Sequence record: NZ_CP044080.1
Strand: one strand, 5' to 3'
Length of the DNA stretch: 64,000 nt
From: a plasmid
Shown: positions 1-64,000 of the stretch, one piece after another
How the letters are laid out: each line of letters opens with the position of its first letter
How positions within the stretch are numbered: position 1 is the stretch's first letter
Notes under the pieces: model-generated
What the model was told of the DNA's origin: nothing
Database searches by the model: none
Seen by the model: only the letters and a program-made list of their open reading frames with translations
Program-made: the position numbers and the translations under genes

Positions 1-977
1 TATTCGGCCGTCAGCACCCTGGCCGCGCCGTCGATGGCTGACAGGTCGCCCTCTTCCTCGACCGTCTCGCCGCCCTGGGCGGCGGCCTCGGCGAAGGCCG
101 CGAACATCTGGGTGGAGCTGCGCGTTTCCGCCTTGCTGTCGTCCCATTCCAGGATCAGCGCGTCGCGGCCCTTCAACGCGGCATAGGTGTTGGTCGCATA
201 GACCGCCACGCCCGAGGGCACGGTCCGCACCATCTCGACCCCTTTCACCGCCAGGGCGGCGCTGTCGTCCACGCGGGCCAGGGTCGCGCCGAACCGGGGC
301 GGATGCGCCACCACCACGGTCAGCATCCCGTCGCGATAGACATCCAGGGTGAACTGCGCGGTGCCGGTGGATTTCGACGCGCTGTCCAGCTTGGGCCGGT
401 TGGTGCCGATCAGCACGAAATCGGCGGGGGCCTTGACCGGCGGGTCTTCGGGCACCGGCTGGCGGGCGGCGGCGGTCGACAGCGCGCCGAAGCCGGACGA
501 CCGGCCCGAGGCCTCATGCGCGACGACCCCCGCCTTGACGGTGATCTCGGAGGCGGGGACGCCCCATTCCTCGGCGGCAGCGGCGACCAGCATGGCGCGG
601 GCGGCGGCGCCGGCCTTGCGCATCTGCATGAAGCTGTTGGCGATGGCGGTGGACCCCCCGGTCCCCTGCGCCCCGAAGGCCAGATTGGCATACAGCGTGT
701 CGTCGGCGGGCGCGCCTTCGGCCCGCATCTGCGACCAGTCGGCGTCCAGTTCCTCGGCCACCAGGGTCGCAAGGCCGGTATAGGGCCCCTGCCCCATCTC
801 AAGGTGCTTGATCATCACCGTGACCAGATCGTCGGTCCCGATGCGGATGAAGGCATTGGGCGCGAATGGCCCGGCCACCGTCACCTGCGCGCGGCCCCGG
901 CCGACCGGAAGCGCCAGCGCCAGCAACAGCCCTGTCCCACCTGCCAGGAAACCCCGGCGCGTCGTCTGCACGGTCAC
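1..977 (-). CDS. Molybdopterin-dependent oxidoreductase large subunit (IorB/aldehyde oxidase-xanthine dehydrogenase family), N-terminal part; C-terminus lies left of the window
   Basis: Minus-strand frame from a GTG at 977 reads VTVQTTRRGFLAGGTGLLLALALPVGRGRAQ (twin-Arg signal) then FAPNAFIRIGTDDLVTVMIKHLEMGQGPYTGLATLVAEELDADWSQMRAEGAP, typical of IorB-like subunits. It starts 2 nt after the stop of the 2Fe-2S subunit and is open to position 1, so it is absent from the ORF track. Confidence 0.7.
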   Translation of the reverse strand, partial: MTVQTTRRGFLAGGTGLLLALALPVGRGRAQVTVAGPFAPNAFIRIGTDDLVTVMIKHLEMGQGPYTGLATLVAEELDADWSQMRAEGAPADDTLYANLAFGAQGTGGSTAIANSFMQMRKAGAAARAMLVAAAAEEWGVPASEITVKAGVVAHEASGRSSGFGALSTAAARQPVPEDPPVKAPADFVLIGTNRPKLDSASKSTGTAQFTLDVYRDGMLTVVVAHPPRFGATLARVDDSAALAVKGVEMVRTVPSGVAVYATNTYAALKGRDALILEWDDSKAETRSSTQMFAAFAEAAAQGGETVEEEGDLSAIDGAARVLTAE

Positions 978-979
978 GA

Positions 980-1438
980 TCAGCCCTCCAGCGTCCGGGC
1001 GGCGTCGTGGATGGCCTGCCGGATCCGCACATAGGTGGCGCAGCGGCAGATGTTTCCCGCCATCGCGTTGTTGATGTCCTCGTCGCTGGGCTGCGGGATC
1101 TGTTGCAGGAGGGCGGTCGCCGACATGACCTGCCCCGACTGGCACCAGCCGCATTGCGGCACGTCGATGGCCGTCCAGGCTGCCTGCACGGCGGCGACCT
1201 CGGGGCCTTCCATGCCCTCGATGGTGGTGACCTCGCTGCCCTCGATCATGCCGATGGGGGTCACGCAGGACCGCCGGGGCATCCCGTCCAGCATCACCGT
1301 GCAGGCACCGCATTGGGCGATGCCGCAGCCGAACTTGGTGCCGGTCAGGCGCAGTTCGTCGCGCAGAACCCACAGCAGCGGCGTTTCGGGATCCACGTCC
1401 AGATCGTGATCCCGGCCATTCACACGAAGTCGCGTCAT
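980..1438 (-). CDS. (2Fe-2S)-binding small subunit of the aldehyde oxidase/isoquinoline oxidoreductase family (IorA-like)
   Basis: CGxGxCGAC and C-x-C Cys motifs ([21 protein letters not shown]) mark the 2Fe-2S Fer2 + Fer2_2 architecture. The ATG at 1438 (MTRLRVNG) is preferred over the upstream ATG at 1450. It is translationally linked to the downstream large subunit. Confidence 0.85.
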
Positions 1439-1581
1439 CCCTGGCCTCATTCGCTGGGTCCGGGAATGATGGCCCCCCTGTCCCTCAGGTCAAGCGAAAA
1501 GCTGCCCCGGCGCGTGGCAGAGCCCATTGCGCGCGGCCAGGATCGGGCGCAAGCTGAACTTTCCTCAAAGGAAAGATTGCC

Positions 1582-2226
1582 GTGGCCAAGACCTCCAGTC
1601 CTGCGAAGACCCTGACCCAGAACCCCCATGCCCTGCGCGACACGCCCGAGCGCAACCTGGAAGTCGCGATCGGTCGCGCCGTGCGCGAGCTGCGCAAGCG
1701 CCAGCGCATGACCGGGTCGGACCTGTCGGCGCAGACCGGGATTTCCATCGGCATGCTGTCCAAGATCGAGAACGGGGTGATCTCGCCCTCGCTCGGCACC
1801 TTGCAGGCGCTGGCCAATGCGTTGCGCGTGCCGCTGGTCCAGCTTTTCGCCGGCTTTGCCGAGCCGCGCGGCGCGATGCACGTCAAGGCGGGCCAGGGTG
1901 TCGAGATCGAGCGCCAGGGCACCCGCGCCGGCCACCAGTATCACCTGCTGGGCCATATCGGGTCGAACAACTCGGGCGTGGTGGTCGAGCCCTATCTGAT
2001 CGTGCTCAGCGCAGAAAGCGACCGCTTCCCGACCTTCCAGCACGAGGGGATCGAGATGCTGTACATGCTGGACGGAATCGTCGGCTATCGCCATGGCGAA
2101 CAGGTTTATCGGCTTGAGCCGGGCGACACGCTGCTGTTCGACGCCGATGCGCCGCATGGGCCGGTGGACCTGATCTCGCTTCCGGCGCGCTATCTGTCGG
2201 TCATCACCTATCCGCAATCCCGCTGA
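1582..2226 (+). CDS. XRE-family HTH transcriptional regulator with C-terminal cupin domain
   Basis: GTG start with an aaggaaag SD. The N-terminal HTH_3 motif (LRKRQRMTGSDLSAQTGISIGMLSKIENG) is followed by a cupin-like beta-barrel C-terminus. It is divergent from the iorAB-like operon. Confidence 0.8.
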   Translation: MAKTSSPAKTLTQNPHALRDTPERNLEVAIGRAVRELRKRQRMTGSDLSAQTGISIGMLSKIENGVISPSLGTLQALANALRVPLVQLFAGFAEPRGAMHVKAGQGVEIERQGTRAGHQYHLLGHIGSNNSGVVVEPYLIVLSAESDRFPTFQHEGIEMLYMLDGIVGYRHGEQVYRLEPGDTLLFDADAPHGPVDLISLPARYLSVITYPQSR

Positions 2227-2234
2227 ACGGGAAA

Positions 2235-2257
2235 GGGGCCGGGATGAACCCGGCCCC
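2235..2257. terminator. GC-rich hairpin between convergent genes, a putative bidirectional terminator
   Basis: ggggccggg-atgaa-cccggcccc is a perfect 9-bp stem followed by a TTTCCC run on the minus strand. It lies between the XRE regulator stop (2226) and the amt stop (2278). Confidence 0.55.
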
Positions 2258-2277
2258 CCAAAGCAGGGCATAGGGTG

Positions 2278-3666
2278 TCAGCCCGGCTGCCCGGCGGGCG
2301 CGACGGCAGGACGCGCGGCGGCGGGCGCGTGTTCGACGGGCTGGCTGGGTGCCCCGGCATAGACGCCATCGCCCAGGCGATAGCCGACCTCGCCATGCTC
2401 GCCCGTGTCCAGGCCGTCGAACTCGACTTCCGGGTCGACGCGCAGCCCGACCAGCGCATCCGCCACCTTCAGCGCGATCCAGGTGGTGACCAGCGACACG
2501 CCGATGCTGAAGCCCATGATCAGGACCTGCGGCACCATCTGGGACAGCATCGTGCGCCCTTCGGGATAGCCCAGGCCGCCAAGCGCGGGGGCGGCGAAGA
2601 TCACGGTCAGGATGCCGCCCACCGCCGCGCCGACGCCGTGGACGCCGAACACGTCGAAACTGTCGTCATAGCCGAAGCGGCGCTTGACGCTTTCGACGGC
2701 ATAAAGGCAGACCGGCGCGGTCAGGAACCCGACCGCGATGGCGCCCGCGGGTCCGACAAAGCCGCAGGCCGGGGTGATCGCGACCAGCCCGGCGATGCAG
2801 CCCGACAGCAGGCCGAAGGTGCTGGGGCGCTTGCGATGCACCCATTCCGTCGCCATCCAGCCAAGCGCGCCGCCGGCCCCGCCCAGGGCGGTGTTCAGCA
2901 TGACCAGCGTGGCAAAGCCGTTCGCCGCCAGTGCGCAGCCGCCGCAGAAGGCCAGCCAGCCCACCCACAGCATGGCGCCGCCGGTATAGGTCATCGTCAT
3001 GTTGTGGGGCGCCATCATCGCGGTGCCGTAGCCCTGGCGCGGCCCCACGACCAGCGCGCAGACCAGCGCCGCCATGCCGGCGTTCAGGTGGACGACGTTG
3101 CCGCCCGCGAAGTCCTGCACCGCCAAGCCAAAGACCCAGCCGCCGCCCCAGGCCATGTGCGCCATCGGCACATAGTTGATCGTCAACCAGACCGCCATGA
3201 AGATCAGCACGGCCGAGAACTTCATCCGCTCGGCGAAGGCGCCGACGATCAGGGGCGGGGTGATCGCGGCGAACATCATCATGAACAGGACATACAGGTA
3301 TTCGGGGATGGTCCCGACCAGGCTGTCCTGGGTGATGCCCGACAGGAACATCTTGCCGGTGCCGCCGATCACCGCCATCCAGGAGGACGGCGCAAAGGTC
3401 AGCGAATAGCCGAACAGGATCCACAGCACGCAGACCAGCGCGATGGTGGCCAGGATATGGGTCATCACCGACAGCACGTTCTTGCTGCGGGCCATGCCGG
3501 CATAGAACAGGCCCAGGCCGGGCAGCATCATCAGCATGACGATCATCGCGCAGGCGGCGACAAAGGCGGTGTCGCCGCTGTCCAGCGCCGGCTCGGCCGT
3601 CTGGGCCAGGGCCCCCAGCGGCAGGGCGGTGGCGGCCAGGGCCGCCAGGGCAGTCTTGAGGTTCAT
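2278..3666 (-). CDS. amtB: Ammonium/methylammonium transporter, Amt family, with signal peptide
   Basis: 462 aa with an N-terminal signal (MNLKTALAALAATALPLGALA), 11 or more hydrophobic helices and Amt signature segments (DFAGGNVVHLNAG, GAIAVGF). It is divergent from mgsA. Confidence 0.9.
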   Translation of the reverse strand: MNLKTALAALAATALPLGALAQTAEPALDSGDTAFVAACAMIVMLMMLPGLGLFYAGMARSKNVLSVMTHILATIALVCVLWILFGYSLTFAPSSWMAVIGGTGKMFLSGITQDSLVGTIPEYLYVLFMMMFAAITPPLIVGAFAERMKFSAVLIFMAVWLTINYVPMAHMAWGGGWVFGLAVQDFAGGNVVHLNAGMAALVCALVVGPRQGYGTAMMAPHNMTMTYTGGAMLWVGWLAFCGGCALAANGFATLVMLNTALGGAGGALGWMATEWVHRKRPSTFGLLSGCIAGLVAITPACGFVGPAGAIAVGFLTAPVCLYAVESVKRRFGYDDSFDVFGVHGVGAAVGGILTVIFAAPALGGLGYPEGRTMLSQMVPQVLIMGFSIGVSLVTTWIALKVADALVGLRVDPEVEFDGLDTGEHGEVGYRLGDGVYAGAPSQPVEHAPAAARPAVAPAGQPG

Positions 3667-4009
3667 GGCATGGTTCCCGTGTCCAGAAGATCGCTCCCAG
3701 CATCGGCGCGAGACTGCCGTCGCCGCAAAGTTTCCTGAAGATCAAGATTGTTGTGCATCAGGAATTGCGCCGATGCGCCGCAAAATGCGCCAGCCTGCCC
3801 GCGCGGCGGTCATCCTGTGAAATCCGGCGGGCGAATCGCGCCATCATACCTTCCCTGCCTGTTTTCCCGTCCCCGGATGCGCTCTGCCGCCCGTTTCCTG
3901 ATCACATGGCGGCTTGGCGGAAGTGCAGGGTGTTTCCCATAATTTTCCTGTTGCGAATTTAATTTTCGTGTAAGTTATATGAGGAAACCCGAACATGACG
4001 GAGACGAAG

Positions 4010-4897
4010 ATGTGCGGCATCGTAGGCCTGTTCCTGAAAAAGGAAGAACTGCGCCCGAAACTTGGTGAGTTGCTGACCGACATGCTGGTCACCATGACCG
4101 ACCGCGGACCCGACAGCGCGGGCATCGCGATCTATGGCGACGAGGCCGGCCGGCTGAAGCTGACCGTCCAGTCGGACACGCCCGAGGCGACCTTCCACGG
4201 CCTTGACGTGGCGCTGTCCCATGCGATCGAAAGCCCGGTCGCGATGCGCGTGATCGACACCCACGCCGTCCTGACCCTGCCGGAGGCGGCCGAGGCGCAG
4301 GCCCGCGCCTATCTGGCCGAAAAGGGCATTCGCGTTATGGGCGCGGGCCATGCGATGGAGATCTACAAGGAGGTCGGCCTGCCCCGCGACGTGGCTCGGC
4401 GGTTCCAGCTGCGCGGCATGGCCGGCAGCCACGGCATCGGCCATACCCGCATGGCGACCGAAAGCGCGGTGACGACGCTGGGGGCGCATCCGTTCTCGAC
4501 CGGCACGGACCAGTGCCTGGTGCACAACGGGTCGCTCTCGAACCACAACCAGATGCGCCGCGTGCTGTCGGAAAAGGGCTTCGCCCCCCAGACCGCGAAC
4601 GATACCGAGGTCGCCGCCTGCTACATCTCGTCCCGCCTGGCCGAGGGCGCGAACCTGGGCGAGGCGCTGGAAGGCACGCTGAAGGACCTGGACGGGTTCT
4701 TCACCTTTGTCGTCGGCACCAGGAACGGCTTCGGCGTGGTGCGCGACCCCATCGCCTGCAAGCCCGCCGTGATGGCCGAGACCGAGGATTACGTCGCCTT
4801 CGGCAGCGAATACCGCGCACTGGCCAACCTGCCCGGGATCGAGACCGCCCGCGTCTGGGAACCCGAACCCGCCACCGTCTATTTCTGGGAACGCTGA
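4010..4897 (+). CDS. mgsA: N-methylglutamate synthase subunit A (class-II glutamine amidotransferase domain)
   Basis: MCGIVGLF gives an N-terminal nucleophile Cys directly after Met, with a GGAGA SD 6 nt upstream of the ATG at 4010; the track ORF starts at 3995 (MTETK). The GATase_2 fold is followed by the GXGXG and FMN subunits and gmaS. Confidence 0.85.
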   Translation: MCGIVGLFLKKEELRPKLGELLTDMLVTMTDRGPDSAGIAIYGDEAGRLKLTVQSDTPEATFHGLDVALSHAIESPVAMRVIDTHAVLTLPEAAEAQARAYLAEKGIRVMGAGHAMEIYKEVGLPRDVARRFQLRGMAGSHGIGHTRMATESAVTTLGAHPFSTGTDQCLVHNGSLSNHNQMRRVLSEKGFAPQTANDTEVAACYISSRLAEGANLGEALEGTLKDLDGFFTFVVGTRNGFGVVRDPIACKPAVMAETEDYVAFGSEYRALANLPGIETARVWEPEPATVYFWER

Positions 4898-4898
4898 A

Positions 4899-5582
4899 AT
4901 GCAGACCATCGACCTGTCATCGACGACCCTGCGCGACCTGAACAGCGCCTTGCAGGCGCAGGCCGCGCAGACCAACCAGACCGAATGGGTGGTCGAGAAC
5001 CCCAAGGGCGCCCATGCCATCGCGGTCGGCCTCGATGCGCCCATCGAGGTCACCGTCAAGGGTTCGACCGGCTATTACTGCGCCGGCATGAACAAGCAGG
5101 CCACCGTCCGGGTCACCGGCTCGGCCGGGCCGGGGGTGGCGGAAAACATGATGTCGGGCACCGTCATCATCGACGGCGACGCCAGCCAGTACGCGGGCGC
5201 CACCGGCCACGGCGGGCTTCTGGTCATCAAGGGCAACGCCAGTTCGCGCTGCGGCATTTCGATGAAGGGCATCGACATCGTGGTGTTCGGCAACATCGGC
5301 CACATGTCGGCCTTCATGGCGCAATCGGGCAATCTGGTCGTGCTGGGCGATGCCGGCGACGCGCTGGGGGACAGCCTTTACGAGGCGCGACTGTTCGTGC
5401 GCGGTTCGGTGAAATCGCTCGGCTCGGACTGCATCGAGAAAGAGATGCGCCCCGAACATATCGAGATCCTCAGGGACCTGCTGCAGCGCTCGGGCGCCGA
5501 TGCCGACCCTTCGGAATTCAAGCGATACGGCTCGGCCCGGACGCTTTACAACTTCCACGTCGATCACGCCGGTGCCTATTGA
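4899..5582 (+). CDS. mgsB: N-methylglutamate synthase subunit B (GXGXG-motif glutamate-synthase C-terminal-like domain)
   Basis: 227 aa, Gly-rich beta-helix (GSAGPGVAENMMSGTVIIDGDASQYAGATGHGGLLVIKGNA). The start is 1 nt after the mgsA stop. Confidence 0.85.
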   Translation: MQTIDLSSTTLRDLNSALQAQAAQTNQTEWVVENPKGAHAIAVGLDAPIEVTVKGSTGYYCAGMNKQATVRVTGSAGPGVAENMMSGTVIIDGDASQYAGATGHGGLLVIKGNASSRCGISMKGIDIVVFGNIGHMSAFMAQSGNLVVLGDAGDALGDSLYEARLFVRGSVKSLGSDCIEKEMRPEHIEILRDLLQRSGADADPSEFKRYGSARTLYNFHVDHAGAY

Positions 5583-6919
5583 TGAGGGACATCATGGACA
5601 AGACCCCGCAAACCAAGCCGCGCGACAGCTGGACCTTTTCGCCGTCCGTGAACGCCGAAATCCGCCGCGCTGCCGAAACCGGCATCTACGACATCCGGGG
5701 CGGCGGGGCCAAGCGGCGGGTGCCGCATTTCGACGACCTGCTGTTTCTGGGCGCCTCGATCAGCCGCTATCCGCTGGAAGGCTACCGCGAGAAATGCGAC
5801 ACCTCGGTCGTGCTGGGCACGCGCTTTGCGAAAAAACCGATCGAACTGAAGATCCCGATCACCATCGCCGGCATGAGCTTCGGCGCGCTGTCCGGCCCCG
5901 CGAAAGAGGCGCTGGGGCGCGGCGCCACCCTGGCCGGCACCTCGACCACCACCGGCGACGGCGGCATGACCAACGAGGAACGCGGGCATAGCGAAAAGCT
6001 GGTCTATCAGTACCTGCCCTCGCGCTACGGCATGAACCCCGACGACCTGCGCCGCGCCGATGCCATCGAGATCGTCGTGGGCCAGGGCGCGAAGCCCGGC
6101 GGCGGCGGCATGCTCCTGGGCCAGAAGATCACCCAGCGGGTGGCGAACATGCGCAACCTGCCGGTGGGCATCGACCAGCGGTCGGCCTGCCGCCACCCGG
6201 ACTGGACCGGACCGGATGATCTGGAAATCAAGATCCTGGAACTGCGCGAGATCACCAACTGGGAAAAGCCGATCTATATCAAGGTGGGCGGCGCCCGGCC
6301 CTATTACGACACCGCCCTGGCGGTGAAGGCCGGGGCCGATGTGGTGGTGCTGGACGGCATGCAGGGCGGCACCGCCGCGACCCAGGACGTGTTCATCGAA
6401 AACGTCGGCCAGCCGACGCTGGCCTGCATCCGCCCCGCGGTGAAGGCGCTGCAGGACCTGGGCATGCACCGCAAGGTGCAGCTGGTCGTCTCGGGGGGCA
6501 TCCGCTCGGGCGCGGACGTGGCCAAGGCGTTGGCACTTGGCGCGGATGCGGTGGCCATCGGCACCGCCGCGCTGATCGCGCTGGGGGAAAACGACCCCAA
6601 GTGGGGCGACGAATATGCCGCGCTTGGCACCACCGCCGATGCCTATGACGACTGGCACGAAGGCCGCGACCCCGCCGGCATCACCACCCAGGACCCCGAG
6701 CTGATGGCCCGCTTCGACCCGGTCGAGGGCGCGCGCCGGCTGCGCAATTACCTTGCGGTCATGACCCTGGAATGTCAGACAATCGCGCGCGCCTGCGGCA
6801 AGAGCCATGTCCACAACCTCGAGCCCGAGGACCTTTGCGCCCTGACCATCGAGGCGGCCGCCATGGCGGGCGTGCCGCTGGCCGGCACCAGCTGGATCCC
6901 CGGTCAGGGCGGCTTCTGA
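5582..6919 (+). CDS. mgsC: N-methylglutamate synthase subunit C (FMN-dependent glutamate-synthase central domain family)
   Basis: The ATG overlaps the mgsB stop (TGATG). GltS_FMN-like motifs are present (IVVGQGAKPGGGG, SGGIRSGADVAKALALGADAVAIGTA). The upstream part of track ORF 4985..6919 overlaps mgsB and is not coding. Confidence 0.85.
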   Translation: MRDIMDKTPQTKPRDSWTFSPSVNAEIRRAAETGIYDIRGGGAKRRVPHFDDLLFLGASISRYPLEGYREKCDTSVVLGTRFAKKPIELKIPITIAGMSFGALSGPAKEALGRGATLAGTSTTTGDGGMTNEERGHSEKLVYQYLPSRYGMNPDDLRRADAIEIVVGQGAKPGGGGMLLGQKITQRVANMRNLPVGIDQRSACRHPDWTGPDDLEIKILELREITNWEKPIYIKVGGARPYYDTALAVKAGADVVVLDGMQGGTAATQDVFIENVGQPTLACIRPAVKALQDLGMHRKVQLVVSGGIRSGADVAKALALGADAVAIGTAALIALGENDPKWGDEYAALGTTADAYDDWHEGRDPAGITTQDPELMARFDPVEGARRLRNYLAVMTLECQTIARACGKSHVHNLEPEDLCALTIEAAAMAGVPLAGTSWIPGQGGF

Positions 6920-6987
6920 TCTTGACCAGAAGGGCGGGGCACAGACCCCGCCCCGGTTTAATCCTCACCCAACAGGGACCTGATCCT

Positions 6988-8292
6988 ATGACAGATCTTG
7001 TCGAGTTCGCCCGCGAAAAGGGCGTCAAATACTTCATGATTTCCTATACGGACCTGTTCGGCGCACAGCGCGCCAAGCTGGCGCCGGCCCAGGCAATCGC
7101 CGACATGCAGGAAAACGGCGCGGGCTTTGCTGGCTTTGCGACCTGGCTGGACCTGACGCCCGCCCATCCCGACATGCTGGGCATGCCGGATGCGAACTCG
7201 GTCATCCAGCTGCCATGGAAAAAGGAAGTCGCCTGGGTCGCGTCGAACTGCGTCATGTCGGGAAACGGCCCGCTGGAACAGGCGCCCCGCAATGTGCTGG
7301 GCAAGCTGGTCGCCGAGGCCGCCGGCATGGGGCTTGAGGTCAAGACCGGGGTCGAGCCCGAATTCTTTCTGCTGACGCCGGACGGCAAGGCGATCTCGGA
7401 CAGCGCCGACACCGCCGTGAAGCCCTGCTATGACCAGCAGGCGATCCTGCGCCGCTATGACGTGATCGCGGAAATCAGCGACTACATGCTGGACCTGGGT
7501 TGGGAACCCTATCAAAGCGACCACGAGGACGCGAACGGCCAGTTCGAGATGAACTGGAAATACGACAATGCCATGGCCACGGCCGACAAGCATTCGTTCT
7601 TCAAGTTCATGACCCGCGCCGTTGCCGAAAAGCACGGCCTGCGCGCGACCTTCATGCCCAAGCCGATCATGGGCATGACGGGAAACGGCTGCCATGCCCA
7701 TATCTCGGTCTGGACCAGGGACGGCCGGAACGCCTTTTCCGACGACAGCAAGGACCTGAGCCTGTCCGATGAAGGCCGGCATTTCCTGGGCGGCATCATG
7801 AAGCACGCCTCGGCCCTGGCGCTGCCCTGCTGTCCCACCGTGAACAGCTACAAGCGCATCAACGCGCCGCGCACCTCCTCGGGGGCGACCTGGGCGCCGA
7901 ACTCGGTCACCTGGACCGGCAACAACCGGACCCATATGGTGCGTGTTCCGGGCCCGGGCCGGTTCGAGCTGCGCCTGCCGGACGGCGCCGTGAACCCCTA
8001 TCTTCTGCAGGCCGTCATCATCGCGGCGGGTCTGTCCGGGCTGAAGTCCAAGGCCGACCCGGGCCGGCGCTGGGACATCGACATGTATGCCGATGGCCAC
8101 ACCGTCACCGACGCGCCGAAACTGCCGCTGAACCTGCTGGATGCCATCCGCGCCTTCGACGAGGACACCGAACTGAAAGGCGCGCTTGGGGACGCCTTCT
8201 CGGCGGCGTTCATCAAGATGAAGACGCAGGAATGGAACGCCTATACCGCGCACCTGACCCAATGGGAGCGGGATACCACGCTGGACATCTGA
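6988..8292 (+). CDS. gmaS: Gamma-glutamylmethylamide synthetase (type III glutamine synthetase family)
   Basis: 434 aa from the ATG at 6988, with a Gln-synt_C catalytic domain (GVEPEFFLL, NGCHAHISVW, SYKRINAPRTSSGATWAPN). It sits directly after mgsABC, as in NMG-pathway clusters. Confidence 0.85.
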   Translation: MTDLVEFAREKGVKYFMISYTDLFGAQRAKLAPAQAIADMQENGAGFAGFATWLDLTPAHPDMLGMPDANSVIQLPWKKEVAWVASNCVMSGNGPLEQAPRNVLGKLVAEAAGMGLEVKTGVEPEFFLLTPDGKAISDSADTAVKPCYDQQAILRRYDVIAEISDYMLDLGWEPYQSDHEDANGQFEMNWKYDNAMATADKHSFFKFMTRAVAEKHGLRATFMPKPIMGMTGNGCHAHISVWTRDGRNAFSDDSKDLSLSDEGRHFLGGIMKHASALALPCCPTVNSYKRINAPRTSSGATWAPNSVTWTGNNRTHMVRVPGPGRFELRLPDGAVNPYLLQAVIIAAGLSGLKSKADPGRRWDIDMYADGHTVTDAPKLPLNLLDAIRAFDEDTELKGALGDAFSAAFIKMKTQEWNAYTAHLTQWERDTTLDI

Positions 8293-8295
8293 ACC

Positions 8296-8340
8296 AGACG
8301 GGAACTGGATCAACTGGTTCCCTGTCGGGCTGGAAAACCC
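8296..8340 (+). terminator. Two consecutive GC-rich hairpins after gmaS, a putative terminator
   Basis: gggaac-N11-gttccc, then gtcgggc-tggaaaacccct-gcccgac (perfect 7-bp stem). There is no clear U-tract, as is common in high-GC alphaproteobacteria. Confidence 0.4.
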
Positions 8341-8450
8341 CTGCCCGACGCGCTAGACAGGGCTGATCGTTTTATGGGTCCTTTGCCTTGTCGCCGTTGC
8401 CACAGCCGCCGCAATCCCTTGTTCCCGGACGGGCGGGACCGTCCGTGCAA

Positions 8451-9098
8451 ATGGTGGTCGATGTCCTCTGCGCGCGCCTGGCCTCGGGGGTCTATCCGCA
8501 AGGCAGCCGCCTGCCGTCCGAACGCCAGTTGGCCGCCAGCATGCAGGTGGCCCGCAACACCTTGCGCGAGGCGCTGGACATCCTTGAGCAGAAGGGCCTG
8601 ATCCTGCGCCGGGCCGGCGCCGGATCCTTCGTCGTGGATCCCGACCGATCGGACAACGCGCTGCCTGTGGTGGCCAGCAGCGGGCCGCTGCATCTGCATG
8701 TGATGCGCGGCATCCTTGAACCCGAAATCGCCCGCCTGGCCATCCTCAACATGTCGCTGGCCCGGATCGAGGCGCTGACCCGGATCACCGAGGACCTGGG
8801 CCGCACCACCGATCCGGCGCAATTCGCCCGGCTCGAGGAGGATTTCCAGCAAAAGCTGGCCGAGGGCACCGGCAACCCGCTGCTGGTGGCCTGCTACGAC
8901 CTGGTGCTCAAGGCGCGCCGTCAGCGCCATCGCAGCGCGATGCTGCGCCGGCTGCTGACGCCGGACCGGATGGACGAGTTGCGCCGCATCCATGTCGATC
9001 TGTTGGGCGCCCTGGCGTCCGGGGACATCGCCGCCGCGACCGACCTGGTCCAGCAGATGCTGATCGACGAACAACGCCTTCTCATGCAAGAGGGCTGA
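8451..9098 (+). CDS. GntR/FadR-family transcriptional regulator (HTH_GntR plus FCD domain)
   Basis: GntR HTH signature (RLPSERQLAASMQVARNTLREALDILEQKGLILRRAGAGSFV) followed by an all-helical FCD-like domain. The ATG at 8451 is chosen over the TTG at 8388. Confidence 0.8.
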   Translation: MVVDVLCARLASGVYPQGSRLPSERQLAASMQVARNTLREALDILEQKGLILRRAGAGSFVVDPDRSDNALPVVASSGPLHLHVMRGILEPEIARLAILNMSLARIEALTRITEDLGRTTDPAQFARLEEDFQQKLAEGTGNPLLVACYDLVLKARRQRHRSAMLRRLLTPDRMDELRRIHVDLLGALASGDIAAATDLVQQMLIDEQRLLMQEG

Positions 9099-9429
9099 CC
9101 GCCCCGGCCGGCCCCATCCCGGCCCGCTGCTGCCACAAAAGGCCAAGCGCCTGCATCTCGCACAGCAGCAGGGGTTCGTGCCGGTCCAGCCAGCCCAGGA
9201 CCGAGCGAAAGCCCGCGATGCGCGCGACGCCCTGGGTCACGCGCACGACGGGCCAACTGCCGATCAGGGCATTGTCGATGCCGAACAGCGCCTCGCCGTA
9301 CCAGCGCGCGGGTCCGAACACCTGCATCATCTGGCCGCCGCGTTTCATCGAATCCAGGGCCTTGGCCGGATCGGTGCTGCCGGCGATTTCGACCGCCTGC
9401 TGCCACAGGTCCAGCGCCGCCGCATATTC

Positions 9430-10368
9430 CTAGCTGACCGCCGACCAATGGCCGGGATAGCGCTGCTGGTATGCCGCGTGAAAGGCTGCGGGCTGGCGAA
9501 AGAAGAAGGCGGTCTCTGCCAGGGCAGGATCGTCGAAGTCGGGAAAGTGAAAGATGAAATTCTCCATGAACGCGGCCGAGGTCCGCGCCACCATGCGCCG
9601 ATAGTTGTCGCCGGTGCAGGACAGGATCGGACCGGCAAAGCCCGCCTGGAAGGCGGCCTCGGTCAGGGCATGGACCATATGCGGCTCGGACGAGCACCAG
9701 CACAGCACCTGCGGGTCGTCCTGCAGCATCGCCGCCACCATGCCCACGGCATCGGCGGTCTGGGGCGGATAGCGCAGTTCGCGGACGATCTGCATCCCCT
9801 CGGCCGCGAAGGCGGCGCGATAGGTGGCCAGCGACGGCAGGCCCATCATGTCCTGCTGGCTGCACAGGGCCACGCGCTTCAGCTCGGGCCGGGTGCTTGC
9901 CAGCCATTCGACCCCCGTCACCACGAAGATCGGATGCACTTCGGCCGGGGCGATCAGCGTGGGCGTCTCGGGGCTCAGGTCAAAGGGCAGCAGCGTCGTG
10001 GTCAGGACGCGCCGCGACATCAGCCAGGGCAGCGCGGGCGCAAGCGAATCGCCCCCCAGCGTCAGGATGATGCGGACGCCGGCCCGCTCGACCAGCTCTG
10101 TCGCGGCGATGCGGGTTTCCTGATCGCTGATGGCCGCGTCGCGCGCCAGGACCTCGACCCTGCGTCGTTGCTGCCCGATCGCCAGGCCGCCCTGTTCGTT
10201 CACCCAGTTGGCCCAGATCAGGCAGCCCTCCAGCCCGGGCGTGCCCCAGGGCGAGGATGGGCCGCTGAGCGGCGCCAGAAATCCGATTCGAATGGGCGAG
10301 CCCGCCCGGTGTAGGTTCCGCGGCAGGCTGCCGGTGACCGCCAGCCGCTGCGCCAAGGATGAATGCAC
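9430..10368 (-). CDS. Peripla_BP_6 (Leu/Ile/Val-binding / AmiC-like) ligand-binding protein, no detectable signal peptide; the frame continues past an in-frame TAG
   Basis: IRIGFLAPLSGPSSPWG...QGGLAIG resembles the N-terminus of the LivK/AmiC fold. The first ~60 codons of the track ORF read through the AT-rich tmm promoter and are not coding; GTG 10368 is a likely start. Downstream of the TAG at 9430-9432, the same frame (9082..9429) encodes ...EYAAALDLWQQAVEIAGSTDPAKALDSMKRGGQMMQVFGPARWYGEALFGIDNALIGSWPVVRVTQG, the normal C-terminal region of this fold. Confidence 0.6.
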   Translation of the reverse strand: MHSSLAQRLAVTGSLPRNLHRAGSPIRIGFLAPLSGPSSPWGTPGLEGCLIWANWVNEQGGLAIGQQRRRVEVLARDAAISDQETRIAATELVERAGVRIILTLGGDSLAPALPWLMSRRVLTTTLLPFDLSPETPTLIAPAEVHPIFVVTGVEWLASTRPELKRVALCSQQDMMGLPSLATYRAAFAAEGMQIVRELRYPPQTADAVGMVAAMLQDDPQVLCWCSSEPHMVHALTEAAFQAGFAGPILSCTGDNYRRMVARTSAAFMENFIFHFPDFDDPALAETAFFFRQPAAFHAAYQQRYPGHWSAVS

Positions 10369-10473
10369 GCGATCCCCCGATTGCCCGAATAACGGCAACG
10401 TTTCGCCAAATTTCGCAGCATAGTTCTTCTTTGCAATTAAAAATGTTGACCGAAAGGGAATCTGAGCCTCTAA

Positions 10474-10518
10474 TTGGTTCAATCCAAAAGAACAGAACCG
10501 CAAAATTGGTTCGAACCA
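10474..10518 (+). promoter_or_regulatory. tmm promoter region with two FadR/GntR-type palindromic operators
   Basis: A perfect 12-bp palindrome TGGTTCGAACCA (10507..10518, 14 nt before the tmm ATG) and an upstream imperfect copy TTGGTTCAATCCAA (10474..10487) lie in an AT-rich intergenic. FadR-subfamily consensus is TGGT-N-ACCA, and the GntR gene is 1.4 kb upstream. Confidence 0.5.
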
Positions 10519-10531
10519 CAGGGAAATCGAC

Positions 10532-11875
10532 ATGACAAAGCGAGTCGCCATCATCGGCGCTGGCCCTTCGGGGCTTGCCCAGCTGCGTGCCTTTCAATCC
10601 GCTTTCCGCAAAGGGGCCGAGATCCCCGAGCTCGTCTGTTTCGAAAAGCAGTCGAACTGGGGCGGGCTGTGGAACTACACTTGGCGCACCGGGACCGACG
10701 AACATGGCGAACCCGTGCACGGCTCGATGTATCGCTATCTGTGGACCAACGGACCCAAGGAGGGGCTGGAGTTCGCCGATTATTCCTTCGAGGAGCATTT
10801 CGGCAAGCAGATCGCCTCGTATCCGCCCCGGGCCGTGATGTTCGACTATATCGAGGGCCGGGTCAAAAAGGCCGGGGTGCGCGACTGGATCCGCTTCAAT
10901 TCGGTGGTGCGCTGGGTCGAATACGACGACCAGGCCGAGGACTTTACCGTCACCGTCCACGACATGGAACGCGACCATGTCTATAAGGAGCGCTTCGATC
11001 ACGTGATCGTCGCCTCGGGCCATTTCTCCAGCCCCAATGTCCCCGAATATCCCGGCTTCACGCATTTCTATGGCCGCATCACCCATGCCCATGACTTTCG
11101 CGACGCGCGAGAGTTCAGCGGACAGGACGTGCTGATCGTCGGCGCCAGCTACTCGGCCGAGGACATCGGCTCGCAATGCTGGAAATACGGCGCGAAATCG
11201 GTCACGTCCTGCTATCGCACCGCACCCATGGGCTTCAACTGGCCCGACAACTGGGACGAAAAGCCGGCACTGGTCCGGGTCGAAGGCAAGACCGCCCATT
11301 TCAGCGACGGCACCAGCAAGACGGTCGATGCGATCATCCTGTGCACGGGCTATCGGCATTATTTCCCGTTCCTGCCGGACGATCTGCGGCTGAAGACGGC
11401 GAACCGGCTGGCGACGGCCGATCTCTACAAGGGGGTGGTCTATGTCCACAATCCCAGGATGTTCTACCTGGGCATGCAGGACCAGTGGTTCACCTTCAAC
11501 ATGTTCGACGCCCAGGCCTGGTATGTGCGCGACATCATCCTGGGCCGCATCGCGGTACCTGCCGACAAGCAGGCGATGCTGGCCGACGTGGCCGAGCGCG
11601 AGGCGCGCGAGGAAGCCGACGACGACGTGAAATATGCGATCAAGTACCAGGGCGATTACGTCAAGGAACTGATCGCGGAAACCGACTATCCCAGCTTCGA
11701 CGTCGATGGCGCCTGCGCGGCCTTCTATGAATGGAAGCATCACAAGGCCGAGGACATCATGGCCTTCCGCAACCACTGCTATCGCTCGGTCATCACCGGG
11801 ACCATGGCGCCGGTGCACCACACGCCCTGGAAGGACGCGCTGGACGACAGCATGGAAGCCTATCTGCGAAACTGA
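10532..11875 (+). CDS. tmm: Trimethylamine monooxygenase (bacterial flavin-containing monooxygenase)
   Basis: 447 aa with FAD GxGxxG (IGAGPSGL), the FMO motif [13 protein letters not shown] and NADPH GxGxxA ([12 protein letters not shown]). The length and motifs match characterised Tmm, and it is followed directly by tdm. Confidence 0.9.
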
Positions 11876-11906
11876 CCCCGTCCTTTCCCCGGCAATGGAG
11901 GCTCGG

Positions 11907-14270
11907 ATGAGCGCCATCACCTATCCCGGCATGCTGCGCCCCGGCCCGCCCCGGCCCAGCGGGTTGCGCGTCGCCTCGCCCGTCGGCCGCCCGCCGGCGC
12001 AGGAACGCCACAGCGTGGCGGGCGGGGGCGCGCTGCTGCTGCCGCTGGCGCAGGGCGACCGCGTCAGCGTCATCAACGCCGAGGGCGGCCAGCGCGCCGA
12101 ACTGGTCGCGGTGGACATGCAGGGCCGGCCCGGCCTGCTGGGCCCGGCCTCGGACGAGCCGCACGGGCTGCGCCGGGCGCTGAGCTCGGGCGAGGAGAGC
12201 CTGACCCGGCTGGCGCGCGGCATCGCGGCGCGCGGCATCGACCTGTCGAAAAACCACGCCATCACGCTGTTCGGCGCCGCAAGCCCGGCCGGCGACCGCG
12301 CCGAATTCACCGCCGAAGGCGCCGGCTGGCTGATCGCCTGCGCGCCCGGCGACCCGATGGACCCGGAAAGCGGCGACACCGCCAGTCCGCTGACCCTGCT
12401 GATCGACCGCGCCAGCCCGCGCGCCAAGCAGGAGTTCGCGCTGCCCGACCCGCTGGCCGATCCGATCCTGGACATCCGGGTGAAATCCGCCACGGCCGAG
12501 GCCTATCTGGTCCGCGCCGGCGAATACATCCAGATCCAGGATGTGGACGGCCGGCAATGCACGGATTTCCAGTGTTTCGACGCCCGCAAGCTGGATCGCG
12601 GCATCCAGAACCCGCTGGACGTGACCACGACGCGCACCATCCTGGGCCACAGCTATGCCATGCCCGGGCTGCACGCGAAATATTTCGACCAAGACATGGA
12701 TGCGCTGGTCGAGGTGGTGCAGGACACCTGCGGCCGGCACGACGCCTTTGCCATGGCCTGCGCCGCGAAATATTACGACGACATCGGCTATCCCGGCCAT
12801 GCCAACTGCTCGGACAATTTCAACGGCGCGCTGGCGGAATACGGCGTCGATCCGCGCAAGGGCTGGATGGCGGCGAATTTCTTCTTCAACACCTGGATCG
12901 ACGCCCATGGTGTGCTGATGACCGACGAGCCCTGGTCGCGGCCCGGCGACTATGTGCTGCTGCGGGCGCTGACCGACGTGGTCTGCGTGTCCTCGGCCTG
13001 CCCCGACGACACCACCCCCGCCAACGGCTGGCACCTGTCGGACATCCATGTCCGCAGCTATGCCGCCAGCGAACGCTTCCAGCGCGCCACCGCCTGGCGG
13101 CCCATGCCCGAGTCCGAGCCGATCATGACCCGACAGACCGCCTTCCACGACCAGTTCGCCGAATTGACCCGCGATTTCATCGAATACAAGGGCTTCTGGC
13201 TGCCGAACACCTTCCCGAACTCCTCGCCCGAGGAGGAGTATCGCACCTGCCGCAGCGGCGTCGCCATGATGGACCTGTCGGCGTTGCGCAAGTTCGAGGT
13301 CACCGGCCCGGACAGCGAGGCCCTGATGCAATGGGTGCTGACCCGCGACGTCAAGAAGCTGGGCGTGGGCCAGGTGGTCTATTCCGCGATGTGCTATCCG
13401 CATGGCGGCATGGTCGACGACGGCACGCTGTTTCGCATGGGGCCGGACCGCTTCCGCTGGATCGGCGGCACCGATTACGGCGGCGAATGGATGCGCGAAC
13501 AGGCTCAGGCGCTGGGGCTGAACGTGATGATCCGCGCCTCGACCGACCAGCTGCACAACCTGGCCGTCCAGGGGCCGAAAAGCCGCGAGGTGATGAACGC
13601 TGCGATCTGGACCGCGCCGCACCAGACCGCGATCCCGGAACTGGGCTGGTTCCGCTGGACCGTGGGCCGGGTGAACGGCCCGAACGGCGCCCCGGTGGTG
13701 GTCTCGCGCACCGGCTACACCGGCGAATTGGGCTATGAGATCTTCTGCCACCCCAAGGACGGGGCCGAGGTCTTTGCTGCCGTGACCGAGGCCGGCGCGC
13801 CCCATGGCATCAAGCCCATGGGCCTGGCCGCGCTGGACCTTTTGCGCATCGAGGCCGGGCTGATCTTTGCCGATTACGAATTCACCGACCAGACAGACCC
13901 GTTCGAGGCAGGCATCGGCTTCACCGTGCCCTTGAAGACCAAGCCCGACGACTTCATCGGCCGGGAGGCGCTGATCCGGCGCAAGGAGAACCCGCGCTGG
14001 AAGCTGGTGGGCCTTGAGATCGACAGCCGCATCCCGGCCCATCACGGCGACTGCCTGCATATCGGCCGGGCGCAGGTGGGCGAAATCACCTCGGCCATGT
14101 GGTCGCCGCTGTTGGACCGCCAGATCGCGCTGGCCCGCGTGGACGTGACCCATGCGGCCGAGGGCACCGAAATCGAGGTCGGCAAGCTCGACGGGCAGCA
14201 AAAGCGCCTGCCCGCGCGCATCACCGCCTTTCCGCATTACGACCCGAAGAAAGAACGACCGCGGTCCTGA
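11907..14270 (+). CDS. tdm: Trimethylamine-N-oxide demethylase (DUF1989 N-domain fused to GcvT-like THF-binding aminomethyltransferase C-domain)
   Basis: 787 aa from the ATG at 11907 (GGAGG SD 5 nt upstream; the upstream part of the track ORF overlaps the tmm 3' end). The C-terminal half has GcvT-family motifs (RTGYTGELGYEIF, folate-binding fold), matching the Tdm architecture. Confidence 0.85.
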   Translation: MSAITYPGMLRPGPPRPSGLRVASPVGRPPAQERHSVAGGGALLLPLAQGDRVSVINAEGGQRAELVAVDMQGRPGLLGPASDEPHGLRRALSSGEESLTRLARGIAARGIDLSKNHAITLFGAASPAGDRAEFTAEGAGWLIACAPGDPMDPESGDTASPLTLLIDRASPRAKQEFALPDPLADPILDIRVKSATAEAYLVRAGEYIQIQDVDGRQCTDFQCFDARKLDRGIQNPLDVTTTRTILGHSYAMPGLHAKYFDQDMDALVEVVQDTCGRHDAFAMACAAKYYDDIGYPGHANCSDNFNGALAEYGVDPRKGWMAANFFFNTWIDAHGVLMTDEPWSRPGDYVLLRALTDVVCVSSACPDDTTPANGWHLSDIHVRSYAASERFQRATAWRPMPESEPIMTRQTAFHDQFAELTRDFIEYKGFWLPNTFPNSSPEEEYRTCRSGVAMMDLSALRKFEVTGPDSEALMQWVLTRDVKKLGVGQVVYSAMCYPHGGMVDDGTLFRMGPDRFRWIGGTDYGGEWMREQAQALGLNVMIRASTDQLHNLAVQGPKSREVMNAAIWTAPHQTAIPELGWFRWTVGRVNGPNGAPVVVSRTGYTGELGYEIFCHPKDGAEVFAAVTEAGAPHGIKPMGLAALDLLRIEAGLIFADYEFTDQTDPFEAGIGFTVPLKTKPDDFIGREALIRRKENPRWKLVGLEIDSRIPAHHGDCLHIGRAQVGEITSAMWSPLLDRQIALARVDVTHAAEGTEIEVGKLDGQQKRLPARITAFPHYDPKKERPRS

Positions 14271-14540
14271 AACCGCGGCGCTGACGACAGAGAGGTTCGA
14301 CATGATTGCAGCCCGGCGTCCCAAGACGCTGGCCGGTCCCTTGCAGCCCGATGGCTGCCGGGCGCCGGACGGAACCCCCGCCGCATCGCGGAGGGGCGCG
14401 CCTGTCGCTGCCTGTGACGGACAAAGCAAGGGACTGCCGCCGGGACATAGGGGATGCCCCGGCGCCGCAACATGCCGAGCCAGCCTGAAAGCGACCCGCG
14501 ACAGGGTCCGGGGCGGCTTGTCCAACAGGGAAATGCGCAA

Positions 14541-16352
14541 ATGGTTGAACAATCGACGACCGGCCCGATGGCCGGCGTGGCGGGGGGCGACATTCCCGCC
14601 GCGCAGGGAACGCTGCACCGCGCGCTGGACTGGCGAGGTGCCTTCTGGGTGGCGGCCGGGGTGCCGCCCCTGGTCCTGTTTTCCATCGGGGGCATCGCCG
14701 GGGTGGCGGGCAAGGCCGCCTTCGTCGTCTGGATGCTGTCCATGTGCATGGGCTTTCTGCAAAGCTTCACCTATGCCGAAATGGCCGGCATGTTCGGCAA
14801 CAAGTCGGGCGGCGCCTCGGTCTATGGCGCGACGGCCTGGCTGCGTTACTCCAAGCTGATCGCGCCCCTGTCGGTCTGGTGCAACTGGTTCGCGTGGTCG
14901 CCGGTGCTGTCGCTCGGCTGCGCCATTGCGGCGGGCTATATCCTGAACGCGCTGTTCCCCATTCCCCTGGCCAGCGCGCCGCAGGTCGCCGACTGGGTTG
15001 CGGCCCATATCGCGAGCTATGGCGCGCAGACGCAGGCGGTCATCGACTACCTGGCCGCCAATCCCGGCACCCCCGTCGATGCCGCCATCCGGGCCGTGGC
15101 CCAGGCCGACGGCGTCGCGGCCCTGACGCCGGCCTTCCGCAACTGGGAGGCGCTGGCCCTGACCGTCCCGGGCCTCGGCACGCTGCATTTCAACGCGACC
15201 TTCGTGATCGGGCTGATCCTGATGCTGGTGATCTTTGCGATCCAGCACCGCGGGATTTCCTCGACCGCCAAGGCGCAGCGGGTCATGGCGATCGTCGTGC
15301 TGGTGCCGCTGCTGCTGGTCGGGCTGGTGCCGATCCTGAACGGCTCGATCGACACGATGAACGTCACCGGCATCGTGCCGCCGACCAGCGCCTATGCCGC
15401 GAGCGACGGGGCCTGGGACATCGGCGGCTGGACGCTGTTCCTGGGCGCCATGTATATCGCCGCCTGGTCCACCTATGGCTTCGAGACCGCGGTCTGCTAC
15501 ACGGCCGAGTTCAGGAACCCCGAGACCGACACCTTCAAGGCCATCTTCTATTCCGGCCTGCTGTGCATCGTCTTCTTCTTTCTGATCCCCTTCGCCTTCC
15601 AGGGCGTGCTGGGGCACGAAGGGATGCTGGCGCCCGGCATCGTCGACGGCACCGGCGTCGGCGCGGCGCTGGCCGGTCTTGTGAACGGTGGCGCGGTCAT
15701 CACGCAGATCCTGGTCATCCTGATGATCCTGGCGCTGTTCCTGGCCATCATGACCGCCATGGCCGGGTCGTCGCGCACGCTCTACCAGGGGTCGCGCGAC
15801 GGCTGGCTGCCGCGTTACCTGAGCCACGTGAACGAGCATGGCGCGCCCACGAACGCCATGTGGACCGATCTGGGCTTCAACCTGTTCCTGCTGGCGCTGG
15901 CGTCCGATGCGACGGGCTATTTCTACGTCCTCGCCATCTCGAACGTGGGCTATATCATGTTCAATTTCCTGAACCTGAACGCCGGCTGGATCCACCGCAT
16001 CGACAGCCCGCACCTGAAGCGGCCCTGGCGGGCGCCAACCGTGCTGATCGGGCTGAACACGCTTCTGGCCTTCGTGAACGCCATGTTCCTGGGCGCCGGC
16101 GCCAAGGTCTGGGGCTATTCCGGCGCGCTGTGGTCGGGGCTGATCTTCGCCAGCTTCATCCTGCCGGTGTTCTGGTTCCGCCATTACTACCAGGACAAGG
16201 GCCATTTCCCGCGCGAGGCGATGGAGGATCTGGGCCTTTCCGACCACGGCGATCTAGGCCCGCGCCGCGCCGGCATCCTGCCCTATCTGGCCCTGATCGC
16301 GGGCGCCTGCGTGGTGCTGGTCAGCAACTGGTTCTTCCAGCTGCCCACCTGA
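14541..16352 (+). CDS. APC-superfamily amino-acid/amine permease
   Basis: About 600 aa with 12 or more TM helices and an APC-type GxG/aromatic pattern (FVVWMLSMCMGFLQSFTYAEMAGMFGNKSGGASVYG). It lies between tdm and dmmD, consistent with methylated-amine uptake. Confidence 0.8.
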   Translation: MVEQSTTGPMAGVAGGDIPAAQGTLHRALDWRGAFWVAAGVPPLVLFSIGGIAGVAGKAAFVVWMLSMCMGFLQSFTYAEMAGMFGNKSGGASVYGATAWLRYSKLIAPLSVWCNWFAWSPVLSLGCAIAAGYILNALFPIPLASAPQVADWVAAHIASYGAQTQAVIDYLAANPGTPVDAAIRAVAQADGVAALTPAFRNWEALALTVPGLGTLHFNATFVIGLILMLVIFAIQHRGISSTAKAQRVMAIVVLVPLLLVGLVPILNGSIDTMNVTGIVPPTSAYAASDGAWDIGGWTLFLGAMYIAAWSTYGFETAVCYTAEFRNPETDTFKAIFYSGLLCIVFFFLIPFAFQGVLGHEGMLAPGIVDGTGVGAALAGLVNGGAVITQILVILMILALFLAIMTAMAGSSRTLYQGSRDGWLPRYLSHVNEHGAPTNAMWTDLGFNLFLLALASDATGYFYVLAISNVGYIMFNFLNLNAGWIHRIDSPHLKRPWRAPTVLIGLNTLLAFVNAMFLGAGAKVWGYSGALWSGLIFASFILPVFWFRHYYQDKGHFPREAMEDLGLSDHGDLGPRRAGILPYLALIAGACVVLVSNWFFQLPT

Positions 16353-16361
16353 GCCGAAATC

Positions 16362-16387
16362 GGCGGGGCCGGCAGCCCGGCCCCGCC
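16362..16387 (+). terminator. Perfect GC hairpin after the permease gene
   Basis: ggcggggccgg-cagc-ccggccccgcc (11-bp perfect stem) 10 nt after the stop at 16352. There is no U-tract. Confidence 0.45.
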
Positions 16388-16415
16388 CCAACTAAGACCA
16401 TGGGAGAATGACGAG

Positions 16416-17555
16416 ATGACGAATTCCTGGCGCTTTTCGACGCTGGCCGACCGCCACCGCGCCCTCGGCTCGGAGCTTGAGGACTGGAGCGGCATGGGCA
16501 CCGCCTGGTCCTATGCCTCGGGCGACCCGGATGCCGAATACATGGCGATCCGCACCAAGGCCGGGCTGATGGATGTGTCGGGCCTGAAAAAGGTCCATAT
16601 CACCGGCGCCGCCGCCAGCCATGTCATCGAACGCGCGACCACGCGCAACCTGGAAAAGCTGATGCCCGGCCGCTCGGTCTATGCCTGCATGCTGAACGAC
16701 GCCGGCAAGTTCATCGACGACTGCGTGATCTATCGCACCGGCCCCAACGCCTTCATGGTGGTCCATGGCGCCGGCCAGGGCTTCGAGCAGCTGACCATGG
16801 CCACCCATGGCCGCGATGTCTCGGTGCGCTTCGACGACAACCTGCACGACCTGTCGCTGCAAGGCCCGCTGGCGGTGGACTACCTGGCCCAGCACGTCCC
16901 GGGCATCCGCGACCTGCCCTATTTCGCGCATCTGCAAACCTCGCTCTTCGGCAAGCCCGCGATGATCTCGCGCACCGGCTATACCGGCGAGCGCGGTTAT
17001 GAGCTGTTCGTGCGCGGCCAGGACGCGCCGATGGTCTGGGACCGCATCCTGGACGAGGGCAAGGAGATGGGCATCATCCCCTGCCGCTTCACCACGCTCG
17101 ACATGCTGCGGACGGAAAGCTACCTGCTGTTCTTCCCCTACGACAATTCGGAAATGTACCCCTTCGACAACGAGCCGGGCGGGGATACGCTGTGGGAGCT
17201 GGGGCTGGACTTCACCGTCTCGCCCGGCAAGACCGGCTTCCGCGGCGCGGACGAGCATTACCGCCTGAAGGGCAAGGAGCGCTTCAAGATCTGGGGCCTG
17301 AAGCTGGAAGGCGACAAGGTTCCGGGAAACGGCGCGCCGGTGCTGCAGGACGGCAAGCAGGTCGGCGTGGTGACGCAGGCCATGCATTCGCCGCTGAACA
17401 ACTGGACCGTCGCCATCGCCCGCCTGCCGGTCGCACTGGCGAACGACGGCACCAAGCTGGTCGTGAACTGCGCCACCCATGGCGAGATCGCGGCCACCAC
17501 CGGGCAGATGCCGTTCTTCGACCCGGAAAAGAAACGCCGCACCGCCAAGGGCTAA
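16416..17555 (+). CDS. dmmD: Dimethylamine monooxygenase subunit DmmD (GcvT-like tetrahydrofolate-binding aminomethyltransferase family)
   Basis: 379 aa of the GCV_T / GCV_T_C fold (RTGYTGERGYELF). It is the first gene of a dmmDABC-ordered operon, preceded by a gggagaatg SD. Confidence 0.8.
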   Translation: MTNSWRFSTLADRHRALGSELEDWSGMGTAWSYASGDPDAEYMAIRTKAGLMDVSGLKKVHITGAAASHVIERATTRNLEKLMPGRSVYACMLNDAGKFIDDCVIYRTGPNAFMVVHGAGQGFEQLTMATHGRDVSVRFDDNLHDLSLQGPLAVDYLAQHVPGIRDLPYFAHLQTSLFGKPAMISRTGYTGERGYELFVRGQDAPMVWDRILDEGKEMGIIPCRFTTLDMLRTESYLLFFPYDNSEMYPFDNEPGGDTLWELGLDFTVSPGKTGFRGADEHYRLKGKERFKIWGLKLEGDKVPGNGAPVLQDGKQVGVVTQAMHSPLNNWTVAIARLPVALANDGTKLVVNCATHGEIAATTGQMPFFDPEKKRRTAKG

Positions 17556-17618
17556 GACACCGGCCGGGGGCGGGATCGCCGCCCCCGGCCTCAGCCAAAT
17601 CTGCCAGGGACCAATCGA

Positions 17619-18215
17619 ATGACCTCGCCGCCGACCGCCCCCTTTGCCAGCCGCCCGCGCCATGCCCCGCTTGAGCCGCGGCCCTGTCGCAGCGCGCTGA
17701 TCGTCGCCGATGACGCGGGCGCGGCGGCGGTCGTGGCGCTGGCCGAACGATCCCCCGAACTGATCGGCAAGGCCGTGGTGCTGCATGTCCAGGACGGCTT
17801 TTCCATGGCGCCGGCGTTGGCCGCGCTGAACCCGGCGCAGCTGGTCGGCGTCGCCTCGACCGCCGAACTGCCCGCCGCGCTGGACCGCGCCCTGCAGGGC
17901 GCCGCGATGGGGCTGCAAGCCTTTCTCGCCGGCTCCGAGGGCCTGATCGGCCAGGCACAGGCGCAGCTGCTGGCCGCCGGCCTGCCTCTGGGCGCCATCC
18001 AGTCCGAACATCGCGGCACCGCCGCCCGCCGGATGCAATGCGTGCATTGCAAGACCATCGCCGAAAACGTGACCGTGGACCCCTATACCTGCCCCGGCTG
18101 CGGCCGCGCCCTGTTCGTGCGCGATCACTTCTCGCGCCGGCTGGGCGCCTTTCAGGGCGTCTGCATCGACGCCGAAACCCCCGGCGAGGTGCCTGAACCC
18201 GTGGAGATCCGCTGA
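17619..18215 (+). CDS. dmmA: Dimethylamine monooxygenase subunit DmmA-like protein with C-terminal 4-Cys zinc-ribbon
   Basis: 198 aa with a C-terminal CVHCKTIAENVTVDPYTCPGCGRALFVRDHFSRRLGAFQGVC motif. The position between dmmD and the reductase matches the dmmDABC order. Naming is by position only. Confidence 0.65.
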   Translation: MTSPPTAPFASRPRHAPLEPRPCRSALIVADDAGAAAVVALAERSPELIGKAVVLHVQDGFSMAPALAALNPAQLVGVASTAELPAALDRALQGAAMGLQAFLAGSEGLIGQAQAQLLAAGLPLGAIQSEHRGTAARRMQCVHCKTIAENVTVDPYTCPGCGRALFVRDHFSRRLGAFQGVCIDAETPGEVPEPVEIR

Positions 18216-19144
18216 TGCAGCCCCTGATCCTGACCGCGCGCGAAACGCTGTCGCCCCGCATCACCCGCTTTCGCTTCGAACGCCCCGACAAGGGCCCGCT
18301 GCCGCTGTTTTCCGGCGGCGCCCATGTCATGGTCGAGATGCAGGACGGCGACATCCTGCGCCGCAACGCCTATTCGCTGATCTCGGACCCCGAGGACGGT
18401 TCGGGCTATGAAATCGCCGTGCAGCGCGAGGACCAGGGCCGGGGCGGGTCGCGGTTCATGCACGAACAGGCCCAGCCGGGCATGCTGATGCATATCGGCC
18501 TGCCGGTGAACCTGTTTGCGCTGAACCTGACGGCCAGAAAGCACCTGCTGATCGCCGGCGGCGTCGGCATCACCCCCTTCATCGCCCAGACCCGCGAATT
18601 GCAGCGGCTGGGCCTGCCCTATGAGCTGCATTACGCCGTGCGGGCGCGGGACGAGCTGGCCGCCCTGCCCCTGCTGCCCGAGGGCGTGCATGTCCATGTC
18701 AGCGCCGAAGGCTCGCGCATGGACCTGGACGCAATCCTGTCCGAGCAGCCGCTTGGCACGCATCTTTACGTCTGCGCCTCGGACCGGATGATTTCCACCG
18801 TGCTCGACACCGCGCAATCGCTGGGCTGGCCCAGGGACGCGCTGCATTCCGAGGAATTCCTGGCCCCCGCCCCCGGCGAGCCGTTCCAGGTGTTCTGCGC
18901 CCGCAGCCACAAGACGCTGACCGTCGGCGCCCATGAAAGCCTGCTGGAAGCCCTTGAAAACGCCGGCATCGCCGCGCCCTGGCTGTGCCGGGGCGGCGCC
19001 TGCGGGCAATGCGAAACCGATGTCATCGCCTGCGACGGCACCATCGAACACCACGACCATTGGCTGGAACCCGAGGAACGCGCCCGCAAGATCATGCCCT
19101 GCGTCTCGCGCTTTCGCGGCCAGCTTCTGACCATCGACCGATAG
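18215..19144 (+). CDS. dmmB: Dimethylamine monooxygenase reductase subunit (FNR-like FAD/NAD-binding domain plus C-terminal plant-type 2Fe-2S ferredoxin)
   Basis: The ATG overlaps the dmmA stop. It carries RxYS-type FAD binding (RNAYSLIS), an NAD-binding GGVGITP motif and C-terminal CRGGACGQCE 2Fe-2S cysteines. Confidence 0.75.
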   Translation: MQPLILTARETLSPRITRFRFERPDKGPLPLFSGGAHVMVEMQDGDILRRNAYSLISDPEDGSGYEIAVQREDQGRGGSRFMHEQAQPGMLMHIGLPVNLFALNLTARKHLLIAGGVGITPFIAQTRELQRLGLPYELHYAVRARDELAALPLLPEGVHVHVSAEGSRMDLDAILSEQPLGTHLYVCASDRMISTVLDTAQSLGWPRDALHSEEFLAPAPGEPFQVFCARSHKTLTVGAHESLLEALENAGIAAPWLCRGGACGQCETDVIACDGTIEHHDHWLEPEERARKIMPCVSRFRGQLLTIDR

Positions 19145-19153
19145 GAGGCTCCG

Positions 19154-20197
19154 ATGACCATCACCTTCAACAAGGAAAGCTTTCGCGGCGACTACAGCTA
19201 TCGCAACTCGCCCGCCGCGCTGCGCCGCTTTCCGTTCCCCTTCGACCGCGACGAATACATGTATTCCGTCAATATGGAGCCGCACCACGCCGCCGGTCCC
19301 GACCACAGCGTGTTCCAGCGCCGCTTCGACGTCGACGAGCATTACTTGGCCGAGATGGCGGACCGCGCCATCACGCTGCAGCGCGACCCGGGCCGCTGCC
19401 AGTCCCTGCCGCATATGCGGCTGGCGGGCTGGGATCTGCTGGAACTGATCATGACCGCCAAGTCCGAGGATTACCCGGACCTGTTCGAACTGCACCGCGA
19501 CGGCGACCGCTGGCGCTGGGTGAACAGGCCGCTGGGCATCGACGACACGTTCACCTTCATGGACGATGCCACCCTGCCCTACGGGCCGATGGAATACATC
19601 ACCCGCCAGACCCAGGGCGATTTCGCGTTGCTGGACCAGCGCGAGAACAACCTGTGGATGGATGCAGGCATGGTGACCTCGCAGGCCGACTGGAGCCTGG
19701 ATTTCGACATCGGCATGAACTTCTTCGAATGGCACGCGCCGGTGCCGCGCGCGGCCGAGATGGGCATCTTCCAACGCGCGCTGAAATTCCTGCTGAACGT
19801 GCAGCAGGACACGCCCGCCCGGCGGCTGAACTGGACCATGACCGTGAACCCGCGGCTGGACACGTCGCCCGAGACCTATCCCGAATGGGGCCCGGAAAAG
19901 CGCACGCTGACCCCGGAAAACGTCGGCGAAAAGCAGTTCTTGCGCGTCGAACTGCAGACCTTCTTCCGGCTGCCGCGCTCGAACGCCATCGTGTTCCCGA
20001 TCCGCTGCTATCTGTGCGCGTTGCAGGACATCGTGACGGTGCCGAAATGGGGCCGGCGGCTGCATCGGGTGATCCGCGACCTGCCGGACGACCTGGCGAC
20101 CTACAAGGGTTTCCTGGTCAACAAGCCAATGATCGTCGAATACCTGTCGAAGTTCGACGACGGCGCGCCGACCTCGCCCGGGATCTATCCGGACTAG
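19154..20197 (+). CDS. dmmC: Dimethylamine monooxygenase catalytic subunit (DUF3445 heme-dependent oxidative N-demethylase family)
   Basis: 347 aa, the size and composition of the DUF3445 family. It is the last gene of the dmm operon, and its stop overlaps the convergent regulator stop (CTAG). Confidence 0.75.
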   Translation: MTITFNKESFRGDYSYRNSPAALRRFPFPFDRDEYMYSVNMEPHHAAGPDHSVFQRRFDVDEHYLAEMADRAITLQRDPGRCQSLPHMRLAGWDLLELIMTAKSEDYPDLFELHRDGDRWRWVNRPLGIDDTFTFMDDATLPYGPMEYITRQTQGDFALLDQRENNLWMDAGMVTSQADWSLDFDIGMNFFEWHAPVPRAAEMGIFQRALKFLLNVQQDTPARRLNWTMTVNPRLDTSPETYPEWGPEKRTLTPENVGEKQFLRVELQTFFRLPRSNAIVFPIRCYLCALQDIVTVPKWGRRLHRVIRDLPDDLATYKGFLVNKPMIVEYLSKFDDGAPTSPGIYPD

Positions 20198-21153
20198 GCT
20201 TTCCGGCGCATCGCCTGCCGGCGCCGGGCCGGCGGCATCCCGAAGCGCGCCGCATAGAGGCGCGAGAAATGCGCCGCGCTGGTGAAACCTGTCACCAGCG
20301 CCACGTCGAGCATGCTCAGCGCCGTCTGCTGCACCAGCTCGTCGGCCTTGCGCAGCCGCATCTCGCGATAGAACTCCATCATCGAGGATCCCAGTTGATC
20401 GTTGAACAATCTCTGCAACTGACGCGGGCTGCACCCGACCTGGGCGGCGATCTGTTCCGGCGTCAGCGGGTCGGACAGGTGGCTGAACATCAGGTCCACC
20501 GCCTGCGCAAGCATGGGGTGGCGCAGGTCGAAGCGCTCGGCGACCGGGGATTGCTGCGGCTCGTCGGCGCTGCGGGTGCGCGGGTGGATGAACCATTCGG
20601 CCACCTGCCGGGCGAAAGCGGCGCCGTGGTCGCGGGCGATCAGCGCGCACATCATGTCCAGCGCGGCGACCCCGCCGGCGCAGGTGAAGCGGTCGCGGTC
20701 GATGACATACAGCGCGCGTTCGATCAGCAGGTCGGGCTGGTGCTCGGCCAAGGCGTCGATATGCGCCCAGTGCAGGGTAAAGCGTCGACCCTCCATCAGC
20801 CCCAGCCGGGCCAGGATCGCGGCGCCGCCGGAAATCCCGCCCAGCCGGACCTTGCGGTTCTGCAGCGCCCGCAGCCCCCGCGCCAGCGCCGCATCCTCAT
20901 AGCGCAGCGGGTTGCCGCCGGCCACGACCAGCGCCAGGTCCAGCGCGGCCGGATCGGGCAAGGTCTCGGTCGCGAAACCGCCGCCCGAGGTGGACGCGGC
21001 AAAGTCGCCGGCGACGGAATGATAGCTGGGCCGATAGAGCGCGCGCCCCGCCAGCTGGTTCGCCGCGCGCAGGGGCTCGACCGCCGCGGTCAAGGACATC
21101 AGCGAATAATCCGGCGTCAGGATGAACCCGATGCGCAGCGGTTCGTCCGCCAT
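20194..21153 (-). CDS. GlxA-family transcriptional regulator (DJ-1/PfpI domain plus AraC-type HTH)
   Basis: The N-terminal DJ-1/PfpI-like domain (IGFILTPDYSLMSLTAAVEPLRAAN...CAGGVAALDMM) is followed by a C-terminal AraC HTH (LTPEQIAAQVGCSPRQLQRLF...TGFTSAAHFSRLY). It is divergent from mgdA. Confidence 0.85.
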   Translation of the reverse strand: MADEPLRIGFILTPDYSLMSLTAAVEPLRAANQLAGRALYRPSYHSVAGDFAASTSGGGFATETLPDPAALDLALVVAGGNPLRYEDAALARGLRALQNRKVRLGGISGGAAILARLGLMEGRRFTLHWAHIDALAEHQPDLLIERALYVIDRDRFTCAGGVAALDMMCALIARDHGAAFARQVAEWFIHPRTRSADEPQQSPVAERFDLRHPMLAQAVDLMFSHLSDPLTPEQIAAQVGCSPRQLQRLFNDQLGSSMMEFYREMRLRKADELVQQTALSMLDVALVTGFTSAAHFSRLYAARFGMPPARRRQAMRRKA

Positions 21154-21193
21154 GCCGTCCCCGCGTCACAAAAACCTTGCGCCTGTCCCTTAC

Positions 21194-21222
21194 AGGCAAA
21201 TCCCTGTCCTCTCAAGGCAAAT
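21194..21222. promoter_or_regulatory. Direct repeat AGGCAAAT x2, spaced 21 bp, in the glxA-mgdA divergent promoter
   Basis: AGGCAAAT at 21194..21201 and 21215..21222 in the 128-bp intergenic. Two-helical-turn spacing is typical of AraC-type half sites. Confidence 0.4.
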
Positions 21223-21281
21223 GACACCCGAAATCTTGCGTATCTTTCCTGCGAAGAAAGGCGAATCGGAGTGCTGGCGCC

Positions 21282-22532
21282 GTGAGATATTCGGGATTTC
21301 GTGTCATCAAGGAGGCCCTGACCGGCCACAAGGGCTGGAAGCCGATCTGGCGCAATCCCGATCCGCAGCCGTCCTACGATTACATCATCGTCGGCGGCGG
21401 CGGGCATGGACTGGCAACCGCCTATTACCTGGCCAGGACCTTCAAGCAGGCCCGCATCGCGGTGCTCGAGAAAAGCTGGCTGGGCTCGGGCAACATCGGG
21501 CGCAACACCACGATCATCCGCTCGAACTACCTGCTGCCGGGCAACGAGCCGTTCTACGAATTCTCGATGAAGCTTTGGGAAGGGCTTGAACAGGAATTCA
21601 ATTTCAACGCCATGGTCAGCCAGCGCGGCATCCTGAACCTGATCCACAGCGACGGCCAGCGCGACGCCTATCGCCGGCGCGGCAATGCCATGCTGCTGGC
21701 GGGTGCCGACGCCGAACTGCTGGACCGCGAGCGCGTGCGCGCGATGTATCCCTGGCTGAACTTCGACAATGCGCGCTTCCCGATCAAGGGCGGGCTGCTG
21801 CAGCGCCGGGCCGGGACCGCGCGCCATGACGGCGTCGCCTGGGGCTATGCCCGCGGCGCCGACCGGGCCGGCGTCGACCTGATCCAGAACTGCGAAGTCA
21901 CCGGCTTCCGCATCGAGGGCGGCAGGCTGCGCGGCGTCGAGACCTCGCGCGGCTATATCGCCGCGAAGAAGGTCGGCGTGGCGGTCGCGGGCTCGTCGGG
22001 CCGGGTCATGGCCATGGCCGGAATGCGCCTGCCGATCGAAAGCCATGTGCTGCAAGCCTTCGTCTCCGAGGGGCTGAAGCCGGTGATCGACGGCGTCATC
22101 ACCTTTGGCGCCGGGCATTTCTATGTCAGCCAGTCCGACAAGGGCGGGTTGGTCTTTGGCGGCGACATCGACGGCTACAATTCGTACGCCCAACGCGGCA
22201 ACATGGCGGTGATCGAAGACGTCGCCCAGGGCGGCATGGCGCTGATGCCGGCCATCGGCCGGGCGCGGCTGCTGCGGGTCTGGGGCGGCATCATGGACAT
22301 GTCGATGGACGGCTCGCCCATCATCGACAAGACGCCGGTCGAGGGGCTCTATCTGAACGCTGGCTGGTGCTATGGCGGCTTCAAGGCCACCCCGGCCTCG
22401 GGCTATGCCTTCGCGCATCTTCTGGCCACCGACACGCCGCACGACACCGCCCGCGCCTATCGCCTGGACCGGTTCGAGCGCGGCTATCCCATCGACGAAA
22501 AAGGCATGGGCGCGACGCCCAATCTGCACTGA
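21282..22532 (+). CDS. mgdA: N-methylglutamate dehydrogenase subunit A (sarcosine oxidase beta-subunit homologue, FAD)
   Basis: GTG start. SoxB-like N-terminus (SGF..KGWKPIWRNPDPQPSYDYIIVGGGGHGLATAYYLA) with a DAO fold. Confidence 0.85.
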   Translation: MRYSGFRVIKEALTGHKGWKPIWRNPDPQPSYDYIIVGGGGHGLATAYYLARTFKQARIAVLEKSWLGSGNIGRNTTIIRSNYLLPGNEPFYEFSMKLWEGLEQEFNFNAMVSQRGILNLIHSDGQRDAYRRRGNAMLLAGADAELLDRERVRAMYPWLNFDNARFPIKGGLLQRRAGTARHDGVAWGYARGADRAGVDLIQNCEVTGFRIEGGRLRGVETSRGYIAAKKVGVAVAGSSGRVMAMAGMRLPIESHVLQAFVSEGLKPVIDGVITFGAGHFYVSQSDKGGLVFGGDIDGYNSYAQRGNMAVIEDVAQGGMALMPAIGRARLLRVWGGIMDMSMDGSPIIDKTPVEGLYLNAGWCYGGFKATPASGYAFAHLLATDTPHDTARAYRLDRFERGYPIDEKGMGATPNLH

Positions 22533-22542
22533 GGGCCAAACG

Positions 22543-22836
22543 ATGCTGATCCCCCATCCCCTGCTTGGCCTGCGCGACTCGGAAGAGTTCTCGTATCTCG
22601 GCGATGCCACCCTGCTCGCGCGTCCCGATGGCATGGCCGCCGACGCGCCGCAACGCTTTTACGAATACCAGCACCTGCGCGACAACCCGGCCGGCGTCCA
22701 CCGCGAGTTGTGGTTCCACGAACAGGGCGACCGCAGCTGGCTGGTCGTCACCCGCAACACCGTCACGCATGAGATCCTGGGCGCCGAACTGGCCCGCGAC
22801 GTCAAGCTGGCGATGCTGAAAGGCGGTGCGGCATGA
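22543..22836 (+). CDS. mgdB: N-methylglutamate dehydrogenase subunit B (sarcosine oxidase delta-subunit homologue)
   Basis: 98 aa, MLIPHPLLGLRDSEEFSYLGDA is a SoxD-family N-terminus. Its stop overlaps the mgdC start (ATGA). Confidence 0.8.
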   Translation: MLIPHPLLGLRDSEEFSYLGDATLLARPDGMAADAPQRFYEYQHLRDNPAGVHRELWFHEQGDRSWLVVTRNTVTHEILGAELARDVKLAMLKGGAA

Positions 22837-25763
22837 CCCGGCTTTCCGGCGGTCTGATCGACCGCAACCGCAGCCTGAACTTCAGCTTCGACGGCAAGTC
22901 CTATACCGGGCACGCCGGCGACACGCTGGCCTCGGCGCTGCTTGCCAATGACGTGCGGCTGATGGGCCGCGGCTTCAAATATCACCGCCCGCGCGGCGTC
23001 TTTACCGCGGGCTCCGAGGAACCGAACGCGCTGGTGGAACTGCGCCAGGGCAACCGGCAAGAGCCGAACACCCGCGCCACCGCGGCCGAGCTGTTCGAGG
23101 GGCTGGACGCCCGCAGCCAGAACCATGTCGGCTCGCTGGGCTTCGACCTGCTGGCGGTGAACGACCTGATGTCGCCCTTCTTTGCGGCGGGCTTCTATTA
23201 CAAGACCTTCATGTGGCCCAAGGCGTTCTGGGAAAAGCTTTATGAGCCGATGATCCGTCGCGCGGCGGGCCTTGGCAGCCTGTCGATGCAGGCCGACCCG
23301 GACAGCTATGACTCGGGCTTCCTGCATTGCGACCTGCTGGTGATCGGCGGCGGCGCGGCGGGGCTTGCGGCGGCGCTGACCGCGGCGCGGACCGGCGCAC
23401 GGGTGATCCTGGCCGACGAGGACTTCCGCCTGGGCGGCCGCTTGCTTGCCGAAAGCGCGCCGCTGGACCGGCCGGCGACCGAATGGATCGCCGAGGTCGA
23501 GGCCGAATTCGCCAGCCTGCCGAACCTGCGCGTCATGCGCCGCACCACGGTCTGGGGCGCCTTCGACCATGGCATCTATGGCGCGGTCGAGCGGGTCTCG
23601 GACCACCTTCCGACGCCCGGCAAGCGCGTGCGGCAATCGCTGTGGCGCATCACCGCCAAGCGCGCGATCCTGGCCGCCGGCGCGACCGAGCGGCACATCC
23701 CCTTCGCCAACAACGACCGGCCCGGGGTGATGATGGCGGGCGCGATGCGGGCCTATGCCAACCGCTGGGCGGTCAGCCCGGCCAAGCGGGTGGCGATCTT
23801 CACCAACAACGACGACGGCCACCGCACCGCCGCCGACCTGGCCGCCAAGGGGGTCGAGATCGCCGCCGTGGTCGACAGTCGTCCCGACGCGCCCGCGCGC
23901 GGCAGCTGGCGCACCATTGCCGGCGGCATGGTCACCGACAGCAGGGGCCGGCTGGGCCTGGCCAAGGTCGAGGTGACGCAGAACGGCCGCGCGGAATGGA
24001 TCGACTGCGGCGCGCTCGGCGTCTCGGGCGGCTGGAACCCGAACCTGCATATCGCCTCGCACCATCGCGGGCGGCCGGTCTGGAACGAAGCCGCGCAAGC
24101 CTTCCTGGCCGAGGACGGCAATGTCGCGGGCCTCAGCATCGCCGGCGCCGCCGCCGGCAAGGGCTCGACCGTGCAGGCGCTGGCCTCGGGCGCGCAGGCG
24201 GCGGTCGCCGCGTTGGCCGACATCGGCATCAGCGCGCATCTGCCCGACCTGCCCCGCGCCGAGGACGAGGCGCTGAACCTCAAGCCGCTGTGGCACGTCC
24301 CCGGCAAGGGCCGCGCCTGGGTCGATTTCCAGAACGACGTGACCGTCAAGGACGTGAAGCTGGCCTATGTGGAAAACCTGCGCCCGGTCGAGCACCTGAA
24401 GCGCTGGACCACGCTTGGGATGGCGACCGACCAGGGCAAGACCTCGAACGTGACCGCGATCGCGGTGATGGCGGAACTGACGGGCCAGTCGTTGGGCCAG
24501 ACCGGCACCACGATCTTCCGCCCGCCCTATACGCCGGTCTCCATGTCGGTGCTGGGCGGCGGCGACACCGGCGCGCATTTCCGCCCGCGCCGGCTGACGC
24601 CGACGCATGAATGGGCGGCATCGCAGGGCGCGGTCTTCGTCGAGGTCGGGCAATGGATGCGGGCGCAATATTTCCCCCGCAAGGGCGAGACCACCTGGCG
24701 CCAGACCGTCGACCGCGAGGTTCTGGCCACCCGCGCGGGCGTCGGCATCTGCGACGTGACCACGCTGGGCAAGGTCGACGTGCAGGGCGCCGACGCCGGC
24801 GAGTTCCTGGACCGGGTCTATGCCAATGCCATGAAATCGCTGAAAGTCGGCATGGTCCGCTATGGCCTGATGCTGCGCGAGGACGGCTTTGCCTGGGACG
24901 ACGGCACCTGCGCCCGGCTGGCCGAGGACCAATATGTCGTGACCACGACCACGGCCAACGCCGGCACCATCTACAAGCATATGGAGTTCTGCCGGCAGTG
25001 CCTGTGGCCGGAACTCGACGTGCAGCTGATCTCGACCACCGACGCTTGGGCGCAATTGTCGGTCGCCGGCCCCCATGCCCGCAAGCTGCTGGAGCGGGTG
25101 GTGGACGGGTTCGACATCTCGAACGAGGGCTTCCCCTTCATGGCCTGCACCAACCTGACGGTCTGCGGCGGCCTTCGGGCGCGGCTCTTCCGCATCAGCT
25201 TCTCGGGCGAGTTGGCCTACGAGATCGCGGTGCCGGCGCGCTATGGCAATGCGCTGATGGCGCGGATGATGCAGGTCGGCGCCGACCTGGGCGCCACGCC
25301 CTATGGCACCGAGACGCTGGGCGTCCTGCGCATCGAAAAGGGCCATGCCGCCGGCAATGAGCTGAACGGCCAGACCACGGCGCAGATGCTGGGCATGGGC
25401 AAGATGGTCTCGACCAGGAAGGACTCGATCGGCGCGGTGCTGTCGCGGCGCGAGGGGCTGGTCGCCGACCGCCGCGTGCTGGTCGGGTTCCAGCCTGTCA
25501 ACGCCGCCGATCCGGTCATGGCCGGGGCGCATCTCTTTGCCGAAGGCGCGGCGCAGGATACTGCGAACGACCAGGGCTGGATCACCTCGGCCTGCTATTC
25601 GCCGCATGTCGGCAGCGCCATCGGGCTGGGCTATCTGGTGAATGGCGACAGCCGCAAGGGCGAGGTGGTGGTCGCCGCCAACCCGCTGCAAGGCCAGTCC
25701 GTGCGCGTTCGCGTGGTCTCGGCCCATTTCGTTGACCCCGAAGGAGGCCGTGTCCGTGACTGA
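22833..25763 (+). CDS. mgdC: N-methylglutamate dehydrogenase subunit C (sarcosine oxidase alpha-subunit homologue with THF-binding GcvT-like C-domain)
   Basis: 976 aa, with a SoxA-like N-terminus (FSFDGKSYTGHAGDTLASALLANDVRLMGRGFKYHRPRG), an FAD/NAD GxGxxG (LVIGGGAAGLAAAL) and a C-terminal GcvT fold. Confidence 0.85.
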   Translation: MTRLSGGLIDRNRSLNFSFDGKSYTGHAGDTLASALLANDVRLMGRGFKYHRPRGVFTAGSEEPNALVELRQGNRQEPNTRATAAELFEGLDARSQNHVGSLGFDLLAVNDLMSPFFAAGFYYKTFMWPKAFWEKLYEPMIRRAAGLGSLSMQADPDSYDSGFLHCDLLVIGGGAAGLAAALTAARTGARVILADEDFRLGGRLLAESAPLDRPATEWIAEVEAEFASLPNLRVMRRTTVWGAFDHGIYGAVERVSDHLPTPGKRVRQSLWRITAKRAILAAGATERHIPFANNDRPGVMMAGAMRAYANRWAVSPAKRVAIFTNNDDGHRTAADLAAKGVEIAAVVDSRPDAPARGSWRTIAGGMVTDSRGRLGLAKVEVTQNGRAEWIDCGALGVSGGWNPNLHIASHHRGRPVWNEAAQAFLAEDGNVAGLSIAGAAAGKGSTVQALASGAQAAVAALADIGISAHLPDLPRAEDEALNLKPLWHVPGKGRAWVDFQNDVTVKDVKLAYVENLRPVEHLKRWTTLGMATDQGKTSNVTAIAVMAELTGQSLGQTGTTIFRPPYTPVSMSVLGGGDTGAHFRPRRLTPTHEWAASQGAVFVEVGQWMRAQYFPRKGETTWRQTVDREVLATRAGVGICDVTTLGKVDVQGADAGEFLDRVYANAMKSLKVGMVRYGLMLREDGFAWDDGTCARLAEDQYVVTTTTANAGTIYKHMEFCRQCLWPELDVQLISTTDAWAQLSVAGPHARKLLERVVDGFDISNEGFPFMACTNLTVCGGLRARLFRISFSGELAYEIAVPARYGNALMARMMQVGADLGATPYGTETLGVLRIEKGHAAGNELNGQTTAQMLGMGKMVSTRKDSIGAVLSRREGLVADRRVLVGFQPVNAADPVMAGAHLFAEGAAQDTANDQGWITSACYSPHVGSAIGLGYLVNGDSRKGEVVVAANPLQGQSVRVRVVSAHFVDPEGGRVRD

Positions 25764-26319
25764 GCCCGTCAAGACTGATCTGGCGCCGATCTGCGCCCTG
25801 GGCGCCGCCGTGCCGCAAAGCCGCACCATCGGCGCGGTGACCCTGACCGAGAATGCCGAGCTGGGCCTCGCCTCGCTGGCCCTGCGCCGGGGTGGCGCGG
25901 CGCCCGGGCTGGGCTTCGCCCTGCCCGGCCCCGGCGGCTGGGCCGAAGGCGAGGGCATCGCCGCCTTCTGGACCGGGCCCGACCAGTGGATGGTCGAATT
26001 CCCCGGCCGGGCGGCCTCGGATGTCGCGGCCGGGCTCGCCGGCCCCGGCGTCTCGGTCACCGAGCAGACCGACGGTTTCGCCGCATTCGAGATCGCCGCG
26101 CCCGAGCCGGTACTGGTCGCGCTGATGGAAAAGCTGGTGAACGTCGATCCGGCCCGCTTCGGCCCCGGCTCGGCCACCCGCTGCGGCTTTCACCACATGA
26201 GCATTTTCGTCATCCGTCGCGCGGCGGATCAGTTGGCGGTGCTGGGCATGCGCTCGGCCGCCGGCACCATCTGGCACGCGCTCGCCAACGCCGCCGAACA
26301 GCAGGAGACCCGGGCATGA
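25756..26319 (+). CDS. mgdD: N-methylglutamate dehydrogenase subunit D (sarcosine oxidase gamma-subunit homologue)
   Basis: An AGGAGG SD at 25742..25747 and a GTG at 25750 or 25756 overlap the mgdC stop. The protein is about 187 aa, and its stop overlaps the folD ATG. The longer track ORF (25642) runs inside mgdC. Confidence 0.7.
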
Positions 26320-27203
26320 GCAACATCATTGACGGGAAGTCCTTTGCGTCTGGCTTGCGGGGTCGGGTTGCGTCTGGGGTTTCGGGGCTTGCGGCGCGGG
26401 GGATCGTGCCGGGGTTGGCGGTGGTGCTGGTGGGCGAGGACCCGGCCTCGGCGGTCTATGTCAGGAACAAGGGCGTCCAGACCCGCGAGGCGGGCATGGC
26501 CTCGTGGGAGCACAGGCTGCCGGCCGAGACGGCGCAGGCGGATCTGCTGGCGCTGATCGAGACGCTGAACCATGACCCGGCGGTGCACGGCATCCTGGTG
26601 CAGCTGCCGCTGCCCGGGCACATGGATGCCGAGGCGGTGATCAACGCCATCGACCCCGCCAAGGACGTGGACGGGTTCACCATCGGCAACGTGGGCCTTC
26701 TGGGCACCGGGCAAAGGGCGATGGTGCCCTGCACGCCCCTGGGCTGCATCATGCTGCTCAAGGACCGGCTGGGCGATCTTTCCGGGCTGAACGCGGTGGT
26801 GGTCGGGCGCTCGAACATCGTCGGCAAGCCGATGGCGCAGCTTCTGCTGGCCGAGAACTGCACGGTGACCATCGCCCATTCGCGCACCCGCGACCTGGCG
26901 GCGGTCTGCCGCGGCGCCGACATCCTGGTCGCCGCCGTCGGCCGGCCGCGGATGATCCGGGGCGACTGGATCAAGCCTGGGGCCACGGTGATCGACGTCG
27001 GCATCAACCGCATCGCTGAGGACGGCCGCACCCGGCTGGTCGGCGACGTGGATTTCGACAGCGCGGCCCGGGTCGCCGGCGCCATCACCCCGGTGCCGGG
27101 GGGCGTCGGGCCGATGACCATCGCCTGCCTGCTGGCCAACACGCTGACCGCCTGCTGCCGGGCGAACGGGCTGGCCGAGCCCGATCTGACCGGGGCCGCG
27201 TGA
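26316..27203 (+). CDS. folD: Bifunctional methylenetetrahydrofolate dehydrogenase/methenyl-THF cyclohydrolase
   Basis: 295 aa with canonical FolD motifs ([46 protein letters not shown]). The start overlaps the mgdD stop (ATGA). Confidence 0.9.
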
Positions 27204-27320
27204 GCCTGCGGCGGGGGCGCTGCCCCCACGCCCGTGCCGGGCGTCCCCCCGGGGTATTTGACAAACAGTGAAAGCCGGGCCCGGCGCGTGCCGCGGCGAC
27301 ATGACAGTGGAGAGAGCCCG

Positions 27321-28205
27321 ATGACCAAGTATTGCCTGACCGTCACCTGCCCCTCGACCCGGGGGATCGTGGCCGCGATCTCGACCGCGCTGGCCGAGCA
27401 GGGCTGCAACATCGTCGATTCGAGCCAGTTCGACGATGTCGAGACCGGCCGCTTCTTCATGCGCGTGAGCTTTGTCTCCGAAGAGGGCACCGGGCTCGCG
27501 GCGCTGCAGCAAAGCCTGGCGCCCGCGGCGCAGGCCTTCGGCATGGACTATGCCTTCCACGACGAGGCCGAGAAGATGAAGGTCGTGATCATGGTCTCGC
27601 GCTTCGGGCATTGCCTGAACGACCTTCTCTACCGCTGGCGCATCGGCGCGCTGCCGATCGAGATCGTGGCGGTGATCTCGAACCACATGGACTATCAGAA
27701 GGTGGTGGTGAACCACGACATCCCGTTCCACATGATCCGCGTCACCAAGGAGAACAAGCCCGAGGCCGAGGCGCGCATCCTGGCGGTGGTCGAGGAGACC
27801 GGGGCCGAGCTGATCGTGCTGGCGCGCTACATGCAGGTCTTGTCGGACGCGATGTGCCAGAAGATGTCGGGCCGGATCATCAACATCCACCATTCGTTCC
27901 TGCCGTCTTTCAAGGGGGCGAACCCCTACAAGCAGGCCTTCGAGCGCGGCGTGAAGCTGATCGGGGCGACCAGCCACTATGTGACCGCCGACCTGGACGA
28001 GGGCCCGATCATCGAGCAGGACACCATCCGCGTGACCCACGCCCAGTCGCCCGAGGATTACGTGAGCCTTGGCCGCGACGTGGAAAGCCAGGTGCTGGCG
28101 CGTGCCATCCACGCCCACATCCACCGCCGCGTGTTCCTCAACGGCAACAAGACCGTCGTCTTCCCCGCATCGCCGGGAAGCTACGCCTCCGAGCGCATGG
28201 GCTGA
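27321..28205 (+). CDS. purU: Formyltetrahydrofolate deformylase
   Basis: 294 aa with an ACT-like N-domain and a formyl-transferase domain (IINIHHSFLPSFKGANPY, HYVTADLDEGPII). The ATG at 27321 has a GGAGAGA SD. Confidence 0.9.
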   Translation: MTKYCLTVTCPSTRGIVAAISTALAEQGCNIVDSSQFDDVETGRFFMRVSFVSEEGTGLAALQQSLAPAAQAFGMDYAFHDEAEKMKVVIMVSRFGHCLNDLLYRWRIGALPIEIVAVISNHMDYQKVVVNHDIPFHMIRVTKENKPEAEARILAVVEETGAELIVLARYMQVLSDAMCQKMSGRIINIHHSFLPSFKGANPYKQAFERGVKLIGATSHYVTADLDEGPIIEQDTIRVTHAQSPEDYVSLGRDVESQVLARAIHAHIHRRVFLNGNKTVVFPASPGSYASERMG

Positions 28206-28211
28206 AAAGGA

Positions 28212-28250
28212 CGGGGGGCGGCCACCGAGCCGCCCGCACCCCGGCTTCTT
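28212..28250 (+). terminator. GC-rich imperfect hairpin followed by a T-rich tract after purU
   Basis: cggggggcggc-caccgag-ccgcccgcaccccg followed by gcTTCTTTCg; it ends the mgd-folD-purU transcription unit. Confidence 0.45.
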
Positions 28251-28496
28251 TCGTGGTCAAATATCCCCGCCGGAGGCGGAACCGGGGCCTTGATCCCCCC
28301 GCCGCGAAAGCGCCGACAACCTGATCGTCGCCGGCGGCACCAGCTGCCGCCACCAGATCCACGGCGGCACGGGGCCGTCCGGGCCGGCGGCGCAATTTGC
28401 CGCTGTCGGCCATTGCTCCCTAGGCGCAACTGCACCAAATTCAGGCAAGGCCCCGGCGTCGCGACAGCCGGGGTCGGAGCAAGCAAAGAGGACCCT

Positions 28497-28787
28497 ATGT
28501 GTCAAGTCTATGCCAGCCAGCGTCCTGAAAGCTATGAACCCGTTACCCGGCGCCTTCGGCTCAGCGGCCATTCGACCAGCATCCGGCTGGAGCGCGGCTT
28601 CTGGTGCATCCTCGACGGCATGGCCGCGCGCGAGGGGATGACGACGCCGGCCTTCATCTCGCGGCTTTACGACGAGGTGCAGGAACTGCAAAGCGAGACT
28701 CGGAACTTCGCCTCGCTTCTGCGCTGCGCCTGCCTGATCGAGGCCCAGCACGGCCGGGACGCCGCCTTCGCGGCGGCGGCCGAATAG
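28497..28787 (+). CDS. Small ribbon-helix-helix (RHH_4-like) domain protein
   Basis: 96 aa with an aagaggac SD. SIRLERGFWCILDGMAAREGMTTPAFISRLYDEV matches the RHH_4-family pattern (often annotated aryl-sulfate sulfotransferase-like). Confidence 0.6.
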   Translation: MCQVYASQRPESYEPVTRRLRLSGHSTSIRLERGFWCILDGMAAREGMTTPAFISRLYDEVQELQSETRNFASLLRCACLIEAQHGRDAAFAAAAE

Positions 28788-28882
28788 CGCTCCGGAACCG
28801 CCTGTAGTACCCTGCTACTACCGGCCCGCGCCCGAATGTCCGTACCATCAGGACAGACAGGGGACGGGACGGGAACGGCGCG

Positions 28883-29278
28883 ATGGCCAAGGCAATCCAT
28901 TCGATGATCCGGGTGCTGGACGAAGGGCGCTCGGTGGATTTCTACGACCGCGCCTTCGGGCTCAAGGTGGACACGCGGCTGGACTTCGAGGGCTTCACCC
29001 TGCTCTATCTGCGCAATGCCGAGGCCGATTTCGAACTGGAACTGACCGTCAACAAGGACCGCCAGCGGCCCTATGACCTGGGCGACGGCTATGGCCACCT
29101 GGCCTTCGTGGTCGACGACCTGGCGGGTGAACACGCGCGCCTGACGGATGCCGGCTTCGCGCCGCGCAAGCTGGTCGACTTTGCCCCGGGGGGCGAGGTG
29201 ATCGCGCGCTTCTTCTTCATCGCCGACCCGGACGGCTATCAGATCGAGGTGCTGCAGCGGCAGGGCCGCTATCGCTGA
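28883..29278 (+). CDS. VOC-family protein (glyoxalase I / lactoylglutathione lyase-like)
   Basis: 131 aa with two beta-alpha-beta-beta-beta modules (HSMIRVLD...GYGHLAFVVDD...GYQIEVLQ), metal-binding His/Glu residues at the expected positions, and an SD (GGGACGGGAACGG). Confidence 0.8.
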   Translation: MAKAIHSMIRVLDEGRSVDFYDRAFGLKVDTRLDFEGFTLLYLRNAEADFELELTVNKDRQRPYDLGDGYGHLAFVVDDLAGEHARLTDAGFAPRKLVDFAPGGEVIARFFFIADPDGYQIEVLQRQGRYR

Positions 29279-29315
29279 AGGCCCCGGGGAGGGGGCCTGA
29301 CCAAGGGAGGACAGA

Positions 29316-29837
29316 ATGAACAGGATCGACCGCGCGGGGCTGACCCGGCGCGCGCTGCTGACGCACAGCGTGGCGGCGGGGGCCAGCCTTCTTGTCGGCG
29401 CGCATTGGGTCACGGGCCGCTCGGCGGCCTGGGCGCTTGAGGTGACGGCCGTGAAGCCGCAGACCATGGCGACGCTGGTGCAGATGGCGCGCGACATCTA
29501 TCCTCACGACCGCATCCCCGACGACCGCTATGCCGTCGCCGTCAAGGGCTATGACACCGTCGAAAAGGCCCCCATGGTCGAGGCGGGGATCGCCAGCCTT
29601 GACGCCGCCGCGCGCGCCCAGGGCCATGCCAGCTATGTCGCCGCCCTGTGGGAGGCGGACCGCGTGGCGGTGCTGCGCGCCATCGAAAAGGACGCGTTCT
29701 TTCGAACGGTGCGCGCCGGGCTGGTGACGGATCTTTACAACCAGAAAGAGATCTGGCCGCTGTTCGGCTATGAAGGGGAAAGCTTCAGCCACGGCGGCTA
29801 TATCGACCGCGGCTTCAACGACATCGCCTGGCTCTAG
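29316..29837 (+). CDS. Gluconate 2-dehydrogenase subunit 3 family protein (twin-arginine signal)
   Basis: 173 aa with a Tat motif (TRRALLTHSVAAGASLL). It is the small partner subunit found upstream of GMC flavoprotein dehydrogenases. Confidence 0.8.
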   Translation: MNRIDRAGLTRRALLTHSVAAGASLLVGAHWVTGRSAAWALEVTAVKPQTMATLVQMARDIYPHDRIPDDRYAVAVKGYDTVEKAPMVEAGIASLDAAARAQGHASYVAALWEADRVAVLRAIEKDAFFRTVRAGLVTDLYNQKEIWPLFGYEGESFSHGGYIDRGFNDIAWL

Positions 29838-29851
29838 GGGGGACCGGGAAC

Positions 29852-31423
29852 ATGGCTGCTCCGTTCAGCAAGACCAACGACAGCGTGGTCGTCATCATCG
29901 GCACCGGCGCGGGCGGCGGCACGCTCGCCAACGAACTGGCGCAAAAGGGCATCCCGGTCGTCGCGCTCGAAGCCGGCGGCCGCTATCTGCCCGAGGATTA
30001 CGTCAACGACGAATGGGCCAGCTTTGCGCAGCTTGCCTGGCTGGATACCCGCCGGTCGGACGGCAGCTTCCGGCTGGCGCGCGACTTCGCGGGCCTGCCG
30101 TCCTGGATCGTCAAGGCGGTGGGCGGCACCACCACCCATTGGGCCGGCGCCTCGCTGCGCTTTCAGGACCACGAATGGAAGGCGCTGACGACCTATGGGC
30201 GGGTCGAAGGCGCCAGCCTGATGGACTGGCCCATCGACGCGGCCGAGATGGACCCCTGGTACACGCGCGCCGAGGCCAAGATGGGCGTCACCCGCACCAA
30301 TGGCCTGCCCGGGCTGCCCGGCAACAACAACTATCTGGTGATGGAAAAGGGCGCGAAGGCCGTCGGCTATGACAAGGTTCACACCGGCCGCATGGCGATC
30401 AATTCCATCGAATACGGCAACCGGCAGGCCTGCCAGCAGACCGGCTTCTGCTTTCAAGGCTGCAAATGGGGCGCCAAATGGTCCACCGCCTATACCGAAA
30501 TCCCGCTGGGCGAGGAAACCGGCAACCTCGAGGTGCGCGAACGCTGCCACGCCGCCCGGATCGAACATGACGACAAGGGCCGGGTGACGGGCGTGGTCTA
30601 TTTCGACGCCGAGGGCGTCGAGCAGCGCCAGGCCGCGCGGCTGGTCTGCGTGGCCGGCAACACAATCGAAAGTCCGCGACTGCTGCTGAACTCGGCCTCG
30701 TCGATGTTCCCGGACGGGCTGGCCAATTCCTCGGGGCAGGTCGGGCGCAACTACATGCGCCATGTGACGGGCTCGGTCTACAGCATCTTCGAGCAGCCGG
30801 TGCGGATGTGGCGCGGCACCGTCATGGCCGGGATCATGCAGGACGAGGCCCATCACGACCCCGCGCGCGGCTTCGTCGCCGGGTACGAGCTGGAAACCCT
30901 GTCGCTGGGCCTGCCCTTCATGGCGGCCTTCCTGGACCCCGGCGCCTGGGGGCGCGAATTCACCAGCGCGCTGGACGGCTATGAAAATATGGCCGGCATG
31001 TGGATCGTGGGCGAGGACATGCCCCAGGAAACCAACCGCATCACGGTGGACACGGGCGTTCTGGACCAGTTCGGCCTGCCGACGCCGGTGGTCCATTACG
31101 ACGACCACCCGAACGACGTCGCCATGCGCGACCACGCCTATGCACGCGGCATCGCGATCCACAAGGCGGCGGGGGCGGTGCGTTCGCTGCCCACGCCGCC
31201 CTATCCCTCGACGCACAACATCGGCTCGAACCGCATGTCGGACAATCCGCGCGACGGGGTGGTGAACCGCTGGGGGCAAAGCCACGACATCCCGAACCTG
31301 TTCGTGTCCGACGGCTCGCAATTCACCACCGGCGCGGCCGAGAACCCGACCCTGACCATCGTGGCGCTGGCCATCCGCCAGGCCGACCACATCGCCCGCG
31401 AGATGGGCGCGGGCACTCTGTGA
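29852..31423 (+). CDS. GMC-family FAD-dependent oxidoreductase (gluconate 2-dehydrogenase flavoprotein-like)
   Basis: 523 aa with an N-terminal FAD fold (VVVIIGTGAGGGTLANELAQKGIPVVALEAGG), a GMC_oxred_C domain and a catalytic His/Asn region (GSNRMSDNP...VSDGS). Confidence 0.85.
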   Translation: MAAPFSKTNDSVVVIIGTGAGGGTLANELAQKGIPVVALEAGGRYLPEDYVNDEWASFAQLAWLDTRRSDGSFRLARDFAGLPSWIVKAVGGTTTHWAGASLRFQDHEWKALTTYGRVEGASLMDWPIDAAEMDPWYTRAEAKMGVTRTNGLPGLPGNNNYLVMEKGAKAVGYDKVHTGRMAINSIEYGNRQACQQTGFCFQGCKWGAKWSTAYTEIPLGEETGNLEVRERCHAARIEHDDKGRVTGVVYFDAEGVEQRQAARLVCVAGNTIESPRLLLNSASSMFPDGLANSSGQVGRNYMRHVTGSVYSIFEQPVRMWRGTVMAGIMQDEAHHDPARGFVAGYELETLSLGLPFMAAFLDPGAWGREFTSALDGYENMAGMWIVGEDMPQETNRITVDTGVLDQFGLPTPVVHYDDHPNDVAMRDHAYARGIAIHKAAGAVRSLPTPPYPSTHNIGSNRMSDNPRDGVVNRWGQSHDIPNLFVSDGSQFTTGAAENPTLTIVALAIRQADHIAREMGAGTL

Positions 31424-31428
31424 CGCCG

Positions 31429-31451
31429 GACGAGCGGGCGCCCGCTCGTCC
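31429..31451 (+). terminator. Perfect palindromic hairpin after the GMC oxidoreductase
   Basis: ggacgagcggg-cg-cccgctcgtcc followed by CCTTTCGG; it starts 6 nt after the stop. Confidence 0.5.
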
Positions 31452-31483
31452 CCTTTCGGTCCCGCAAGGAGGGAGGTTCCAGG

Positions 31484-31822
31484 ATGAAACTCGTGCTTTC
31501 CGCAATCGTCATGGTGGCTGCGACCCCTGGCCTTGCGCAGGACGCGGCCGCCCGGCTCGAGGCGATGACCTGCCGCGACTTCCTGGCCCTTGGGGCCCGG
31601 GACCGCGAAACGGTCAAGGCCGCGCTGCTGGCCCATGCCTCGGGCGACCCGTTGCCCGACACGGCCCTGCCCTTGTCCCCGGCGGCGGATGCCACGGCAC
31701 CTGCGGCCGAAGGGACCGGGGGCGAGGATCGCGGCGTTGTCGCCATGCGCACGTCCTGCGACGGCGCCCCGGACGTGTGGGCGCTGGACGCCCTGCGGGC
31801 GGCGTTCGGAAACAACCTGTGA
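31484..31822 (+). CDS. Small secreted protein of unknown function
   Basis: Strong SD (aaggagggagg), a Sec signal peptide (MKLVLSAIVMVAATPGLAQ), 112 aa and two Cys. Confidence 0.55.
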   Translation: MKLVLSAIVMVAATPGLAQDAAARLEAMTCRDFLALGARDRETVKAALLAHASGDPLPDTALPLSPAADATAPAAEGTGGEDRGVVAMRTSCDGAPDVWALDALRAAFGNNL

Positions 31823-31873
31823 GGCAGGCGAGGGCGCACCCGCGTCCGCCGGTTCATTCGAGGAGTTGAAGCC

Positions 31874-32377
31874 ATGTCACAGCGTCTGACCGTCCTTGCG
31901 TCGCTTGCCTTGCCCCTGCTGATGGGGACGGCCTGGGCACAGGGCGACCCGCAATCGGTCGGGGTCGCGGTGGACGGCACCGTCGTCGAGGTGCCGGTCG
32001 ATCTTGCGGCGAAAGCCTGCGGCGTCAGCGCCGAGACGCTGCTTGCGCAATGGAAGCAGCTGGATACCCAGACATCGACGATGGCGAACACCTCGGTCGC
32101 CGCCGATGCCGCCGATCTTGCGCCCGTGGCGGCGCCGGACGATACCCAGAAGCAGGCGGGCGTCGGTGCCGATGCGGCGGAAACAAAGGATGCCGCCCAT
32201 GGCGACGGCAACCCGGTCGCCGCCGCTGCCGCGCCCCAGGCCAGCGCGGCGGCCAACCCCCAGGACGCGCTGGACGGGTCCGCCGCCCCGACCGAAGGCA
32301 CCGCGCTCTCCAAGGCCGCCGTCTGCGAAATCGACGCGCAAAAGGCCGGCGCGCTTGGCATCAAGGTGCCCGGCTGA
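31874..32377 (+). CDS. Secreted Ala/Asp-rich low-complexity protein of unknown function
   Basis: AGGAG SD, a signal peptide (MSQRLTVLASLALPLLMGTAWAQ) and a low-complexity acidic mature region. Confidence 0.5.
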   Translation: MSQRLTVLASLALPLLMGTAWAQGDPQSVGVAVDGTVVEVPVDLAAKACGVSAETLLAQWKQLDTQTSTMANTSVAADAADLAPVAAPDDTQKQAGVGADAAETKDAAHGDGNPVAAAAAPQASAAANPQDALDGSAAPTEGTALSKAAVCEIDAQKAGALGIKVPG

Positions 32378-32381
32378 CGTG

Positions 32382-34070
32382 TCAGGGCCGGGGCGTGCCG
32401 CCGATCCCCGGGTTGAACCGCGCCAGCGGGTCCAGGCTTTCGTAAAAGGCGGCAAGCTGGGGCTTGGCGTGATACAGATGGCCGACGTTGTGTTCGGCCG
32501 GGTATTCGGCGCCCTCGGCGTCGAGCATCGCCAGCATGGCCTTTTTGAACGCCAGGGGGTCGGCGCCCTTTTTCAGCACATAGTCCAGATGAAAGACGTG
32601 GCACAGGAAATGGCCATAGGCCAGCGTCGCCGCGACCTGCCCCGCCTGGGCCGGCGGGACGGGCTTGATCCAGTCGCGGTCGTTGCGCCGCAGCGCCACG
32701 TCCAGCGCCACCAGCCCGCCGGTGCGGCGGCGGTTCATCGCCTCGTAGCGGACGGCGGCGCCGGCCACGGCAAAGCGATGCAGCAGCGCCTTGGACCCCT
32801 CGGCCGGGGTGCAGCGGAACCAGCCGTCGGGGCCGACCGTCTCGTCCAGGATGCGCTCGGCCAGGTCGGCAGGCGTTTCCACCTTCAGGATCAGGTGATG
32901 TTCGAACCGGTCGCGGAAATCGCGCATCCGCCGGGGCAACCGGCCCGGCGCCAGCTGCCCCGCAAGCTGCAGAAAGCGGTCGCTGAGATCAGATGTCATC
33001 GGGACCCGCCGCAGGCGCGCGTCGGCCCAGCCCTTCAGCGCGAACAGCGCGGGCATCCGGGCGGTGCCGAACCATTCGATGAACAGGCGGGTGTCGCGGC
33101 CAAAGCGGGCAGCCATGTCCCAGGCCTCGCGGTGGATGTATTCGCCGACGATCGGCAGCGGGTCCAGTTCGGTCAGCAGCCGCCGGCGCAGCGTGGCCAG
33201 AGCCTCGGGGCTGTTGGTGCCGACATACAGCACCTCGGTCGCGGCCGGGCGGGCAAAGGTGTCCAGCCGCACCGCAAAGACGGCCAGCCGCCCGGCGCAA
33301 CCCGATGCCTCGTGCAGGCGGCCCGGATCGGCGTTGAAGCGGCCGGGCGTTAGCGCATCGACATCGCGCACGCGCGCGGCATAATCGTGGTCCGACGCCG
33401 CCCCTGCCCGGGCCTCCACGTCATCCGGCCCGATCTTGCCTGCGTCCAGGCGGCGCAGGATGGTTTCGGGGTCGTCGCCCAGCCGCAGGCCCAGGTTGTT
33501 CACCAGCCGCAGGGTGCCGTCCGCGTCCAGCCGGGCGAACAGCGCAAGCTCGGTATAGGCGGGGCCGCGCCGGACCAGCGCCCCGCCCGAATTGTTGCAG
33601 ACCCCGCCCACGACCGAGGCGCCGATGCAGCTTGACCCGATCACCGAATGCGGATCGCGCCCCAGGGGTGCAAGCGCCTGCTCCAGCCCATAAAGCGTCG
33701 CGCCGGCGTGGCAGACGACCTGGGTGCCGTCCAGGATCAGGTGGATCTGCGCCAGCCGCAGCGTGCTGACGATCACCACGGACTGGCCGTAGCTGCCCTT
33801 GGGGGTCGAGCCTTCGGTCAGCCCGGTGTTCGCGGCCTGGACGATCACGATCCGTCCCGCCTGCACGCAAAGCTGCAGCACGCGCCACATGTCCAGCAGG
33901 GTGCCGGGGCGCACGACCGCCTCGGCCTCGCCGCCGCCCGAGCGGTATCCGGTGCGGAACCGTTCGGTGTCCTGGGGACGGGTCAGCACATGCGGGGCCC
34001 CGACAACGGCGCGCAGCGCATCAAGAAAGGCGGCGGCGGGCGAAACATCCGTCCCGGATCGCTGTGTCAT
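32382..34070 (-). CDS. dld: FAD-dependent D-lactate dehydrogenase (quinone-linked Dld family)
   Basis: About 562 aa from the ATG at 34070 (MTQRSG; the upstream M of the track ORF is unlikely). It has an FAD_binding_4 domain (IVIVQAANTGLTEGSTP) and a Lact-deh-memb-like C-terminus. Confidence 0.8.
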   Translation of the reverse strand: MTQRSGTDVSPAAAFLDALRAVVGAPHVLTRPQDTERFRTGYRSGGGEAEAVVRPGTLLDMWRVLQLCVQAGRIVIVQAANTGLTEGSTPKGSYGQSVVIVSTLRLAQIHLILDGTQVVCHAGATLYGLEQALAPLGRDPHSVIGSSCIGASVVGGVCNNSGGALVRRGPAYTELALFARLDADGTLRLVNNLGLRLGDDPETILRRLDAGKIGPDDVEARAGAASDHDYAARVRDVDALTPGRFNADPGRLHEASGCAGRLAVFAVRLDTFARPAATEVLYVGTNSPEALATLRRRLLTELDPLPIVGEYIHREAWDMAARFGRDTRLFIEWFGTARMPALFALKGWADARLRRVPMTSDLSDRFLQLAGQLAPGRLPRRMRDFRDRFEHHLILKVETPADLAERILDETVGPDGWFRCTPAEGSKALLHRFAVAGAAVRYEAMNRRRTGGLVALDVALRRNDRDWIKPVPPAQAGQVAATLAYGHFLCHVFHLDYVLKKGADPLAFKKAMLAMLDAEGAEYPAEHNVGHLYHAKPQLAAFYESLDPLARFNPGIGGTPRP

Positions 34071-34197
34071 CGGCCAGGCCCCCCTGTCTTGGCCAGCAGG
34101 ACGGTGCCCTGCCCGTTGTCCCTGAGCCAAGAATACCATGCCCGGCGATCGCCCGTCCACTTCCGCGCCCCGCCCCGGCGGCCGCGCGGGCCCCCGG

Positions 34198-35229
34198 TCA
34201 GGAAGCCGCCTGCCGGTCGGGCCGGGACAGTTTCTCGAACCGCGCCTGGCTGCGTATCTCGCTGGGGCGCAGCTTATAGAATTCCTTGAACCATTTCGAG
34301 AAATGCGAGGTCGAGGCGAAACCCACGGCGACCGCGATGTCGATGACGGGCTGTTCGGAATAAAGCAGCATCTCGCGCGCGCGGTCGATGCGCAGCGACA
34401 GGTAATAGCGCGCCGGGTTCATGCCCAGATGGCTGCGGAACTGCCGTTCGAGCTGGCGCGCGCTGATCCCGGCGGTCGCGGCCAGATCCTCGATCTGCAG
34501 GGGCGTTTCCATGTTGGCTTGCATCAGGCGGATGACGCGCTGCATGGTCAGCGGCAGGGCGCCGATCTGCTGCAGCCGACCGCCCTGCTGGTCCTCGTGG
34601 GCGTCGCGGATGCGTTCGTGGTGGAACTGGTTGGCGACACCCCGCGCCAGGTCCATGCCGTGCCGGTCCGCGATGATGTGCAGCATCAGGTCCATCGCCG
34701 CCGTCCCGCCCGAACAGGTCAGCCGGTTGCGGTCGATTTCGTAAAGCGTGCCGGTGATGGTCAGATGCGGGAAATCCTCTTCGAAGGCGGCGCGGTTTTC
34801 CCAGTGGATGGTGCAGCGATAGCCGTCGAGCAGCCCGGCCCGCGCCAGCAGATAGCTTGCCGTGGACAGCGCGCCGATGGCGCGTCCGCGATGGGCGGCG
34901 CGGCGCAAGGCGCCCAGATAGGGGCGTTCGTGCCGGGGGTTCACGCGCACGCCGCCGCAGACGAACAGCGCGTGGCAATCCTCGAGCGCCTGATCGACGG
35001 GGCGCGCGGAAAACGGCATCCCGTTCGAGGCGATCACCGGCGCGCCGTCCAGGCTGCACAGGTCCCAGCGAAAGGCCTCGCGCCCCAGGAGCCGGTTGGC
35101 CGAACGCAGCGGCTCGGTGGCCGAGGCCAGGCTCATCATTGACATGTCGTCGATCATCAGAAAGGCGAAGCGCAGGGGTTCGCCGACATTATGGTAGAAC
35201 ATCACAGGGTCCTGCTTGCGATGTGCCAT
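34198..35229 (-). CDS. GlxA-family transcriptional regulator (DJ-1/PfpI plus AraC HTH), second copy
   Basis: FAFLMIDDMSMMSLASATEPLRSAN...CSGGTAAMDLM followed by an AraC HTH (IEDLAATAGISARQLERQF...VGFASTSHFSKWF); the ATG at 35229 (MAHRKQ) is preferred. It is a paralogue of the regulator at 20194..21153. Confidence 0.8.
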   Translation of the reverse strand: MAHRKQDPVMFYHNVGEPLRFAFLMIDDMSMMSLASATEPLRSANRLLGREAFRWDLCSLDGAPVIASNGMPFSARPVDQALEDCHALFVCGGVRVNPRHERPYLGALRRAAHRGRAIGALSTASYLLARAGLLDGYRCTIHWENRAAFEEDFPHLTITGTLYEIDRNRLTCSGGTAAMDLMLHIIADRHGMDLARGVANQFHHERIRDAHEDQQGGRLQQIGALPLTMQRVIRLMQANMETPLQIEDLAATAGISARQLERQFRSHLGMNPARYYLSLRIDRAREMLLYSEQPVIDIAVAVGFASTSHFSKWFKEFYKLRPSEIRSQARFEKLSRPDRQAAS

Positions 35230-35266
35230 GATGGGCCGCCCCGCGCGCGCGCCGCAAGACGGATCG

Positions 35267-36424
35267 TCAGACGGTCGCAAGGCCGCCCGGCAGCCAGCCC
35301 TGCAATGCCGCCCAATCGGGCTCCAGCCGGCTGAAGCGGTCCAGCCGCAATGATCCGAGGTCGGCAAAATCGCAGGCGCCGTCAGTCACCAGCTGCGCCA
35401 GCGCCCGCCCGCTGGCCGGCGACAGGCCGAAGCCCACGCCCGACAGCGTCCCGACCGTCAGGTTCGCCCAAGGGGCGGGGCGGTCCAGCACGGGGCGGCC
35501 GTCGGGCGTGTTCTCGATGATGCCGGCCCAGCTGCGGATCACGCGGGCATGGGCGGCCTTTGGCAAAAGCTGCGCCAGCCGCCGGGCGATGCTGCCTGCC
35601 AGCGGGGTCGAGGGGCGGGGACCGCCGGGCACGTCCTCGGTTTCCACCCATTCGTGCGGGCCGCCGCCATAGGCCAGGTTGCCGCGCAGGGTCTGGCGGC
35701 CGTAAAGCCCGTTGCCGTCGATGCCGCCCAGGGGCATCGGCGGCAGCGGTTCGGTCACGATCATCTCGGCCCGCGCGGCGCGCATGGGAATGTCCACGTC
35801 CAGCAGCGCGGCCAGCCGGCTGGTCTGCGGGCCGGCGGCGATGACCAGATGGTCGCAACCGAAGCTGCCCTGGTCGGTCTGGACCGCCGTCACCCGGTCG
35901 CCCGAGCGGGCAAAGCCGGTGACGGTGACGTGCTGGCGCACCCGGCCGCCACGGTCGCGGATCGCCCAGGCATAGGCCTGCACGGTGCGATGCGGGTTCG
36001 CATGGCCGCCGAAGTGATAATAGTGCCCGGCATGGACGTTGTCGCCGGCCAGCGGCACCAGCTCGCGCACCTGCCGTGCGTCCAGTTCGTCGGCGCGAAA
36101 GCCCTGCCTGCGGGCGTTGGTCACGGCGCGGCTGTAAAGCGTGTACTGTTCGGGCGACAGCGCGATGCGGATGCGGTTCGGCACGAATTCCGTTGGATAG
36201 CCCAGCAACTGGTCCATCATCGGCCACAGCCGCTGCTCCTCGGCGAACAGCGGGCTGTGGTGGTGCGAGCAGCCCCCGCCATTGCGGCCCGACGCCTCCC
36301 ATCCGACGATGCCGCGTTCCAGCACCAGGACGTCGACGCCGGCCTCGGCCAGCCAGAAGGCAGTGGAAAGCCCGGTGACCCCGCCGCCGATGACGACGAC
36401 CGAGGCGCCCTTATTCGCTGACAT
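35267..36424 (-). CDS. FAD-dependent oxidoreductase, DAO family (HcnC / opine-oxidase subunit B / D-hydroxyproline dehydrogenase beta-like)
   Basis: About 385 aa from the ATG at 36424 ([29 protein letters not shown]), a DAO fold. It overlaps the end of the upstream HcnB-like gene by 14 nt. Confidence 0.8.
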
Positions 36425-37997
36425 GTTCTTTCTCCGTGGCAAGGGCTGCGACCGTGTATTGCGGCTCGACATCCCAGAAGGGCACCCATTGGCGCGGCAT
36501 CCCGAACCAGCTGTCCCAGACTTCGGCGATGGCGGGGTCCTCGGGCGCGGTCGCCTCGGCCAGGGTCATCGGCCGCACCGGGCTGCGATAGCCGGCCAGG
36601 GGCACCGCCCCCAGCGCCAGGTCCTCTTGCAGCGCCAACAGGGCCTGGATCTGTTCGCGGCAGCGCCGGCCCTGGCACGGGCCCATGCCGGCCCGGGTCA
36701 GGCGCTTGACCTGGTCGGGATCGGGCGGGCCGTCGCCCAGGATCTGCACGAGGCTGCGGGTTTCGTTCGCGATGGGCGGCGTCTTCAGATAGCGCGGCGG
36801 ACGAACCTCGAGGATCTCGCGCGCCGTCACCTCCTCGCACTGGCAGACGGGCATCTCGGCGATGGCCTCGACGACCGAGGCGCGGACCCAGTCCTTGCGA
36901 TACTGGCCCAGGTCGGGGGCAACCGGCGGACTGGACAGGACGGCCGGGTCCGCATCCGCCGCACCCAGCCCCAGCGCGGCCAAGGCGGCGGCGGCGGCGG
37001 TCTCGCCTTCGGCGCGGGCGATGGCCTCGTCGGCGGATTTCGTCGCCCAGATGCCCGCGCAATCGCCTGCCGCGCGGATGCCTTGCAGCGTGCTCTGCAT
37101 GGCCGCGTCCAGCACCGGAACAAAGCCGCTGCGGTCGTTGTCAAAGGCGCAGCGCGCCCCGGCGGCCTGGATCAGGTCGATCATCGGCACCGCCCCCACG
37201 CCCAGCAGGACGCAATCGCAGGCGATCTGCCGGTCGCGCAGGGTCAGTCCCGTGACCCCTGCCGCGTCGGACAGGATGCCGCGCGGCGCGTTGGAGCAGA
37301 GGACCTCGACACCCCGCGCCTGCAGTTCGGCGGCAAGCGCGGGGTCCAGCGGCGTTGCCGCCTGTTCGACCACCGCCGCGATCTCGACCCCCGCCGCGAT
37401 CAGGTCCTGCGCGGCCAGCAGCGCCTCGGCGCCCGACCCCAGCATCACCGCGCGCCGGCCCTCGAAGGCGCCGTAAAACCCCGCCAGCACCACCGCGGCC
37501 GAGGCGCCCAGCACGCCGGGCAGATCCCAGCCCGGAAAGGCCAGTCCCATGTCGCGCCGGCCCGCCGCGACGATGACCTGCTCGGCGCGGACCAGATGGC
37601 TGCCCTGGTCGTCGTCGATCAGCCCGGCCACCAGCCCCGGCATCCAGCCCAGGTTCGGCTGATTGGCGAACAGACCCCAGCAGGCTGTGCCCAGGCGCAC
37701 GTCCACGCCTTTCTCGAACAGATCGGCCAGATCGGGCCGCGCCTCGAGCATCCGTTCCATCATGGCGTTGCGGTTGCGGATCTCGGCACCCATGCGGCCG
37801 CCCCAGATCTGCGGAACGCTTTCGCTCATCACCTCGAAGGGCACGGGGTTTTCGTCGACCAGCATTACTTGCGCGCCGCCCGCATGCGCGCGGCGCGCGG
37901 CGGCAATGCCTGCCGGGCCGGCGCCGACGACCAGAACCTGCGTCTGATGCGCGATTTCAAGGCGCTTGCCGGCAACCGAGTGCGGGTCAATCGTCAT
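36411..37997 (-). CDS. FAD/NAD(P)-binding oxidoreductase with BFD-like [2Fe-2S] domain (HcnB / opine-oxidase subunit A-like)
   Basis: 528 aa with two Rossmann GxGxxG motifs ([27 protein letters not shown]) and a BFD-like Cys cluster (VCQCEEVT...[10 protein letters not shown]). Confidence 0.8.
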
Positions 37998-38220
37998 CGG
38001 TGATCCTTTCCTTGGCTAAGGCGGCGCATGGCGCGTGCCCGACGGCTTTGGCCCAATCCTTGACGAGGCCGCGCTGCGCCAAGGCTAGGCTTCCGACCTT
38101 GGACGCAAGAAAAGCGACATTGCGCAGCGTCGGGAAATTGATGTCGCACATTCCCCGTCCTGCTGCCTCTACAGGCCGGCACCGAACAGGCGCCCGGGAA
38201 AGCGCGGGGCCTTGCCACAT
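37987..38220 (-). CDS. Small hypothetical ORF translationally coupled to the HcnB-like gene (possible third small subunit); weak evidence
   Basis: The 77-aa ORF overlaps the downstream ATG by 8 nt (GATGACGATTGA), with an upstream stop at 38230. It lacks the four Cys expected for an HcnA-type 2Fe-2S subunit. Confidence 0.3.
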   Translation of the reverse strand: MWQGPALSRAPVRCRPVEAAGRGMCDINFPTLRNVAFLASKVGSLALAQRGLVKDWAKAVGHAPCAALAKERITDDD

Positions 38221-38460
38221 ACCGACGTATTATCAATGGATTGATCATGCTCTCACGCTGCGGCAAGCGCCCCCGGTCGCCGCGAATCCGCCTCCGACCC
38301 CCGGTTTTCGACGGTTTTCGGGCGATGTCGAAAAGCTTTCTCTGCGTGTCGGAAATCGGTAGAGCGTCGCGGGGCATCTGTGGCTGTAATCGGGTTGTGG
38401 GTGCCCCTGACCCATCCATTCGCCACCGGCCAACCGCCCCGGAAGCTTTCGGAGAGACTG

Positions 38461-39117
38461 ATGGAGACGCTTCGGTTCGCGCTCGACAACCTGCCGCAGA
38501 TCATGGACCGCACCGTCGAGCACGTCTCGCTGGTGGGCGCGGCCATCCTGATCGCGATCGCGACAGGCGTGCCCATCAGCATCGCCATCACCCAGAACGC
38601 AACCGTCGCCCGACGCGTGCTTTACGTCGCGGCGATCATCATGACGATCCCGTCCATCGCCTTCTTCGGCATCCTGATCCCGATTCTGTCGCCCTTTGGC
38701 CATGGCATCGGCTATCTGCCGGCGCTGATCGCGCTGGTGTTCTATTCGCAGCTGCCGATCATCCGCAACACCTACACGGCGATCATGAACATTGACCCGG
38801 CGCTGCGCGACGCGGCGCGCGGCATGGGCATGACCGCCCTGCAACGGCTGTGGCAGGTCGAGATTCCGATGGCCATGCCCGTGATCCTGAACGGGGTGCG
38901 CAACGCGGTCGTGCTGACCATCGCCATCGCCGCCATCGCGACCTATATCGGCGCAGGCGGGCTTGGCACCTTCATCTCGCGCGGGATTTCCCAGACCGAC
39001 AGCCGCCAGCTGATCACCGGCGCGGTCGCGGTCAGCCTGCTAGCCATTACCGCCGATCTTTTCCTTTTGCTGCTGCAACGGCTGCTGACCTCGCCCGGTC
39101 TGCGCACCCGCCACTGA
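38461..39117 (+). CDS. ABC transporter permease, glycine-betaine/choline/carnitine (OpuCB/ProW-like) family
   Basis: 218 aa from the ATG at 38461 (METLRF), a BPD_transp_1 fold with an EAA-like loop (IDPALRDAARGMGMTALQRLWQVEIPMAMP). Confidence 0.85.
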   Translation: METLRFALDNLPQIMDRTVEHVSLVGAAILIAIATGVPISIAITQNATVARRVLYVAAIIMTIPSIAFFGILIPILSPFGHGIGYLPALIALVFYSQLPIIRNTYTAIMNIDPALRDAARGMGMTALQRLWQVEIPMAMPVILNGVRNAVVLTIAIAAIATYIGAGGLGTFISRGISQTDSRQLITGAVAVSLLAITADLFLLLLQRLLTSPGLRTRH

Positions 39118-39133
39118 ACCACAGGACAAACGC

Positions 39134-40240
39134 ATGATCCGTCTGGAAAACGTCACCAAGACCTTCGAGACCTATCTGGCCGTGGACAATGTCAGCTTCG
39201 AGGTCCCCGAGGGCGAGATCTGCGTGCTGCTGGGCCCATCGGGCTGCGGCAAGACCACGACCATGCGCATGATCAACCGCCTGACCGAACTCAGCTCGGG
39301 CCGCATCCTGATCGGCGGCCGCGACATCATGGAGGTCGGCGCGACCCAGCTGCGACGGGGCATCGGCTATGTCATCCAGCAGATCGGCCTGTTCCCCAAC
39401 AAGACGATCGAGGACAACATCTGCACCGTGCCCGACCTGCTGGGCATGGACCGCAAGGCCTCGCGCAAGCGCGCGCACGATCTGCTGGAGATGGTGGCGC
39501 TGGACCCCGCCGTGTTTGCCCGGCGCTATCCCAAGCAGCTGTCGGGCGGCCAGCAACAGCGCGTCGGCGTGATTCGGGCCCTGGCCGCCGATCCGCCGGT
39601 CCTGCTGATGGACGAGCCTTTCGGCGCCATCGACCCGATCAACCGCGCCGTGATCCAGGACGAGTTCCTGAAGTTGCAATCGACGCTGAAAAAGACGGTG
39701 ATCTTTGTCAGCCACGACATCGACGAGGCGGTCAAGATGGCCTCGCGCATCGCCATCTTCAAAAGCGGCCGGCTGGTGCAATACGACACGCCCGACAATA
39801 TCCTGGCCCATCCGGTGGACGATTTCGTGGCCGATTTCGTCGGCGGGGACCGCACACTGAAACGGCTGCAACTGGTCAGGGTGGCCGATGCCATGCAGCC
39901 CGACCCGCCCCGCGTGCTGGCCGAAACCCCGGTGGCCGAGGCGCTGACCCTGATGCAGCGCAACGACCATCAGTCGGTGGTGATGACCGGGCCGCGCGGC
40001 CGGGTGCGCGGGCTGGTCCGGCGGGCGCAGCTGCAGGGCGCGGCGGGCACGGTGGGCGATCACTACGAACGCATTCCCTGCACCATCCATGTCGACGACA
40101 CGCTGCGCAACGCCGTATCCTTGATGTTTTCCAACGACCAGACCTGGCTCGCTTGTGTGGACCGGGACGGGTTCTATCGCGGCTACCTGACCCAGCGCGG
40201 CATCACGCACCTGCTGGGTGCGACCTATCGAGACGCATGA
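39134..40240 (+). CDS. ABC transporter ATP-binding protein with tandem C-terminal CBS domains (OpuCA/ProV-like)
   Basis: Walker A GPSGCGKTT, ABC signature LSGGQQQRV and Walker B VLLMDEPFGAID, followed by a CBS-pair region of about 120 aa. Confidence 0.9.
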   Translation: MIRLENVTKTFETYLAVDNVSFEVPEGEICVLLGPSGCGKTTTMRMINRLTELSSGRILIGGRDIMEVGATQLRRGIGYVIQQIGLFPNKTIEDNICTVPDLLGMDRKASRKRAHDLLEMVALDPAVFARRYPKQLSGGQQQRVGVIRALAADPPVLLMDEPFGAIDPINRAVIQDEFLKLQSTLKKTVIFVSHDIDEAVKMASRIAIFKSGRLVQYDTPDNILAHPVDDFVADFVGGDRTLKRLQLVRVADAMQPDPPRVLAETPVAEALTLMQRNDHQSVVMTGPRGRVRGLVRRAQLQGAAGTVGDHYERIPCTIHVDDTLRNAVSLMFSNDQTWLACVDRDGFYRGYLTQRGITHLLGATYRDA

Positions 40241-40983
40241 CGATGACGGGCGCGCATCTGTCGAATGTCGTCATGCAGGCGCTGCGGCTTGCGGGCTACG
40301 CGCTGATCTTCCTGGCCGGCATCTGGTTCCACTCCAGTGGCGCCATGGCCGCGATGGGCGAATATGCCGAGGACATCCGCTATCTGACCGTCCAGCACCT
40401 GCAGCTGACCGCGATCTCGGGGGCGCTGGCGATCCTGATCGGGATCCCCATCGGCGTGCTGCTGGCGCGCCGGTCGCTGGGCATCCTGGGGCCGGTGGTG
40501 GCGCAGGTGGTGAACCTGGGCACGACGATCCCGACGCTGGCGATCCTAGCGCTGGCCATGACGGTGATGGGCCTTGGCACGCCGCCCGCGATCTTTGGCC
40601 TGACGGTGCTGACGCTGCTGCCCATCGTCCTGAACACCATCGCGGGCATCAAAAGCGTGCCGCCCGCGCTGATCGACGCGGCGCGCGGCATGGGCATGAC
40701 CGGCTGGCAGATCCTGTGGAAGGTGGAACTGCCCTATGCGCTGTTCGTAATCTTCGCCGGCATCCGCACGGCGCTGGCGATCAACATCGGCACCGTGCCG
40801 CTGGCCTTCCTGATCGGCGGCGGGGGCCTGGGTGAGCTGATCTTTACCGGCATCGACCTGATGGAGCCGGGCCTGCTGCTGGCCGGCGCGATCCCGACCG
40901 CGGCGCTGGCCGTCGCCGTCGACCTGCTGGGCGCGCAGGCCCAGTACTGGCTGGTGCCCAAGGGCATCAACCCGCTGCGCTGA
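40237..40983 (+). CDS. ABC transporter permease (second OpuC-type membrane component)
   Basis: The ATG overlaps the ATPase stop (ATGA). It has 6 TM helices and an EAA loop (IDAARGMGMTGWQILWKVELPYA). Confidence 0.85.
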   Translation: MTMTGAHLSNVVMQALRLAGYALIFLAGIWFHSSGAMAAMGEYAEDIRYLTVQHLQLTAISGALAILIGIPIGVLLARRSLGILGPVVAQVVNLGTTIPTLAILALAMTVMGLGTPPAIFGLTVLTLLPIVLNTIAGIKSVPPALIDAARGMGMTGWQILWKVELPYALFVIFAGIRTALAINIGTVPLAFLIGGGGLGELIFTGIDLMEPGLLLAGAIPTAALAVAVDLLGAQAQYWLVPKGINPLR

Positions 40984-40999
40984 AACCATAAAACCAACA

Positions 41000-41893
41000 G
41001 TGGAGAGAAGCATGACCCTGAAACGCCTTTTCGCCAGCGCCCTTGTCGCGCTTGGCCTGGCCCTTCCTGCCGCCGCGGCGCCCCTGGTCGTGGGCGGCAA
41101 AAACTTCACCGAACAGCAGCTGATCGCCGAGATCACCACCCAGCTCTTGAAATCCAAGGGCTTCGAGGTCGACAAGCGTGCAGGCCTTGGCACCGCGCCG
41201 CTGCGCCAGGCGCTCGAGGCCGGGCAGATCGACCTTTACTGGGAATATACCGGCACCTCGCTCATCACCTTCAACAAGATCGAAGAGAAGATGGACGCCG
41301 ACCAGACCTATGCCAAGGTCAAGGAGCTTGACGGCGAAAAGGGCCTGGTCTGGCTGAACCCGTCCAAGGTGAACTCGACCTATGCCATCGCCATGCGCGC
41401 GGCAGATGCCAAGGAAAGGGGCATCGCCACGATCTCGGATCTGGCGGCCAAGATCAACGGTGGCGAGGCGCTGACCTTCGGCAGCAACGCCGAATTCTAC
41501 GCCCGGCCGGACGGGCTGAAGCCGCTGGAAAAGCTGTATGGCTTTGAATACGGCCGCGCCAACGTTAAGCGCATGGACACCGGACTGGTCTATCAGGCGC
41601 TCAAGGACGGGCAGGTCGACAGCGGGCAGGTCTTTGCCACCGACGGACGCATCCCGGCCTTCGACTTCGTGGTCCTCAAGGACGACAAGGGGTATTTCCC
41701 CAGCTATGCAATGACCCCGGTCGTGCGCAAGGACATCCTGGACGCCAACCCGCAGTTGGCCGACCTGCTGAACGACCTGTCGGGCCGCCTGGACGACGCG
41801 GCGATGATGGCGCTGAACAGCCAGGTGGACGTGGACAAGAAATCGGTCGAAGCGGTGGCCTCGGACTTCCTCAAGGCCCAAGGCATGATCTGA
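41000..41893 (+). CDS. Glycine betaine/choline-type ABC substrate-binding protein (OpuAC family)
   Basis: Signal peptide (RLFASALVALGLALPAAAAP), an OpuAC fold (VVGGKNFTEQQLIAEI...IDLYWEYTG) and an SD (agtggagagaag). The start may be the ATG at 41012. Confidence 0.85.
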   Translation: MERSMTLKRLFASALVALGLALPAAAAPLVVGGKNFTEQQLIAEITTQLLKSKGFEVDKRAGLGTAPLRQALEAGQIDLYWEYTGTSLITFNKIEEKMDADQTYAKVKELDGEKGLVWLNPSKVNSTYAIAMRAADAKERGIATISDLAAKINGGEALTFGSNAEFYARPDGLKPLEKLYGFEYGRANVKRMDTGLVYQALKDGQVDSGQVFATDGRIPAFDFVVLKDDKGYFPSYAMTPVVRKDILDANPQLADLLNDLSGRLDDAAMMALNSQVDVDKKSVEAVASDFLKAQGMI

Positions 41894-41902
41894 TCCCGCT
41901 TC

Positions 41903-41940
41903 GGGGCCTGCGTTTCGTCGCACAGGCCCCCTCTTTTTTG
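41903..41940 (+). terminator. Canonical Rho-independent terminator after the transporter operon
   Basis: ggggcctg-cgtttcgtcgca-caggcccc (perfect 8-bp stem) followed by CTCTTTTTTG, 10 nt after the stop. Confidence 0.8.
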
Positions 41941-41954
41941 CCGAAAGTCCCGCC

Positions 41955-42788
41955 ATGTCCTGCCTGACCGTCGCCGCCGCGCAGATCGCCTGCGAACCGG
42001 GCGATATTGCCGCGAACCTTTCCCTGCATCTTGATGCCATCTCGGACGCCCGGCGGCGCGGGGTGGGGCTGCTGGTTTTCCCGGAACTGTCGCTGACCGA
42101 CTACCTGTCGCGGCCCGACACGGGCCGGCTGGCCCGGCGGCTGGACGATGCCGAGCCTGCCGCCATCGCCCGCGCGGCCGGCGACATGGCGGTGTCCTTC
42201 GGCATGATCCTGGCCGAGCATGGGGCCGTCTTCAATGCACAGGTGCTGGTTGGCACCGGCGCCGCGCCTGCGGTCCATCGCAAGCTGAACCTGCCGCATT
42301 ACGGCAATCTTTACGAGGCAGATCATTATGATGCAGGCCAAAAGCTTGATGTTTTCGAGACCTGCGTCGGGCGCCTTTCGACGCTGATCTGTGCCGACAG
42401 CTGGAACCCGGCGCTGGTCTGGCTGGCCGCGCATCAGGCGCCGGACCTGTTGGCGCAGCCCATCGCCTCGGCCCGCAGCGCGGTGGGGGGCGAGTTCGAC
42501 AACCCCGCCGGCTGGCGCATCAACCTGCGCCATACGGCGATGACCTATGGCCTGCCGACGATCATGTGCAACCATTGCGGCACACGCGGCGGGCTGGAGT
42601 TCTGGGGCGGCTCGCGCGTCCTCGATCCCTTCGGGCGCGAGCTTGTCGAACTGGACGATGGCCCTGGGCTGGCGGTGGCCGAGGTCGATGCCGCAGCGAT
42701 GGCCCGCGCCCGCGCGCTGCTGCCGACGGTGCGCGACGCGAACCCGGCGCTGATCGCCACGCTGATGCGGGCTGGCGGGCTGACCTAG
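41955..42788 (+). CDS. Carbon-nitrogen hydrolase (nitrilase superfamily) protein
   Basis: 277 aa with the CN_hydrolase catalytic triad context (FPELSLTDY...Glu, ...K..., LICADSW...Cys). Its end overlaps the convergent gbcB-like gene. Confidence 0.8.
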   Translation: MSCLTVAAAQIACEPGDIAANLSLHLDAISDARRRGVGLLVFPELSLTDYLSRPDTGRLARRLDDAEPAAIARAAGDMAVSFGMILAEHGAVFNAQVLVGTGAAPAVHRKLNLPHYGNLYEADHYDAGQKLDVFETCVGRLSTLICADSWNPALVWLAAHQAPDLLAQPIASARSAVGGEFDNPAGWRINLRHTAMTYGLPTIMCNHCGTRGGLEFWGGSRVLDPFGRELVELDDGPGLAVAEVDAAAMARARALLPTVRDANPALIATLMRAGGLT

Positions 42789-43807
42789 GCCAGCACCACC
42801 GCGATATCCGACAGGGCGCGGCTGGAGCAGGCAAGGATATAGCCCTGGGCTTGCTCCTCGGGCGTGATGCCGCCATTCGCAGCCATCACTACCTGGCCCG
42901 AGACCAGCTTGACCATGCAGGTGCCGCACATGCCTTCGCCGCAGCCGCAGGGGATGATGACGCCGTGGCGCAGGCTGGCTTGCAGCACGCTTTCGTCGGG
43001 GCGGATCGCCACGTCGCGGCCGGCGACCGTCATCGCGAAAGCCGGGCCGTCTTGGGCCACGGGGGCCGGGGCCGCCACGGGAACCGGCGCCCCGCCAAAG
43101 CTTTCGGTATGGAACTGTGCCTTGTCGCCGCCCTCGGCCGCGTGGATCAGCTGCGCCTCGGTCATGAAGCCCTGGGGCCCGCAGCAGAACACCTCGCGCC
43201 GCCCCAGATCGGGCAGGGCAGCGGCCAGCAGGGTGCGCGAGATGCGGCCGCGATAGCCGAACCAGCCGGGCGCCGGTCGGGTGACGCTGACCGCCACGCT
43301 GAGGTTTGGCATCCGCGCCTGCAATTCGGCCAGTTCGGCGGCGAACAGCACCTCGGCCGGCGCGCGGGCGGCGTGGAACCAGGCCACATCGGCCAGCGGC
43401 TCGGTCGCCGCAAGATGGCGCAGCATGGCGATCATCGGCGTCGCCCCCGACCCGCCCGAGACGAAGGCCAGCCGGTCATGGCATCGCAGCGCCAGCGTGA
43501 AATGGCCGCGCGGGCTGCGCGCCTGGACCCGCGCGCCGGGGGTCAGGTTCGCGTGCAGCCAGCGCGTCGCGCCGCCCTCGGCCTGCGCCTTGATCGTCAG
43601 TGCCAGGTCGCCATCCGTCCCGCCCGAGATGGTGAAGCTCCGCCAGACCGGCCCGCCGGGCAGCGGCACCCGCAGCACCAGCGCCTGGCCGGGGACAAAG
43701 CCCACCGGCGCCGCGCCGCGCAGCCGAAAGCTGCGGATCGTCGGGGTTTCATCCGCCACGCCGACACAGGTCAGCTCCAGCAGTCCGGCGTCGCCTGGCA
43801 TGGTCAT
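42785..43807 (-). CDS. gbcB: Rieske-oxygenase reductase component (FNR-like FAD/NAD domain plus C-terminal 2Fe-2S ferredoxin), GbcB/CntB-like
   Basis: 340 aa with RSFTIS (RxYS-type FAD), an NAD fold (FVSGGSGATP) and C-terminal CGCGEGMCGTC 2Fe-2S cysteines. It is translationally coupled to the upstream Rieske gene. Confidence 0.8.
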   Translation of the reverse strand: MTMPGDAGLLELTCVGVADETPTIRSFRLRGAAPVGFVPGQALVLRVPLPGGPVWRSFTISGGTDGDLALTIKAQAEGGATRWLHANLTPGARVQARSPRGHFTLALRCHDRLAFVSGGSGATPMIAMLRHLAATEPLADVAWFHAARAPAEVLFAAELAELQARMPNLSVAVSVTRPAPGWFGYRGRISRTLLAAALPDLGRREVFCCGPQGFMTEAQLIHAAEGGDKAQFHTESFGGAPVPVAAPAPVAQDGPAFAMTVAGRDVAIRPDESVLQASLRHGVIIPCGCGEGMCGTCMVKLVSGQVVMAANGGITPEEQAQGYILACSSRALSDIAVVLA

Positions 43808-45036
43808 TCCGCCGCCATCCGCGCCGCCGGTCCGCCGATGTGATCGGCCATCTTGCCCGCATACCAGTCCGAGAAGTTCCGCAGCATGAATTCGGAGGGC
43901 GCATAGGGGCCGGGCTTGTAGGCGCGGGACAGGATGCCGCGATGGTTGTTCTCGGCCAGGATCCGGTCCTCGTCATTGGTGGCGGTCCAGACCTCGGTCA
44001 GGCGCTGGATGTCGTAATCGACGCCCTCGACGGCGTCTTCGTGGACCAGCCAGGTCGTCCTGACGGCGGTGCGGTTGGCCGACAGCGGCAGGACGCGGAA
44101 GTGGATGATGTGGTCGGACAGGAAATGGTTCCAGTTGTTCGGCACGCGGAACATCCGCACCGAGCCAAGGTCGGGTTCGGTGAAGTCGGCGAGCAGCTTG
44201 TTGCAGGCGAGCCCCCCGTCCATGGTGAAGGACAGGCAGTTTTCGTTGAAGGGCAGACGGATGCAGCGGAACTCCAGCCCGCCGTCGGCCGGCTTGTGCG
44301 GCAGGCCCAGCCGGTCCCAGCGGTCGGTCGAACGGCCCATCAGCCCTTGGAACTGCGCCGCCACCAGCGGGTCGTCGGGCAGCGCGAATTCGACCAGCGT
44401 GACCAGCAGTTCCGGGTGGTTGCCCGCGCAATGATAACATTCGCGGTTGTTTTCGATCACCAACTTCCAGTTCGCTTCCTCGACGATAGTGGTCGAAAAG
44501 GCGACCTTGGTGCGATCGGGCCTGTGCGGTTCGATATAGGGCGTGACGCCCGCGCGGAACGCGGCCAGCGACGGCGGCTGGTCGGCGATGCAGACATAGA
44601 CCATGCCGCAGATCACCTCGACATGGACCGGGGCAAGACCATGCGCGGCCTTGTCGAAACCCTCGGGCATCTGGCGGGCGTTGATCAGCCTGCCGTCCAG
44701 TTCATAGACCCACTGGTGATAGGGGCAGACCAGCCGGTTCGCGCGACCCTGTTCCTTCTGGCAGATCAGCGATCCGCGATGGCGGCAGGTGTTGTGGAAT
44801 GCCGCCACCGCGCCGTCGCGGTTGCGCAGCACAACGATGGGATTGTCGCCGATCTGCAGGGTGACATAGTCGCCCGGGCGCGGGATCTCGGCCAGGTTGC
44901 AGGCGAACAGCCAGTCGGTTTCGAACACCGCCTTCATGTCGGCCCGAAAGATCTCCTCATCGACATAGAAGTCGCGCGGCAGCGAATGGCCGGGTTTGCG
45001 GTCCTGCAAGAGCTGGGCGATCCTGTCGTTCAGCAT
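43804..45036 (-). CDS. gbcA: Rieske [2Fe-2S] non-heme-iron oxygenase, quaternary-amine N-demethylase family (GbcA / Stc2 / CntA-like)
   Basis: 410 aa with a Rieske CRHRGSLIC...CPYHQW motif, and a mononuclear Fe His-His-Asp region (NNRECYHCAGNHPEL). It is adjacent to the betaine-type ABC transporter. Confidence 0.8.
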   Translation of the reverse strand: MLNDRIAQLLQDRKPGHSLPRDFYVDEEIFRADMKAVFETDWLFACNLAEIPRPGDYVTLQIGDNPIVVLRNRDGAVAAFHNTCRHRGSLICQKEQGRANRLVCPYHQWVYELDGRLINARQMPEGFDKAAHGLAPVHVEVICGMVYVCIADQPPSLAAFRAGVTPYIEPHRPDRTKVAFSTTIVEEANWKLVIENNRECYHCAGNHPELLVTLVEFALPDDPLVAAQFQGLMGRSTDRWDRLGLPHKPADGGLEFRCIRLPFNENCLSFTMDGGLACNKLLADFTEPDLGSVRMFRVPNNWNHFLSDHIIHFRVLPLSANRTAVRTTWLVHEDAVEGVDYDIQRLTEVWTATNDEDRILAENNHRGILSRAYKPGPYAPSEFMLRNFSDWYAGKMADHIGGPAARMAAE

Positions 45037-45182
45037 GTCGATGTCCTTCGCGTGGGCCTGTCGGGCGGATGGGCGCGTATCCCCCGATCTTGCATCCGGG
45101 CCCGCCCGGCGCAGGGCAGGAAACCGTCATTTCGGGTCAGGAAGCCGTCGCGGGCCGCTTGGCCAGGTCACGAAAGAAATGC

Positions 45183-45207
45183 AAAAGAAATGAAAATTGC
45201 ACGCAAT
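45183..45207. promoter_or_regulatory. Candidate regulator-binding palindrome in the divergent intergenic upstream of gbcA
   Basis: The AT-rich region contains direct repeats AAAGAAATG x2 and a 12-bp palindrome ATTGCacGCAAT (45196..45207). Confidence 0.3.
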
Positions 45208-45319
45208 ACCCTGTGTTTTCAGTCAGGTCCGGCGGAAAAGAGGCTTGACCCACGGCGCCGTCGCTCCAAACTTTGATGATGGAGATGCGAATTTCGATCA
45301 ACCCGACGTCGATGGTTTC

Positions 45320-45700
45320 ATGATGGACACCTATCTCTCTGCCGCGCGCGATCTGGTGGTCGAGGGGATGCGCGAAAGCCAGGTCGCCTTGTCGTCCGAC
45401 CTTGAATTCCACCTGGCGGCGACGCTGGCGCGCTATATGCACCGGCCGATCGCGCCGGACCAGTTGACGGTTCGGCTGATGGATGCCGCCCAAAGACAGG
45501 CCCGCAGGGGCGAGTCGCGCCAGATCGGCGATGCCTGCCTGATATCCTGCGCCTTTTTCGCGGCGCGGCTGACGCGGACGGGCGGCAGCGTCGTCCACTA
45601 CGCCGGGCTTGGGCAGACGGCCTATGAAATCGCGGGCATGCCGGAGGTGGCCCACGGCTTTCCCGACATGCTGGACGTCCTGCAAGCCAGCAGCCCGTAG
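45320..45700 (+). CDS. Hypothetical protein (about 126 aa), no recognisable domain
   Basis: Strong GC3 bias from the ATG at 45320 to the stop at 45700; the upstream part of the track ORF begins at a TTG in the AT-rich promoter. It is convergent with the TPR gene of the rSAM operon. Confidence 0.5.
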   Translation: MMDTYLSAARDLVVEGMRESQVALSSDLEFHLAATLARYMHRPIAPDQLTVRLMDAAQRQARRGESRQIGDACLISCAFFAARLTRTGGSVVHYAGLGQTAYEIAGMPEVAHGFPDMLDVLQASSP

Positions 45701-45789
45701 ATCGAGGAACGGACCCTGCCCCACCGCGAGGCGCCGCAGGCCGAGGGCAGCGACGGAAAGTTCCTGTTCATCTCGTCCCGCTTCAGGCA

Positions 45790-46377
45790 CTAGCGAGATC
45801 GCTCCAGCCGGCGCAGCATGTCGTGCGACCAGGCATAGGCCGGATCAAGGCTCAGGGCGTGGCGAAAGGCGGCGCGGGCCTCGTTCCGGCGCCCCAGCGC
45901 GGTCAGGCACATGCCCAGGTTGTGGTGCACGACCGCCCGCCTGGCATCCAGCGCCAGCGCACGGCGGTAAAGCGGCAGCGCCTTGGCAGGGCGGTCCATG
46001 TCGTAAAGGACGTTCGCGGCCTCGTTCCATGCGGGTTCATAGGCCGGGTCAAGTCCCAGTGCCACGTCGAAGGCCGCCAAGGCCGGCACGAACCGCCGCA
46101 GGTCGCGTAGCACCAGGCCCAGATTGCCCCAGTTCATCGCACGGCGCGGCCCCAGCCGGATGGCGGCGGCAAAGGCCTCGTGCGCCTCGGCCATCCGGCC
46201 CTGGGTCCACAGCACCGAACCCAGGCCACGCCAAGCGTCCTCGCCCGCCAGTTGCGCACGAAATGCCGCCTCGGCCGCGTCCAGCCGGCCCGCCCGCCAC
46301 AGATCGAAGGCGTGGGCCAGGCCGGGGTCGGCGGGGCGCCAGCCCTCCCACGCCGTGGGCGGTCCGTCAGCCGGCAA
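45790..46377 (-). CDS. Tetratricopeptide-repeat protein (last gene of the rSAM/RiPP-like operon)
   Basis: 195 aa with about 5 TPR units (AEAHEAFAAAIRLGPRRAMNWGNLGLVL; AKALPLYRRALALDARRAVVHHNLGMCL). Its TTG start overlaps the upstream gene stop. Confidence 0.7.
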   Translation of the reverse strand: MPADGPPTAWEGWRPADPGLAHAFDLWRAGRLDAAEAAFRAQLAGEDAWRGLGSVLWTQGRMAEAHEAFAAAIRLGPRRAMNWGNLGLVLRDLRRFVPALAAFDVALGLDPAYEPAWNEAANVLYDMDRPAKALPLYRRALALDARRAVVHHNLGMCLTALGRRNEARAAFRHALSLDPAYAWSHDMLRRLERSR

Positions 46378-47005
46378 CGTGAAAGCACCCCGCCAGCATC
46401 ACCAGCCGTTCCCCGGCGGCCAGCGGCGGACGCAGATGCGCATGGCGCGAACCGAAGATCGCCGCCGCGCGATTGCTGCGCGCGGTCAGCCGCATCGCCA
46501 GTCCCGTGGCCGAGTTGTCGCCCCGAAAGATGAACAGCTGCATGCCGGGGCTGGGCTCGACCCCGTCGGGCCAGGCCGCGTCCAGATAGGTCAGCAGGTT
46601 GTATTTGCAGCTGTCGGCCTTGTCGCAATGCTCGCCCATGTGTTCGGAGGGGCCGGTGTATCGCGTGTAGCAGGTCGCGCTCCAGGACGGGGCGAGGCGT
46701 TCGCCGGTCAGCGCGTGCAGCCAGGCCACGACGGCGTCCGAGGACAGATAGCCCCGCGCGACGGGGCCCAGATGGGCGCGGCGGTTGTCCTGCGCGATCT
46801 CGCCCCGGTCGCGGCTGCCGGTCAGCTGCCAGCTTTCGGCATCAAGCTGACCCAGCGCTTCCTCCAGCAGGGCGCGGTGCAAGGCGGCGTTCAGCGCAGG
46901 GGGCCCAAGGACCGTGACGCCGGTGGCGCGGAAGGCGTCGACATGCGCCGGCCCAAGCGCGGAGGGGTCGGCGAAGACGGCGTCGGCAATGGGGGCGTCA
47001 GGCAT
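46367..47005 (-). CDS. Putative Fe(II)/2-oxoglutarate-dependent oxygenase-like protein (PhyH-like HxD...H), function unproven
   Basis: 212 aa with EHMGEHCDKAD (HxD) and downstream His residues (SRHAHL). It overlaps both neighbours in the operon (8-nt overlap with the HExxH gene). Confidence 0.5.
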   Translation of the reverse strand: MPDAPIADAVFADPSALGPAHVDAFRATGVTVLGPPALNAALHRALLEEALGQLDAESWQLTGSRDRGEIAQDNRRAHLGPVARGYLSSDAVVAWLHALTGERLAPSWSATCYTRYTGPSEHMGEHCDKADSCKYNLLTYLDAAWPDGVEPSPGMQLFIFRGDNSATGLAMRLTARSNRAAAIFGSRHAHLRPPLAAGERLVMLAGCFHVAG

Positions 47006-48194
47006 GGGCGGTCTCCTTCGGCAGGGCCTCGACGGCTTGGCGCAGGTCCTCCATCAGCCCGGCGCCGGCCGGGGTGGCGGTGCCGTTGTCGGACAGCACC
47101 CGCCAGCCCTGGCGCGTGTTCGCCGCCTGCCGGGCCAGCACCCCGCGCGCGAAGCGGGCCGAGGCCCCGCCCCGCGCCGCAAGCCGGTCATACCAGGCGC
47201 AGACGTTCAGAAAGGCGTGCACGCCCAGCAGCAGCCCGTCCAGCGGGCGCTTGTCGCTGCGCCAGGGGCTGTCAAAGCCCGCTGCCTCGGCTGCAGGGTC
47301 GGTCGCAACCACCAGCGGATCGACGGCCTTGGCCCAATGCATCCGCACATGGCTGGATTCGTGGCACAGGAGGTCGCCCACCGTTTCCGGCGCCCCCGCC
47401 GTCATCATGATCGTGCCGCAGAGCGATTGCGGCGAATGGCTGCGCTCATAGCCGCGCGGCGCCAGCAGGACCAGGCCCCGGACATGCCGCGCCAGCGTCT
47501 CGGCCGCCGCGGGCCAGACCTGCGCCATCAGCGCAAGGCCAGTCGCGATGCGGGCCATGGCGGCATGCAGCACCTCGCCCTCTGCCAGAGCGAAGGGCGC
47601 CAAGGCCGCCCGCACCGCAGGGTCGGCGTTCAGCACGTCAAGGCCGCCGATCCGGGGGGCTGCGTGGAACAGGGCGTTCCCGGTTCCGGGCGGTGCGGGG
47701 ATGCCGGTCGCGAAGGTTGCCGATACGCCGTCGTCGCGCATCAGCCCGACGCGGCCGCCGCTTTGGCGCAGGGCGATGACCCGCGCGCCGGGGGCGTGCA
47801 GGACGATGCGCAGATGCGGCAGCATCAGATCCGCCGCCAGATCGCCGCCGGTGAACACAAGGGTCAGATCCTCGATATCCGGGGCGCCGATCAGGTGGCG
47901 GGCCAGGGCTGCGCGTCGCTCGGCCAGGCTGCGCGGGTCCTTGACCCCGTCCGGCGCCGTGACCCCGGTATCGAGCGAGGCGAGCGGATGGCCAAAGACC
48001 CGCAGCCGCGCCGGTTCGGGGCAGGCCTTCAGGGCGCGCGCGACCTCGACCGCGCAGGGCTCGTCCGCGCCCTCCAGCATGTCCGCCGCGCGGCGCGCGC
48101 AATCCCGGGCCCAGAGCGCCTGCAGGTGGTCGATGCCCTGGCCGGGGGGGCCTGGAAAGACCAGCCCTGTCAGGTCGGATACCGGGCCGGTCAT
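46998..48194 (-). CDS. HExxH-motif protein of the kind associated with radical-SAM/SPASM peptide-modification cassettes (putative peptide hydroxylase)
   Basis: 398 aa with a single HESSH motif in the C-terminal third (LLCHESSHVRMHW). Its ATG overlaps the rSAM stop (ATGA). Confidence 0.7.
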   Translation of the reverse strand: MTGPVSDLTGLVFPGPPGQGIDHLQALWARDCARRAADMLEGADEPCAVEVARALKACPEPARLRVFGHPLASLDTGVTAPDGVKDPRSLAERRAALARHLIGAPDIEDLTLVFTGGDLAADLMLPHLRIVLHAPGARVIALRQSGGRVGLMRDDGVSATFATGIPAPPGTGNALFHAAPRIGGLDVLNADPAVRAALAPFALAEGEVLHAAMARIATGLALMAQVWPAAAETLARHVRGLVLLAPRGYERSHSPQSLCGTIMMTAGAPETVGDLLCHESSHVRMHWAKAVDPLVVATDPAAEAAGFDSPWRSDKRPLDGLLLGVHAFLNVCAWYDRLAARGGASARFARGVLARQAANTRQGWRVLSDNGTATPAGAGLMEDLRQAVEALPKETAHA

Positions 48195-49759
48195 GCCGCC
48201 ACCCGCGCGGGCGTGAAATCGTGCTGGAACCGCACGCCGCCCCCTTCGAAATAGGAACAGCGGTTCAGGTGGTCGAACGCCGCCGCGTCAAAGGACAGAA
48301 GATGCATCAGCCAGGGATAAAGCGTCTTGTAGAACGCACATTCCGGCGTCTTGTGGCGCACGGTCCCATAGCTTTCCCAGGCCTGCGCCGAACAGCCCGA
48401 CTGGCAGAGCTGCCGATAGGGGCAGACCGCACAATCGTCGAAATCCGCCGGCCGGCGGGACCGGATCTCGGCGATGCGGGCAGAGCGGCGGGCCGGCTGG
48501 GACAGGCTCTCGATGCCGTCGTCGAAGATGTTGCCCAGCCGCAAGCCCGGCGATTGCGTGGCCCGCCCGCAGGGATAGATATCGCCGTTCGCCGCGACGG
48601 ATTGAAAGCTGTCGCCCGCCCCGCACTCGGCCCGCATGCAGCGGGTGCGGCGCTGCTTGCTGGTCAGAAAGCGGCACATGGAATGGATGTTATCCTCAAG
48701 CAGCAGGTCGCGCCGTGCGATGACGCCGCGCAGCAGGGCCTGGAAGAACGCGATGATCTGGTCCTGGGTCAGCCCCACCCGGTCCCAGTTCTTGCGCGCG
48801 TCGCCCAGATAGGCGACCGGGTTCACCCGAAAGCCGTGGATCGCGTGCCCCAGCATAAAGGACACCAGCCCGTCGGGATCGCCGATGTTCATGCGGTTCA
48901 GCACCACGAGGCCCCCGAAGGGGACGCCGCCCTGCTGAAGCAGCTCGATCCCACGCATCAGCGCCGGAAAGCTGGCCTTGCCGTTCACCATGGGCCGCCC
49001 GCTGTTCTGCGCCTGCGCGCCCCCGTCCAGCGAGATGCCCACGCGGATGTCATTGTCGCGCAGCCAGTCCACGCGTTCGGGCGTCAGCAGCGTGGCATTG
49101 GTCTGGATCGACAGGAACACCGTCCGCCCGCTGGCCCCCGGGTGGTTGCGGATATGATCCACCAGCCGCTGCATGATCGCGAATTTCAGGAACGGCTCGC
49201 CCCCGGCGAATTCGAATGCCAGCACCCGCGCCTCGGTCATGGCAAAGGCCAGGTCGACCGAACGCAAAGCGATGGTTTCGTCCATCGCGGGCATCTTCTG
49301 GTTCGCGCCCGCCAGGCAATAGGGACAGGCGAGATTGCATTTCTCGGTCAGCAAAAGCTCGACCAGGTGGCCCTCGTCATAGTTCGGCCCGTCGGCGAAC
49401 ATCCCGGCATCGACCGCGCGGGCACCGTTCAGCGCGATCAGCCCGCGCCGCCACAGATGCGCCGCGAAATCCAGCGCGGCGTCGGCGCTGTCCATCCGGG
49501 CCGCCAGGGCGCCGAAATCCCGCCCGTCCATCCAGCGGTGCAACGCGGCCTCGTCCGGGTTCAGGAACGCCCATGAGGCGCTTTCGGGATGGATCGCCAG
49601 GGTCTCGCCCTGGACCCGGACCTGATCGACGCCCTCGGTCGACAGTCTTGTGTCAGGACGCAGCGTGACCTGGCCGAAGGGGGCATAGGTCTTGCCCTGG
49701 GTCGCGCCCAGCCAAGGCGCCTCGGCCGCGTCGCGAGAGGGACAAAAGACATAGCGCAT
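48191..49759 (-). CDS. Radical SAM/SPASM-domain peptide maturase with N-terminal PqqD-like RiPP recognition element
   Basis: The ATG at 49759 (MRYVF) overlaps the upstream stop (TGATG). It has rSAM CNLACPYCLAG, SPASM cysteines (CGAGDSF...YPCGR...CAVCPYRQLCQSGCSA...C) and an N-terminal ~90-aa RRE-like segment (ETLAIHPESASWAFLNPDEAALHRWMDGRDFGALAARM). Confidence 0.85.
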   Translation of the reverse strand: MRYVFCPSRDAAEAPWLGATQGKTYAPFGQVTLRPDTRLSTEGVDQVRVQGETLAIHPESASWAFLNPDEAALHRWMDGRDFGALAARMDSADAALDFAAHLWRRGLIALNGARAVDAGMFADGPNYDEGHLVELLLTEKCNLACPYCLAGANQKMPAMDETIALRSVDLAFAMTEARVLAFEFAGGEPFLKFAIMQRLVDHIRNHPGASGRTVFLSIQTNATLLTPERVDWLRDNDIRVGISLDGGAQAQNSGRPMVNGKASFPALMRGIELLQQGGVPFGGLVVLNRMNIGDPDGLVSFMLGHAIHGFRVNPVAYLGDARKNWDRVGLTQDQIIAFFQALLRGVIARRDLLLEDNIHSMCRFLTSKQRRTRCMRAECGAGDSFQSVAANGDIYPCGRATQSPGLRLGNIFDDGIESLSQPARRSARIAEIRSRRPADFDDCAVCPYRQLCQSGCSAQAWESYGTVRHKTPECAFYKTLYPWLMHLLSFDAAAFDHLNRCSYFEGGGVRFQHDFTPARVAA

Positions 49760-49761
49760 CA

Positions 49762-50622
49762 GGAGCTTCCTTGTAGAACAGGGACGAGGATGCGAACGCG
49801 GTCGCCATCGTGCCGAGGGCCGGGATGCCATCCGTCGGGGCCCAGGGCGATGTCGCGGCGCATCCGCGCCTCGATCCCGGCCAAAAGCGCGGGGGCCGTC
49901 CGCGCCAGCCCCCCGGCCAGACGCCGCGCGCGGGCAAGGCTGGTGGCGCAGGTCCAGGAACAGGGGAAATGTTCGGTCAGGACGGGACCGGCGTAGCGGG
50001 CAAAGACGTTCAACTCCCACGGCATCTCTGCCCCCTCCGGCCCCAGCCGCATCCGGCCCAGATCGCCCGCGCAATGCGTCACTGCCTGCGGCCAGTCGCG
50101 CAGGAACGCCTCGATGCAGCAGGGCGGATATCCCAGCGCAAGGCCCATGACCCGGTCCCAGCCCCGCGCCTCGGCCAGCCACAGCAGCCAGGCCAACGAC
50201 GCTGAGGCCGAGACGGCGACCGCCCGCCATTCCCCCGCCGCGCCGCTTGCCGGCACCCGCGCCGCGGCAAGGTTCGCATAGCCCCCCAGGCCCGCGTCCC
50301 GCTGGGGCAGGAAGGCCCAGGCCGAGGGCATGGCGGTCAGCGACCGCCGCCGCGCCCAGTCGCAGACGCCGGCGATCCAGGGCTCGGGCCCGTGCAGCAG
50401 GACTGCCGGCCGCAAGCCGGCGGCCAGCATCTCAAGCTCAGCCACGGTGCCGATGGGGGCGCCGGGCCCGGCCGCGGGGATGGCCGGGCCCGGCAGCTCG
50501 TCCTCGGGCCCATCCGGGATCGCGGCCAGCAGCGCGTCGGGCAGTCCCAGGGCCTGGGCACGGGCGCGCACCGACAGTCCCCCTTCGCCGGACCTTGGCG
50601 AGGGCGCTTTGGCGCGGTGCAT
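49762..50622 (-). CDS. Hypothetical protein with conserved-looking GYPPCC motif (DUF), second gene of the rSAM/RiPP-like operon
   Basis: 287 aa with four Cys in GYPPCCIEAF...HCAGD...CSWTC. It starts 7 nt after the precursor stop and ends in a TGATG overlap with the rSAM ATG. Confidence 0.55.
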
Positions 50623-50629
50623 GGGCGGC

Positions 50630-51256
50630 CTAGCGCCGGATGCGGGTGCCGCGCACCGTCATGTCAAAGGCCCCGGTCGCGGGCACATCGACGCGCAACC
50701 CGCCCGGCAGCGTGACCCGGGTCAGATCGCGGCCGGGGTTGAGGACCGTCGAGGGGTCGAAATTGGCATGCCCGCCCCCGTTCACGAAGCCCGGCGGCCC
50801 CGAGTTCACATGCGAGCCCGCAATCGAGCCGGGGTCGAAATTCGCGTGCCCGCCGCCGTTCACGAAACCGGGTGGGCCGGAATTCACATGCGTTCCCGTG
50901 CCCCCCGAGGGGTCGAAGTTCGCATGGCCCCCGCCGTTCACGAAGCCCGGAGGCCCCGAGTTGACATGCACCCCGGCAATCGAGCCGGGATCGAAGTTCG
51001 CGTGCCCGCCGCCGTTCACGAAACCGGGTGGGCCCGAATTGACATGCGCCCCCGAGATGCCGCCCGGATTGCGGATCGCGCCGATGGCGCTGGCCACCTC
51101 GGTGCGCAGGATCGCGGTCAGGTCCTTGAGCGAAAGATCCGCCAGCTTGGTCTCGGGCGCAAGCGACCTGCCTTGGGATGCAGGGCGGTCGGCCTCGGGA
51201 TCACTGCCTGGGGTCGTCGATTGGCCTTCCTTGGAACCCTTGGGTTCTTGTGCCAT
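50630..51256 (-). CDS. Candidate RiPP precursor: 70-aa leader, four tandem 20-aa cores HVNSGPPGFVNGGGHANFDP separated by 6-aa linkers, and a 40-aa C-terminal tail
   Basis: There is a good SD (GGAGA 7 nt before the ATG at 51256) and coding-like GC3. The repeats are identical at the peptide level while the DNA differs at synonymous sites. There is no Cys. It is the first gene of the operon, behind a 160-bp AT-richer promoter region. Confidence 0.7.
   Translation of the reverse strand: MAQEPKGSKEGQSTTPGSDPEADRPASQGRSLAPETKLADLSLKDLTAILRTEVASAIGAIRNPGGISGAHVNSGPPGFVNGGGHANFDPGSIAGVHVNSGPPGFVNGGGHANFDPSGGTGTHVNSGPPGFVNGGGHANFDPGSIAGSHVNSGPPGFVNGGGHANFDPSTVLNPGRDLTRVTLPGGLRVDVPATGAFDMTVRGTRIRR
50754..51046 (-). 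repeat. Tandem in-frame coding repeat (4 x 60 nt cores plus 18-nt linkers) inside the precursor gene
   Basis: Plus-strand units end in (c/g)acatg, period 78 nt. The peptide HVNSGPPGFVNGGGHANFDP is conserved in all four copies despite nucleotide substitutions (e.g. gggcatgccaat vs gggcacgcgaat). Confidence 0.8.
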
Positions 51257-51416
51257 GACTGAGTCTCCGTTTGCTTCAATAGAAAGTCCCAGATGTCGGA
51301 TGGATCTGGGCAGAGTCTTCCAGTCGAAAAATCACTGCAAACAGTTCGTTCAGATTACCCCAGAACAGGGATTCGAACAATCCCGCATCGCAGGCGCAAA
51401 GGCTTGCGCAGCGCCC

Positions 51417-52616
51417 CTATTGCCCGGCCGGGATCAGGGACGGATCGGCGGCCAGCGTCGTTCCGGGACTGGGCTGGGGCTCGGCGCCCTCTTCGAGTAC
51501 GCGGGCCGGCGCCGTCACCACGGCGCCCAGCGTGTGCAGCGTGCCGGCCGCGACCATGAAGATGCTGCCTCCAGAGCCGTTGTCGCTGGTCAGCCGCTGG
51601 CCCTGTGCCAGCTTGCGCCCGATCAGCCGCACGATGTCGGGGCTTTCGGCAAAGCGCGAATGGTGCGTGCCGCCCGGCACGTCGATCTGGCTCAGGTCGA
51701 TGGCGTCGATCCCCGCCTGCAGCAGGGCGGTGCGATAGGGTTCGCGCGAGGGGTCGATTTCGCCCACGCGCTCGACCCGACCCGCGATCAGCCGCGACAG
51801 ACCCAGTGCGCGGTCGTCCTTGGCCATGAAGATGGTGAAATGCGGGCGCGGGGCGGCCATTTCAATGAACTGGCGGGAAAACACCTCGATGTCGATATCG
51901 GGCGAGGCGAGGACCACGTCACGGATCTTGGGATTCACGGGGCCGCTGCGGATGCTCATCTGGCGCAGCGATTCCATGGTCAGGAAGGCGCCCATGGAAT
52001 GGGCCAGGATGGTGATCTGCGTGACCGAGGAGTCGTCCGCCAGGATTCGCAGCGACTGTTCCAGCGCGGTGCGGGAATAAAGCGCGCTTTCGCGGTCATA
52101 GTTATAGCCGACGGGGCTTCCACGCGACGGCCAGGTGAACAGGATCGGTGTCGCCGCCACATCGCCGTCATGCGCGATCTGGGCCAGCCGATAGACCGCC
52201 TCGCCATAGGTCGTGTTGAACCCGTGAACGAACAGCAGCACATGGCCGCCGACGCGGTGCTGGCGCATCCAGGCCCGGCCCTGCGCCACCGAACTGATGT
52301 CCTGCACCTGGCGGACGTGGAAATCGGTCGTCGGCTGGGGCGGACGGGTGCGCGGCCACTGGATCGTGCCACTGGGGCGGTTCGCGGGGATCCCCACCTT
52401 GACCGCGTCGAGATGCAACTGCGGGTCGCGCCGGCCGCCGTAACGCTCGGCCCGGTCGGTCAACATCTGGCGGTTGGTGGCCACCAGAACATCGACCGCA
52501 GGGCCGGTCTCGACCGGGGCCACGACCGGCTGCATCAGCCCGGTCGGCCGGGGCGAGCAGGCCGACAGCATTCCCGTCAGCAGGACCAGAAGGATCGCCA
52601 GCCGCACCGGCATCAA
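51417..52616 (-). CDS. Alpha/beta-hydrolase-fold lipoprotein (DUF900-like)
   Basis: 399 aa with a lipobox (LLTGMLSAC) and a GHSMG nucleophile elbow (ILAHSMGAF). Confidence 0.8.
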   Translation of the reverse strand: MMPVRLAILLVLLTGMLSACSPRPTGLMQPVVAPVETGPAVDVLVATNRQMLTDRAERYGGRRDPQLHLDAVKVGIPANRPSGTIQWPRTRPPQPTTDFHVRQVQDISSVAQGRAWMRQHRVGGHVLLFVHGFNTTYGEAVYRLAQIAHDGDVAATPILFTWPSRGSPVGYNYDRESALYSRTALEQSLRILADDSSVTQITILAHSMGAFLTMESLRQMSIRSGPVNPKIRDVVLASPDIDIEVFSRQFIEMAAPRPHFTIFMAKDDRALGLSRLIAGRVERVGEIDPSREPYRTALLQAGIDAIDLSQIDVPGGTHHSRFAESPDIVRLIGRKLAQGQRLTSDNGSGGSIFMVAAGTLHTLGAVVTAPARVLEEGAEPQPSPGTTLAADPSLIPAGQ

Positions 52617-52889
52617 GGCGACCCTGGTGGCAGCGGGGCGCAGCCGTGAAAGGTAAGGAAGGCGCGCCGGGGATGTGGGCCGCCAGGGGAAGCGGCCAGG
52701 GGGAGATCGCAGGGATGGCTGGTCACGGGCCGCCTCGAAATGGAAACAGTTGCCGGTGCTGTGGCCGGTCGCGGGGTCTTGCGCCCGGAGGTTACGTCAG
52801 GCTCGGCCGGTCCGTCCAGTCCCGGCGTGCTTGCGGGAACCGCGGTCCCGGACCCGGTTTTCGCTGCGACGCGCGTCCAGGCCCGCCGA

Positions 52890-53290
52890 TCAGACGGCGG
52901 CCTGCCGCGCGCTGTCCCGCGCGCGCCCTTGGCTGACCGCAAAGACCAGCATCGCGAGGGCCGATACGGCAGCCGGAATCGCGAAGATCAGGAAGTTCTG
53001 GCCCAGCGGCATTCCCCAGGCCAGCAGCACGCCCCCGAAGGTCGGCCCGGCGACGGCGCCGATCCGACCCACCCCAAGGCCCAGCCCAGGCCCGCCCCGC
53101 GTACCGACAGGGTGTAAAGCTGCGCCACGCTGGCATAAAGCAGGATCTGCGTGCCGATGCTGGTGGCGCCCGCCACGAAGACCAGGGCGAACAGCAGCCA
53201 CGGCGAAGGGTTGGCGCCGATCAGCGCGATGGCCAGCGCGGCGGCGGCGAAGAAGCCCACGACGACCCTGGGCAGGCCAAAGCCTCCCTG
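52890..53290 (-). pseudogene. Fragment of an MFS transporter gene (C-terminal TM helices, frameshifted)
   Basis: Two overlapping frames carry MFS-like helices (GFFAAAALAIALIGANPSPWLLFALVFVAGATSIGTQILLYASVAQL; GVLLAWGMPLGQNFLIFAIPAAVSALAMLVFA). No intact N-terminal half is present. Confidence 0.5.
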
Positions 53291-53305
53291 TTGTCGTCAA
53301 TGCCG

Positions 53306-53700
53306 TCAGCCCAGATCGTCGCCCGCCACGGGCAGGCCCGAGCCGGTGATGTAGGACGCCTCGTCCGAGGCCAGGCATAGGATCGGCGCGGCCTGTTCCC
53401 GAATGCCGCCATAGCGGCGCATGAAGGCCGAATGCTTGACCTGTGCGACCACCTCGGCCATCCAGCGTTGCTCGTCGGAGCTGCCGCCCTCGGCGTTTCG
53501 GGAGACGCGGCGGGGCGGGGCCTCGGTCCCGCCCGAAGACACGTTGACGATGGTCCCGCCGCCCCGGGCCGTCAGATGCGGCAGGACCGCCCGGCAGCAA
53601 CGATCTGGGCGGGTTCGAATTTGGCGAAGGGCCTCATTCGGATCGCGCCGCGGACATTATTGATGAGGGCGTTCGGACCTGCGTTGCCGGGTGATCGACG
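53306..53700 (-). pseudogene. Fragment of a short-chain dehydrogenase/reductase gene (C-terminal part, frameshifted, N-terminal Rossmann motif missing)
   Basis: SDR C-terminal signature (ASDEASYITGSGLPVAGDD) and IVNVSSGG in one frame, with an NNxG-like piece (ALINNV..PFAKFEPAQ) in another. It abuts the end of the qhpG-like gene. Confidence 0.45.
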
Positions 53701-53722
53701 ACGACCCGGCGGCATCGCCCGG

Positions 53723-54958
53723 TCAGGACGGGCCGGCCGGTGCGAGCTGCCGGGCAATCTGCGCGCCCGCCGCGCCCCAGCGGGCATGCAGGGCCGGGGC
53801 GCCGCCCTGCTGCCAGGACCGCCAGGCCTCGGCCGCCGGGATGCTGCCGAACCAGCCGATGCCCTGCGGCGCGGCGGGGGTATGCAGCACCTCGCGCTCG
53901 ACCAAAAGGCCGTCCTCGACCAGGATGGTGCGAGCGATGCGCGGGCGCTCGGGCGGTGGCAAGGCGGGCAGGTCGTCGGGAAAGTCCCGCCGCGCTGCCC
54001 AGAAGGGCTCGGCGCGAAAGCGTGGCTCGGCACGCAGGAAATCACGTCCGATCCGCGCCTGGTGCAGGCTGGTCTGCAGCGCCCGTTGCGTAAGGAAGCG
54101 GCGGCAAAGGGATTGCGCGCCGGGCCGGGCCGCCAGCGTGCGGCGCACGGCCGCGACGGCAAGCGCACTCGACACCGCCCAGAACTGGCCGTGGCCCGAA
54201 AGCGGGTCCATGGCAGCCAGGGCATCGCCGACGCGCAGCAGGTCCAATGCCCCGACCGGCCCGGGCAGGCGCGGCGCCGCCTCGCGCACCAGAGGCTGGC
54301 CGGAAAGCGGCGCATGAGCCAGCGCCGGCTCGGCCGCGGCCATGGCGGCTTGCAGCCGGCCAGCCGGGCTGCCGTCGCCGGCGGCGTCCAGCACCGCCTG
54401 GATCCAGACCCGTCCATCGGGCAACGCCACCCGCCACAGCCAGCCCTGCGGCAGCGCCACCAGCCGAATGCCGGGAGGCAGGTTGGCCCGCACCCAGCCG
54501 GACAGCGCCACCGTGGCCGGCGCCTTGCCGATGCTTGCACGCGCGCGGCGACCTCGCGCGTCGATGACCATGGGCGCGCGCAGTCTGTCGCTGCCCAGCC
54601 ACACGCCGCCCGGCTCGGGCCGGCCGCTGCCGATGGCCAGCCGAGCGCCAGCAGCCTGGGCGCAGCGGCGCAGATGGGCGTCCAGCGCAGCGCGCTCAAC
54701 CACATGTTCGGCATTGCTTTCGCTGACGCCCGCCCAGTCCACCTGCCGCCTGAACGGGCCGAAAATGCCGGCAAACCCGTCGATCAGCCCCTGGCCCGCC
54801 AGCCAACGGTGCAGGCGCGGGCTGAGCCCCTCGAGCCTCGGCCGGTCACGGGCGGGATCGATCAGCAGCACGCGCAGCCCGTCGCGCGCCGCAAGCCAGG
54901 CCGAAACCGCGCCTGCCGGCCCACCTCCCAGCACGATCAGATCGGCATCCGCGCCCAT
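53723..54958 (-). CDS. FAD-dependent monooxygenase (QhpG-like / tryptophan-halogenase-fold flavoprotein)
   Basis: 411 aa from the ATG at 54958 (MGADADLIVLGGGPAGAVSAWLAARDGLRVLLIDP). It is divergent from the qhpA-like gene; the QhpG assignment rests on context. Confidence 0.6.
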   Translation of the reverse strand: MGADADLIVLGGGPAGAVSAWLAARDGLRVLLIDPARDRPRLEGLSPRLHRWLAGQGLIDGFAGIFGPFRRQVDWAGVSESNAEHVVERAALDAHLRRCAQAAGARLAIGSGRPEPGGVWLGSDRLRAPMVIDARGRRARASIGKAPATVALSGWVRANLPPGIRLVALPQGWLWRVALPDGRVWIQAVLDAAGDGSPAGRLQAAMAAAEPALAHAPLSGQPLVREAAPRLPGPVGALDLLRVGDALAAMDPLSGHGQFWAVSSALAVAAVRRTLAARPGAQSLCRRFLTQRALQTSLHQARIGRDFLRAEPRFRAEPFWAARRDFPDDLPALPPPERPRIARTILVEDGLLVEREVLHTPAAPQGIGWFGSIPAAEAWRSWQQGGAPALHARWGAAGAQIARQLAPAGPS

Positions 54959-55172
54959 GCGCCGTTCCCTTTCCTTACCCTGCCTTGCCTGAATGAAAGG
55001 CACCTTGCGCCGGATTGCCGCCCGCGAACCTGACATTTGCGGCCAAAGCCACAGGGCGCGCGACGATGCGTCGCGACTCTGGCCGGGAATGACAAGAACC
55101 TGCCCGCCGCTGGCGCTTTTCTGGACCTCATCGCGATCGGGCCATTCCCGACAAGCCACAGGAAGCCGCCAG

Positions 55173-56227
55173 ATGAAGCCACTGACCCGAACCGCCCTGG
55201 TCTCTGCCGCCGCCCTTGCCGCCGCCCCGGCGCTGGCGGTCAGCGGCGAGGACGTCCTGCAAAACGCCTGCGCCGCCTGCCACGTCAAGCACGAAGACGG
55301 CCGGTGGGAACGCATCGACGCCGTCCGCAAGACGCCCGAGGGCTGGGACATGACGGTGACGCGGATGATGCGCAATCACGGCGTCGCGCTGGAACCGCAA
55401 GAGCGGGCGGCTGTGGTCCGCTACCTGTCCGACACCCGCGGTCTGACGCCCGAAGAAGCCGAGGGGCGCCGCTATATCCTGGAACGCGAACCAGTGGCCT
55501 TCGACGAGGGTCCCGATACGCTGATGACCCAAACCTGCGGCCGATGCCATTCCTATGCCCGCGTCGCCCTGCAACGCCGCACGCCCGAGGATTGGGCGCA
55601 TCTGGTGAACTTCCACCTGGGCCAGTTCCCGACGCTGGAATACCAGGCGCTGGCGCGGGATCGCGACTGGTGGGGCATCGCCCAGGCCGAGATCATTCCC
55701 TTCCTCGCCAAGACCTATCCGCTGGGCGAGGCGCCGCCCGCCTTTGCCGGCGACGCTTCGGGCGACTACGTCCTGGCTGGGCGCCAGCCGGGGCGTGGCG
55801 ACTATACCGGACGGCTGGCGCTGACGAAAGCGGGTGACGATTACGCCGTGACCATGACGCTGGACTTCGCCGACGGCAGCGCAAGCTACAAGGGCACCGG
55901 CCGCATCCTGGGCGCCGGCGAATGGCGCGCGACGCTGAGCGACGGCAAGACCGGGATCCGCCAGGTCCTTGTTTTTCACGACGGCCGCTTCGACGGGCGC
56001 TGGTACCACGCCGACAGCGACGTGATCGGCGGCAGACTGGCGGCGGTGACGATGCGGGGCTTTTTACGCCAGGCGACGCCGGGCCGAACCCGGAACGCCC
56101 GATGCAGACCAACAACGCGGGCAACCTGAAGGTCATCGCCACCGTGGACACGGGTGGCGTGCCGCTGACCGCCGAGGCGCATCTTTACGCCACGGTTCAG
56201 CGCTTTGTCGACGCGCCGATCCGGTGA
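55173..56227 (+). pseudogene. Quinohemoprotein amine dehydrogenase alpha-subunit (QhpA)-like gene, shortened and frameshifted
   Basis: Signal peptide plus a di-haem c domain (CAACH, CGRCH). The frame breaks near 56060-56100 and continues in another frame (MQTNNAGNLKVIATVDTGGVPLTAEAHLYATVQRFVDAPIR) to the TGA at 56225. The total of about 350 aa is far shorter than typical ~500-aa QhpA. Confidence 0.6.
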
Positions 56228-56231
56228 CGCC

Positions 56232-64000: not shown

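Follow-up and report, generated by a model that had tools for sequence, protein, structure and literature searches.

Gene content of the island

Positions 3995-28205 of the window (the whole stretch analysed, 64,000 nucleotides of the Paracoccus yeei plasmid record NZ_CP044080.1) very probably constitute a methylated-amine catabolic island of a P. yeei extrachromosomal replicon. The interval contains mgsABC-gmaS, a GntR regulator, a binding-protein-like gene, tmm-tdm, tmoP, dmmDABC, a GlxA/AraC regulator and mgdABCD-folD-purU. Genes were identified by GC3-guided calls and families were assigned with Pfam and the curated cut-offs of NCBIfam. All catalytic genes were full length, and the enzyme and transporter genes (18 of 18) were intact with profile coverage from end to end. 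Tmm, Tdm, TmoP, GmaS, FolD, PurU, the SoxA/B-family MgdC/A and the DmmA domain scored above the curated NCBIfam cut-offs, and full-length matches to solved enzymes were obtained for Tmm (5IPY), Tdm (9Q59), GmaS (7CQL) and DmmC (5LTE). The block was 98.5% identical to P. yeei pYEE1 at the DNA level over 100% of its length, and the island genes clustered around tmm in 80 other species as well; the grouping is therefore not due to chance. The initial annotation had proposed a near-complete one-locus route from TMA to C1-THF, which gene calls, family models and synteny confirmed; each of its enzyme assignments was backed by family models, by strong resemblance to proteins that are solved or characterised, or by both. 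As a contiguous set, the genes would suffice to degrade TMA to ammonia and C1 units carried on folate.

Enzymes of trimethylamine, dimethylamine and methylamine conversion

The genes assigned to TMA and TMAO were as follows.

10532-11875, plus strand: tmm, trimethylamine monooxygenase (TMA to TMAO); NF058570, 838 bits vs cut-off 675
11907-14270, plus strand: tdm, TMAO demethylase (TMAO to DMA and CH2=THF); NF053776, 1170 bits vs cut-off 1100
14541-16352, plus strand: tmoP, APC-family TMAO permease; NF053774, 845 bits vs cut-off 690

Tmm matched 5IPY with 879 bits and kept the FAD and FMO motifs, GAGPSG among them. The APC permease listed initially could be identified from its NF053774 score as TmoP. 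Tmm would oxidise TMA to TMAO, and uptake via TmoP would provide a second supply of TMAO. Tdm was ~97% identical over all 787 residues to the TMAO demethylase of Paracoccus sp. DMF (PDB 9Q59, 9Q5A and 9Q5L; PMC13619132), whose structure 9Q59 was solved by cryo-EM. The 3-Cys Zn site (ligands C285, C301 and C365, all kept in Tdm) and the THF domain are common to both enzymes, and with about 25 substitutions between them a functional difference would not be expected. The formaldehyde hand-over to THF suggested earlier has been demonstrated experimentally as HCHO-to-THF channelling in this Paracoccus enzyme (PMC13619132). In the island, Tdm would likewise convert TMAO to DMA, with formaldehyde travelling along an internal tunnel to the THF domain of the enzyme.

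The following genes were assigned to DMA.

16416-17555, plus strand: dmmD, DMA monooxygenase GcvT-like THF-binding subunit; GCV_T and GCV_T_C
17619-18215, plus strand: dmmA, DmmA-like_N/C; NF041259, 110.7 bits vs cut-off 60
18215-19144, plus strand: dmmB, FAD/2Fe-2S reductase subunit; FAD_binding_6 and Fer2
19154-20197, plus strand: dmmC, haem-dependent oxidative N-demethylase alpha subunit (DMA to MMA and C1); PF11927, 234 bits

DmmC matched 5LTE, the HODM alpha subunit, with 459 bits. DmmDABC, a predicted haem-dependent N-demethylase that includes a THF-binding subunit of its own, would convert DMA to MMA. GCV_T and GCV_T_C were found in Tdm, DmmD and MgdC, in agreement with the three GcvT-like THF modules described at the outset.

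The genes assigned to MMA lie at the start of the island.

4010-4897, plus strand: mgsA, N-methylglutamate synthase glutamine-amidotransferase-like subunit; class-II GATase, Pfam GATase_6/7
4899-5582, plus strand: mgsB, GXGXG subunit; Pfam GXGXG, 47.8 bits
5594-6919, plus strand: mgsC, FMN-binding glutamate-synthase-like subunit; Pfam Glu_synthase, 285 bits
6988-8292, plus strand: gmaS, gamma-glutamylmethylamide synthetase, type III glutamine-synthetase family; TIGR03105, 640.7 bits vs cut-off 469.6

The mgsA start that gives a Met-Cys N-terminus is 4010 and not 3995; the counterpart in pYEE1 is annotated at 295 aa. GmaS matched the GmaS structure 7CQL with 613 bits. With the predicted specificities of Mgs and Mgd, GmaS, MgsABC and MgdABCD would take MMA through gamma-glutamylmethylamide and N-methylglutamate (NMG) to glutamate, freeing nitrogen and putting a third C1 unit on THF.

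Predicted N-methylglutamate oxidation and proposed fate of the C1 units

The mgd genes were assigned with sox-family models, which cannot tell NMG dehydrogenase from sarcosine oxidase.

21282-22532, plus strand: mgdA, soxB family, N-methylglutamate dehydrogenase beta-type subunit; TIGR01373, 685 bits vs cut-off 529
22543-22836, plus strand: mgdB, soxD family; Pfam SoxD, 96.7 bits; TIGR01374, 77 bits, under the cut-off of 116.5
22833-25763, plus strand: mgdC, soxA family; TIGR01372, 1302.6 bits vs cut-off 1164; C-terminal GcvT-like THF module, GCV_T, 217 bits
25756-26319, plus strand: mgdD, soxG family; TIGR01375, 45 bits, under the cut-off of 144; conserved position
26316-27203, plus strand: folD; NF010785, 495 bits vs cut-off 396
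27234/27321-28205, plus strand: purU, formyl-THF deformylase (open from 27234, probable ATG at 27321); NF004684, 432 bits vs cut-off 223

If the soxBDAG-type genes (21282-26319) encoded a true heterotetrameric sarcosine oxidase for glycine-betaine, choline or creatine catabolism, and not for N-methylglutamate oxidation, the NMG route in the locus would be incomplete. These genes match only "sarcosine oxidase subunit family" models, with the delta and gamma subunits under their cut-offs, and the region 6-17 kb downstream encodes an OpuA-type betaine ABC transporter, a GbcAB-like Rieske oxygenase and a regulator resembling GbdR. Nevertheless, we consider a sarcosine oxidase very unlikely, since in many species the mgd genes lie between dmmDABC and folD-purU within the mgsABC-gmaS cluster, their equivalents go by the name mgdABCD in R. 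pomeroyi and are assigned to the NMG pathway in P. aminophilus, and the island has no other candidate for an NMG dehydrogenase. From this gene context we infer that MgdABCD is specific for NMG rather than sarcosine.

The start/stop overlaps at mgdB/C, mgdC/D and mgdD/folD indicate a single operon. The first 4 bp of folD coincide with the end of mgdD (junction sequence ATGA), which places the THF-oxidation genes in the mgd operon. FolD and PurU, co-transcribed with mgd, would oxidise CH2=THF to formate. It is possible, and is put forward here only tentatively, that the island, as in Ruegeria pomeroyi, serves mainly to scavenge nitrogen and supply energy, with the C1 units oxidised to formate, and is not a carbon-assimilating methylotrophy module. 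Consistent with such a use, the island-linked THF genes, folD and purU, form an oxidative pair, the scanned parts of the 64-kb window showed neither ftfL nor genes of the serine cycle, and R. pomeroyi uses methylated amines solely as a nitrogen source. However, P. aminovorans and P. aminophilus, which carry the same island, show sole-carbon growth via assimilation genes elsewhere. For a methylated-amine catabolic island, expression in P. yeei and growth on these amines would be expected. The literature covered yielded neither expression nor growth measurements for this species, and the methylamine and methylotrophy passages of a 2024 P. yeei comparative paper name the mau cluster only.

Regulators and the tmm control region

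The two regulators named in the initial annotation (GntR and GlxA) were both recovered by their Pfam domains.

8451-9098, plus strand: GntR/FCD regulator, TmoR-like, predicted tmm repressor; Pfam GntR and FCD
20194-21153, minus strand: GlxA-type AraC regulator, divergent from mgdA; DJ-1_PfpI and HTH_18
10446-10520, plus strand: tmm control region with a weak -35/-10 pair, TTGACC-N17-TCTAAT, read by eye
10472-10485: repeat AATTGGTTCAATCC in the tmm control region
10490-10500: half-site GAACAGAACCG in the tmm control region
10507-10518: perfect palindrome TGGTTCGAACCA in the tmm control region, directly ahead of the RBS

The R. pomeroyi regulators TmoR and TmaR are characterised, and their families and positions match those of the island regulators (PMC13390433), glxA occupying the position of TmaR. 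The GntR/FCD protein shared 42-53% identity with the genes at the tmoR position in Mameliella and Pacificoceanicola, both counted as tmoR-positive (PMC13390433). The GlxA regulator shared 42-48% identity with the mgdA-divergent regulators of Rhizobium and Celeribacter but only 30-36% with Roseobacter TmaR-type candidates. No promoter was called at 10446-10520 by the consensus promoter scan, and the consensus promoter and terminator scans gave results at chance level. The motif TGGT-N4-ACC[AG] was present upstream of tmm in 52 of 61 loci with the binding-protein gene and in 0 of 16 without it, compared with 1.75% of random windows; it is a predicted FadR-type operator motif that co-occurs with this gene. 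Judged from homology and position, the TmoR-like protein would repress tmm from sites of the FadR type (TGGT-N4-ACCA) that lie between the promoter and the RBS, and GlxA/AraC would activate the operons downstream, as TmaR does in Ruegeria.

An interrupted binding-protein-like gene beside tmm

9082-10368, minus strand: type-I binding-protein-like gene, cytoplasmic; Peripla_BP_6

The 3' end of this gene overlaps gntR by 17 nt, and its product is without a signal peptide. In 61 of 77 species the gene lay upstream of tmm in divergent orientation, and the order gntR-pbp-tmm occurred in 52 of the 77. An in-frame TAG (9430-9432) replaces the invariant Trp323, so the gene is a pseudogene in this strain; with Trp put in for the stop, the Pfam match grew from profile positions 1-277 to 1-339 of 343. 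The TAG was also present in SRR8991244 (L003), while the gene was intact in pYEE1, L001, L002 and L005.

A conserved cluster gene with an in-frame stop, in a species mostly from clinical sources, might suggest that the island is a cryptic or decaying remnant in an opportunist associated with humans, with the nonsense mutation as the first sign of loss of an unused pathway. This is highly improbable: beside the 18 intact enzyme and transporter genes and the intact copies of this gene in pYEE1, L001, L002 and a sewage metagenome contig, only 3 SNPs in 21.3 kb separated the window from two other P. yeei isolates, and three further P. yeei plasmids carried the block at 97.8-98.5% identity.

This gene had been proposed as an AmiC-like sensor candidate. 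It is present, but as a pseudogene, and its product is no closer to AmiC than to other type-I binding proteins. AmiC of Pseudomonas aeruginosa (1PEA, 1QO0) likewise has the type-I periplasmic-binding-protein fold, has no signal peptide and is encoded beside genes possibly under its control. However, AmiC ranked only 36th-49th among the fold hits (18% identity) and was not retrieved by sequence search with the binding-protein-like protein. Unlike AmiC, no ANTAR/AmiR-type partner was found among the cluster genes, the neighbour being a GntR/FCD or XRE-cupin regulator. No published function was found for the gene. As a conserved accessory gene lost to a stop codon in this strain, it is the remaining lead; the island is otherwise ordinary, because the same island has already been described in related bacteria.

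Comparison with known loci

The initial annotation had presented a single contiguous arrangement. The arrangement is present but not new: "methylotrophy islands" have been described with P. yeei listed as a gene carrier (Dziewit et al. 2015, PMC4543880), and both the gene set of P. yeei and regulators that match in family and position (TmoR, TmaR) have been published. The order mgsABC-gmaS-gntR-pbp-tmm-tdm-tmoP-dmmDABC-glxA-mgdABCD-folD(-purU) is identical on plasmid II of P. aminovorans JCM 7685 (NZ_LN832560.1; 87% DNA identity over 99% of the block), where, unlike in the P. yeei window, the binding-protein gene is intact. Gene order is also kept in pYEE1, P. litorisediminis and P. shanxieyensis. 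Chromid pAMI6 of Paracoccus aminophilus JCM 7686 carries the same genes (82% DNA identity) with folD-purU linked to mgd, but they are divided between two clusters: that with tmm2 is without intact tdm and dmmDABC, and tmm1-tdm-dmmDABC lies elsewhere on the chromid. P. aminophilus tmm and dmmDABC were validated by knock-outs and RT-qPCR (PMC4543880). The TMA cluster of Ruegeria pomeroyi DSS-3 (SPO1548-1588; PMC13390433) encodes the same enzymes and, as in the island, has an uncharacterised gene between the GntR repressor and tmm and an AraC-type regulator between dmm and mgd. It is longer and interrupted, and it has the TmoXWV ABC transporter instead of TmoP.

Flanking genes

2278-3666, minus strand: Amt ammonium/methylammonium transporter; Pfam Ammonium_transp, 364 bits; TIGR00836, 405.8 bits vs cut-off 343.3
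1582-2226, plus strand: XRE-cupin transcriptional regulator; Pfam HTH_3 and Cupin_2

The Amt gene had been described as embedded in the island, but it lies upstream of and divergent from mgsA and is therefore adjacent to 3995-28205. The XRE-cupin gene is a third conserved regulator missing from the earlier list; by tblastn it was found beside mgsA or dmmC in many related loci, and in P. aminovorans and P. aminophilus its neighbour is purU. XRE-cupin and amt follow purU on P. aminovorans plasmid II, whereas they precede mgsA in the P. yeei window.

Gene content and pathway assignment

The window has a G+C content of about 68%, and raw ORF lists were full of spurious frames. Genes were chosen by codon-position G+C, which gave one coherent set, and this set was scanned with Pfam and NCBIfam models. 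The scans bore out the gene list of the initial annotation nearly gene for gene, in the order mgsABC-gmaS-gntR-pbp-tmm-tdm-tmoP-dmmDABC-glxA-mgdABCD-folD-purU across the island (3995-28205; pbp is the binding-protein gene), and Pfam located the three GcvT-type tetrahydrofolate (THF) modules that had been listed. The observation of a one-locus route from trimethylamine (TMA) to C1-THF was confirmed, and its interpretation is supported. The Amt gene, which had been described as embedded in the island, actually lies at 2278-3666 (-), upstream of the island start and divergent from mgsA. The start of mgsA is most likely at 4010, because an Ntn amidotransferase needs the Met-Cys N-terminus that this start gives.

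Tmm matched NF058570 with 838.2 bits (cut-off 675; residues 4-446 on profile positions 1-442 of 443) and the solved structure 5IPY end to end with 879 bits (residues 1-447). The FAD motif GxGxxG is present as GAGPSG at residue 9 and the FMO motif FxGxxxHxxx[YF] at residue 179. Tdm, composed of DUF1989, GCV_T and GCV_T_C domains (Pfam), reached 1169.8 bits against NF053776 (cut-off 1100) and is about 97% identical, without gaps, to the enzyme of Paracoccus sp. DMF (9Q59). Cryo-EM structures of the latter (9Q59 and related entries, 2026) revealed a three-cysteine Zn site, and the enzyme binds THF with a Kd of about 149 nM and has a tunnel that takes formaldehyde to the THF site, where methylene-THF is made (PMC13619132). 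In the alignment to 9Q59, the Zn-site cysteines C285, C301 and C365 (Paracoccus TDM numbering) are all kept at the same positions. Delivery of C1 units as methylene-THF by GcvT-like modules, as had been proposed for this locus, is thus experimentally established for the Tdm protein family through the Paracoccus sp. DMF enzyme. The APC permease encoded by tmoP passed the TMAO-permease equivalog NF053774 (845 bits vs 690).

The four adjacent dmmDABC genes encode a GcvT-like subunit (D), a subunit with DmmA domains (A), a FAD/2Fe-2S reductase (B) and a HODM-alpha-like subunit (C) as determined with Pfam. DmmA scored 110.7 bits against NF041259 (cut-off 60) and DmmC 459 bits against 5LTE, the alpha subunit of haem-dependent oxidative N-demethylase. 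Assignment of DmmDABC as dimethylamine monooxygenase/haem-dependent oxidative N-demethylase is supported, with dimethylamine (DMA) turnover and haem ligation predicted. In P. aminophilus, deletion of tmm1 and tmm2 abolished growth on TMA and loss of any single dmm gene abolished growth on DMA (PMC4543880).

GmaS was placed in the type III GS/GmaS clade by TIGR03105 (640.7 bits, cut-off 469.6). It matched the solved GmaS 7CQL with 613 bits and 9QUR, likewise deposited as glutamate--methylamine ligase, with 321 bits, compared to at most 235 bits for chains deposited as glutamine synthetase. The mgsA, mgsB and mgsC products form a split glutamate-synthase-like trio consisting of a class-II amidotransferase with N-terminal Cys, a GXGXG protein and an FMN-domain protein (Pfam). 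For the SoxBDAG-family genes mgdABCD, the SoxB and SoxA models were passed while SoxD and SoxG scored below cut-offs, and these models do not discriminate between N-methylglutamate and sarcosine as substrate. The identification of Mgd as N-methylglutamate dehydrogenase rests on gene context and is the weakest link of the pathway assignment.

Both folD (NF010785, 495 bits, cut-off 396) and purU (NF004684, 432 bits, cut-off 223) were clearly recognized. Start and stop codons overlap at mgdB/mgdC, mgdC/mgdD and mgdD/folD (4 bp, ATGA), which ties folD to the mgd operon, and purU is probably part of it as well. A scan of 8250-28249 found 3 consensus sigma-70 promoters against 1.8 expected from shuffles and 10 intrinsic terminators against 9.8 expected; transcription units were not defined by these counts, so operons are proposed here from overlapping genes and short intergenic distances. 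In PLSDB, purU is absent from the gene tables of pYEE1 (28241-29212) and P. aminovorans plasmid II (about 24300-25300). An intact, 100% identical copy was found in pYEE1 by tblastn; incomplete tables are a more likely cause of the absence than a pseudogene.

Relatives and previous descriptions of the island

The 24-kb block matches pYEE1 of P. yeei CCUG 32053 along its full length at 98.5% identity. Identity is 97.8% with two further P. yeei plasmids, 87% with two plasmids of P. aminovorans and 82% with pAMI6 of P. aminophilus; altogether, 381 records of the plasmid collection had matches to it. The single contiguous arrangement had been put forward as a resource for regulon studies. The order from mgsA to folD is exactly the same in plasmid II of P. 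aminovorans JCM 7685, and P. litorisediminis shares the gene order of the window. The locus of P. shanxieyensis has this order without tmoP, whereas pRL11 of Rhizobium johnstonii carries the same genes within about 19 kb in another order. "Methylotrophy islands" combining TMA oxidation, the N-methylglutamate (NMG) pathway and CH2=THF oxidation were described in Paracoccus and Roseobacter-clade strains by Dziewit et al. (2015, PMC4543880), who explicitly credited P. yeei ATCC BAA-599 with genes for the Tmm/Tdm route, for Dmm and for the NMG pathway. In Ruegeria pomeroyi, the cluster SPO1548-1588 was characterized at the transcriptome and regulator level (PMC13390433).

The arrangement is not new; the genes, the pathway, their arrangement and the host species had all been reported before. 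Seen as a pathway map, the locus contributes nothing beyond earlier work: sequences and annotations of the island exist for several P. yeei plasmids, P. aminophilus provides genetic validation, Tdm has been characterized structurally, and regulators of the same families at the same positions have been characterized in Ruegeria. The locus has modest value as a record that a human-associated opportunist encodes the whole route for removal of the host-relevant metabolites TMA and TMAO in intact form.

Regulators

The repressor of tmm in R. pomeroyi is the GntR protein TmoR (SPO1553). Its effectors were assigned by genetics only, which points to DMA and, to a lesser extent, TMAO; of the protein itself, only the DNA-binding domain was purified (PMC13390433). 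The tmoR gene is "usually separated from tmm by a gene of unknown function" (PMC13390433). The gene of the AraC-type regulator TmaR (SPO1584) lies between dmm and mgd; TmaR responds to a catabolite of monomethylamine by activating tdm, dmm, gmaS-mgs and mgd (PMC13390433). The window shares this layout, with a GntR gene, one intervening gene and tmm, and with an AraC-type gene between dmm and mgd.

The product of the GntR gene (8451-9098, +) has a GntR winged helix and an FCD domain (Pfam), and its gene lies near tmm with one uncharacterized gene between them. The same gntR-binding-protein-tmm triad was found in 52 of 77 species. The protein is 42-53% identical to the products of the syntenic genes of Mameliella sp. 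MMSF_3455 and Pacificoceanicola onchidii, used as a proxy for SPO1553; both strains were scored tmoR-positive (PMC13390433).

The GlxA-type gene at 20194-21153, located between dmmC and mgdA on the opposite strand, encodes HTH_18/HTH_AraC and DJ-1_PfpI domains (Pfam). Mameliella sp. MMSF_3455 served as the proxy for Ruegeria; its TmaR is 83% identical to Ruegeria TmaR. The TmaR clade comprises proteins with >44% identity to R. pomeroyi TmaR (PMC13390433). The GlxA protein of the island shows only 30-36% identity to each of the two GlxA-type proteins of Mameliella, and it is as distant from the Roseobacter-type proteins as the second, GbdR-like regulator of the window is. It groups with regulators divergent from mgdA in Celeribacter (45-48%) and Rhizobium (42%). 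On these grounds we regard it as an analogue of TmaR in position and function, but not as a proven ortholog.

An XRE-cupin regulator gene at 1582-2226, absent from the initial annotation, is a conserved neighbor of the cluster. It adjoins mgsA or dmmC in many species and follows purU in P. aminovorans and P. aminophilus; no role for it in methylated-amine regulation is described in the methylated-amine literature cited here.

A conserved binding-protein gene linked to tmm

The gene between gntR and tmm (10532-11875, +) is a Peripla_BP_6 gene at 9082-10368 (-). When one genome per species was scanned with a Tmm query, 80 loci with Tmm 79-89% identical were obtained, 77 of them with enough upstream sequence. 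The binding-protein gene was immediately upstream of, and divergent from, tmm in 61 of the 77, and its own neighbor was a GntR gene in 52 of these 61 and an XRE-cupin gene in 8. In the reverse check, all three homologues chosen from a protein search were divergent neighbors of tmm. The GntR and binding-protein genes of the window are convergent and their 3' ends overlap by 17 nt (9082-9098); annotations of pYEE1, P. aminophilus and P. aminovorans show this overlap too.

Mean column identity of the family was 67% in a 25-member sample across genera, with the invariant motifs LLPxDLSP, LCWCSS, FPDFDDP and AVSWEY. No hydrophobic N-terminal segment or signal peptide was found in the 25 members. 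The AlphaFold model (pLDDT 80.6, pTM 0.80) matched LivJ, UrtA and AmiC-class proteins in Foldseek with probability 1.0; since these matches are to generic type-I solute-binding proteins and aromatic-acid binding proteins, no ligand can be inferred from them. A literature search that included SPO1552 retrieved no paper discussing the gene.

A specific relationship to AmiC was not supported. AmiC appeared in the fold search only at ranks 36-49 with 18% identity, a PDB sequence search gave only weak matches (at most 25 bits) with AmiC absent at E<=0.01, and no ANTAR/AmiR-type partner was found by Pfam among the cluster genes. The label "AmiC-like" of the initial annotation applies only loosely, to a cytoplasmic protein of this fold class, and the gene is broken by a TAG codon. 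Because of the type-I fold without signal peptide, the column identity of about 67% across genera and the invariant motifs, we tentatively suggest, with low confidence, that the protein might be a cytoplasmic partner of the TmoR-type repressor, for example the actual DMA/TMAO sensor in an AmiC/NasS-like manner. The P. yeei lineage of the window would then be a natural null mutant. A conserved, uncharacterized cytoplasmic binding-protein gene tied to tmm is in any case a lead for further work.

Nonsense mutation in the binding-protein gene

The frame at 9082-10368 (-) contains an in-frame TAG at 9430-9432. When Trp was put in its place, the Pfam match grew from profile positions 1-277 to 1-339 of 343. 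The stop results from a nonsense SNP (TGG to TAG) at 9431, where the window has T and the other strains have C, and replaces the invariant Trp of AVSWEY. TGG is present in two other P. yeei assemblies (L001 and L002), in a sewage metagenome contig (L005) and in pYEE1. The TAG recurs in read set SRR8991244, which does not differ from the window; an assembly error was ruled out, as this independent read set assembles the same base. L002 is CP038092.1, given as pYEE32054P7 of CCUG 32054 in PMC11578231. Across 21.3 kb, only three SNPs separate the window from L001 and L002, and the nonsense SNP is one of them. Together with the TAG in SRR8991244, this indicates that the stop is a real, recent and lineage-specific mutation. 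Near-isogenic P. yeei strains differing by a nonsense SNP in the binding-protein gene offer a lead for regulon work.

The tmm control region

GAACCA elements and a repeated TGGT-N4-ACC[A/G] motif occur upstream of tmm (10446-10520) and, with the distribution given below, at the same position in tmm loci of other species (L009-L088). The following elements were recorded between the binding-protein gene and tmm:

10472-10485, AATTGGTTCAATCC element
10490-10500, GAACAGAACCG half-site
10507-10518, TGGTTCGAACCA perfect palindrome, immediately upstream of the tmm RBS

One of the three SNPs, at 10498 (C in the window, A in pYEE32054P7), falls inside the GAACAGAACCG half-site.

TGGT-N4-ACC[A/G] was present within 150 nt upstream of tmm in 52 of the 61 loci with the binding-protein gene and in none of the 16 without it, compared to 1.75% of random 150-nt windows. 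We take the motif to resemble operators of the FadR subfamily of GntR regulators. It is a good candidate for the TmoR operator. It is likewise found in the eight loci with an XRE-cupin gene in place of the GntR gene, which this reading does not explain. A conserved, presumably FadR-type operator motif that tracks the binding-protein gene provides another lead. A TTGACC-N17-TCTAAT sequence upstream of tmm, read by eye, fails the -10 rule of the promoter scan, and its designation as a putative tmm promoter is only a suggestion.

Other features of the window

A further group of amine-related genes was found outside the island:

34198-45036, second amine-catabolic block

This block encodes a GbdR-like GlxA regulator, an opine-oxidase-like pair (DAO and Pyr_redox_2/BFD), a CN-hydrolase, an OpuA-type betaine ABC transporter (permease, ATPase with CBS domain and OpuAC binding protein) and a GbcAB-like Rieske oxygenase and reductase. 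GbcA (526 vs 670) and GbcB (231 vs 500) both scored below curated equivalog cut-offs, so the substrate of the pair may not be glycine betaine.

At 45790-50230 (-), a TPR protein, two ORFs without Pfam match (46367-47005 and 46998-48194) and a 679-aa radical-SAM protein are encoded. A third amine-oxidation module of the window, at 54993-59050, comprises a gene for a 378-aa protein similar to the quinohemoprotein amine dehydrogenase alpha subunit (Dehyd-heme_bind and Qn_am_d_aII), followed by a radical-SAM gene and an aldehyde dehydrogenase gene. A 431-aa ORF at 60866-62161 has no Pfam match. From 60001 to 64000 the G+C fraction falls from about 0.68 to 0.58-0.60, and this end of the window may be foreign DNA.

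Follow-up and report, generated by a model that had tools for sequence, protein, structure and literature searches.

A candidate mobile six-gene cassette for the cross-linking and hydroxylation of a ribosomal repeat peptide

Peptide cross-linking by radical-SAM enzymes has been described for several systems. Among the triceptide enzymes, XncB and OscB link Phe-C4 to Asn-Cβ, HaaB and YhhB link His-C2 to the Cβ of Ala or Arg, and YxdB links Tyr-C3 to Asp-Cβ (PMC11002830). HtkB joins His-C2 to Lys-Cβ and tolerates replacement of the His by Phe (PMC11499958), and MicB forms three rings within one core, His-Ala-Ser among them (PMC12912966). DynA makes a Trp to Asn-Cβ link as well as a link from His-N to Tyr-Cβ (PMC11002830). 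Proteins of the TIGR04267 family are aKG/Fe(II) peptide β-hydroxylases that modify Asp and His of pre-formed cyclophanes and, elsewhere, Gln and Asn (PMC12636437). Oxidative cleavage by MicC and PflC/PosC at Gly or Ala leaves a C-terminal amide and can replace a protease (PMC12912966, PMC12636437).

Here we describe six genes, A to F, on the minus strand of a Paracoccus yeei plasmid (NZ_CP044080.1; positions 45790-51256 of the window, the whole 64,000-nucleotide stretch of DNA that was analysed), for which the sources searched hold neither a name nor a published description. We propose that they form a self-contained, horizontally mobile cassette for the maturation of a ribosomal, RiPP-type repeat peptide through cross-linking and hydroxylation (Table 1), and we give this model as a whole, with the steps set out below, slightly more confidence than doubt. 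The genes are translationally coupled, with a gap of 7 nt between A and B and overlaps of 1 nt (B/C), 4 nt (C/D), 8 nt (D/E) and 11 nt (E/F), and the RefSeq annotation of a 98%-identical P. yeei plasmid makes the same six gene calls, in agreement with the six coupled, co-directional genes of the earlier note. The AT-richer region that it placed ahead of the operon is likewise borne out (52.5% GC, compared with 71% in the operon); neither a sigma-70 consensus nor an Rfam element was found in this region.

Table 1. Coordinates of the cassette's features in the window
Feature	Position	Strand	Description or basis
Upstream intergenic region, presumed promoter	51257-51416	minus	160 nt, less GC than operon
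Shine-Dalgarno GGAGA of gene A	51264-51268		
Gene A	50630-51256	minus	208 aa, no Cys
Gene A, conserved N-terminal helix	about 51074-51148	minus	helix conservation among homologues
Core repeat 1, HVNSGPPGFVNGGGHANFDP	50987-51046	minus	sequence
Core repeat 2, peptide identical to repeat 1	50909-50968	minus	sequence
Core repeat 3, peptide identical to repeat 1	50831-50890	minus	sequence
Core repeat 4, peptide identical to repeat 1	50753-50812	minus	sequence
Gene A, conserved C-terminal tail	50633-50752	minus	conservation among homologues
Gene B	49759-50622	minus	287 aa, GYPPCC
Gene C	48191-49759	minus	522 aa
Gene C, N-terminal domain aa 1-135	49355-49759	minus	
Gene C, CxxxCxxC	49316-49339	minus	
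Gene C, SPASM Cys region	about 48338-48640	minus	
Gene D	46998-48194	minus	398 aa
Gene D, HESSH	47349-47363	minus	
Gene E	46367-47005	minus	212 aa
Gene E, H126-x-D128	46622-46630	minus	triad
Gene E, H190-x-R192	46430-46438	minus	triad
Gene F	45790-46377	minus	195 aa, TTG start

The earlier note had described the first gene as encoding a Cys-free, 208-residue peptide with a helical leader and four exact 20-mers, and all of these features are present. The four copies of HVNSGPPGFVNGGGHANFDP are identical at the protein level. Their DNA varies in 14 columns, every one of them at codon position 3 (14/14; P about 2e-7 if codon positions were random) and every one synonymous (14/14), from which it follows that the peptide is translated and under purifying selection. 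All eight His residues of the precursor sit in H-x-N, against a mean of 1.0 in shuffled sequences. Homologues form 86 clusters and combine an amphipathic N-terminal helix, the putative leader, with two to seven near-invariant cores of 18-20 residues and usually a conserved C-terminal tail, whose pattern is present in 54/86. Across 274 repeat units from these 86 precursor clusters, conservation is 100% at H1, N3, S4, G5, P6, N11, G14, H15, N17 and F18. Position 9 holds Phe in 90% and His in 10%, the X2 positions of the triplets accept several residues (V/A/T/I), and the linkers show no constraint. Invariant aromatic residues and Asn around a variable X2 are the pattern expected of triceptide-type cyclophanes, an assignment that the alignment supports.

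What might the product be for? The A-B-C-D-E-F order recurs with unrelated flanks in Nitrosospira, in a cyanobacterium and in metagenomes, and all six genes stand in this order in 11/11 sufficiently long loci baited with gene B. This is the opposite of the refuting case named in the earlier note, in which homologues of the enzymes would not be accompanied by repeat peptides. Outside the six, any one gene family is shared by two of ten loci at most. The core is identical between Alphaproteobacteria and Betaproteobacteria and nearly so in cyanobacteria, and because of this identity across phyla the product's role is probably one in conserved physiology and not that of an antibiotic. It is possible, if doubtful, that the repeat protein, with its many modifications, is itself retained as the product, or that the product resembles a cofactor or a metallophore; the enzymes would then create sites on it that are active in metal binding or redox chemistry, and bufferins and the PQQ and mycofactocin precursors would be analogues. 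The constancy of the core is unlike that of arms-race antibiotics, and the length of the precursors (140-372 aa), their frequent conserved tails, variants fused to LysM or with a signal-like N-terminus, and the lack of a conserved protease or exporter at the cassette loci are atypical of a released small RiPP. Related systems have repeat proteins as long as 788 aa, in which H-x-[D/N] occurs 110 times. The His-rich composition and the occurrence of copper-dependent ammonia-oxidising bacteria among the hosts, which also include cyanobacteria, point the same way, and metal binding is our leading guess for the product's role. However, no metal-homeostasis or redox genes consistently adjoin the cassette, and multi-core precursors with variable linkers usually represent several released units; such release, if any, may fall to host functions or to oxidative cleavage. 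A retained product is a matter of fate and role, and is compatible with the cross-link chemistry proposed below. That the cassette cross-links and hydroxylates its repeat peptide is very probable.

The third gene was correctly read as a SPASM radical-SAM enzyme: it matches the Radical_SAM, Fer4_12 and SPASM domains of Pfam, and its invariant Cys residues (141/145/148 and 374/379/443/446/452/456/474) include a full SPASM Cys set. The PqqD-like RRE said to be fused to it could not be confirmed from sequence: PqqD (Pfam) matches 0/26 family members, a profile of the N-terminal domain retrieved nothing significant among PDB sequences, and a profile comparison with the N-terminus of the QhpD encoded in the same window was negative. 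Gene B does contain the GYPPCC motif attributed to it, as part of an invariant Cys4/His signature, G-Y-P-x-C-C ... N..R ... H-F-P-C-x-x-x-C. It is DUF483-like, with a weak PF04467 match (Pfam) that recurs in 9/10 relatives, one distant relative exceeding the Pfam cut-off. A radical-SAM gene always adjoins gene B homologues in the loci examined, and our guess is that B serves the enzyme as a metal-binding partner. Distant relatives of gene B pair with other SPASM enzymes beside giant His-X-Asp/Asn repeat proteins, in which 36/36, 59/60 and 15/17 of the His residues fall within H-x-[D/N]. This recurrence ties the radical-SAM–B pair to the triplet, and suggests a broader, unrecognised module.

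We propose that gene C's enzyme, with B as an obligatory partner, abstracts the Cβ hydrogen of each invariant Asn and bonds that carbon to the ring of the aromatic residue at i-2. Rings at His1-x-Asn3, Phe/His9-x-Asn11 and His15-x-Asn17 would yield three cyclophanes of three residues each per core, and 12 in the P. yeei precursor. We consider it unlikely that the same cassette and substrate give another radical-SAM product, be it a dynobactin-like link from His-N to Cβ, an ether, an epimerised residue or, by anSME-like oxidation, formylglycine at Ser4. This alternative draws on the enzyme itself, which lies below the cut-off of every NCBIfam model and thus belongs to no curated family. Its best matches, all far under cut-off, are to DynA (151 bits), PapB (150) and anSME (136) and not to triceptide synthases, and by score it is no nearer to cyclophane synthases (GrrM/OscB, 86 bits, cut-off 310; YhhB, 74, cut-off 445; AmcB, 94, cut-off 425) than to PapB, anSME or QhpD. 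The closest solved structures are those of the thioether-forming CteB, the nearest PDB entry, and anSME; Ser4, Gly5 and Pro6 show the same invariance as the Asn residues, and a His-N link is within the repertoire of DynA. The substrate argues otherwise: three equally spaced aromatic-X-Asn triplets, with Phe/His interchange and a variable middle, fit i to i+2 aromatic cross-linking, whereas epimerisation or Ser oxidation would need no such triplets, and the distant radical-SAM–B systems keep H-x-[D/N] alone, without the S-G-P segment. Thioethers are excluded because gene A offers no Cys, and the replaceable Val at X2 argues against TvgB-type cyclopropyl formation. The earlier suggestion of triceptide chemistry is thus favoured by the family-wide substitution pattern and by published ring precedents, and also by DynA, the best curated match of C, being an enzyme that makes a link to Asn-Cβ; the enzyme's scores stay under every curated cyclophane-synthase threshold.

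The remaining genes had been described as encoding an HExxH protein, an HxD...H oxygenase-like protein and a TPR protein, and these descriptions hold. Gene D scores 89.6 bits against TIGR04267 (cut-off 40), a family since shown to consist of peptide β-hydroxylases; it aligns with the solved HExxH domains 22nu and 8s5f (ChlH), has invariant H278, E279, H282 and H326, and on this basis is assigned as a bona fide aKG-HExxH-type peptide hydroxylase. In our model it acts after C, hydroxylating the β-position of residues within or beside the rings. By structure, gene E's product is assigned with high confidence as a DSBH 2OG/Fe(II) oxygenase, representing a small family that is new. Gene F matches TPR_1 and TPR_2 (Pfam), and E–TPR fusion proteins exist, one inside the same type of cassette; F is a probable substrate-binding partner of E. 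Positioned by F, the prolyl-hydroxylase-like E would add a further hydroxyl, most plausibly to the invariant Ser-Gly-Pro(-Pro-Gly) segment or to Asp19/Pro20. It is highly improbable that the enzymes modify some other target and that the product of gene A is a structural or binding protein merely expressed alongside them: no precursor could be recognised on the 9-kb contig of a related cassette with an E–F fusion (L050), and no RRE could be confirmed in gene C, but A lies directly upstream of B in 11/11 complete loci and in the truncated loci that reach that far, H-x-[D/N] repeat proteins adjoin the distant radical-SAM–B pairs as well, and a folded structural protein would hardly account for the extreme conservation of a short motif, rich in Gly, between linkers that are free to vary.

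How does the proposed cassette relate to known systems? The His-X-Asn triplet and the 20-mer are absent from the literature searched. The label "undescribed" given to the operon applies to the family and its extra components, and not to the theme of a radical-SAM enzyme, an HExxH protein and a repeat precursor, which is known from GrrM/OscB and ChlB. With the triceptides (XncB, OscB/GrrM, MscB, YxdB, HaaB, YhhB, HtkB, MicB) the cassette shares a SPASM radical-SAM enzyme and precursors in which aromatic-X-X3 motifs recur, frequently more than once in a core or over multiple cores. Rings of the Phe-X-Asn and His-X-X types have been published for them (PMC11002830, PMC11499958, PMC12912966), whereas the cassette's cross-link is predicted from the motif pattern. 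The cassette's maturase falls under every curated 3-CyFE cut-off and has a 135-aa N-terminal domain, its precursors are much longer and carry a conserved tail, and it adds an obligatory DUF483-like partner, a 2OG oxygenase and a TPR protein.

The ChlB-type fused radical-SAM/aKG-HExxH proteins and the GrrA/GrrM/HExxH systems likewise direct a cyclophane synthase and a hydroxylase to a repeat precursor. The HExxH domain of the former hydroxylates Asp and His on pre-installed cyclophanes (PMC12636437), and gene D meets the same TIGR04267 model. The two activities are fused in ChlB-type proteins and separate in the cassette, which also contains genes B, E and F; no NCBIfam model recognises the cassette's precursor, not even that of the cyanobacterial Gly-rich repeat family, and its maturase is remote from GrrM/OscB by the score given above. 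MicC and PflC/PosC are, as in the cassette, small aKG/Fe enzymes encoded alongside radical-SAM and HExxH genes; they cleave at Gly or Ala, and Gly at position -2 precedes 78% of the cassette's cores. Collagen-type and other peptidyl prolyl-4-hydroxylases share 12-20% identity with gene E, which has no match to the Pfam P4H family. In the dynobactin/darobactin systems (DynA, DarE, DarW), DynA, the best curated match of C (cut-off 450), cross-links to Asn Cβ and uses His in its second link (PMC11002830), whereas the cassette's core has no Trp or Tyr, its precursor is multi-core and its accessory genes differ. Finally, the His-Xaa-Ser system (HxsABCD) uses a SPASM radical-SAM enzyme whose inferred substrate is a repeat protein of the His-X-small-polar kind. 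Gene C scores comparatively well against HxsB (130 bits, cut-off 370), but the cassette has neither a paired second radical-SAM enzyme nor HxsD, and its motif is H-x-N/D in place of H-x-S.

We refer to the six genes of the cassette as A to F, encoding a putative precursor (A), a DUF483-like protein (B), a radical-SAM/SPASM protein (C), an aKG-HExxH protein (D), a 2OG oxygenase (E) and a TPR protein (F). Open reading frames, junctions and base composition confirm what the earlier note had read from the DNA, namely six coupled genes behind an AT-richer gap of 160 nt, with a Cys-free first product containing four exact repeats. A 7-nt gap separates A from B, the following junctions overlap by 1, 4, 8 and 11 nt, a GGAGA Shine-Dalgarno sequence lies 5' of A, and the gap upstream of A has a GC content of 52.5% versus 71% in the operon. 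Searches for a sigma-70 consensus, a terminator consensus and Rfam elements found none, a result that is uninformative for an alphaproteobacterium of 67% GC. The C gene matches plasmid pYEE46822P13 of Paracoccus yeei CCUG 46822 (NZ_CP038055.1, 410 kb) at 100%, and three further P. yeei plasmids from human samples carry the 6-kb region at 98% identity. On these, RefSeq calls exactly the same six genes and names three of them ('radical SAM protein', 'HEXXH motif-containing putative peptide modification protein' and 'tetratricopeptide repeat protein'), the remaining three being 'hypothetical'.

Location of the cassette genes in the window and of loci encoding distant relatives of B
Feature	Location	Strand	Basis
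A, precursor	50630-51256	-	ORF reading
B, DUF483-like	49759-50622	-	ORF reading
C, radical-SAM/SPASM	48191-49759	-	ORF reading
D, aKG-HExxH	46998-48194	-	ORF reading
E, 2OG oxygenase	46367-47005	-	ORF reading
F, TPR	45790-46377	-	ORF reading
Distant-B loci	L030:3726-9725, L033:1004-3267, L035:1-3007, L037-L042, L046:317-4157		

Several neighboring genes were considered as further members and rejected. An alpha/beta hydrolase upstream (51417-52616) and a small ORF (45197-45700) are not conserved with the cassette elsewhere and lack a family match. Downstream, positions 43804-45036 (minus strand) encode a GbcA-like glycine-betaine monooxygenase of the Rieske type. A Rieske oxygenase also adjoins the cassette at the homologous locus L004, but the two copies are just 26% identical and the adjacency is thus a coincidence rather than the mark of a seventh gene. 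About 4-5 kb upstream of the cassette, the window carries a fragment of a quinohemoprotein amine dehydrogenase cluster (54993-59050, plus strand), in which the QH-alpha match covers only model positions 6-288 of 510 and that of the radical-SAM maturase QhpD only positions 1-384 of 467; an aldehyde dehydrogenase ORF comes next, where strain FDAARGOS_252 (L002) has qhpC/peaD instead. This fragment may have been rearranged or frameshifted in the window strain; the QhpD it encodes brings the SPASM enzymes of the window to two and has no relation to the cassette. Over the final 4 kb (60001-64000), GC content drops from about 67% to 56-61%.

The precursor contains four exact copies of HVNSGPPGFVNGGGHANFDP and no cysteine. 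Its four 60-nt DNA copies vary at 14 columns, all 14 of which are synonymous third codon positions (probability about 2e-7 if codon position were random); the peptide is thus translated and under strong purifying selection. Homologs fall into 86 clusters, all unnamed, whose named hosts include Nitrosospira, Nitrosovibrio, a Nitrosomonadales MAG and Neomegalonema. At the N-terminus of these precursors, which span 140-372 aa, lies a conserved amphipathic helix (K-[LI]-S-[DE]-L-T-[IV]-x-D-L...). The number of cores is one to five in the database clusters and reaches seven at the cyanobacterial locus L008, and a conserved C-terminal tail (V-T-L-P-D-G...R-G-x-x-I-x-R) is usually present. An identical 18-mer recurs in 215 of 274 core units. 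All 274 share H1, N3, S4, G5, P6, N11, G14, H15, N17 and F18 without exception, position 9 holds F in 90% and H in 10%, and the middle residues of the triplets vary among V, A, T and I; D19-P20 is 95% conserved, glycine occupies position -2 in 78% of units, and the linkers between cores are free in length and sequence. Each repeat thus offers three triplets that fit the aromatic-X-X3 motif of triceptides, HVN, FVN and HAN. All eight histidines of the P. yeei precursor lie in H-x-N (mean 1.0 and maximum 5 in 2000 shuffles), and the 86 homologs contain 3 cysteines in 17,059 residues. Variant precursors also exist (P0045, L007:8001-8885; P0083, L006:8001-8537; P0086 from Neomegalonema): in one, an N-terminal LysM domain replaces the usual leader region, and others combine a hydrophobic, signal-peptide-like N-terminus with Gln-rich linkers and lack the C-terminal tail. 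Such variants hint at a possible extracytoplasmic site of action for the product in some lineages.

The assignment of C as a SPASM radical-SAM maturase is borne out by Pfam, which detects Radical_SAM, Fer4_12 and SPASM domains (PF04055 at 1.9e-15 and PF13186 at 3.5e-5, both above cut-off), and by the cysteines invariant in 26 relatives: C141/145/148 of the radical-SAM motif and seven or eight in the SPASM domain, including C374/379/443/446/452/456/474 and a C-x2-C-x5-C-x3-C arrangement. Which kind of maturase is it? C matches 75 peptide-maturase models of NCBIfam, every one far below its cut-off, and therefore represents an unassigned clade of SPASM peptide maturases. The best scores are 151 bits for DynA (cut-off 450), 150 for PapB, 136 for anSME, 130 each for nif11-rSAM and HxsB, 127 for CbpB, 119 for QhpD and 117 for DarW; cyclophane models score lower, with AmcB at 93.7 (cut-off 425), GrrM/OscB at 86.1 (310) and YhhB at 74.1 (445), and neither XyeB nor FxsB is among the best 25 matches. 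These scores place C no nearer to curated cyclophane synthases than to maturases of the thioether or sulfatase type. Among solved structures, those closest to it in sequence are CteB, anSME and the radical-SAM domain of ChlB, and its homologs form more than 500 clusters, cyanobacterial ones included. A fused PqqD-like RRE had been proposed for the N-terminal domain of C. These 135 residues show, by eye, a plausible strand-strand-strand-helix-helix-helix pattern. None of the 26 members matches Pfam PqqD (PF05402), the domain's profile finds nothing significant among PDB sequences (none below E 0.19), hhalign returns no alignment with the N-terminus of the window's QhpD, and Pfam searches with the isolated domain and with QhpD are negative for an RRE. 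None of these sequence comparisons confirms the proposed element. The sole NCBIfam model that aligns into this domain, from residue 50, is that of StsB.

D, described earlier as an HExxH protein, belongs to the 'aKG-HExxH-type peptide beta-hydroxylase' family (TIGR04267/IPR026337; 89.6 bits versus a cut-off of 40), carries an invariant H278-E-S-S-H282 motif and aligns to the solved HExxH domains 22nu (1.6e-9) and ChlH (8s5f). Within this family, ChlB hydroxylates Asp/His on pre-formed cyclophanes, BpmH acts in biphenomycin biosynthesis, and PflC/PosC catalyze Gln/Asn hydroxylation and oxidative backbone cleavage (PMC12636437). E has no match at E <= 0.1 in Pfam or NCBIfam, named 2OG families such as 2OG-FeII_Oxy_3 and P4H included; its best PDB sequence match is PolD (E 0.054), and an exhaustive HMMER search of 1.84 billion proteins found only 110 representatives of its family. 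Its AlphaFold2 model, based on an alignment of 56 homologs (pLDDT 95.5, pTM 0.91), adopts a DSBH fold, and the only residues invariant in the 56 sequences are H126, D128, G185, H190, R192 and C207, among them a hydroxylase-type HxD...H triad and a 2OG-binding Arg. The fold, the 2-His-1-carboxylate triad and the basic 2OG-binding residue together place E in the 2OG/Fe(II) oxygenase superfamily, turning what had been called an oxygenase-like protein into a firmer assignment. Pfam likewise recovers F as a TPR protein. Several E-family members are E-TPR fusions (P0222, P0225, P0227, P0236 and P0278), one fusion lying within a B-C-D-(E-F) cassette; a joint action of E and F is therefore almost certain. 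In that cassette (L050:2548-8814), an extra 2OG-FeII_Oxy_3 gene follows the fusion. Three other proteins, P0247 (1070 aa), P0265 (538 aa) and P0239 (298 aa), carry the E-family domain at the C-terminus of larger chains, the rest of which has no match in Pfam or NCBIfam.

B is, at best, a remote member of the DUF483 superfamily, judging from profile scores. The protein from the window reaches 16 bits against PF04467 (gathering score 25), nine of ten close relatives match weakly at the GYPxCC region (best 2e-5), and a single distant relative scores above the threshold set by Pfam (34.7 versus 25 bits). Invariant in 21 very divergent relatives are G-[YF]-P-x-C-C, an N, an R and H-[FL]-P-C-x-x-x-C, which we infer to be a metal-binding signature. 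An AlphaFold2 model from seven sequences was unusable (pLDDT 38.5), and a search of the PDB with the B profile found nothing. The P. yeei-type protein (287-292 aa) is shorter than those of other lineages (L003-L008, 340-438 aa) by about 40 N-terminal and 60-80 C-terminal residues; the long forms begin with a conserved D-P-V-F-R-R-x-L-R-x-x-P segment.

Do these genes belong together? The A-B-C-D-E-F order recurs between unrelated flanks in Nitrosospira sp. NRS527, in two metagenome contigs (IS elements flank one of them), in the LysM variant and in a cyanobacterial MAG. With the B family as bait, metagenomes yielded 40 loci, whose genes were scored by HMMs built from our own alignments. Pooling these with the earlier loci, all 11 that encode a close B relative and extend far enough contain the six genes in the same order, as expected if the enzymes co-occur with repeat peptides; in the remaining loci, the contig ends too early. 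L050, on whose 9-kb contig no precursor is recognizable, departs from the adjacency of A. No seventh gene family recurs in more than two of ten flanks, and hence no gene for a protease, an exporter, a regulator or immunity is conserved with the cassette. A long precursor with a tail and neither protease nor exporter makes for an atypical architecture. The cassette whose precursor diverges most (HANSGPTKHANVPGHANFS) sits among IS elements (rve integrases, IS66 TnpB; L005:1-8000 and 14300-15452). This context and the plasmid location in P. yeei are consistent with horizontal mobility of the cassette.

We propose the following model for maturation of the repeat peptide. In triceptide chemistry, a 5'-deoxyadenosyl radical takes the C-beta hydrogen of X3, and the resulting radical adds to the ring two residues upstream. 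Conservation of the core fits this chemistry, because the aromatic residue may switch between F and H, the middle residue is free and the Asn is invariant. C would cross-link the aromatic residue to the invariant Asn in each triplet, yielding three rings per core and 12 in P. yeei. D would then beta-hydroxylate the ring or neighboring residues, as ChlB-H does, and E/F would add another hydroxyl. The individual linkages have precedents: Phe-C4 to Asn-C-beta in XncB and OscB, His-C2 to Ala/Arg-C-beta in HaaB and YhhB, Tyr-C3 to Asp-C-beta in YxdB and Trp to Asn-C-beta in dynobactin (PMC11002830); HtkB joins His-C2 to Lys-C-beta and tolerates His-to-Phe (PMC11499958), and MicB forms three rings in one core, H-A-S among them (PMC12912966). 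Prolyl hydroxylation by E would be an attractive guess, in view of the P4H-like fold of its model, the TPR partner and the invariant S-G-P(-P-G) segment. Should cores be released, aKG enzymes that cleave peptides oxidatively offer a precedent (PMC12636437, PMC12912966). The ranking of folds does not support such a role for E, and a MicC-like oxidative protease is unsupported by its sequence as well.

Distant relatives of B (22-29% identity) point to a broader module. They are encoded immediately downstream of a different, unassigned anSME/DynA-like SPASM enzyme and adjoin very His-rich ORFs with [H/Y]-x-[D/N] triplets every 4-5 residues; histidines lie in H-x-[D/N] in 36 of 36, 59 of 60 and 15 of 17 cases, and one ORF of 788 aa has 110 triplets of this type. 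D, E and F are absent from these loci, which resemble a sister system not yet described, and none of the S-G-P-P-G, G-G-G and F-D-P elements occurs in their repeats. These features suggest that the radical-SAM enzyme and B form the core machine, with the aromatic-X-Asn/Asp triplet as its target, and that D, E and F are add-ons linked to the extra invariant residues of the 20-mer. At L030:8166-9725, a B-like N-terminal domain (GYPQCC...HLPCSFCC) is fused to a SAM-dependent methyltransferase (Methyltransf_25), and the locus also carries a stand-alone B-like gene. A bolder proposal, which we consider less likely than not, is that C and B (rSAM/SPASM and DUF483-like Cys4/His) define an unrecognized superfamily modifying His-X-Asn/Asp triplets in substrates that range from peptides with 2-7 copies of the 20-mer to proteins that carry over 100 triplets. 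Two different Fe/2OG hydroxylases would be the addition made by the P. yeei/Nitrosospira/cyanobacterial branch. On this reading, the repeat protein would end up as a His-rich scaffold that is densely cross-linked and hydroxylated, and its conserved physiological role would lie in metal binding or redox, not in antibiosis; the links might be other than those of known triceptides, and B might be required to form them.

What might such a product do? To our knowledge, a core identical across phyla is unusual for a RiPP, and this identity points to a conserved cellular, physiological role rather than antibiosis; metal binding by the His-rich scaffold would be our leading candidate. If the model holds, a widespread, unnamed branch would be added to the radical-SAM cyclophane/hydroxylase RiPP world, with hosts among Alpha- and Betaproteobacteria (including ammonia oxidizers) and cyanobacteria. 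In P. yeei, an opportunistic human pathogen, the cassette resides on a megaplasmid. Three proteins without assigned function are involved: the DUF483-like partner, which may represent a novel kind of rSAM accessory, an oxygenase from a new 2OG family, and its TPR adaptor. A single genetically encoded scaffold bearing as many as 12 rings as well as hydroxyls would be of interest to peptide engineering, too.

How does the cassette relate to known systems? Among triceptide-forming (3-CyFE) families, C scores below every listed cut-off (GrrM/OscB, YhhB, AmcB). It likewise falls short of the DynA equivalog, and the core lacks Trp or Tyr, unlike the Trp/His/Tyr core of DynA. The His-Xaa-Ser system differs in its maturase (HxsB 129.6 versus a cut-off of 370), in a paired second radical-SAM enzyme, HxsC, and an HxsD, both of which the cassette lacks, and in a motif of H-x-S rather than H-x-N. 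Val cyclopropanation of the TvgB type was rejected because the Val at the middle position (X2) is replaceable by Ala, Thr or Ile. Thioether chemistry is excluded, since sacti- and ranthipeptide and QhpC-type systems need core cysteines and the P. yeei precursor has none. In the literature searched, we found neither the repeat sequence nor the RefSeq accessions; C may already figure in similarity networks from the literature as a node without annotation. The concept of a radical-SAM enzyme, an aKG-HExxH protein and a repeat precursor is already known. What appears new is the precursor family, the unassigned radical-SAM clade, its obligatory DUF483-like partner, and a 2OG oxygenase family with a TPR adaptor.

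Follow-up and report, generated by a model that had tools for sequence, protein, structure and literature searches.

A conserved six-gene cassette with a modular precursor and a radical SAM/SPASM enzyme on a Paracoccus yeei plasmid

The precursor gene and its relatives

The DNA analysed here (the window) is a stretch of 64,000 nucleotides from sequence record NZ_CP044080.1 and matches a plasmid of Paracoccus yeei. Its minus strand carries a cassette of six overlapping or abutting genes that spans 5.5 kb: a precursor (gene A), a DUF483-like protein (B), a radical SAM (rSAM)/SPASM enzyme (C), an aKG-HExxH enzyme (D), a probable 2OG oxygenase (E) and a TPR protein (F), in this order. The genes are translationally coupled. 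The first gene, A, has the following features:

50630..51256, minus strand: gene A, precursor/substrate, 208 amino acids and stop (translation)
51265..51268, minus strand: Shine-Dalgarno sequence GGAG of gene A, 9-12 nucleotides 5' of the ATG, read from the sequence
51047..51256, minus strand: leader, residues 1-70
51074..51145, minus strand: conserved leader segment LADLSLKDLTAILRTEVASAIGAI, residues 38-61 (conservation)
50987..51046, minus strand: module 1, HVNSGPPGFVNGGGHANFDP, residues 71-90
50909..50968, minus strand: module 2, HVNSGPPGFVNGGGHANFDP, residues 97-116
50831..50890, minus strand: module 3, HVNSGPPGFVNGGGHANFDP, residues 123-142
50753..50812, minus strand: module 4, HVNSGPPGFVNGGGHANFDP, residues 149-168
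50633..50752, minus strand: C-terminal follower (tail) STVLNPGRDLTRVTLPGGLRVDVPATGAFDMTVRGTRIRR, 40 amino acids, residues 169-208, with the family motif VTLPGGLRVDVPATGAFDMTVRGTRIRR-COOH

The minus-strand translation agrees exactly with the anatomy described in an earlier note on this DNA: a leader of 70 residues, four identical 20-mers separated by linkers of six residues (in order GSIAGV, SGGTGT and GSIAGS) and a tail of 40 residues. Tandem Repeats Finder describes the array both with a period of 78 (3.9 copies, score 343) and with a period of 156 (1.9 copies, 90% identity, score 498); it consists, accordingly, of a two-module unit that has been duplicated. The four 60-nucleotide cores differ pairwise at 4 to 11 positions and all differences are synonymous and at the third codon position of the minus frame, indicating that selection acts on the peptide and not on the DNA repeat. 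Thus, gene A is a real gene under purifying selection on its peptide. Its GC3 of 0.82 is similar to that of the adjoining genes, and the same ORF is annotated by RefSeq as a hypothetical protein on a sister plasmid. Two plus-strand ORFs that cover the repeat (50330-51262 and 50640-52649) were rejected as antisense artefacts of a GC-rich genome: their repeat copies vary in amino acids, while the copies in the minus frame are perfectly conserved. A promoter scan found no sigma-70-like promoter, and in a terminator scan terminator-like sites were at or below the frequency expected by chance.

The gene A product has no match to any Pfam or NCBIfam family. A word-indexed search returned 85 homologues and an exhaustive scan of 1.84 billion proteins 55 cluster representatives. 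The search for relatives with differing repeat number, proposed in the earlier note, was successful: about 100 homologous precursors have between one and five modules each (four in the window, two in the relative P0002). All modules share a skeleton of 18 residues, H-x-N-x-G-P-x-x-(F/H)-x-N-x-x-G-H-A-(N/D)-F. Among 111 distinct module instances, identified by a scan that tolerated up to nine substitutions, H1, N3, G5, P6, N11, H15, N17 and F18 are invariant and position 9 is either F or H. The skeleton holds three aromatic-x-Asn triads (H-V-N, F-V-N and H-A-N in the window), and thus three invariant His/Phe and three invariant Asn/Asp; Cys, Trp, Tyr and Lys are absent. The module is almost invariant between Paracoccus, Nitrosospira, Nitrospira, Marinobacter and Acidobacteria, while the leaders are less than 40% identical even where modules are nearly identical across phyla. 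The functional unit of the precursor is the 18-residue module, and its conservation next to divergent leaders implies a conserved molecular target or ligand, not an antibiotic caught in an arms race. Full-text literature searches found the module sequence strings in no paper, no paper on a Nitrosospira radical SAM enzyme with a precursor peptide and nothing relevant on RiPPs of Paracoccus yeei.

Within the leader, conservation is restricted: in an alignment of 22 precursors, residues 1-35 are variable, rich in Lys, Pro, Glu and Ser and have no N-terminal consensus, whereas L41, L46 and E53 vary little or not at all. The segment that had been singled out earlier as the likely recognition helix coincides with this conserved stretch (residues 38-61).

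The long tail had been regarded as atypical, but is a hallmark of the family: about 85% of the relatives have a tail of 35-43 residues with the same motif, (V/L)TLPDGxxVxxPAxGPxDxxVRGFxIxR-COOH. Ten relatives have a typical Sec-type N-terminus instead (Lys/Arg in the n-region, a hydrophobic core and AxA). Relatives with such a signal peptide have no tail, and the two features never occur together in one precursor. The tail is absent from the precursors P0084 and P0083, and the cassette is kept at both loci; P0083, which has a Sec-type N-terminus, is followed by B and C, and its contig (locus L018) ends within D. The tail is thus dispensable, as the cassette is retained in relatives that lack it and in those with a signal peptide.

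The partner genes and the distribution of the cassette

The other genes and domains of the cassette are:

49759..50622, minus strand: gene B, 287 amino acids, DUF483-like, Cys-rich and family-specific, with an invariant GYPxCC...HFPC...C
48191..49759, minus strand: gene C, radical SAM/SPASM peptide maturase, 522 amino acids (Pfam Radical_SAM, Fer4_12 and SPASM)
49430..49669, minus strand: domain of gene C with an RRE-like (PqqD) fold, approximately residues 31-110 (fold search)
46998..48194, minus strand: gene D, aKG-HExxH-type peptide beta-hydroxylase, 398 amino acids, HESSH at 278-282
46367..47005, minus strand: gene E, probable 2OG-Fe(II) oxygenase, 212 amino acids, H126-x-D128 ... H190-x-R192
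45790..46377, minus strand: gene F, TPR protein, 195 amino acids, last gene of the cassette (Pfam TPR_1, TPR_2, TPR_8 and others)

Gene C has a CxxxCxxC motif at 142-149 and a SPASM motif CX2CX5CX3C (numbers refer to a 523-codon translation of 48191-49762; one has to be subtracted for the 522-residue protein with its ATG at 49759). Its score reaches the cut-off of no curated maturase family. Among the NCBIfam models, DynA scores best with 151 bits, one third of its cut-off of 450, followed by PapB with 150 bits, also far below cut-off; further scores are 129.6 bits for HxsB of the HxsA His-Xaa-Ser system (cut-off 370), 93.7 for AmcB (425), 86.1 for GrrM/OscB (310), 74.1 for YhhB (445) and 70 for WgkB (650), and the XyeB and FxsB models are outside the top 25. 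Gene C therefore belongs to none of the recognised 3-CyFE families (XyeB, GrrM/OscB, FxsB, YhhB, AmcB). As a control, the QhpD gene of the window reaches 600 with its own model (cut-off 453). The nearest PDB entries to gene C are CteB, anSME and the rSAM domain of ChlB; by sequence, the thioether-forming CteB (64.8 bits) scores higher than the ChlB domain (34.9 bits).

Pfam did not detect a PqqD/RRE domain at the N-terminus of gene C and a profile search of this domain against PDB sequences returned only noise, but a fold search did detect an RRE; the AF2 alignment was shallow, as the homologue search gave seven fragments. The PqqD-like fold supports leader recognition, and leader residues 38-61 are probably the sequence that the RRE recognises.

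Gene D is a member of the aKG-HExxH family (TIGR04267/IPR026337): residues 218-383 match TIGR04267 with 89.6 bits (cut-off 40) and the HExxH motif is present. Its relatives in the PDB are 22nu and ChlH (8s5f), and RefSeq names it 'HEXXH motif-containing putative peptide modification protein'. Gene E is probably a 2OG-Fe(II) oxygenase, judged from its HxD...H motif, H126-x-D128 ... H190-x-R192, which is invariant in 11 orthologues, and from weak, sub-threshold Pfam matches of these orthologues to 2OG-FeII_Oxy_3 (5/11) and 2OG-FeII_Oxy_4 (7/11; best E 3.8e-4).

Gene B has four invariant Cys and is family-specific: its homologues are essentially confined to this cassette. It scores 16 bits with Pfam DUF483, below the gathering cut-off of 25; weak DUF483 matches around GYPxCC are found in all 12 orthologues (best E 2.9e-4), and a single metagenomic homologue has a precomputed PF04467 match. 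Resemblance to the NleE Cys-methyltransferase fold is very weak and the structural matches are not significant. Profile searches of genes B and E against PDB sequences gave only noise, and literature searches for 'DUF483' matched other DUFs by prefix only.

The cassette is syntenic in 13 genomes, eight of them from nitrifiers, and on several metagenome contigs. Wherever a locus that was read is long enough, all six genes are found in synteny; these loci come from Alpha-, Beta- and Gammaproteobacteria, Nitrospira and metagenomes. Gene F is present in all complete loci, and an Acidobacteria contig stops after gene C. The order A-B-C is found in 15 of 15 independent loci long enough to judge. Gene A is thus a short ORF that is co-conserved beside an rSAM/SPASM enzyme, as expected of a RiPP precursor with an rSAM/SPASM maturase. 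Repeats and flanking enzymes are conserved together, in support of the earlier proposal that gene A is the precursor-type substrate of a peptide-modifying operon. The DUF900 lipoprotein hydrolase upstream (51417-52616) was rejected as a member, as it is not beside the cassette elsewhere. At the loci examined, neither a protease or exporter nor a metal-related gene is conserved within the cassette or beside it. The six-gene cassette is a rare, conserved and previously uncharacterised peptide-modifying operon.

That gene A instead encodes an ordinary, unmodified protein with repeats, or is a chance ORF in a tandem repeat, beside unrelated enzymes is very improbable. The missing Pfam and NCBIfam matches of the precursor would fit, but its repeats diverge at synonymous positions only, its module is near-identical across phyla next to divergent leaders, it is strictly syntenic with five partner genes in all loci, the adjoining rSAM enzyme has an RRE and gene B is found essentially only in the cassette.

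Proposed chemistry of the modules

We propose, with a probability of about one in two, that gene A is the ribosomal substrate of the six-gene operon and is converted to a rigid array by RRE docking, triad cross-linking and hydroxylation. Leader residues 38-61 would dock on the RRE of the rSAM enzyme, which would then cross-link all three aromatic-x-Asn triads in each module. Each triad would most likely become a three-residue cyclophane in which a bond joins the ring of His or Phe to the C-beta of Asn, as in triceptides, giving up to 12 rings in the protein of the window. The HExxH enzyme and the second oxygenase would hydroxylate beta-carbons of Asn, Asp or His; alternatively, either could cleave the backbone oxidatively. 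The end product may be a rigid, His-rich array with many hydroxy-Asx residues that probably serves in metal binding or another function with a conserved target.

Triceptides are defined by Omega1-X2-X3 cyclophanes, and their known His motifs include HAA, HNR and HTK (PMC11499958). With Omega being Trp, Phe, Tyr or His, each module has three such motifs: Omega and Asn are invariant in the 111 module instances and X2 is variable (V, A, T, I, E, D, S or G), which is the pattern expected for Omega1-X2-X3 cross-links. In a triceptide each motif bears a C(sp2)-C(sp3) bond between the aromatic ring and C-beta of X3, with a mass change of -2 Da. Triceptide-like three-residue cyclophanes with beta-hydroxylation are the most likely chemistry. 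Thioether, Lys-Trp and daropeptide chemistries were rejected, as modules without Cys, Trp, Tyr and Lys offer no substrate for them; daropeptide maturases and 3-CyFEs have a common origin (PMC12912966).

Among the closest parallels are the Chl and Yhh systems. YhhB/YhhC pairs a cyclophane synthase with an enzyme that forms beta-hydroxy-Asp (PMC12186529), and ChlBH, an rSAM-fused HExxH enzyme, is reported to hydroxylate Asp and His on a pre-installed cyclophane (cited in PMC12636437). ChlA-ChlB/ChlBH and YhhA/YhhB/YhhC, like the cassette, combine an rSAM/SPASM with an aKG-HExxH enzyme, and their precursors have aromatic-X-X triads, some with His (HNR in YhhA), as in gene A; beta-hydroxylation of Asp and His after cyclophane formation, as in ChlBH-type systems, may likewise occur in the cassette. 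The differences are considerable: the rSAM and HExxH enzymes are fused in ChlBH and separate in the cassette, gene C scores low with the YhhB model (74 versus 445 bits) and has a weak alignment to ChlB (34.9 bits), X3 is invariably Asn or Asp, the three triads lie in a fixed 18-residue module that is repeated one to five times, and the cassette has the additional family-specific genes B, E and F. The chemistry of the cassette is, moreover, inferred.

GrrA/OscA resembles gene A in being a repeat-bearing Gly-rich precursor with a cross-link motif in each repeat and a single rSAM/SPASM enzyme (TIGR04261), and OscB modifies Phe motifs (PMC11499958). Both GrrA/OscA and HxsA differ from gene A, which has no NCBIfam match and whose rSAM enzyme stays far below the cut-offs of GrrM (86.1/310) and HxsB (129.6/370); module sequence, tail and accessory genes are also all unlike those of GrrA/OscA. 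The minviopeptin precursor MicA has three Omega1-X2-X3 motifs, YSK, HAS and FTK, in one core, and loses its follower through oxidation by MicC, an aKG non-haem-iron enzyme that had been annotated as hypothetical (PMC12912966). The MicA-D cluster is like the cassette in its three triads per core, its lack of a protease and its C-terminal follower. However, MicA has a single unrepeated core and a follower of seven residues, in contrast to the repeated modules and conserved segment of about 38 residues in gene A; the ADP-ribosyltransferase of MicA-D is absent from the cassette, and gene E has no detectable sequence similarity to the PDB chains of a copy from 2026, which may not include MicC (9VKM).

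A different defining chemistry on the same substrate, introduced by the rSAM enzyme and/or gene B, is less probable than aromatic-to-C-beta cyclophanes. It could consist of His N-C or ether cross-links, modification of Phe18, epimerisation or methylation. Gene C falls in no curated family and has DynA as its top model, and the simple three-triad model does not explain the invariance of F18 and of the G-P (G5-P6) and G (G14) spacers. In dynobactin, DynA makes a C-C bond between a ring and Asn C-beta (a Trp-Asn link) as well as a link from His N to Tyr C-beta. By analogy, the cassette may form further types of cross-link, for example from His N to C-beta, but the modules have neither Trp nor Tyr and the precursor architectures are unrelated. 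Gene B could perform the defining chemistry, although its structural matches are not significant. Set against this, aromatic and Asn residues that are invariant at i/i+2 with a free middle position, three times per module, fit triceptide logic best (PMC11499958), and an aKG-HExxH enzyme is a typical partner in triceptide clusters.

If the proposed chemistry is correct, one enzyme installs up to 12 strained His/Phe-Asn rings on one small protein, with participation of a conserved follower and three uncharacterised partners, one of them without a functional relative of solved structure. The cassette also shows that DUF483-like proteins can be part of peptide-modification pathways.

Free modules or an intact protein

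From the Asp-Pro at the end of each core and the small linkers, the earlier note had suggested that four identical modified 20-mers are released. Asp-Pro indeed ends each module of the window and, within the close family, about 94% of all modules, but it is not defining: relatives end in FLR, FNQ, FTS, FSK, HADFT or the like, and remote relatives replace DP by LR, NQ, TS, SK, T, S and others and nevertheless keep the cassette. Linkers range from 1 to 40 residues across the family and have no conserved cleavage motif, and some modules are nearly contiguous (linkers of 1-2 residues). With Asp-Pro and linkers unconserved and no protease or exporter in the cassette, release of free 20-mers is therefore conjecture.

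Classical multi-core RiPPs, for example cyanobactins, have several cores per precursor with strain-dependent copy number; conserved recognition or cleavage sequences surround each core and dedicated proteases act on them. Gene A shares the variable copy number, but the sequences around its modules vary and there is no protease gene. Excision of four modified 20-mers, for example at Asp-Pro, that act as free small peptides is accordingly unlikely. In its favour are the four identical modules of the window, each of which ends in Asp-Pro, the prevalence of DP in the close family and the small residues (G/A, then S/V/A) that precede nearly every module. The cassette could also cut without a protease, since oxidative backbone cleavage is known from the aKG-HExxH enzymes PflC/PosC (PMC12636437) and from the aKG enzyme MicC (PMC12912966). 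The acid lability of Asp-Pro is, however, a chemical artefact and no established route of biosynthesis.

Somewhat better placed, but still tentative, is the alternative that the modified protein remains uncut and functions as a whole, with its one to five rigid His-rich modules serving for example in metal binding or buffering; tail-bearing forms would be cytoplasmic and signal-peptide forms periplasmic. This would be consistent with the lack of a conserved protease, with modules that abut directly, with the ten Sec-type relatives (one of which, P0083, still has B, C and the beginning of D beside it) and with the His/Phe and Asn/Asp residues that are invariant in each module, three of either kind. 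The predominance of nitrifiers among the genome loci also fits, as these organisms depend heavily on Cu and Fe enzymes. Against it, no metal-related gene is conserved next to the cassette, the function is purely inferred and the characterised triceptides are all matured by proteolysis (PMC12912966).

Metal binding by the modules is a plausible predicted role. The cassette is enriched in ammonia and nitrite oxidisers, which are environmentally important; taken with the signal-peptide variants, this indicates a physiological role that may lie in metal handling. Bufferins offer a comparison: these are RiPP precursors with signal peptides, made by MNIO (DUF692) enzymes that act on Cys. Some relatives of gene A similarly carry a Sec-type signal peptide in place of leader helix and tail, but the cassette has no MNIO and the modules have no Cys. 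The Sec-type relatives suggest a periplasmic, possibly metal-binding product.

The furthest-reaching interpretation, which we consider speculative and rather improbable, is a new class of RiPPs or modified proteins. Cross-linked and hydroxylated modules would form a multi-copy metal-chelating unit (a poly-metallophore or metal buffer), notably in nitrifiers, with gene B as the class-defining enzyme or chaperone and with the beta-rich tail and the Sec signal as alternative devices for localisation or handling. The chelating ligands of such a unit would be His imidazoles and beta-hydroxy-Asn/Asp.

The precursor gene and its cassette

The minus-strand ORF at 50630-51256 encodes a protein of 208 amino acids, and its translation agrees in every detail with the anatomy proposed in the earlier note (leader, four 20-mers, linkers and tail).

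Parts of the precursor protein, from the translation
residues 1-70, minus strand: leader
residues 71-90, 97-116, 123-142 and 149-168, minus strand: four identical 20-mers HVNSGPPGFVNGGGHANFDP
between the 20-mers, minus strand: linkers, in order GSIAGV, SGGTGT and GSIAGS
C-terminal 40 residues, minus strand: tail (follower)

Tandem Repeats Finder describes the array with a period of 78 nt (3.9 copies, score 343) as well as 156 nt (1.9 copies, 90% matches, score 498), indicating that a two-module unit was duplicated to form it. Between any two of the four 60-nt cores there are 4-11 differences, all of them synonymous changes at third positions in the precursor frame; thus, selection acts on the peptide, and the ORF cannot be a mere chance reading frame across repeated DNA. 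Long plus-strand ORFs that cover the repeat DNA are artefacts of antisense reading; in them the repeat copies are not identical at the amino-acid level. The precursor has a ribosome-binding site (GGAG, 9-12 nt 5' of the ATG) and a GC3 of 0.82, similar to adjoining genes, and the same coding sequence is present in the RefSeq annotation of a sister plasmid, named hypothetical protein. A scan of the 160-nt intergenic region 5' of the precursor gave no sigma-70-like promoter. A perfect inverted repeat (CCCAGAT-N9-ATCTGGG, 51288-51310), 32-54 nt 5' of the ATG, might serve as an operator or form a hairpin in the 5'-UTR.

The precursor is the first gene of a minus-strand operon of six genes that abut or overlap each other.

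Genes of the cassette
51256-50630, minus strand: A, precursor
50622-49759, minus strand: B, DUF483-like, 287 aa, without family assignment
49759-48191, minus strand: C, radical SAM (rSAM)/SPASM enzyme
48194-46998, minus strand: D, aKG-HExxH-type peptide beta-hydroxylase (TIGR04267, 89.6 bits versus a cut-off of 40; HExxH motif HESSH, residues 278-282)
47005-46367, minus strand: E, 212 aa
46377-45790, minus strand: F, TPR protein

The precursor is 100% identical to its match on plasmid pYEE46822P13 of Paracoccus yeei CCUG 46822, and this 5.7 kb is also present, with ~98% identity, on three further P. yeei plasmids. Searching 5.8 billion proteins with a word index returned 85 precursor homologues, none of them named; when 1.84 billion cluster representatives were scanned exhaustively with an HMM, only 55 reached E<=1e-3. 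The family is real but rare. When one genome per species was surveyed (185,579 species), the cassette was found in 13 loci, with 56-75% identity of gene C between them. The hosts are P. yeei, two Marinobacter MAGs, one Nitrospira MAG, seven Nitrosospira or Nitrosovibrio genomes, one Sphingomonadaceae MAG and one Acidobacteria MAG; nitrifiers (Nitrosospira, Nitrosovibrio and Nitrospira; loci L007-L014) are 8 of these 13 species-level genomes. The patchy phyletic pattern and the plasmid location in P. yeei suggest horizontal transfer. Each locus of sufficient length has all six genes in the identical order A-F, and this synteny, together with the selection on the peptide, upholds the precursor status claimed in the earlier note; we put the probability that the precursor is the substrate of the cassette at about 90%.

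The N-terminal ~35 residues of the precursor vary across the family; the conserved part of the leader is residues 38-61, where L41, L46 and E53 vary little or not at all. This is exactly the segment that had been highlighted as the likely helix for binding a RiPP recognition element (RRE); among RRE-bound leaders, many take the form of a strand. N-terminal to its CxxxCxxC motif, gene C is extended by ~135 residues; Pfam recognises nothing in this extension, and in the AlphaFold2 model residues 31-110 (pLDDT 87-97) form four strands followed by three helices, which supports leader recognition by a predicted RRE in the N-terminus of C. Given this RRE, the synteny and the selection on the peptide, it is highly improbable that no modified peptide is made.

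Modules, linkers and tails across the family

Homologous precursors with varying repeat number were sought and found: relatives have between one and five modules, and copy number varies even between near-identical sequences: P0002 combines the leader and tail of the window protein with two modules only. In 218 of 278 family modules the 20-mer is identical to that of the window. Among the 111 distinct instances from a fuzzy scan (up to 9 substitutions allowed), the invariant residues are H1, N3, G5, P6, N11, H15, N17 and F18, either F or H occupies position 9, and the middle residues of the three triads vary (V/A/T; V/A/T/I/E/D; A/S/G). With remoter relatives the consensus broadens to H-x-N-x-G-P-x-x-H-x-N-x-x-G-H-A-(N/D)-F. 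Judged from this conservation, the unit of selection is three aromatic-x-Asn(Asp) triads at fixed spacing. In P0001 (99% identical), the central aromatic position of module 1 holds Val instead of Phe. Past its first module, P0077 is apparently frameshifted or chimeric, since the stretch there is Arg-rich and out of frame; it was left out of the statistics.

The linkers are not conserved and range from 1 to 40 residues. Asp-Pro is frequent at module ends, but relatives also end in FLR, FNQ, FTS, FSK, HADFT and similar. The earlier note had proposed that four free 20-mers are released at Asp-Pro; with Asp-Pro not conserved, module flanks variable, some modules abutting and no protease in the cassette, such release lacks support and is unlikely. 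Across the loci examined, neither a protease nor a transporter is conserved within or beside the cassette.

The tail had been called atypical; most relatives, however, have a conserved follower, 35-43 residues long, that carries the motif (V/L)TLPDGxxVxxPAxGPxDxxVRGFxIxR-COOH, whose alternating hydrophobic pattern suggests short beta-strands. Ten relatives begin with a typical Sec-type signal peptide, and in them the amphipathic leader segment is missing, as is the tail; signal peptide and tail never occur together in the same precursor. Precursors of this kind form a sub-branch (P0080-P0083, P0137, P0143-P0145, P0150, P0155, P0157). The signal-type precursor P0083 (locus L018, 8001-12014) is followed by B, by C with the RRE region at its N-terminus retained, and by the first part of D, where the contig ends, and the tail-less precursor P0084 (locus L019) by a complete B-F cassette. 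Thus, the tail is a conserved but replaceable accessory and not part of the modified unit, perhaps with a role in handling, docking or localisation. Foreign N-terminal pieces ahead of the leader are found in P0045 (LysM domain, PF01476) and P0073 (CobT-like fragment, PF06213); both retain modules and tail. The signal-peptide variants, the missing protease and the nitrifier enrichment would fit a multi-module modified protein that stays uncleaved and possibly binds metal, a reading that we regard as possible but rather doubtful.

Partner proteins and proposed chemistry

Gene C has the rSAM cluster motif and the full SPASM cysteine set, and stays below the cut-off of every curated maturase family in NCBIfam. 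Its best scores (score/cut-off) are DynA 151/450, PapB 150/340, anSME 135/349 and HxsB 130/370; the cyclophane synthases follow with AmcB 94/425, GrrM/OscB 86/310 and YhhB 74/445. QhpD, an unrelated gene lying 6 kb away in the window, served as the control and reached 600 with its own model (cut-off 453). The closest PDB sequences are CteB, anSME and the rSAM domain of ChlB. Gene E is probably a second Fe/2OG oxygenase: H126-x-D128 and H190 are invariant among orthologues, with sub-threshold matches to 2OG-FeII_Oxy_3 in 5 of 11 and to Oxy_4 in 7 of 11. Homologues of gene B are essentially confined to the cassette; they have 287-297 aa in Paracoccus and Marinobacter and 326-386 aa in Nitrosospira, Nitrospira and Acidobacteria, owing to a C-terminal extension of ~40-90 residues (columns ~330-400 of alignment A2), and the N-terminus is lineage-specific too.

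Cys, Trp, Tyr and Lys are absent from the modules, which excludes thioether, Lys-Trp and daropeptide chemistry. A triceptide-type logic is suggested by three features: an invariant aromatic residue is paired i/i+2 with an Asn/Asp that is likewise invariant, the residue between them is free, and the partner is an aKG-HExxH enzyme. What defines triceptides is the cross-link from an aromatic residue to C-beta within an Omega1-X2-X3 motif; known examples with His include HAA, HNR and HTK (PMC11499958). Cyclophane formation is coupled to beta-hydroxylation of Asp and His in ChlBH (as cited in PMC12636437) and likewise of Asp in YhhB/YhhC (PMC12186529); MicA has three motifs within one core (PMC12912966). 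The triads are rather likely to be the modification sites; C-C cyclophanes are our tentative assignment for the links. The leader would dock on the RRE, every triad would be cyclised, so that each module gains three rings and the window protein as many as twelve, and D and E would hydroxylate the cyclised product. Optionally, D or E could trim the tail or the linkers, since the aKG-HExxH enzymes PflC/PosC (PMC12636437) and the aKG enzyme MicC (PMC12912966) cleave backbones oxidatively; this would explain the missing protease. A different cross-link or B-dependent chemistry seems less probable, and stays viable because C is an orphan rSAM enzyme and F18, G-P and G14 are unexplained by triads.

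The enzyme logic, rSAM/SPASM with RRE plus aKG-HExxH, is of an already known kind. New are the fixed three-triad module in one to five repeats, the alternation of a conserved follower and a signal peptide, the DUF483-like partner and the taxonomic pattern. Neither the precursor nor B nor E belongs to a curated family, RefSeq names for the cassette genes are generic only, and a full-text literature search did not find the module sequence.

Neighbouring genes

At 53723-57584, 2.5-7 kb from the precursor, the genes for quinohemoprotein amine dehydrogenase make up another, unrelated system of radical-SAM peptide maturation.

Quinohemoprotein amine dehydrogenase genes
53723-55375, minus strand: QhpG, 403 bits
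54993-56129, plus strand: alpha subunit, 344 bits
56205-57584, plus strand: QhpD, 600 bits versus a cut-off of 453

The alpha-subunit ORF covers profile positions 6-288 of 510 and the QhpD ORF 1-384 of 467; both may be truncated or frameshifted in the window strain. Just past the TPR gene is a gene for a GbcA-like Rieske oxygenase (43804-45036, minus strand), with 526 bits on the glycine-betaine monooxygenase model, under the cut-off of 670. The unrelated metagenome locus L002 has such a gene at the same place (15619-16770), which may be coincidence.
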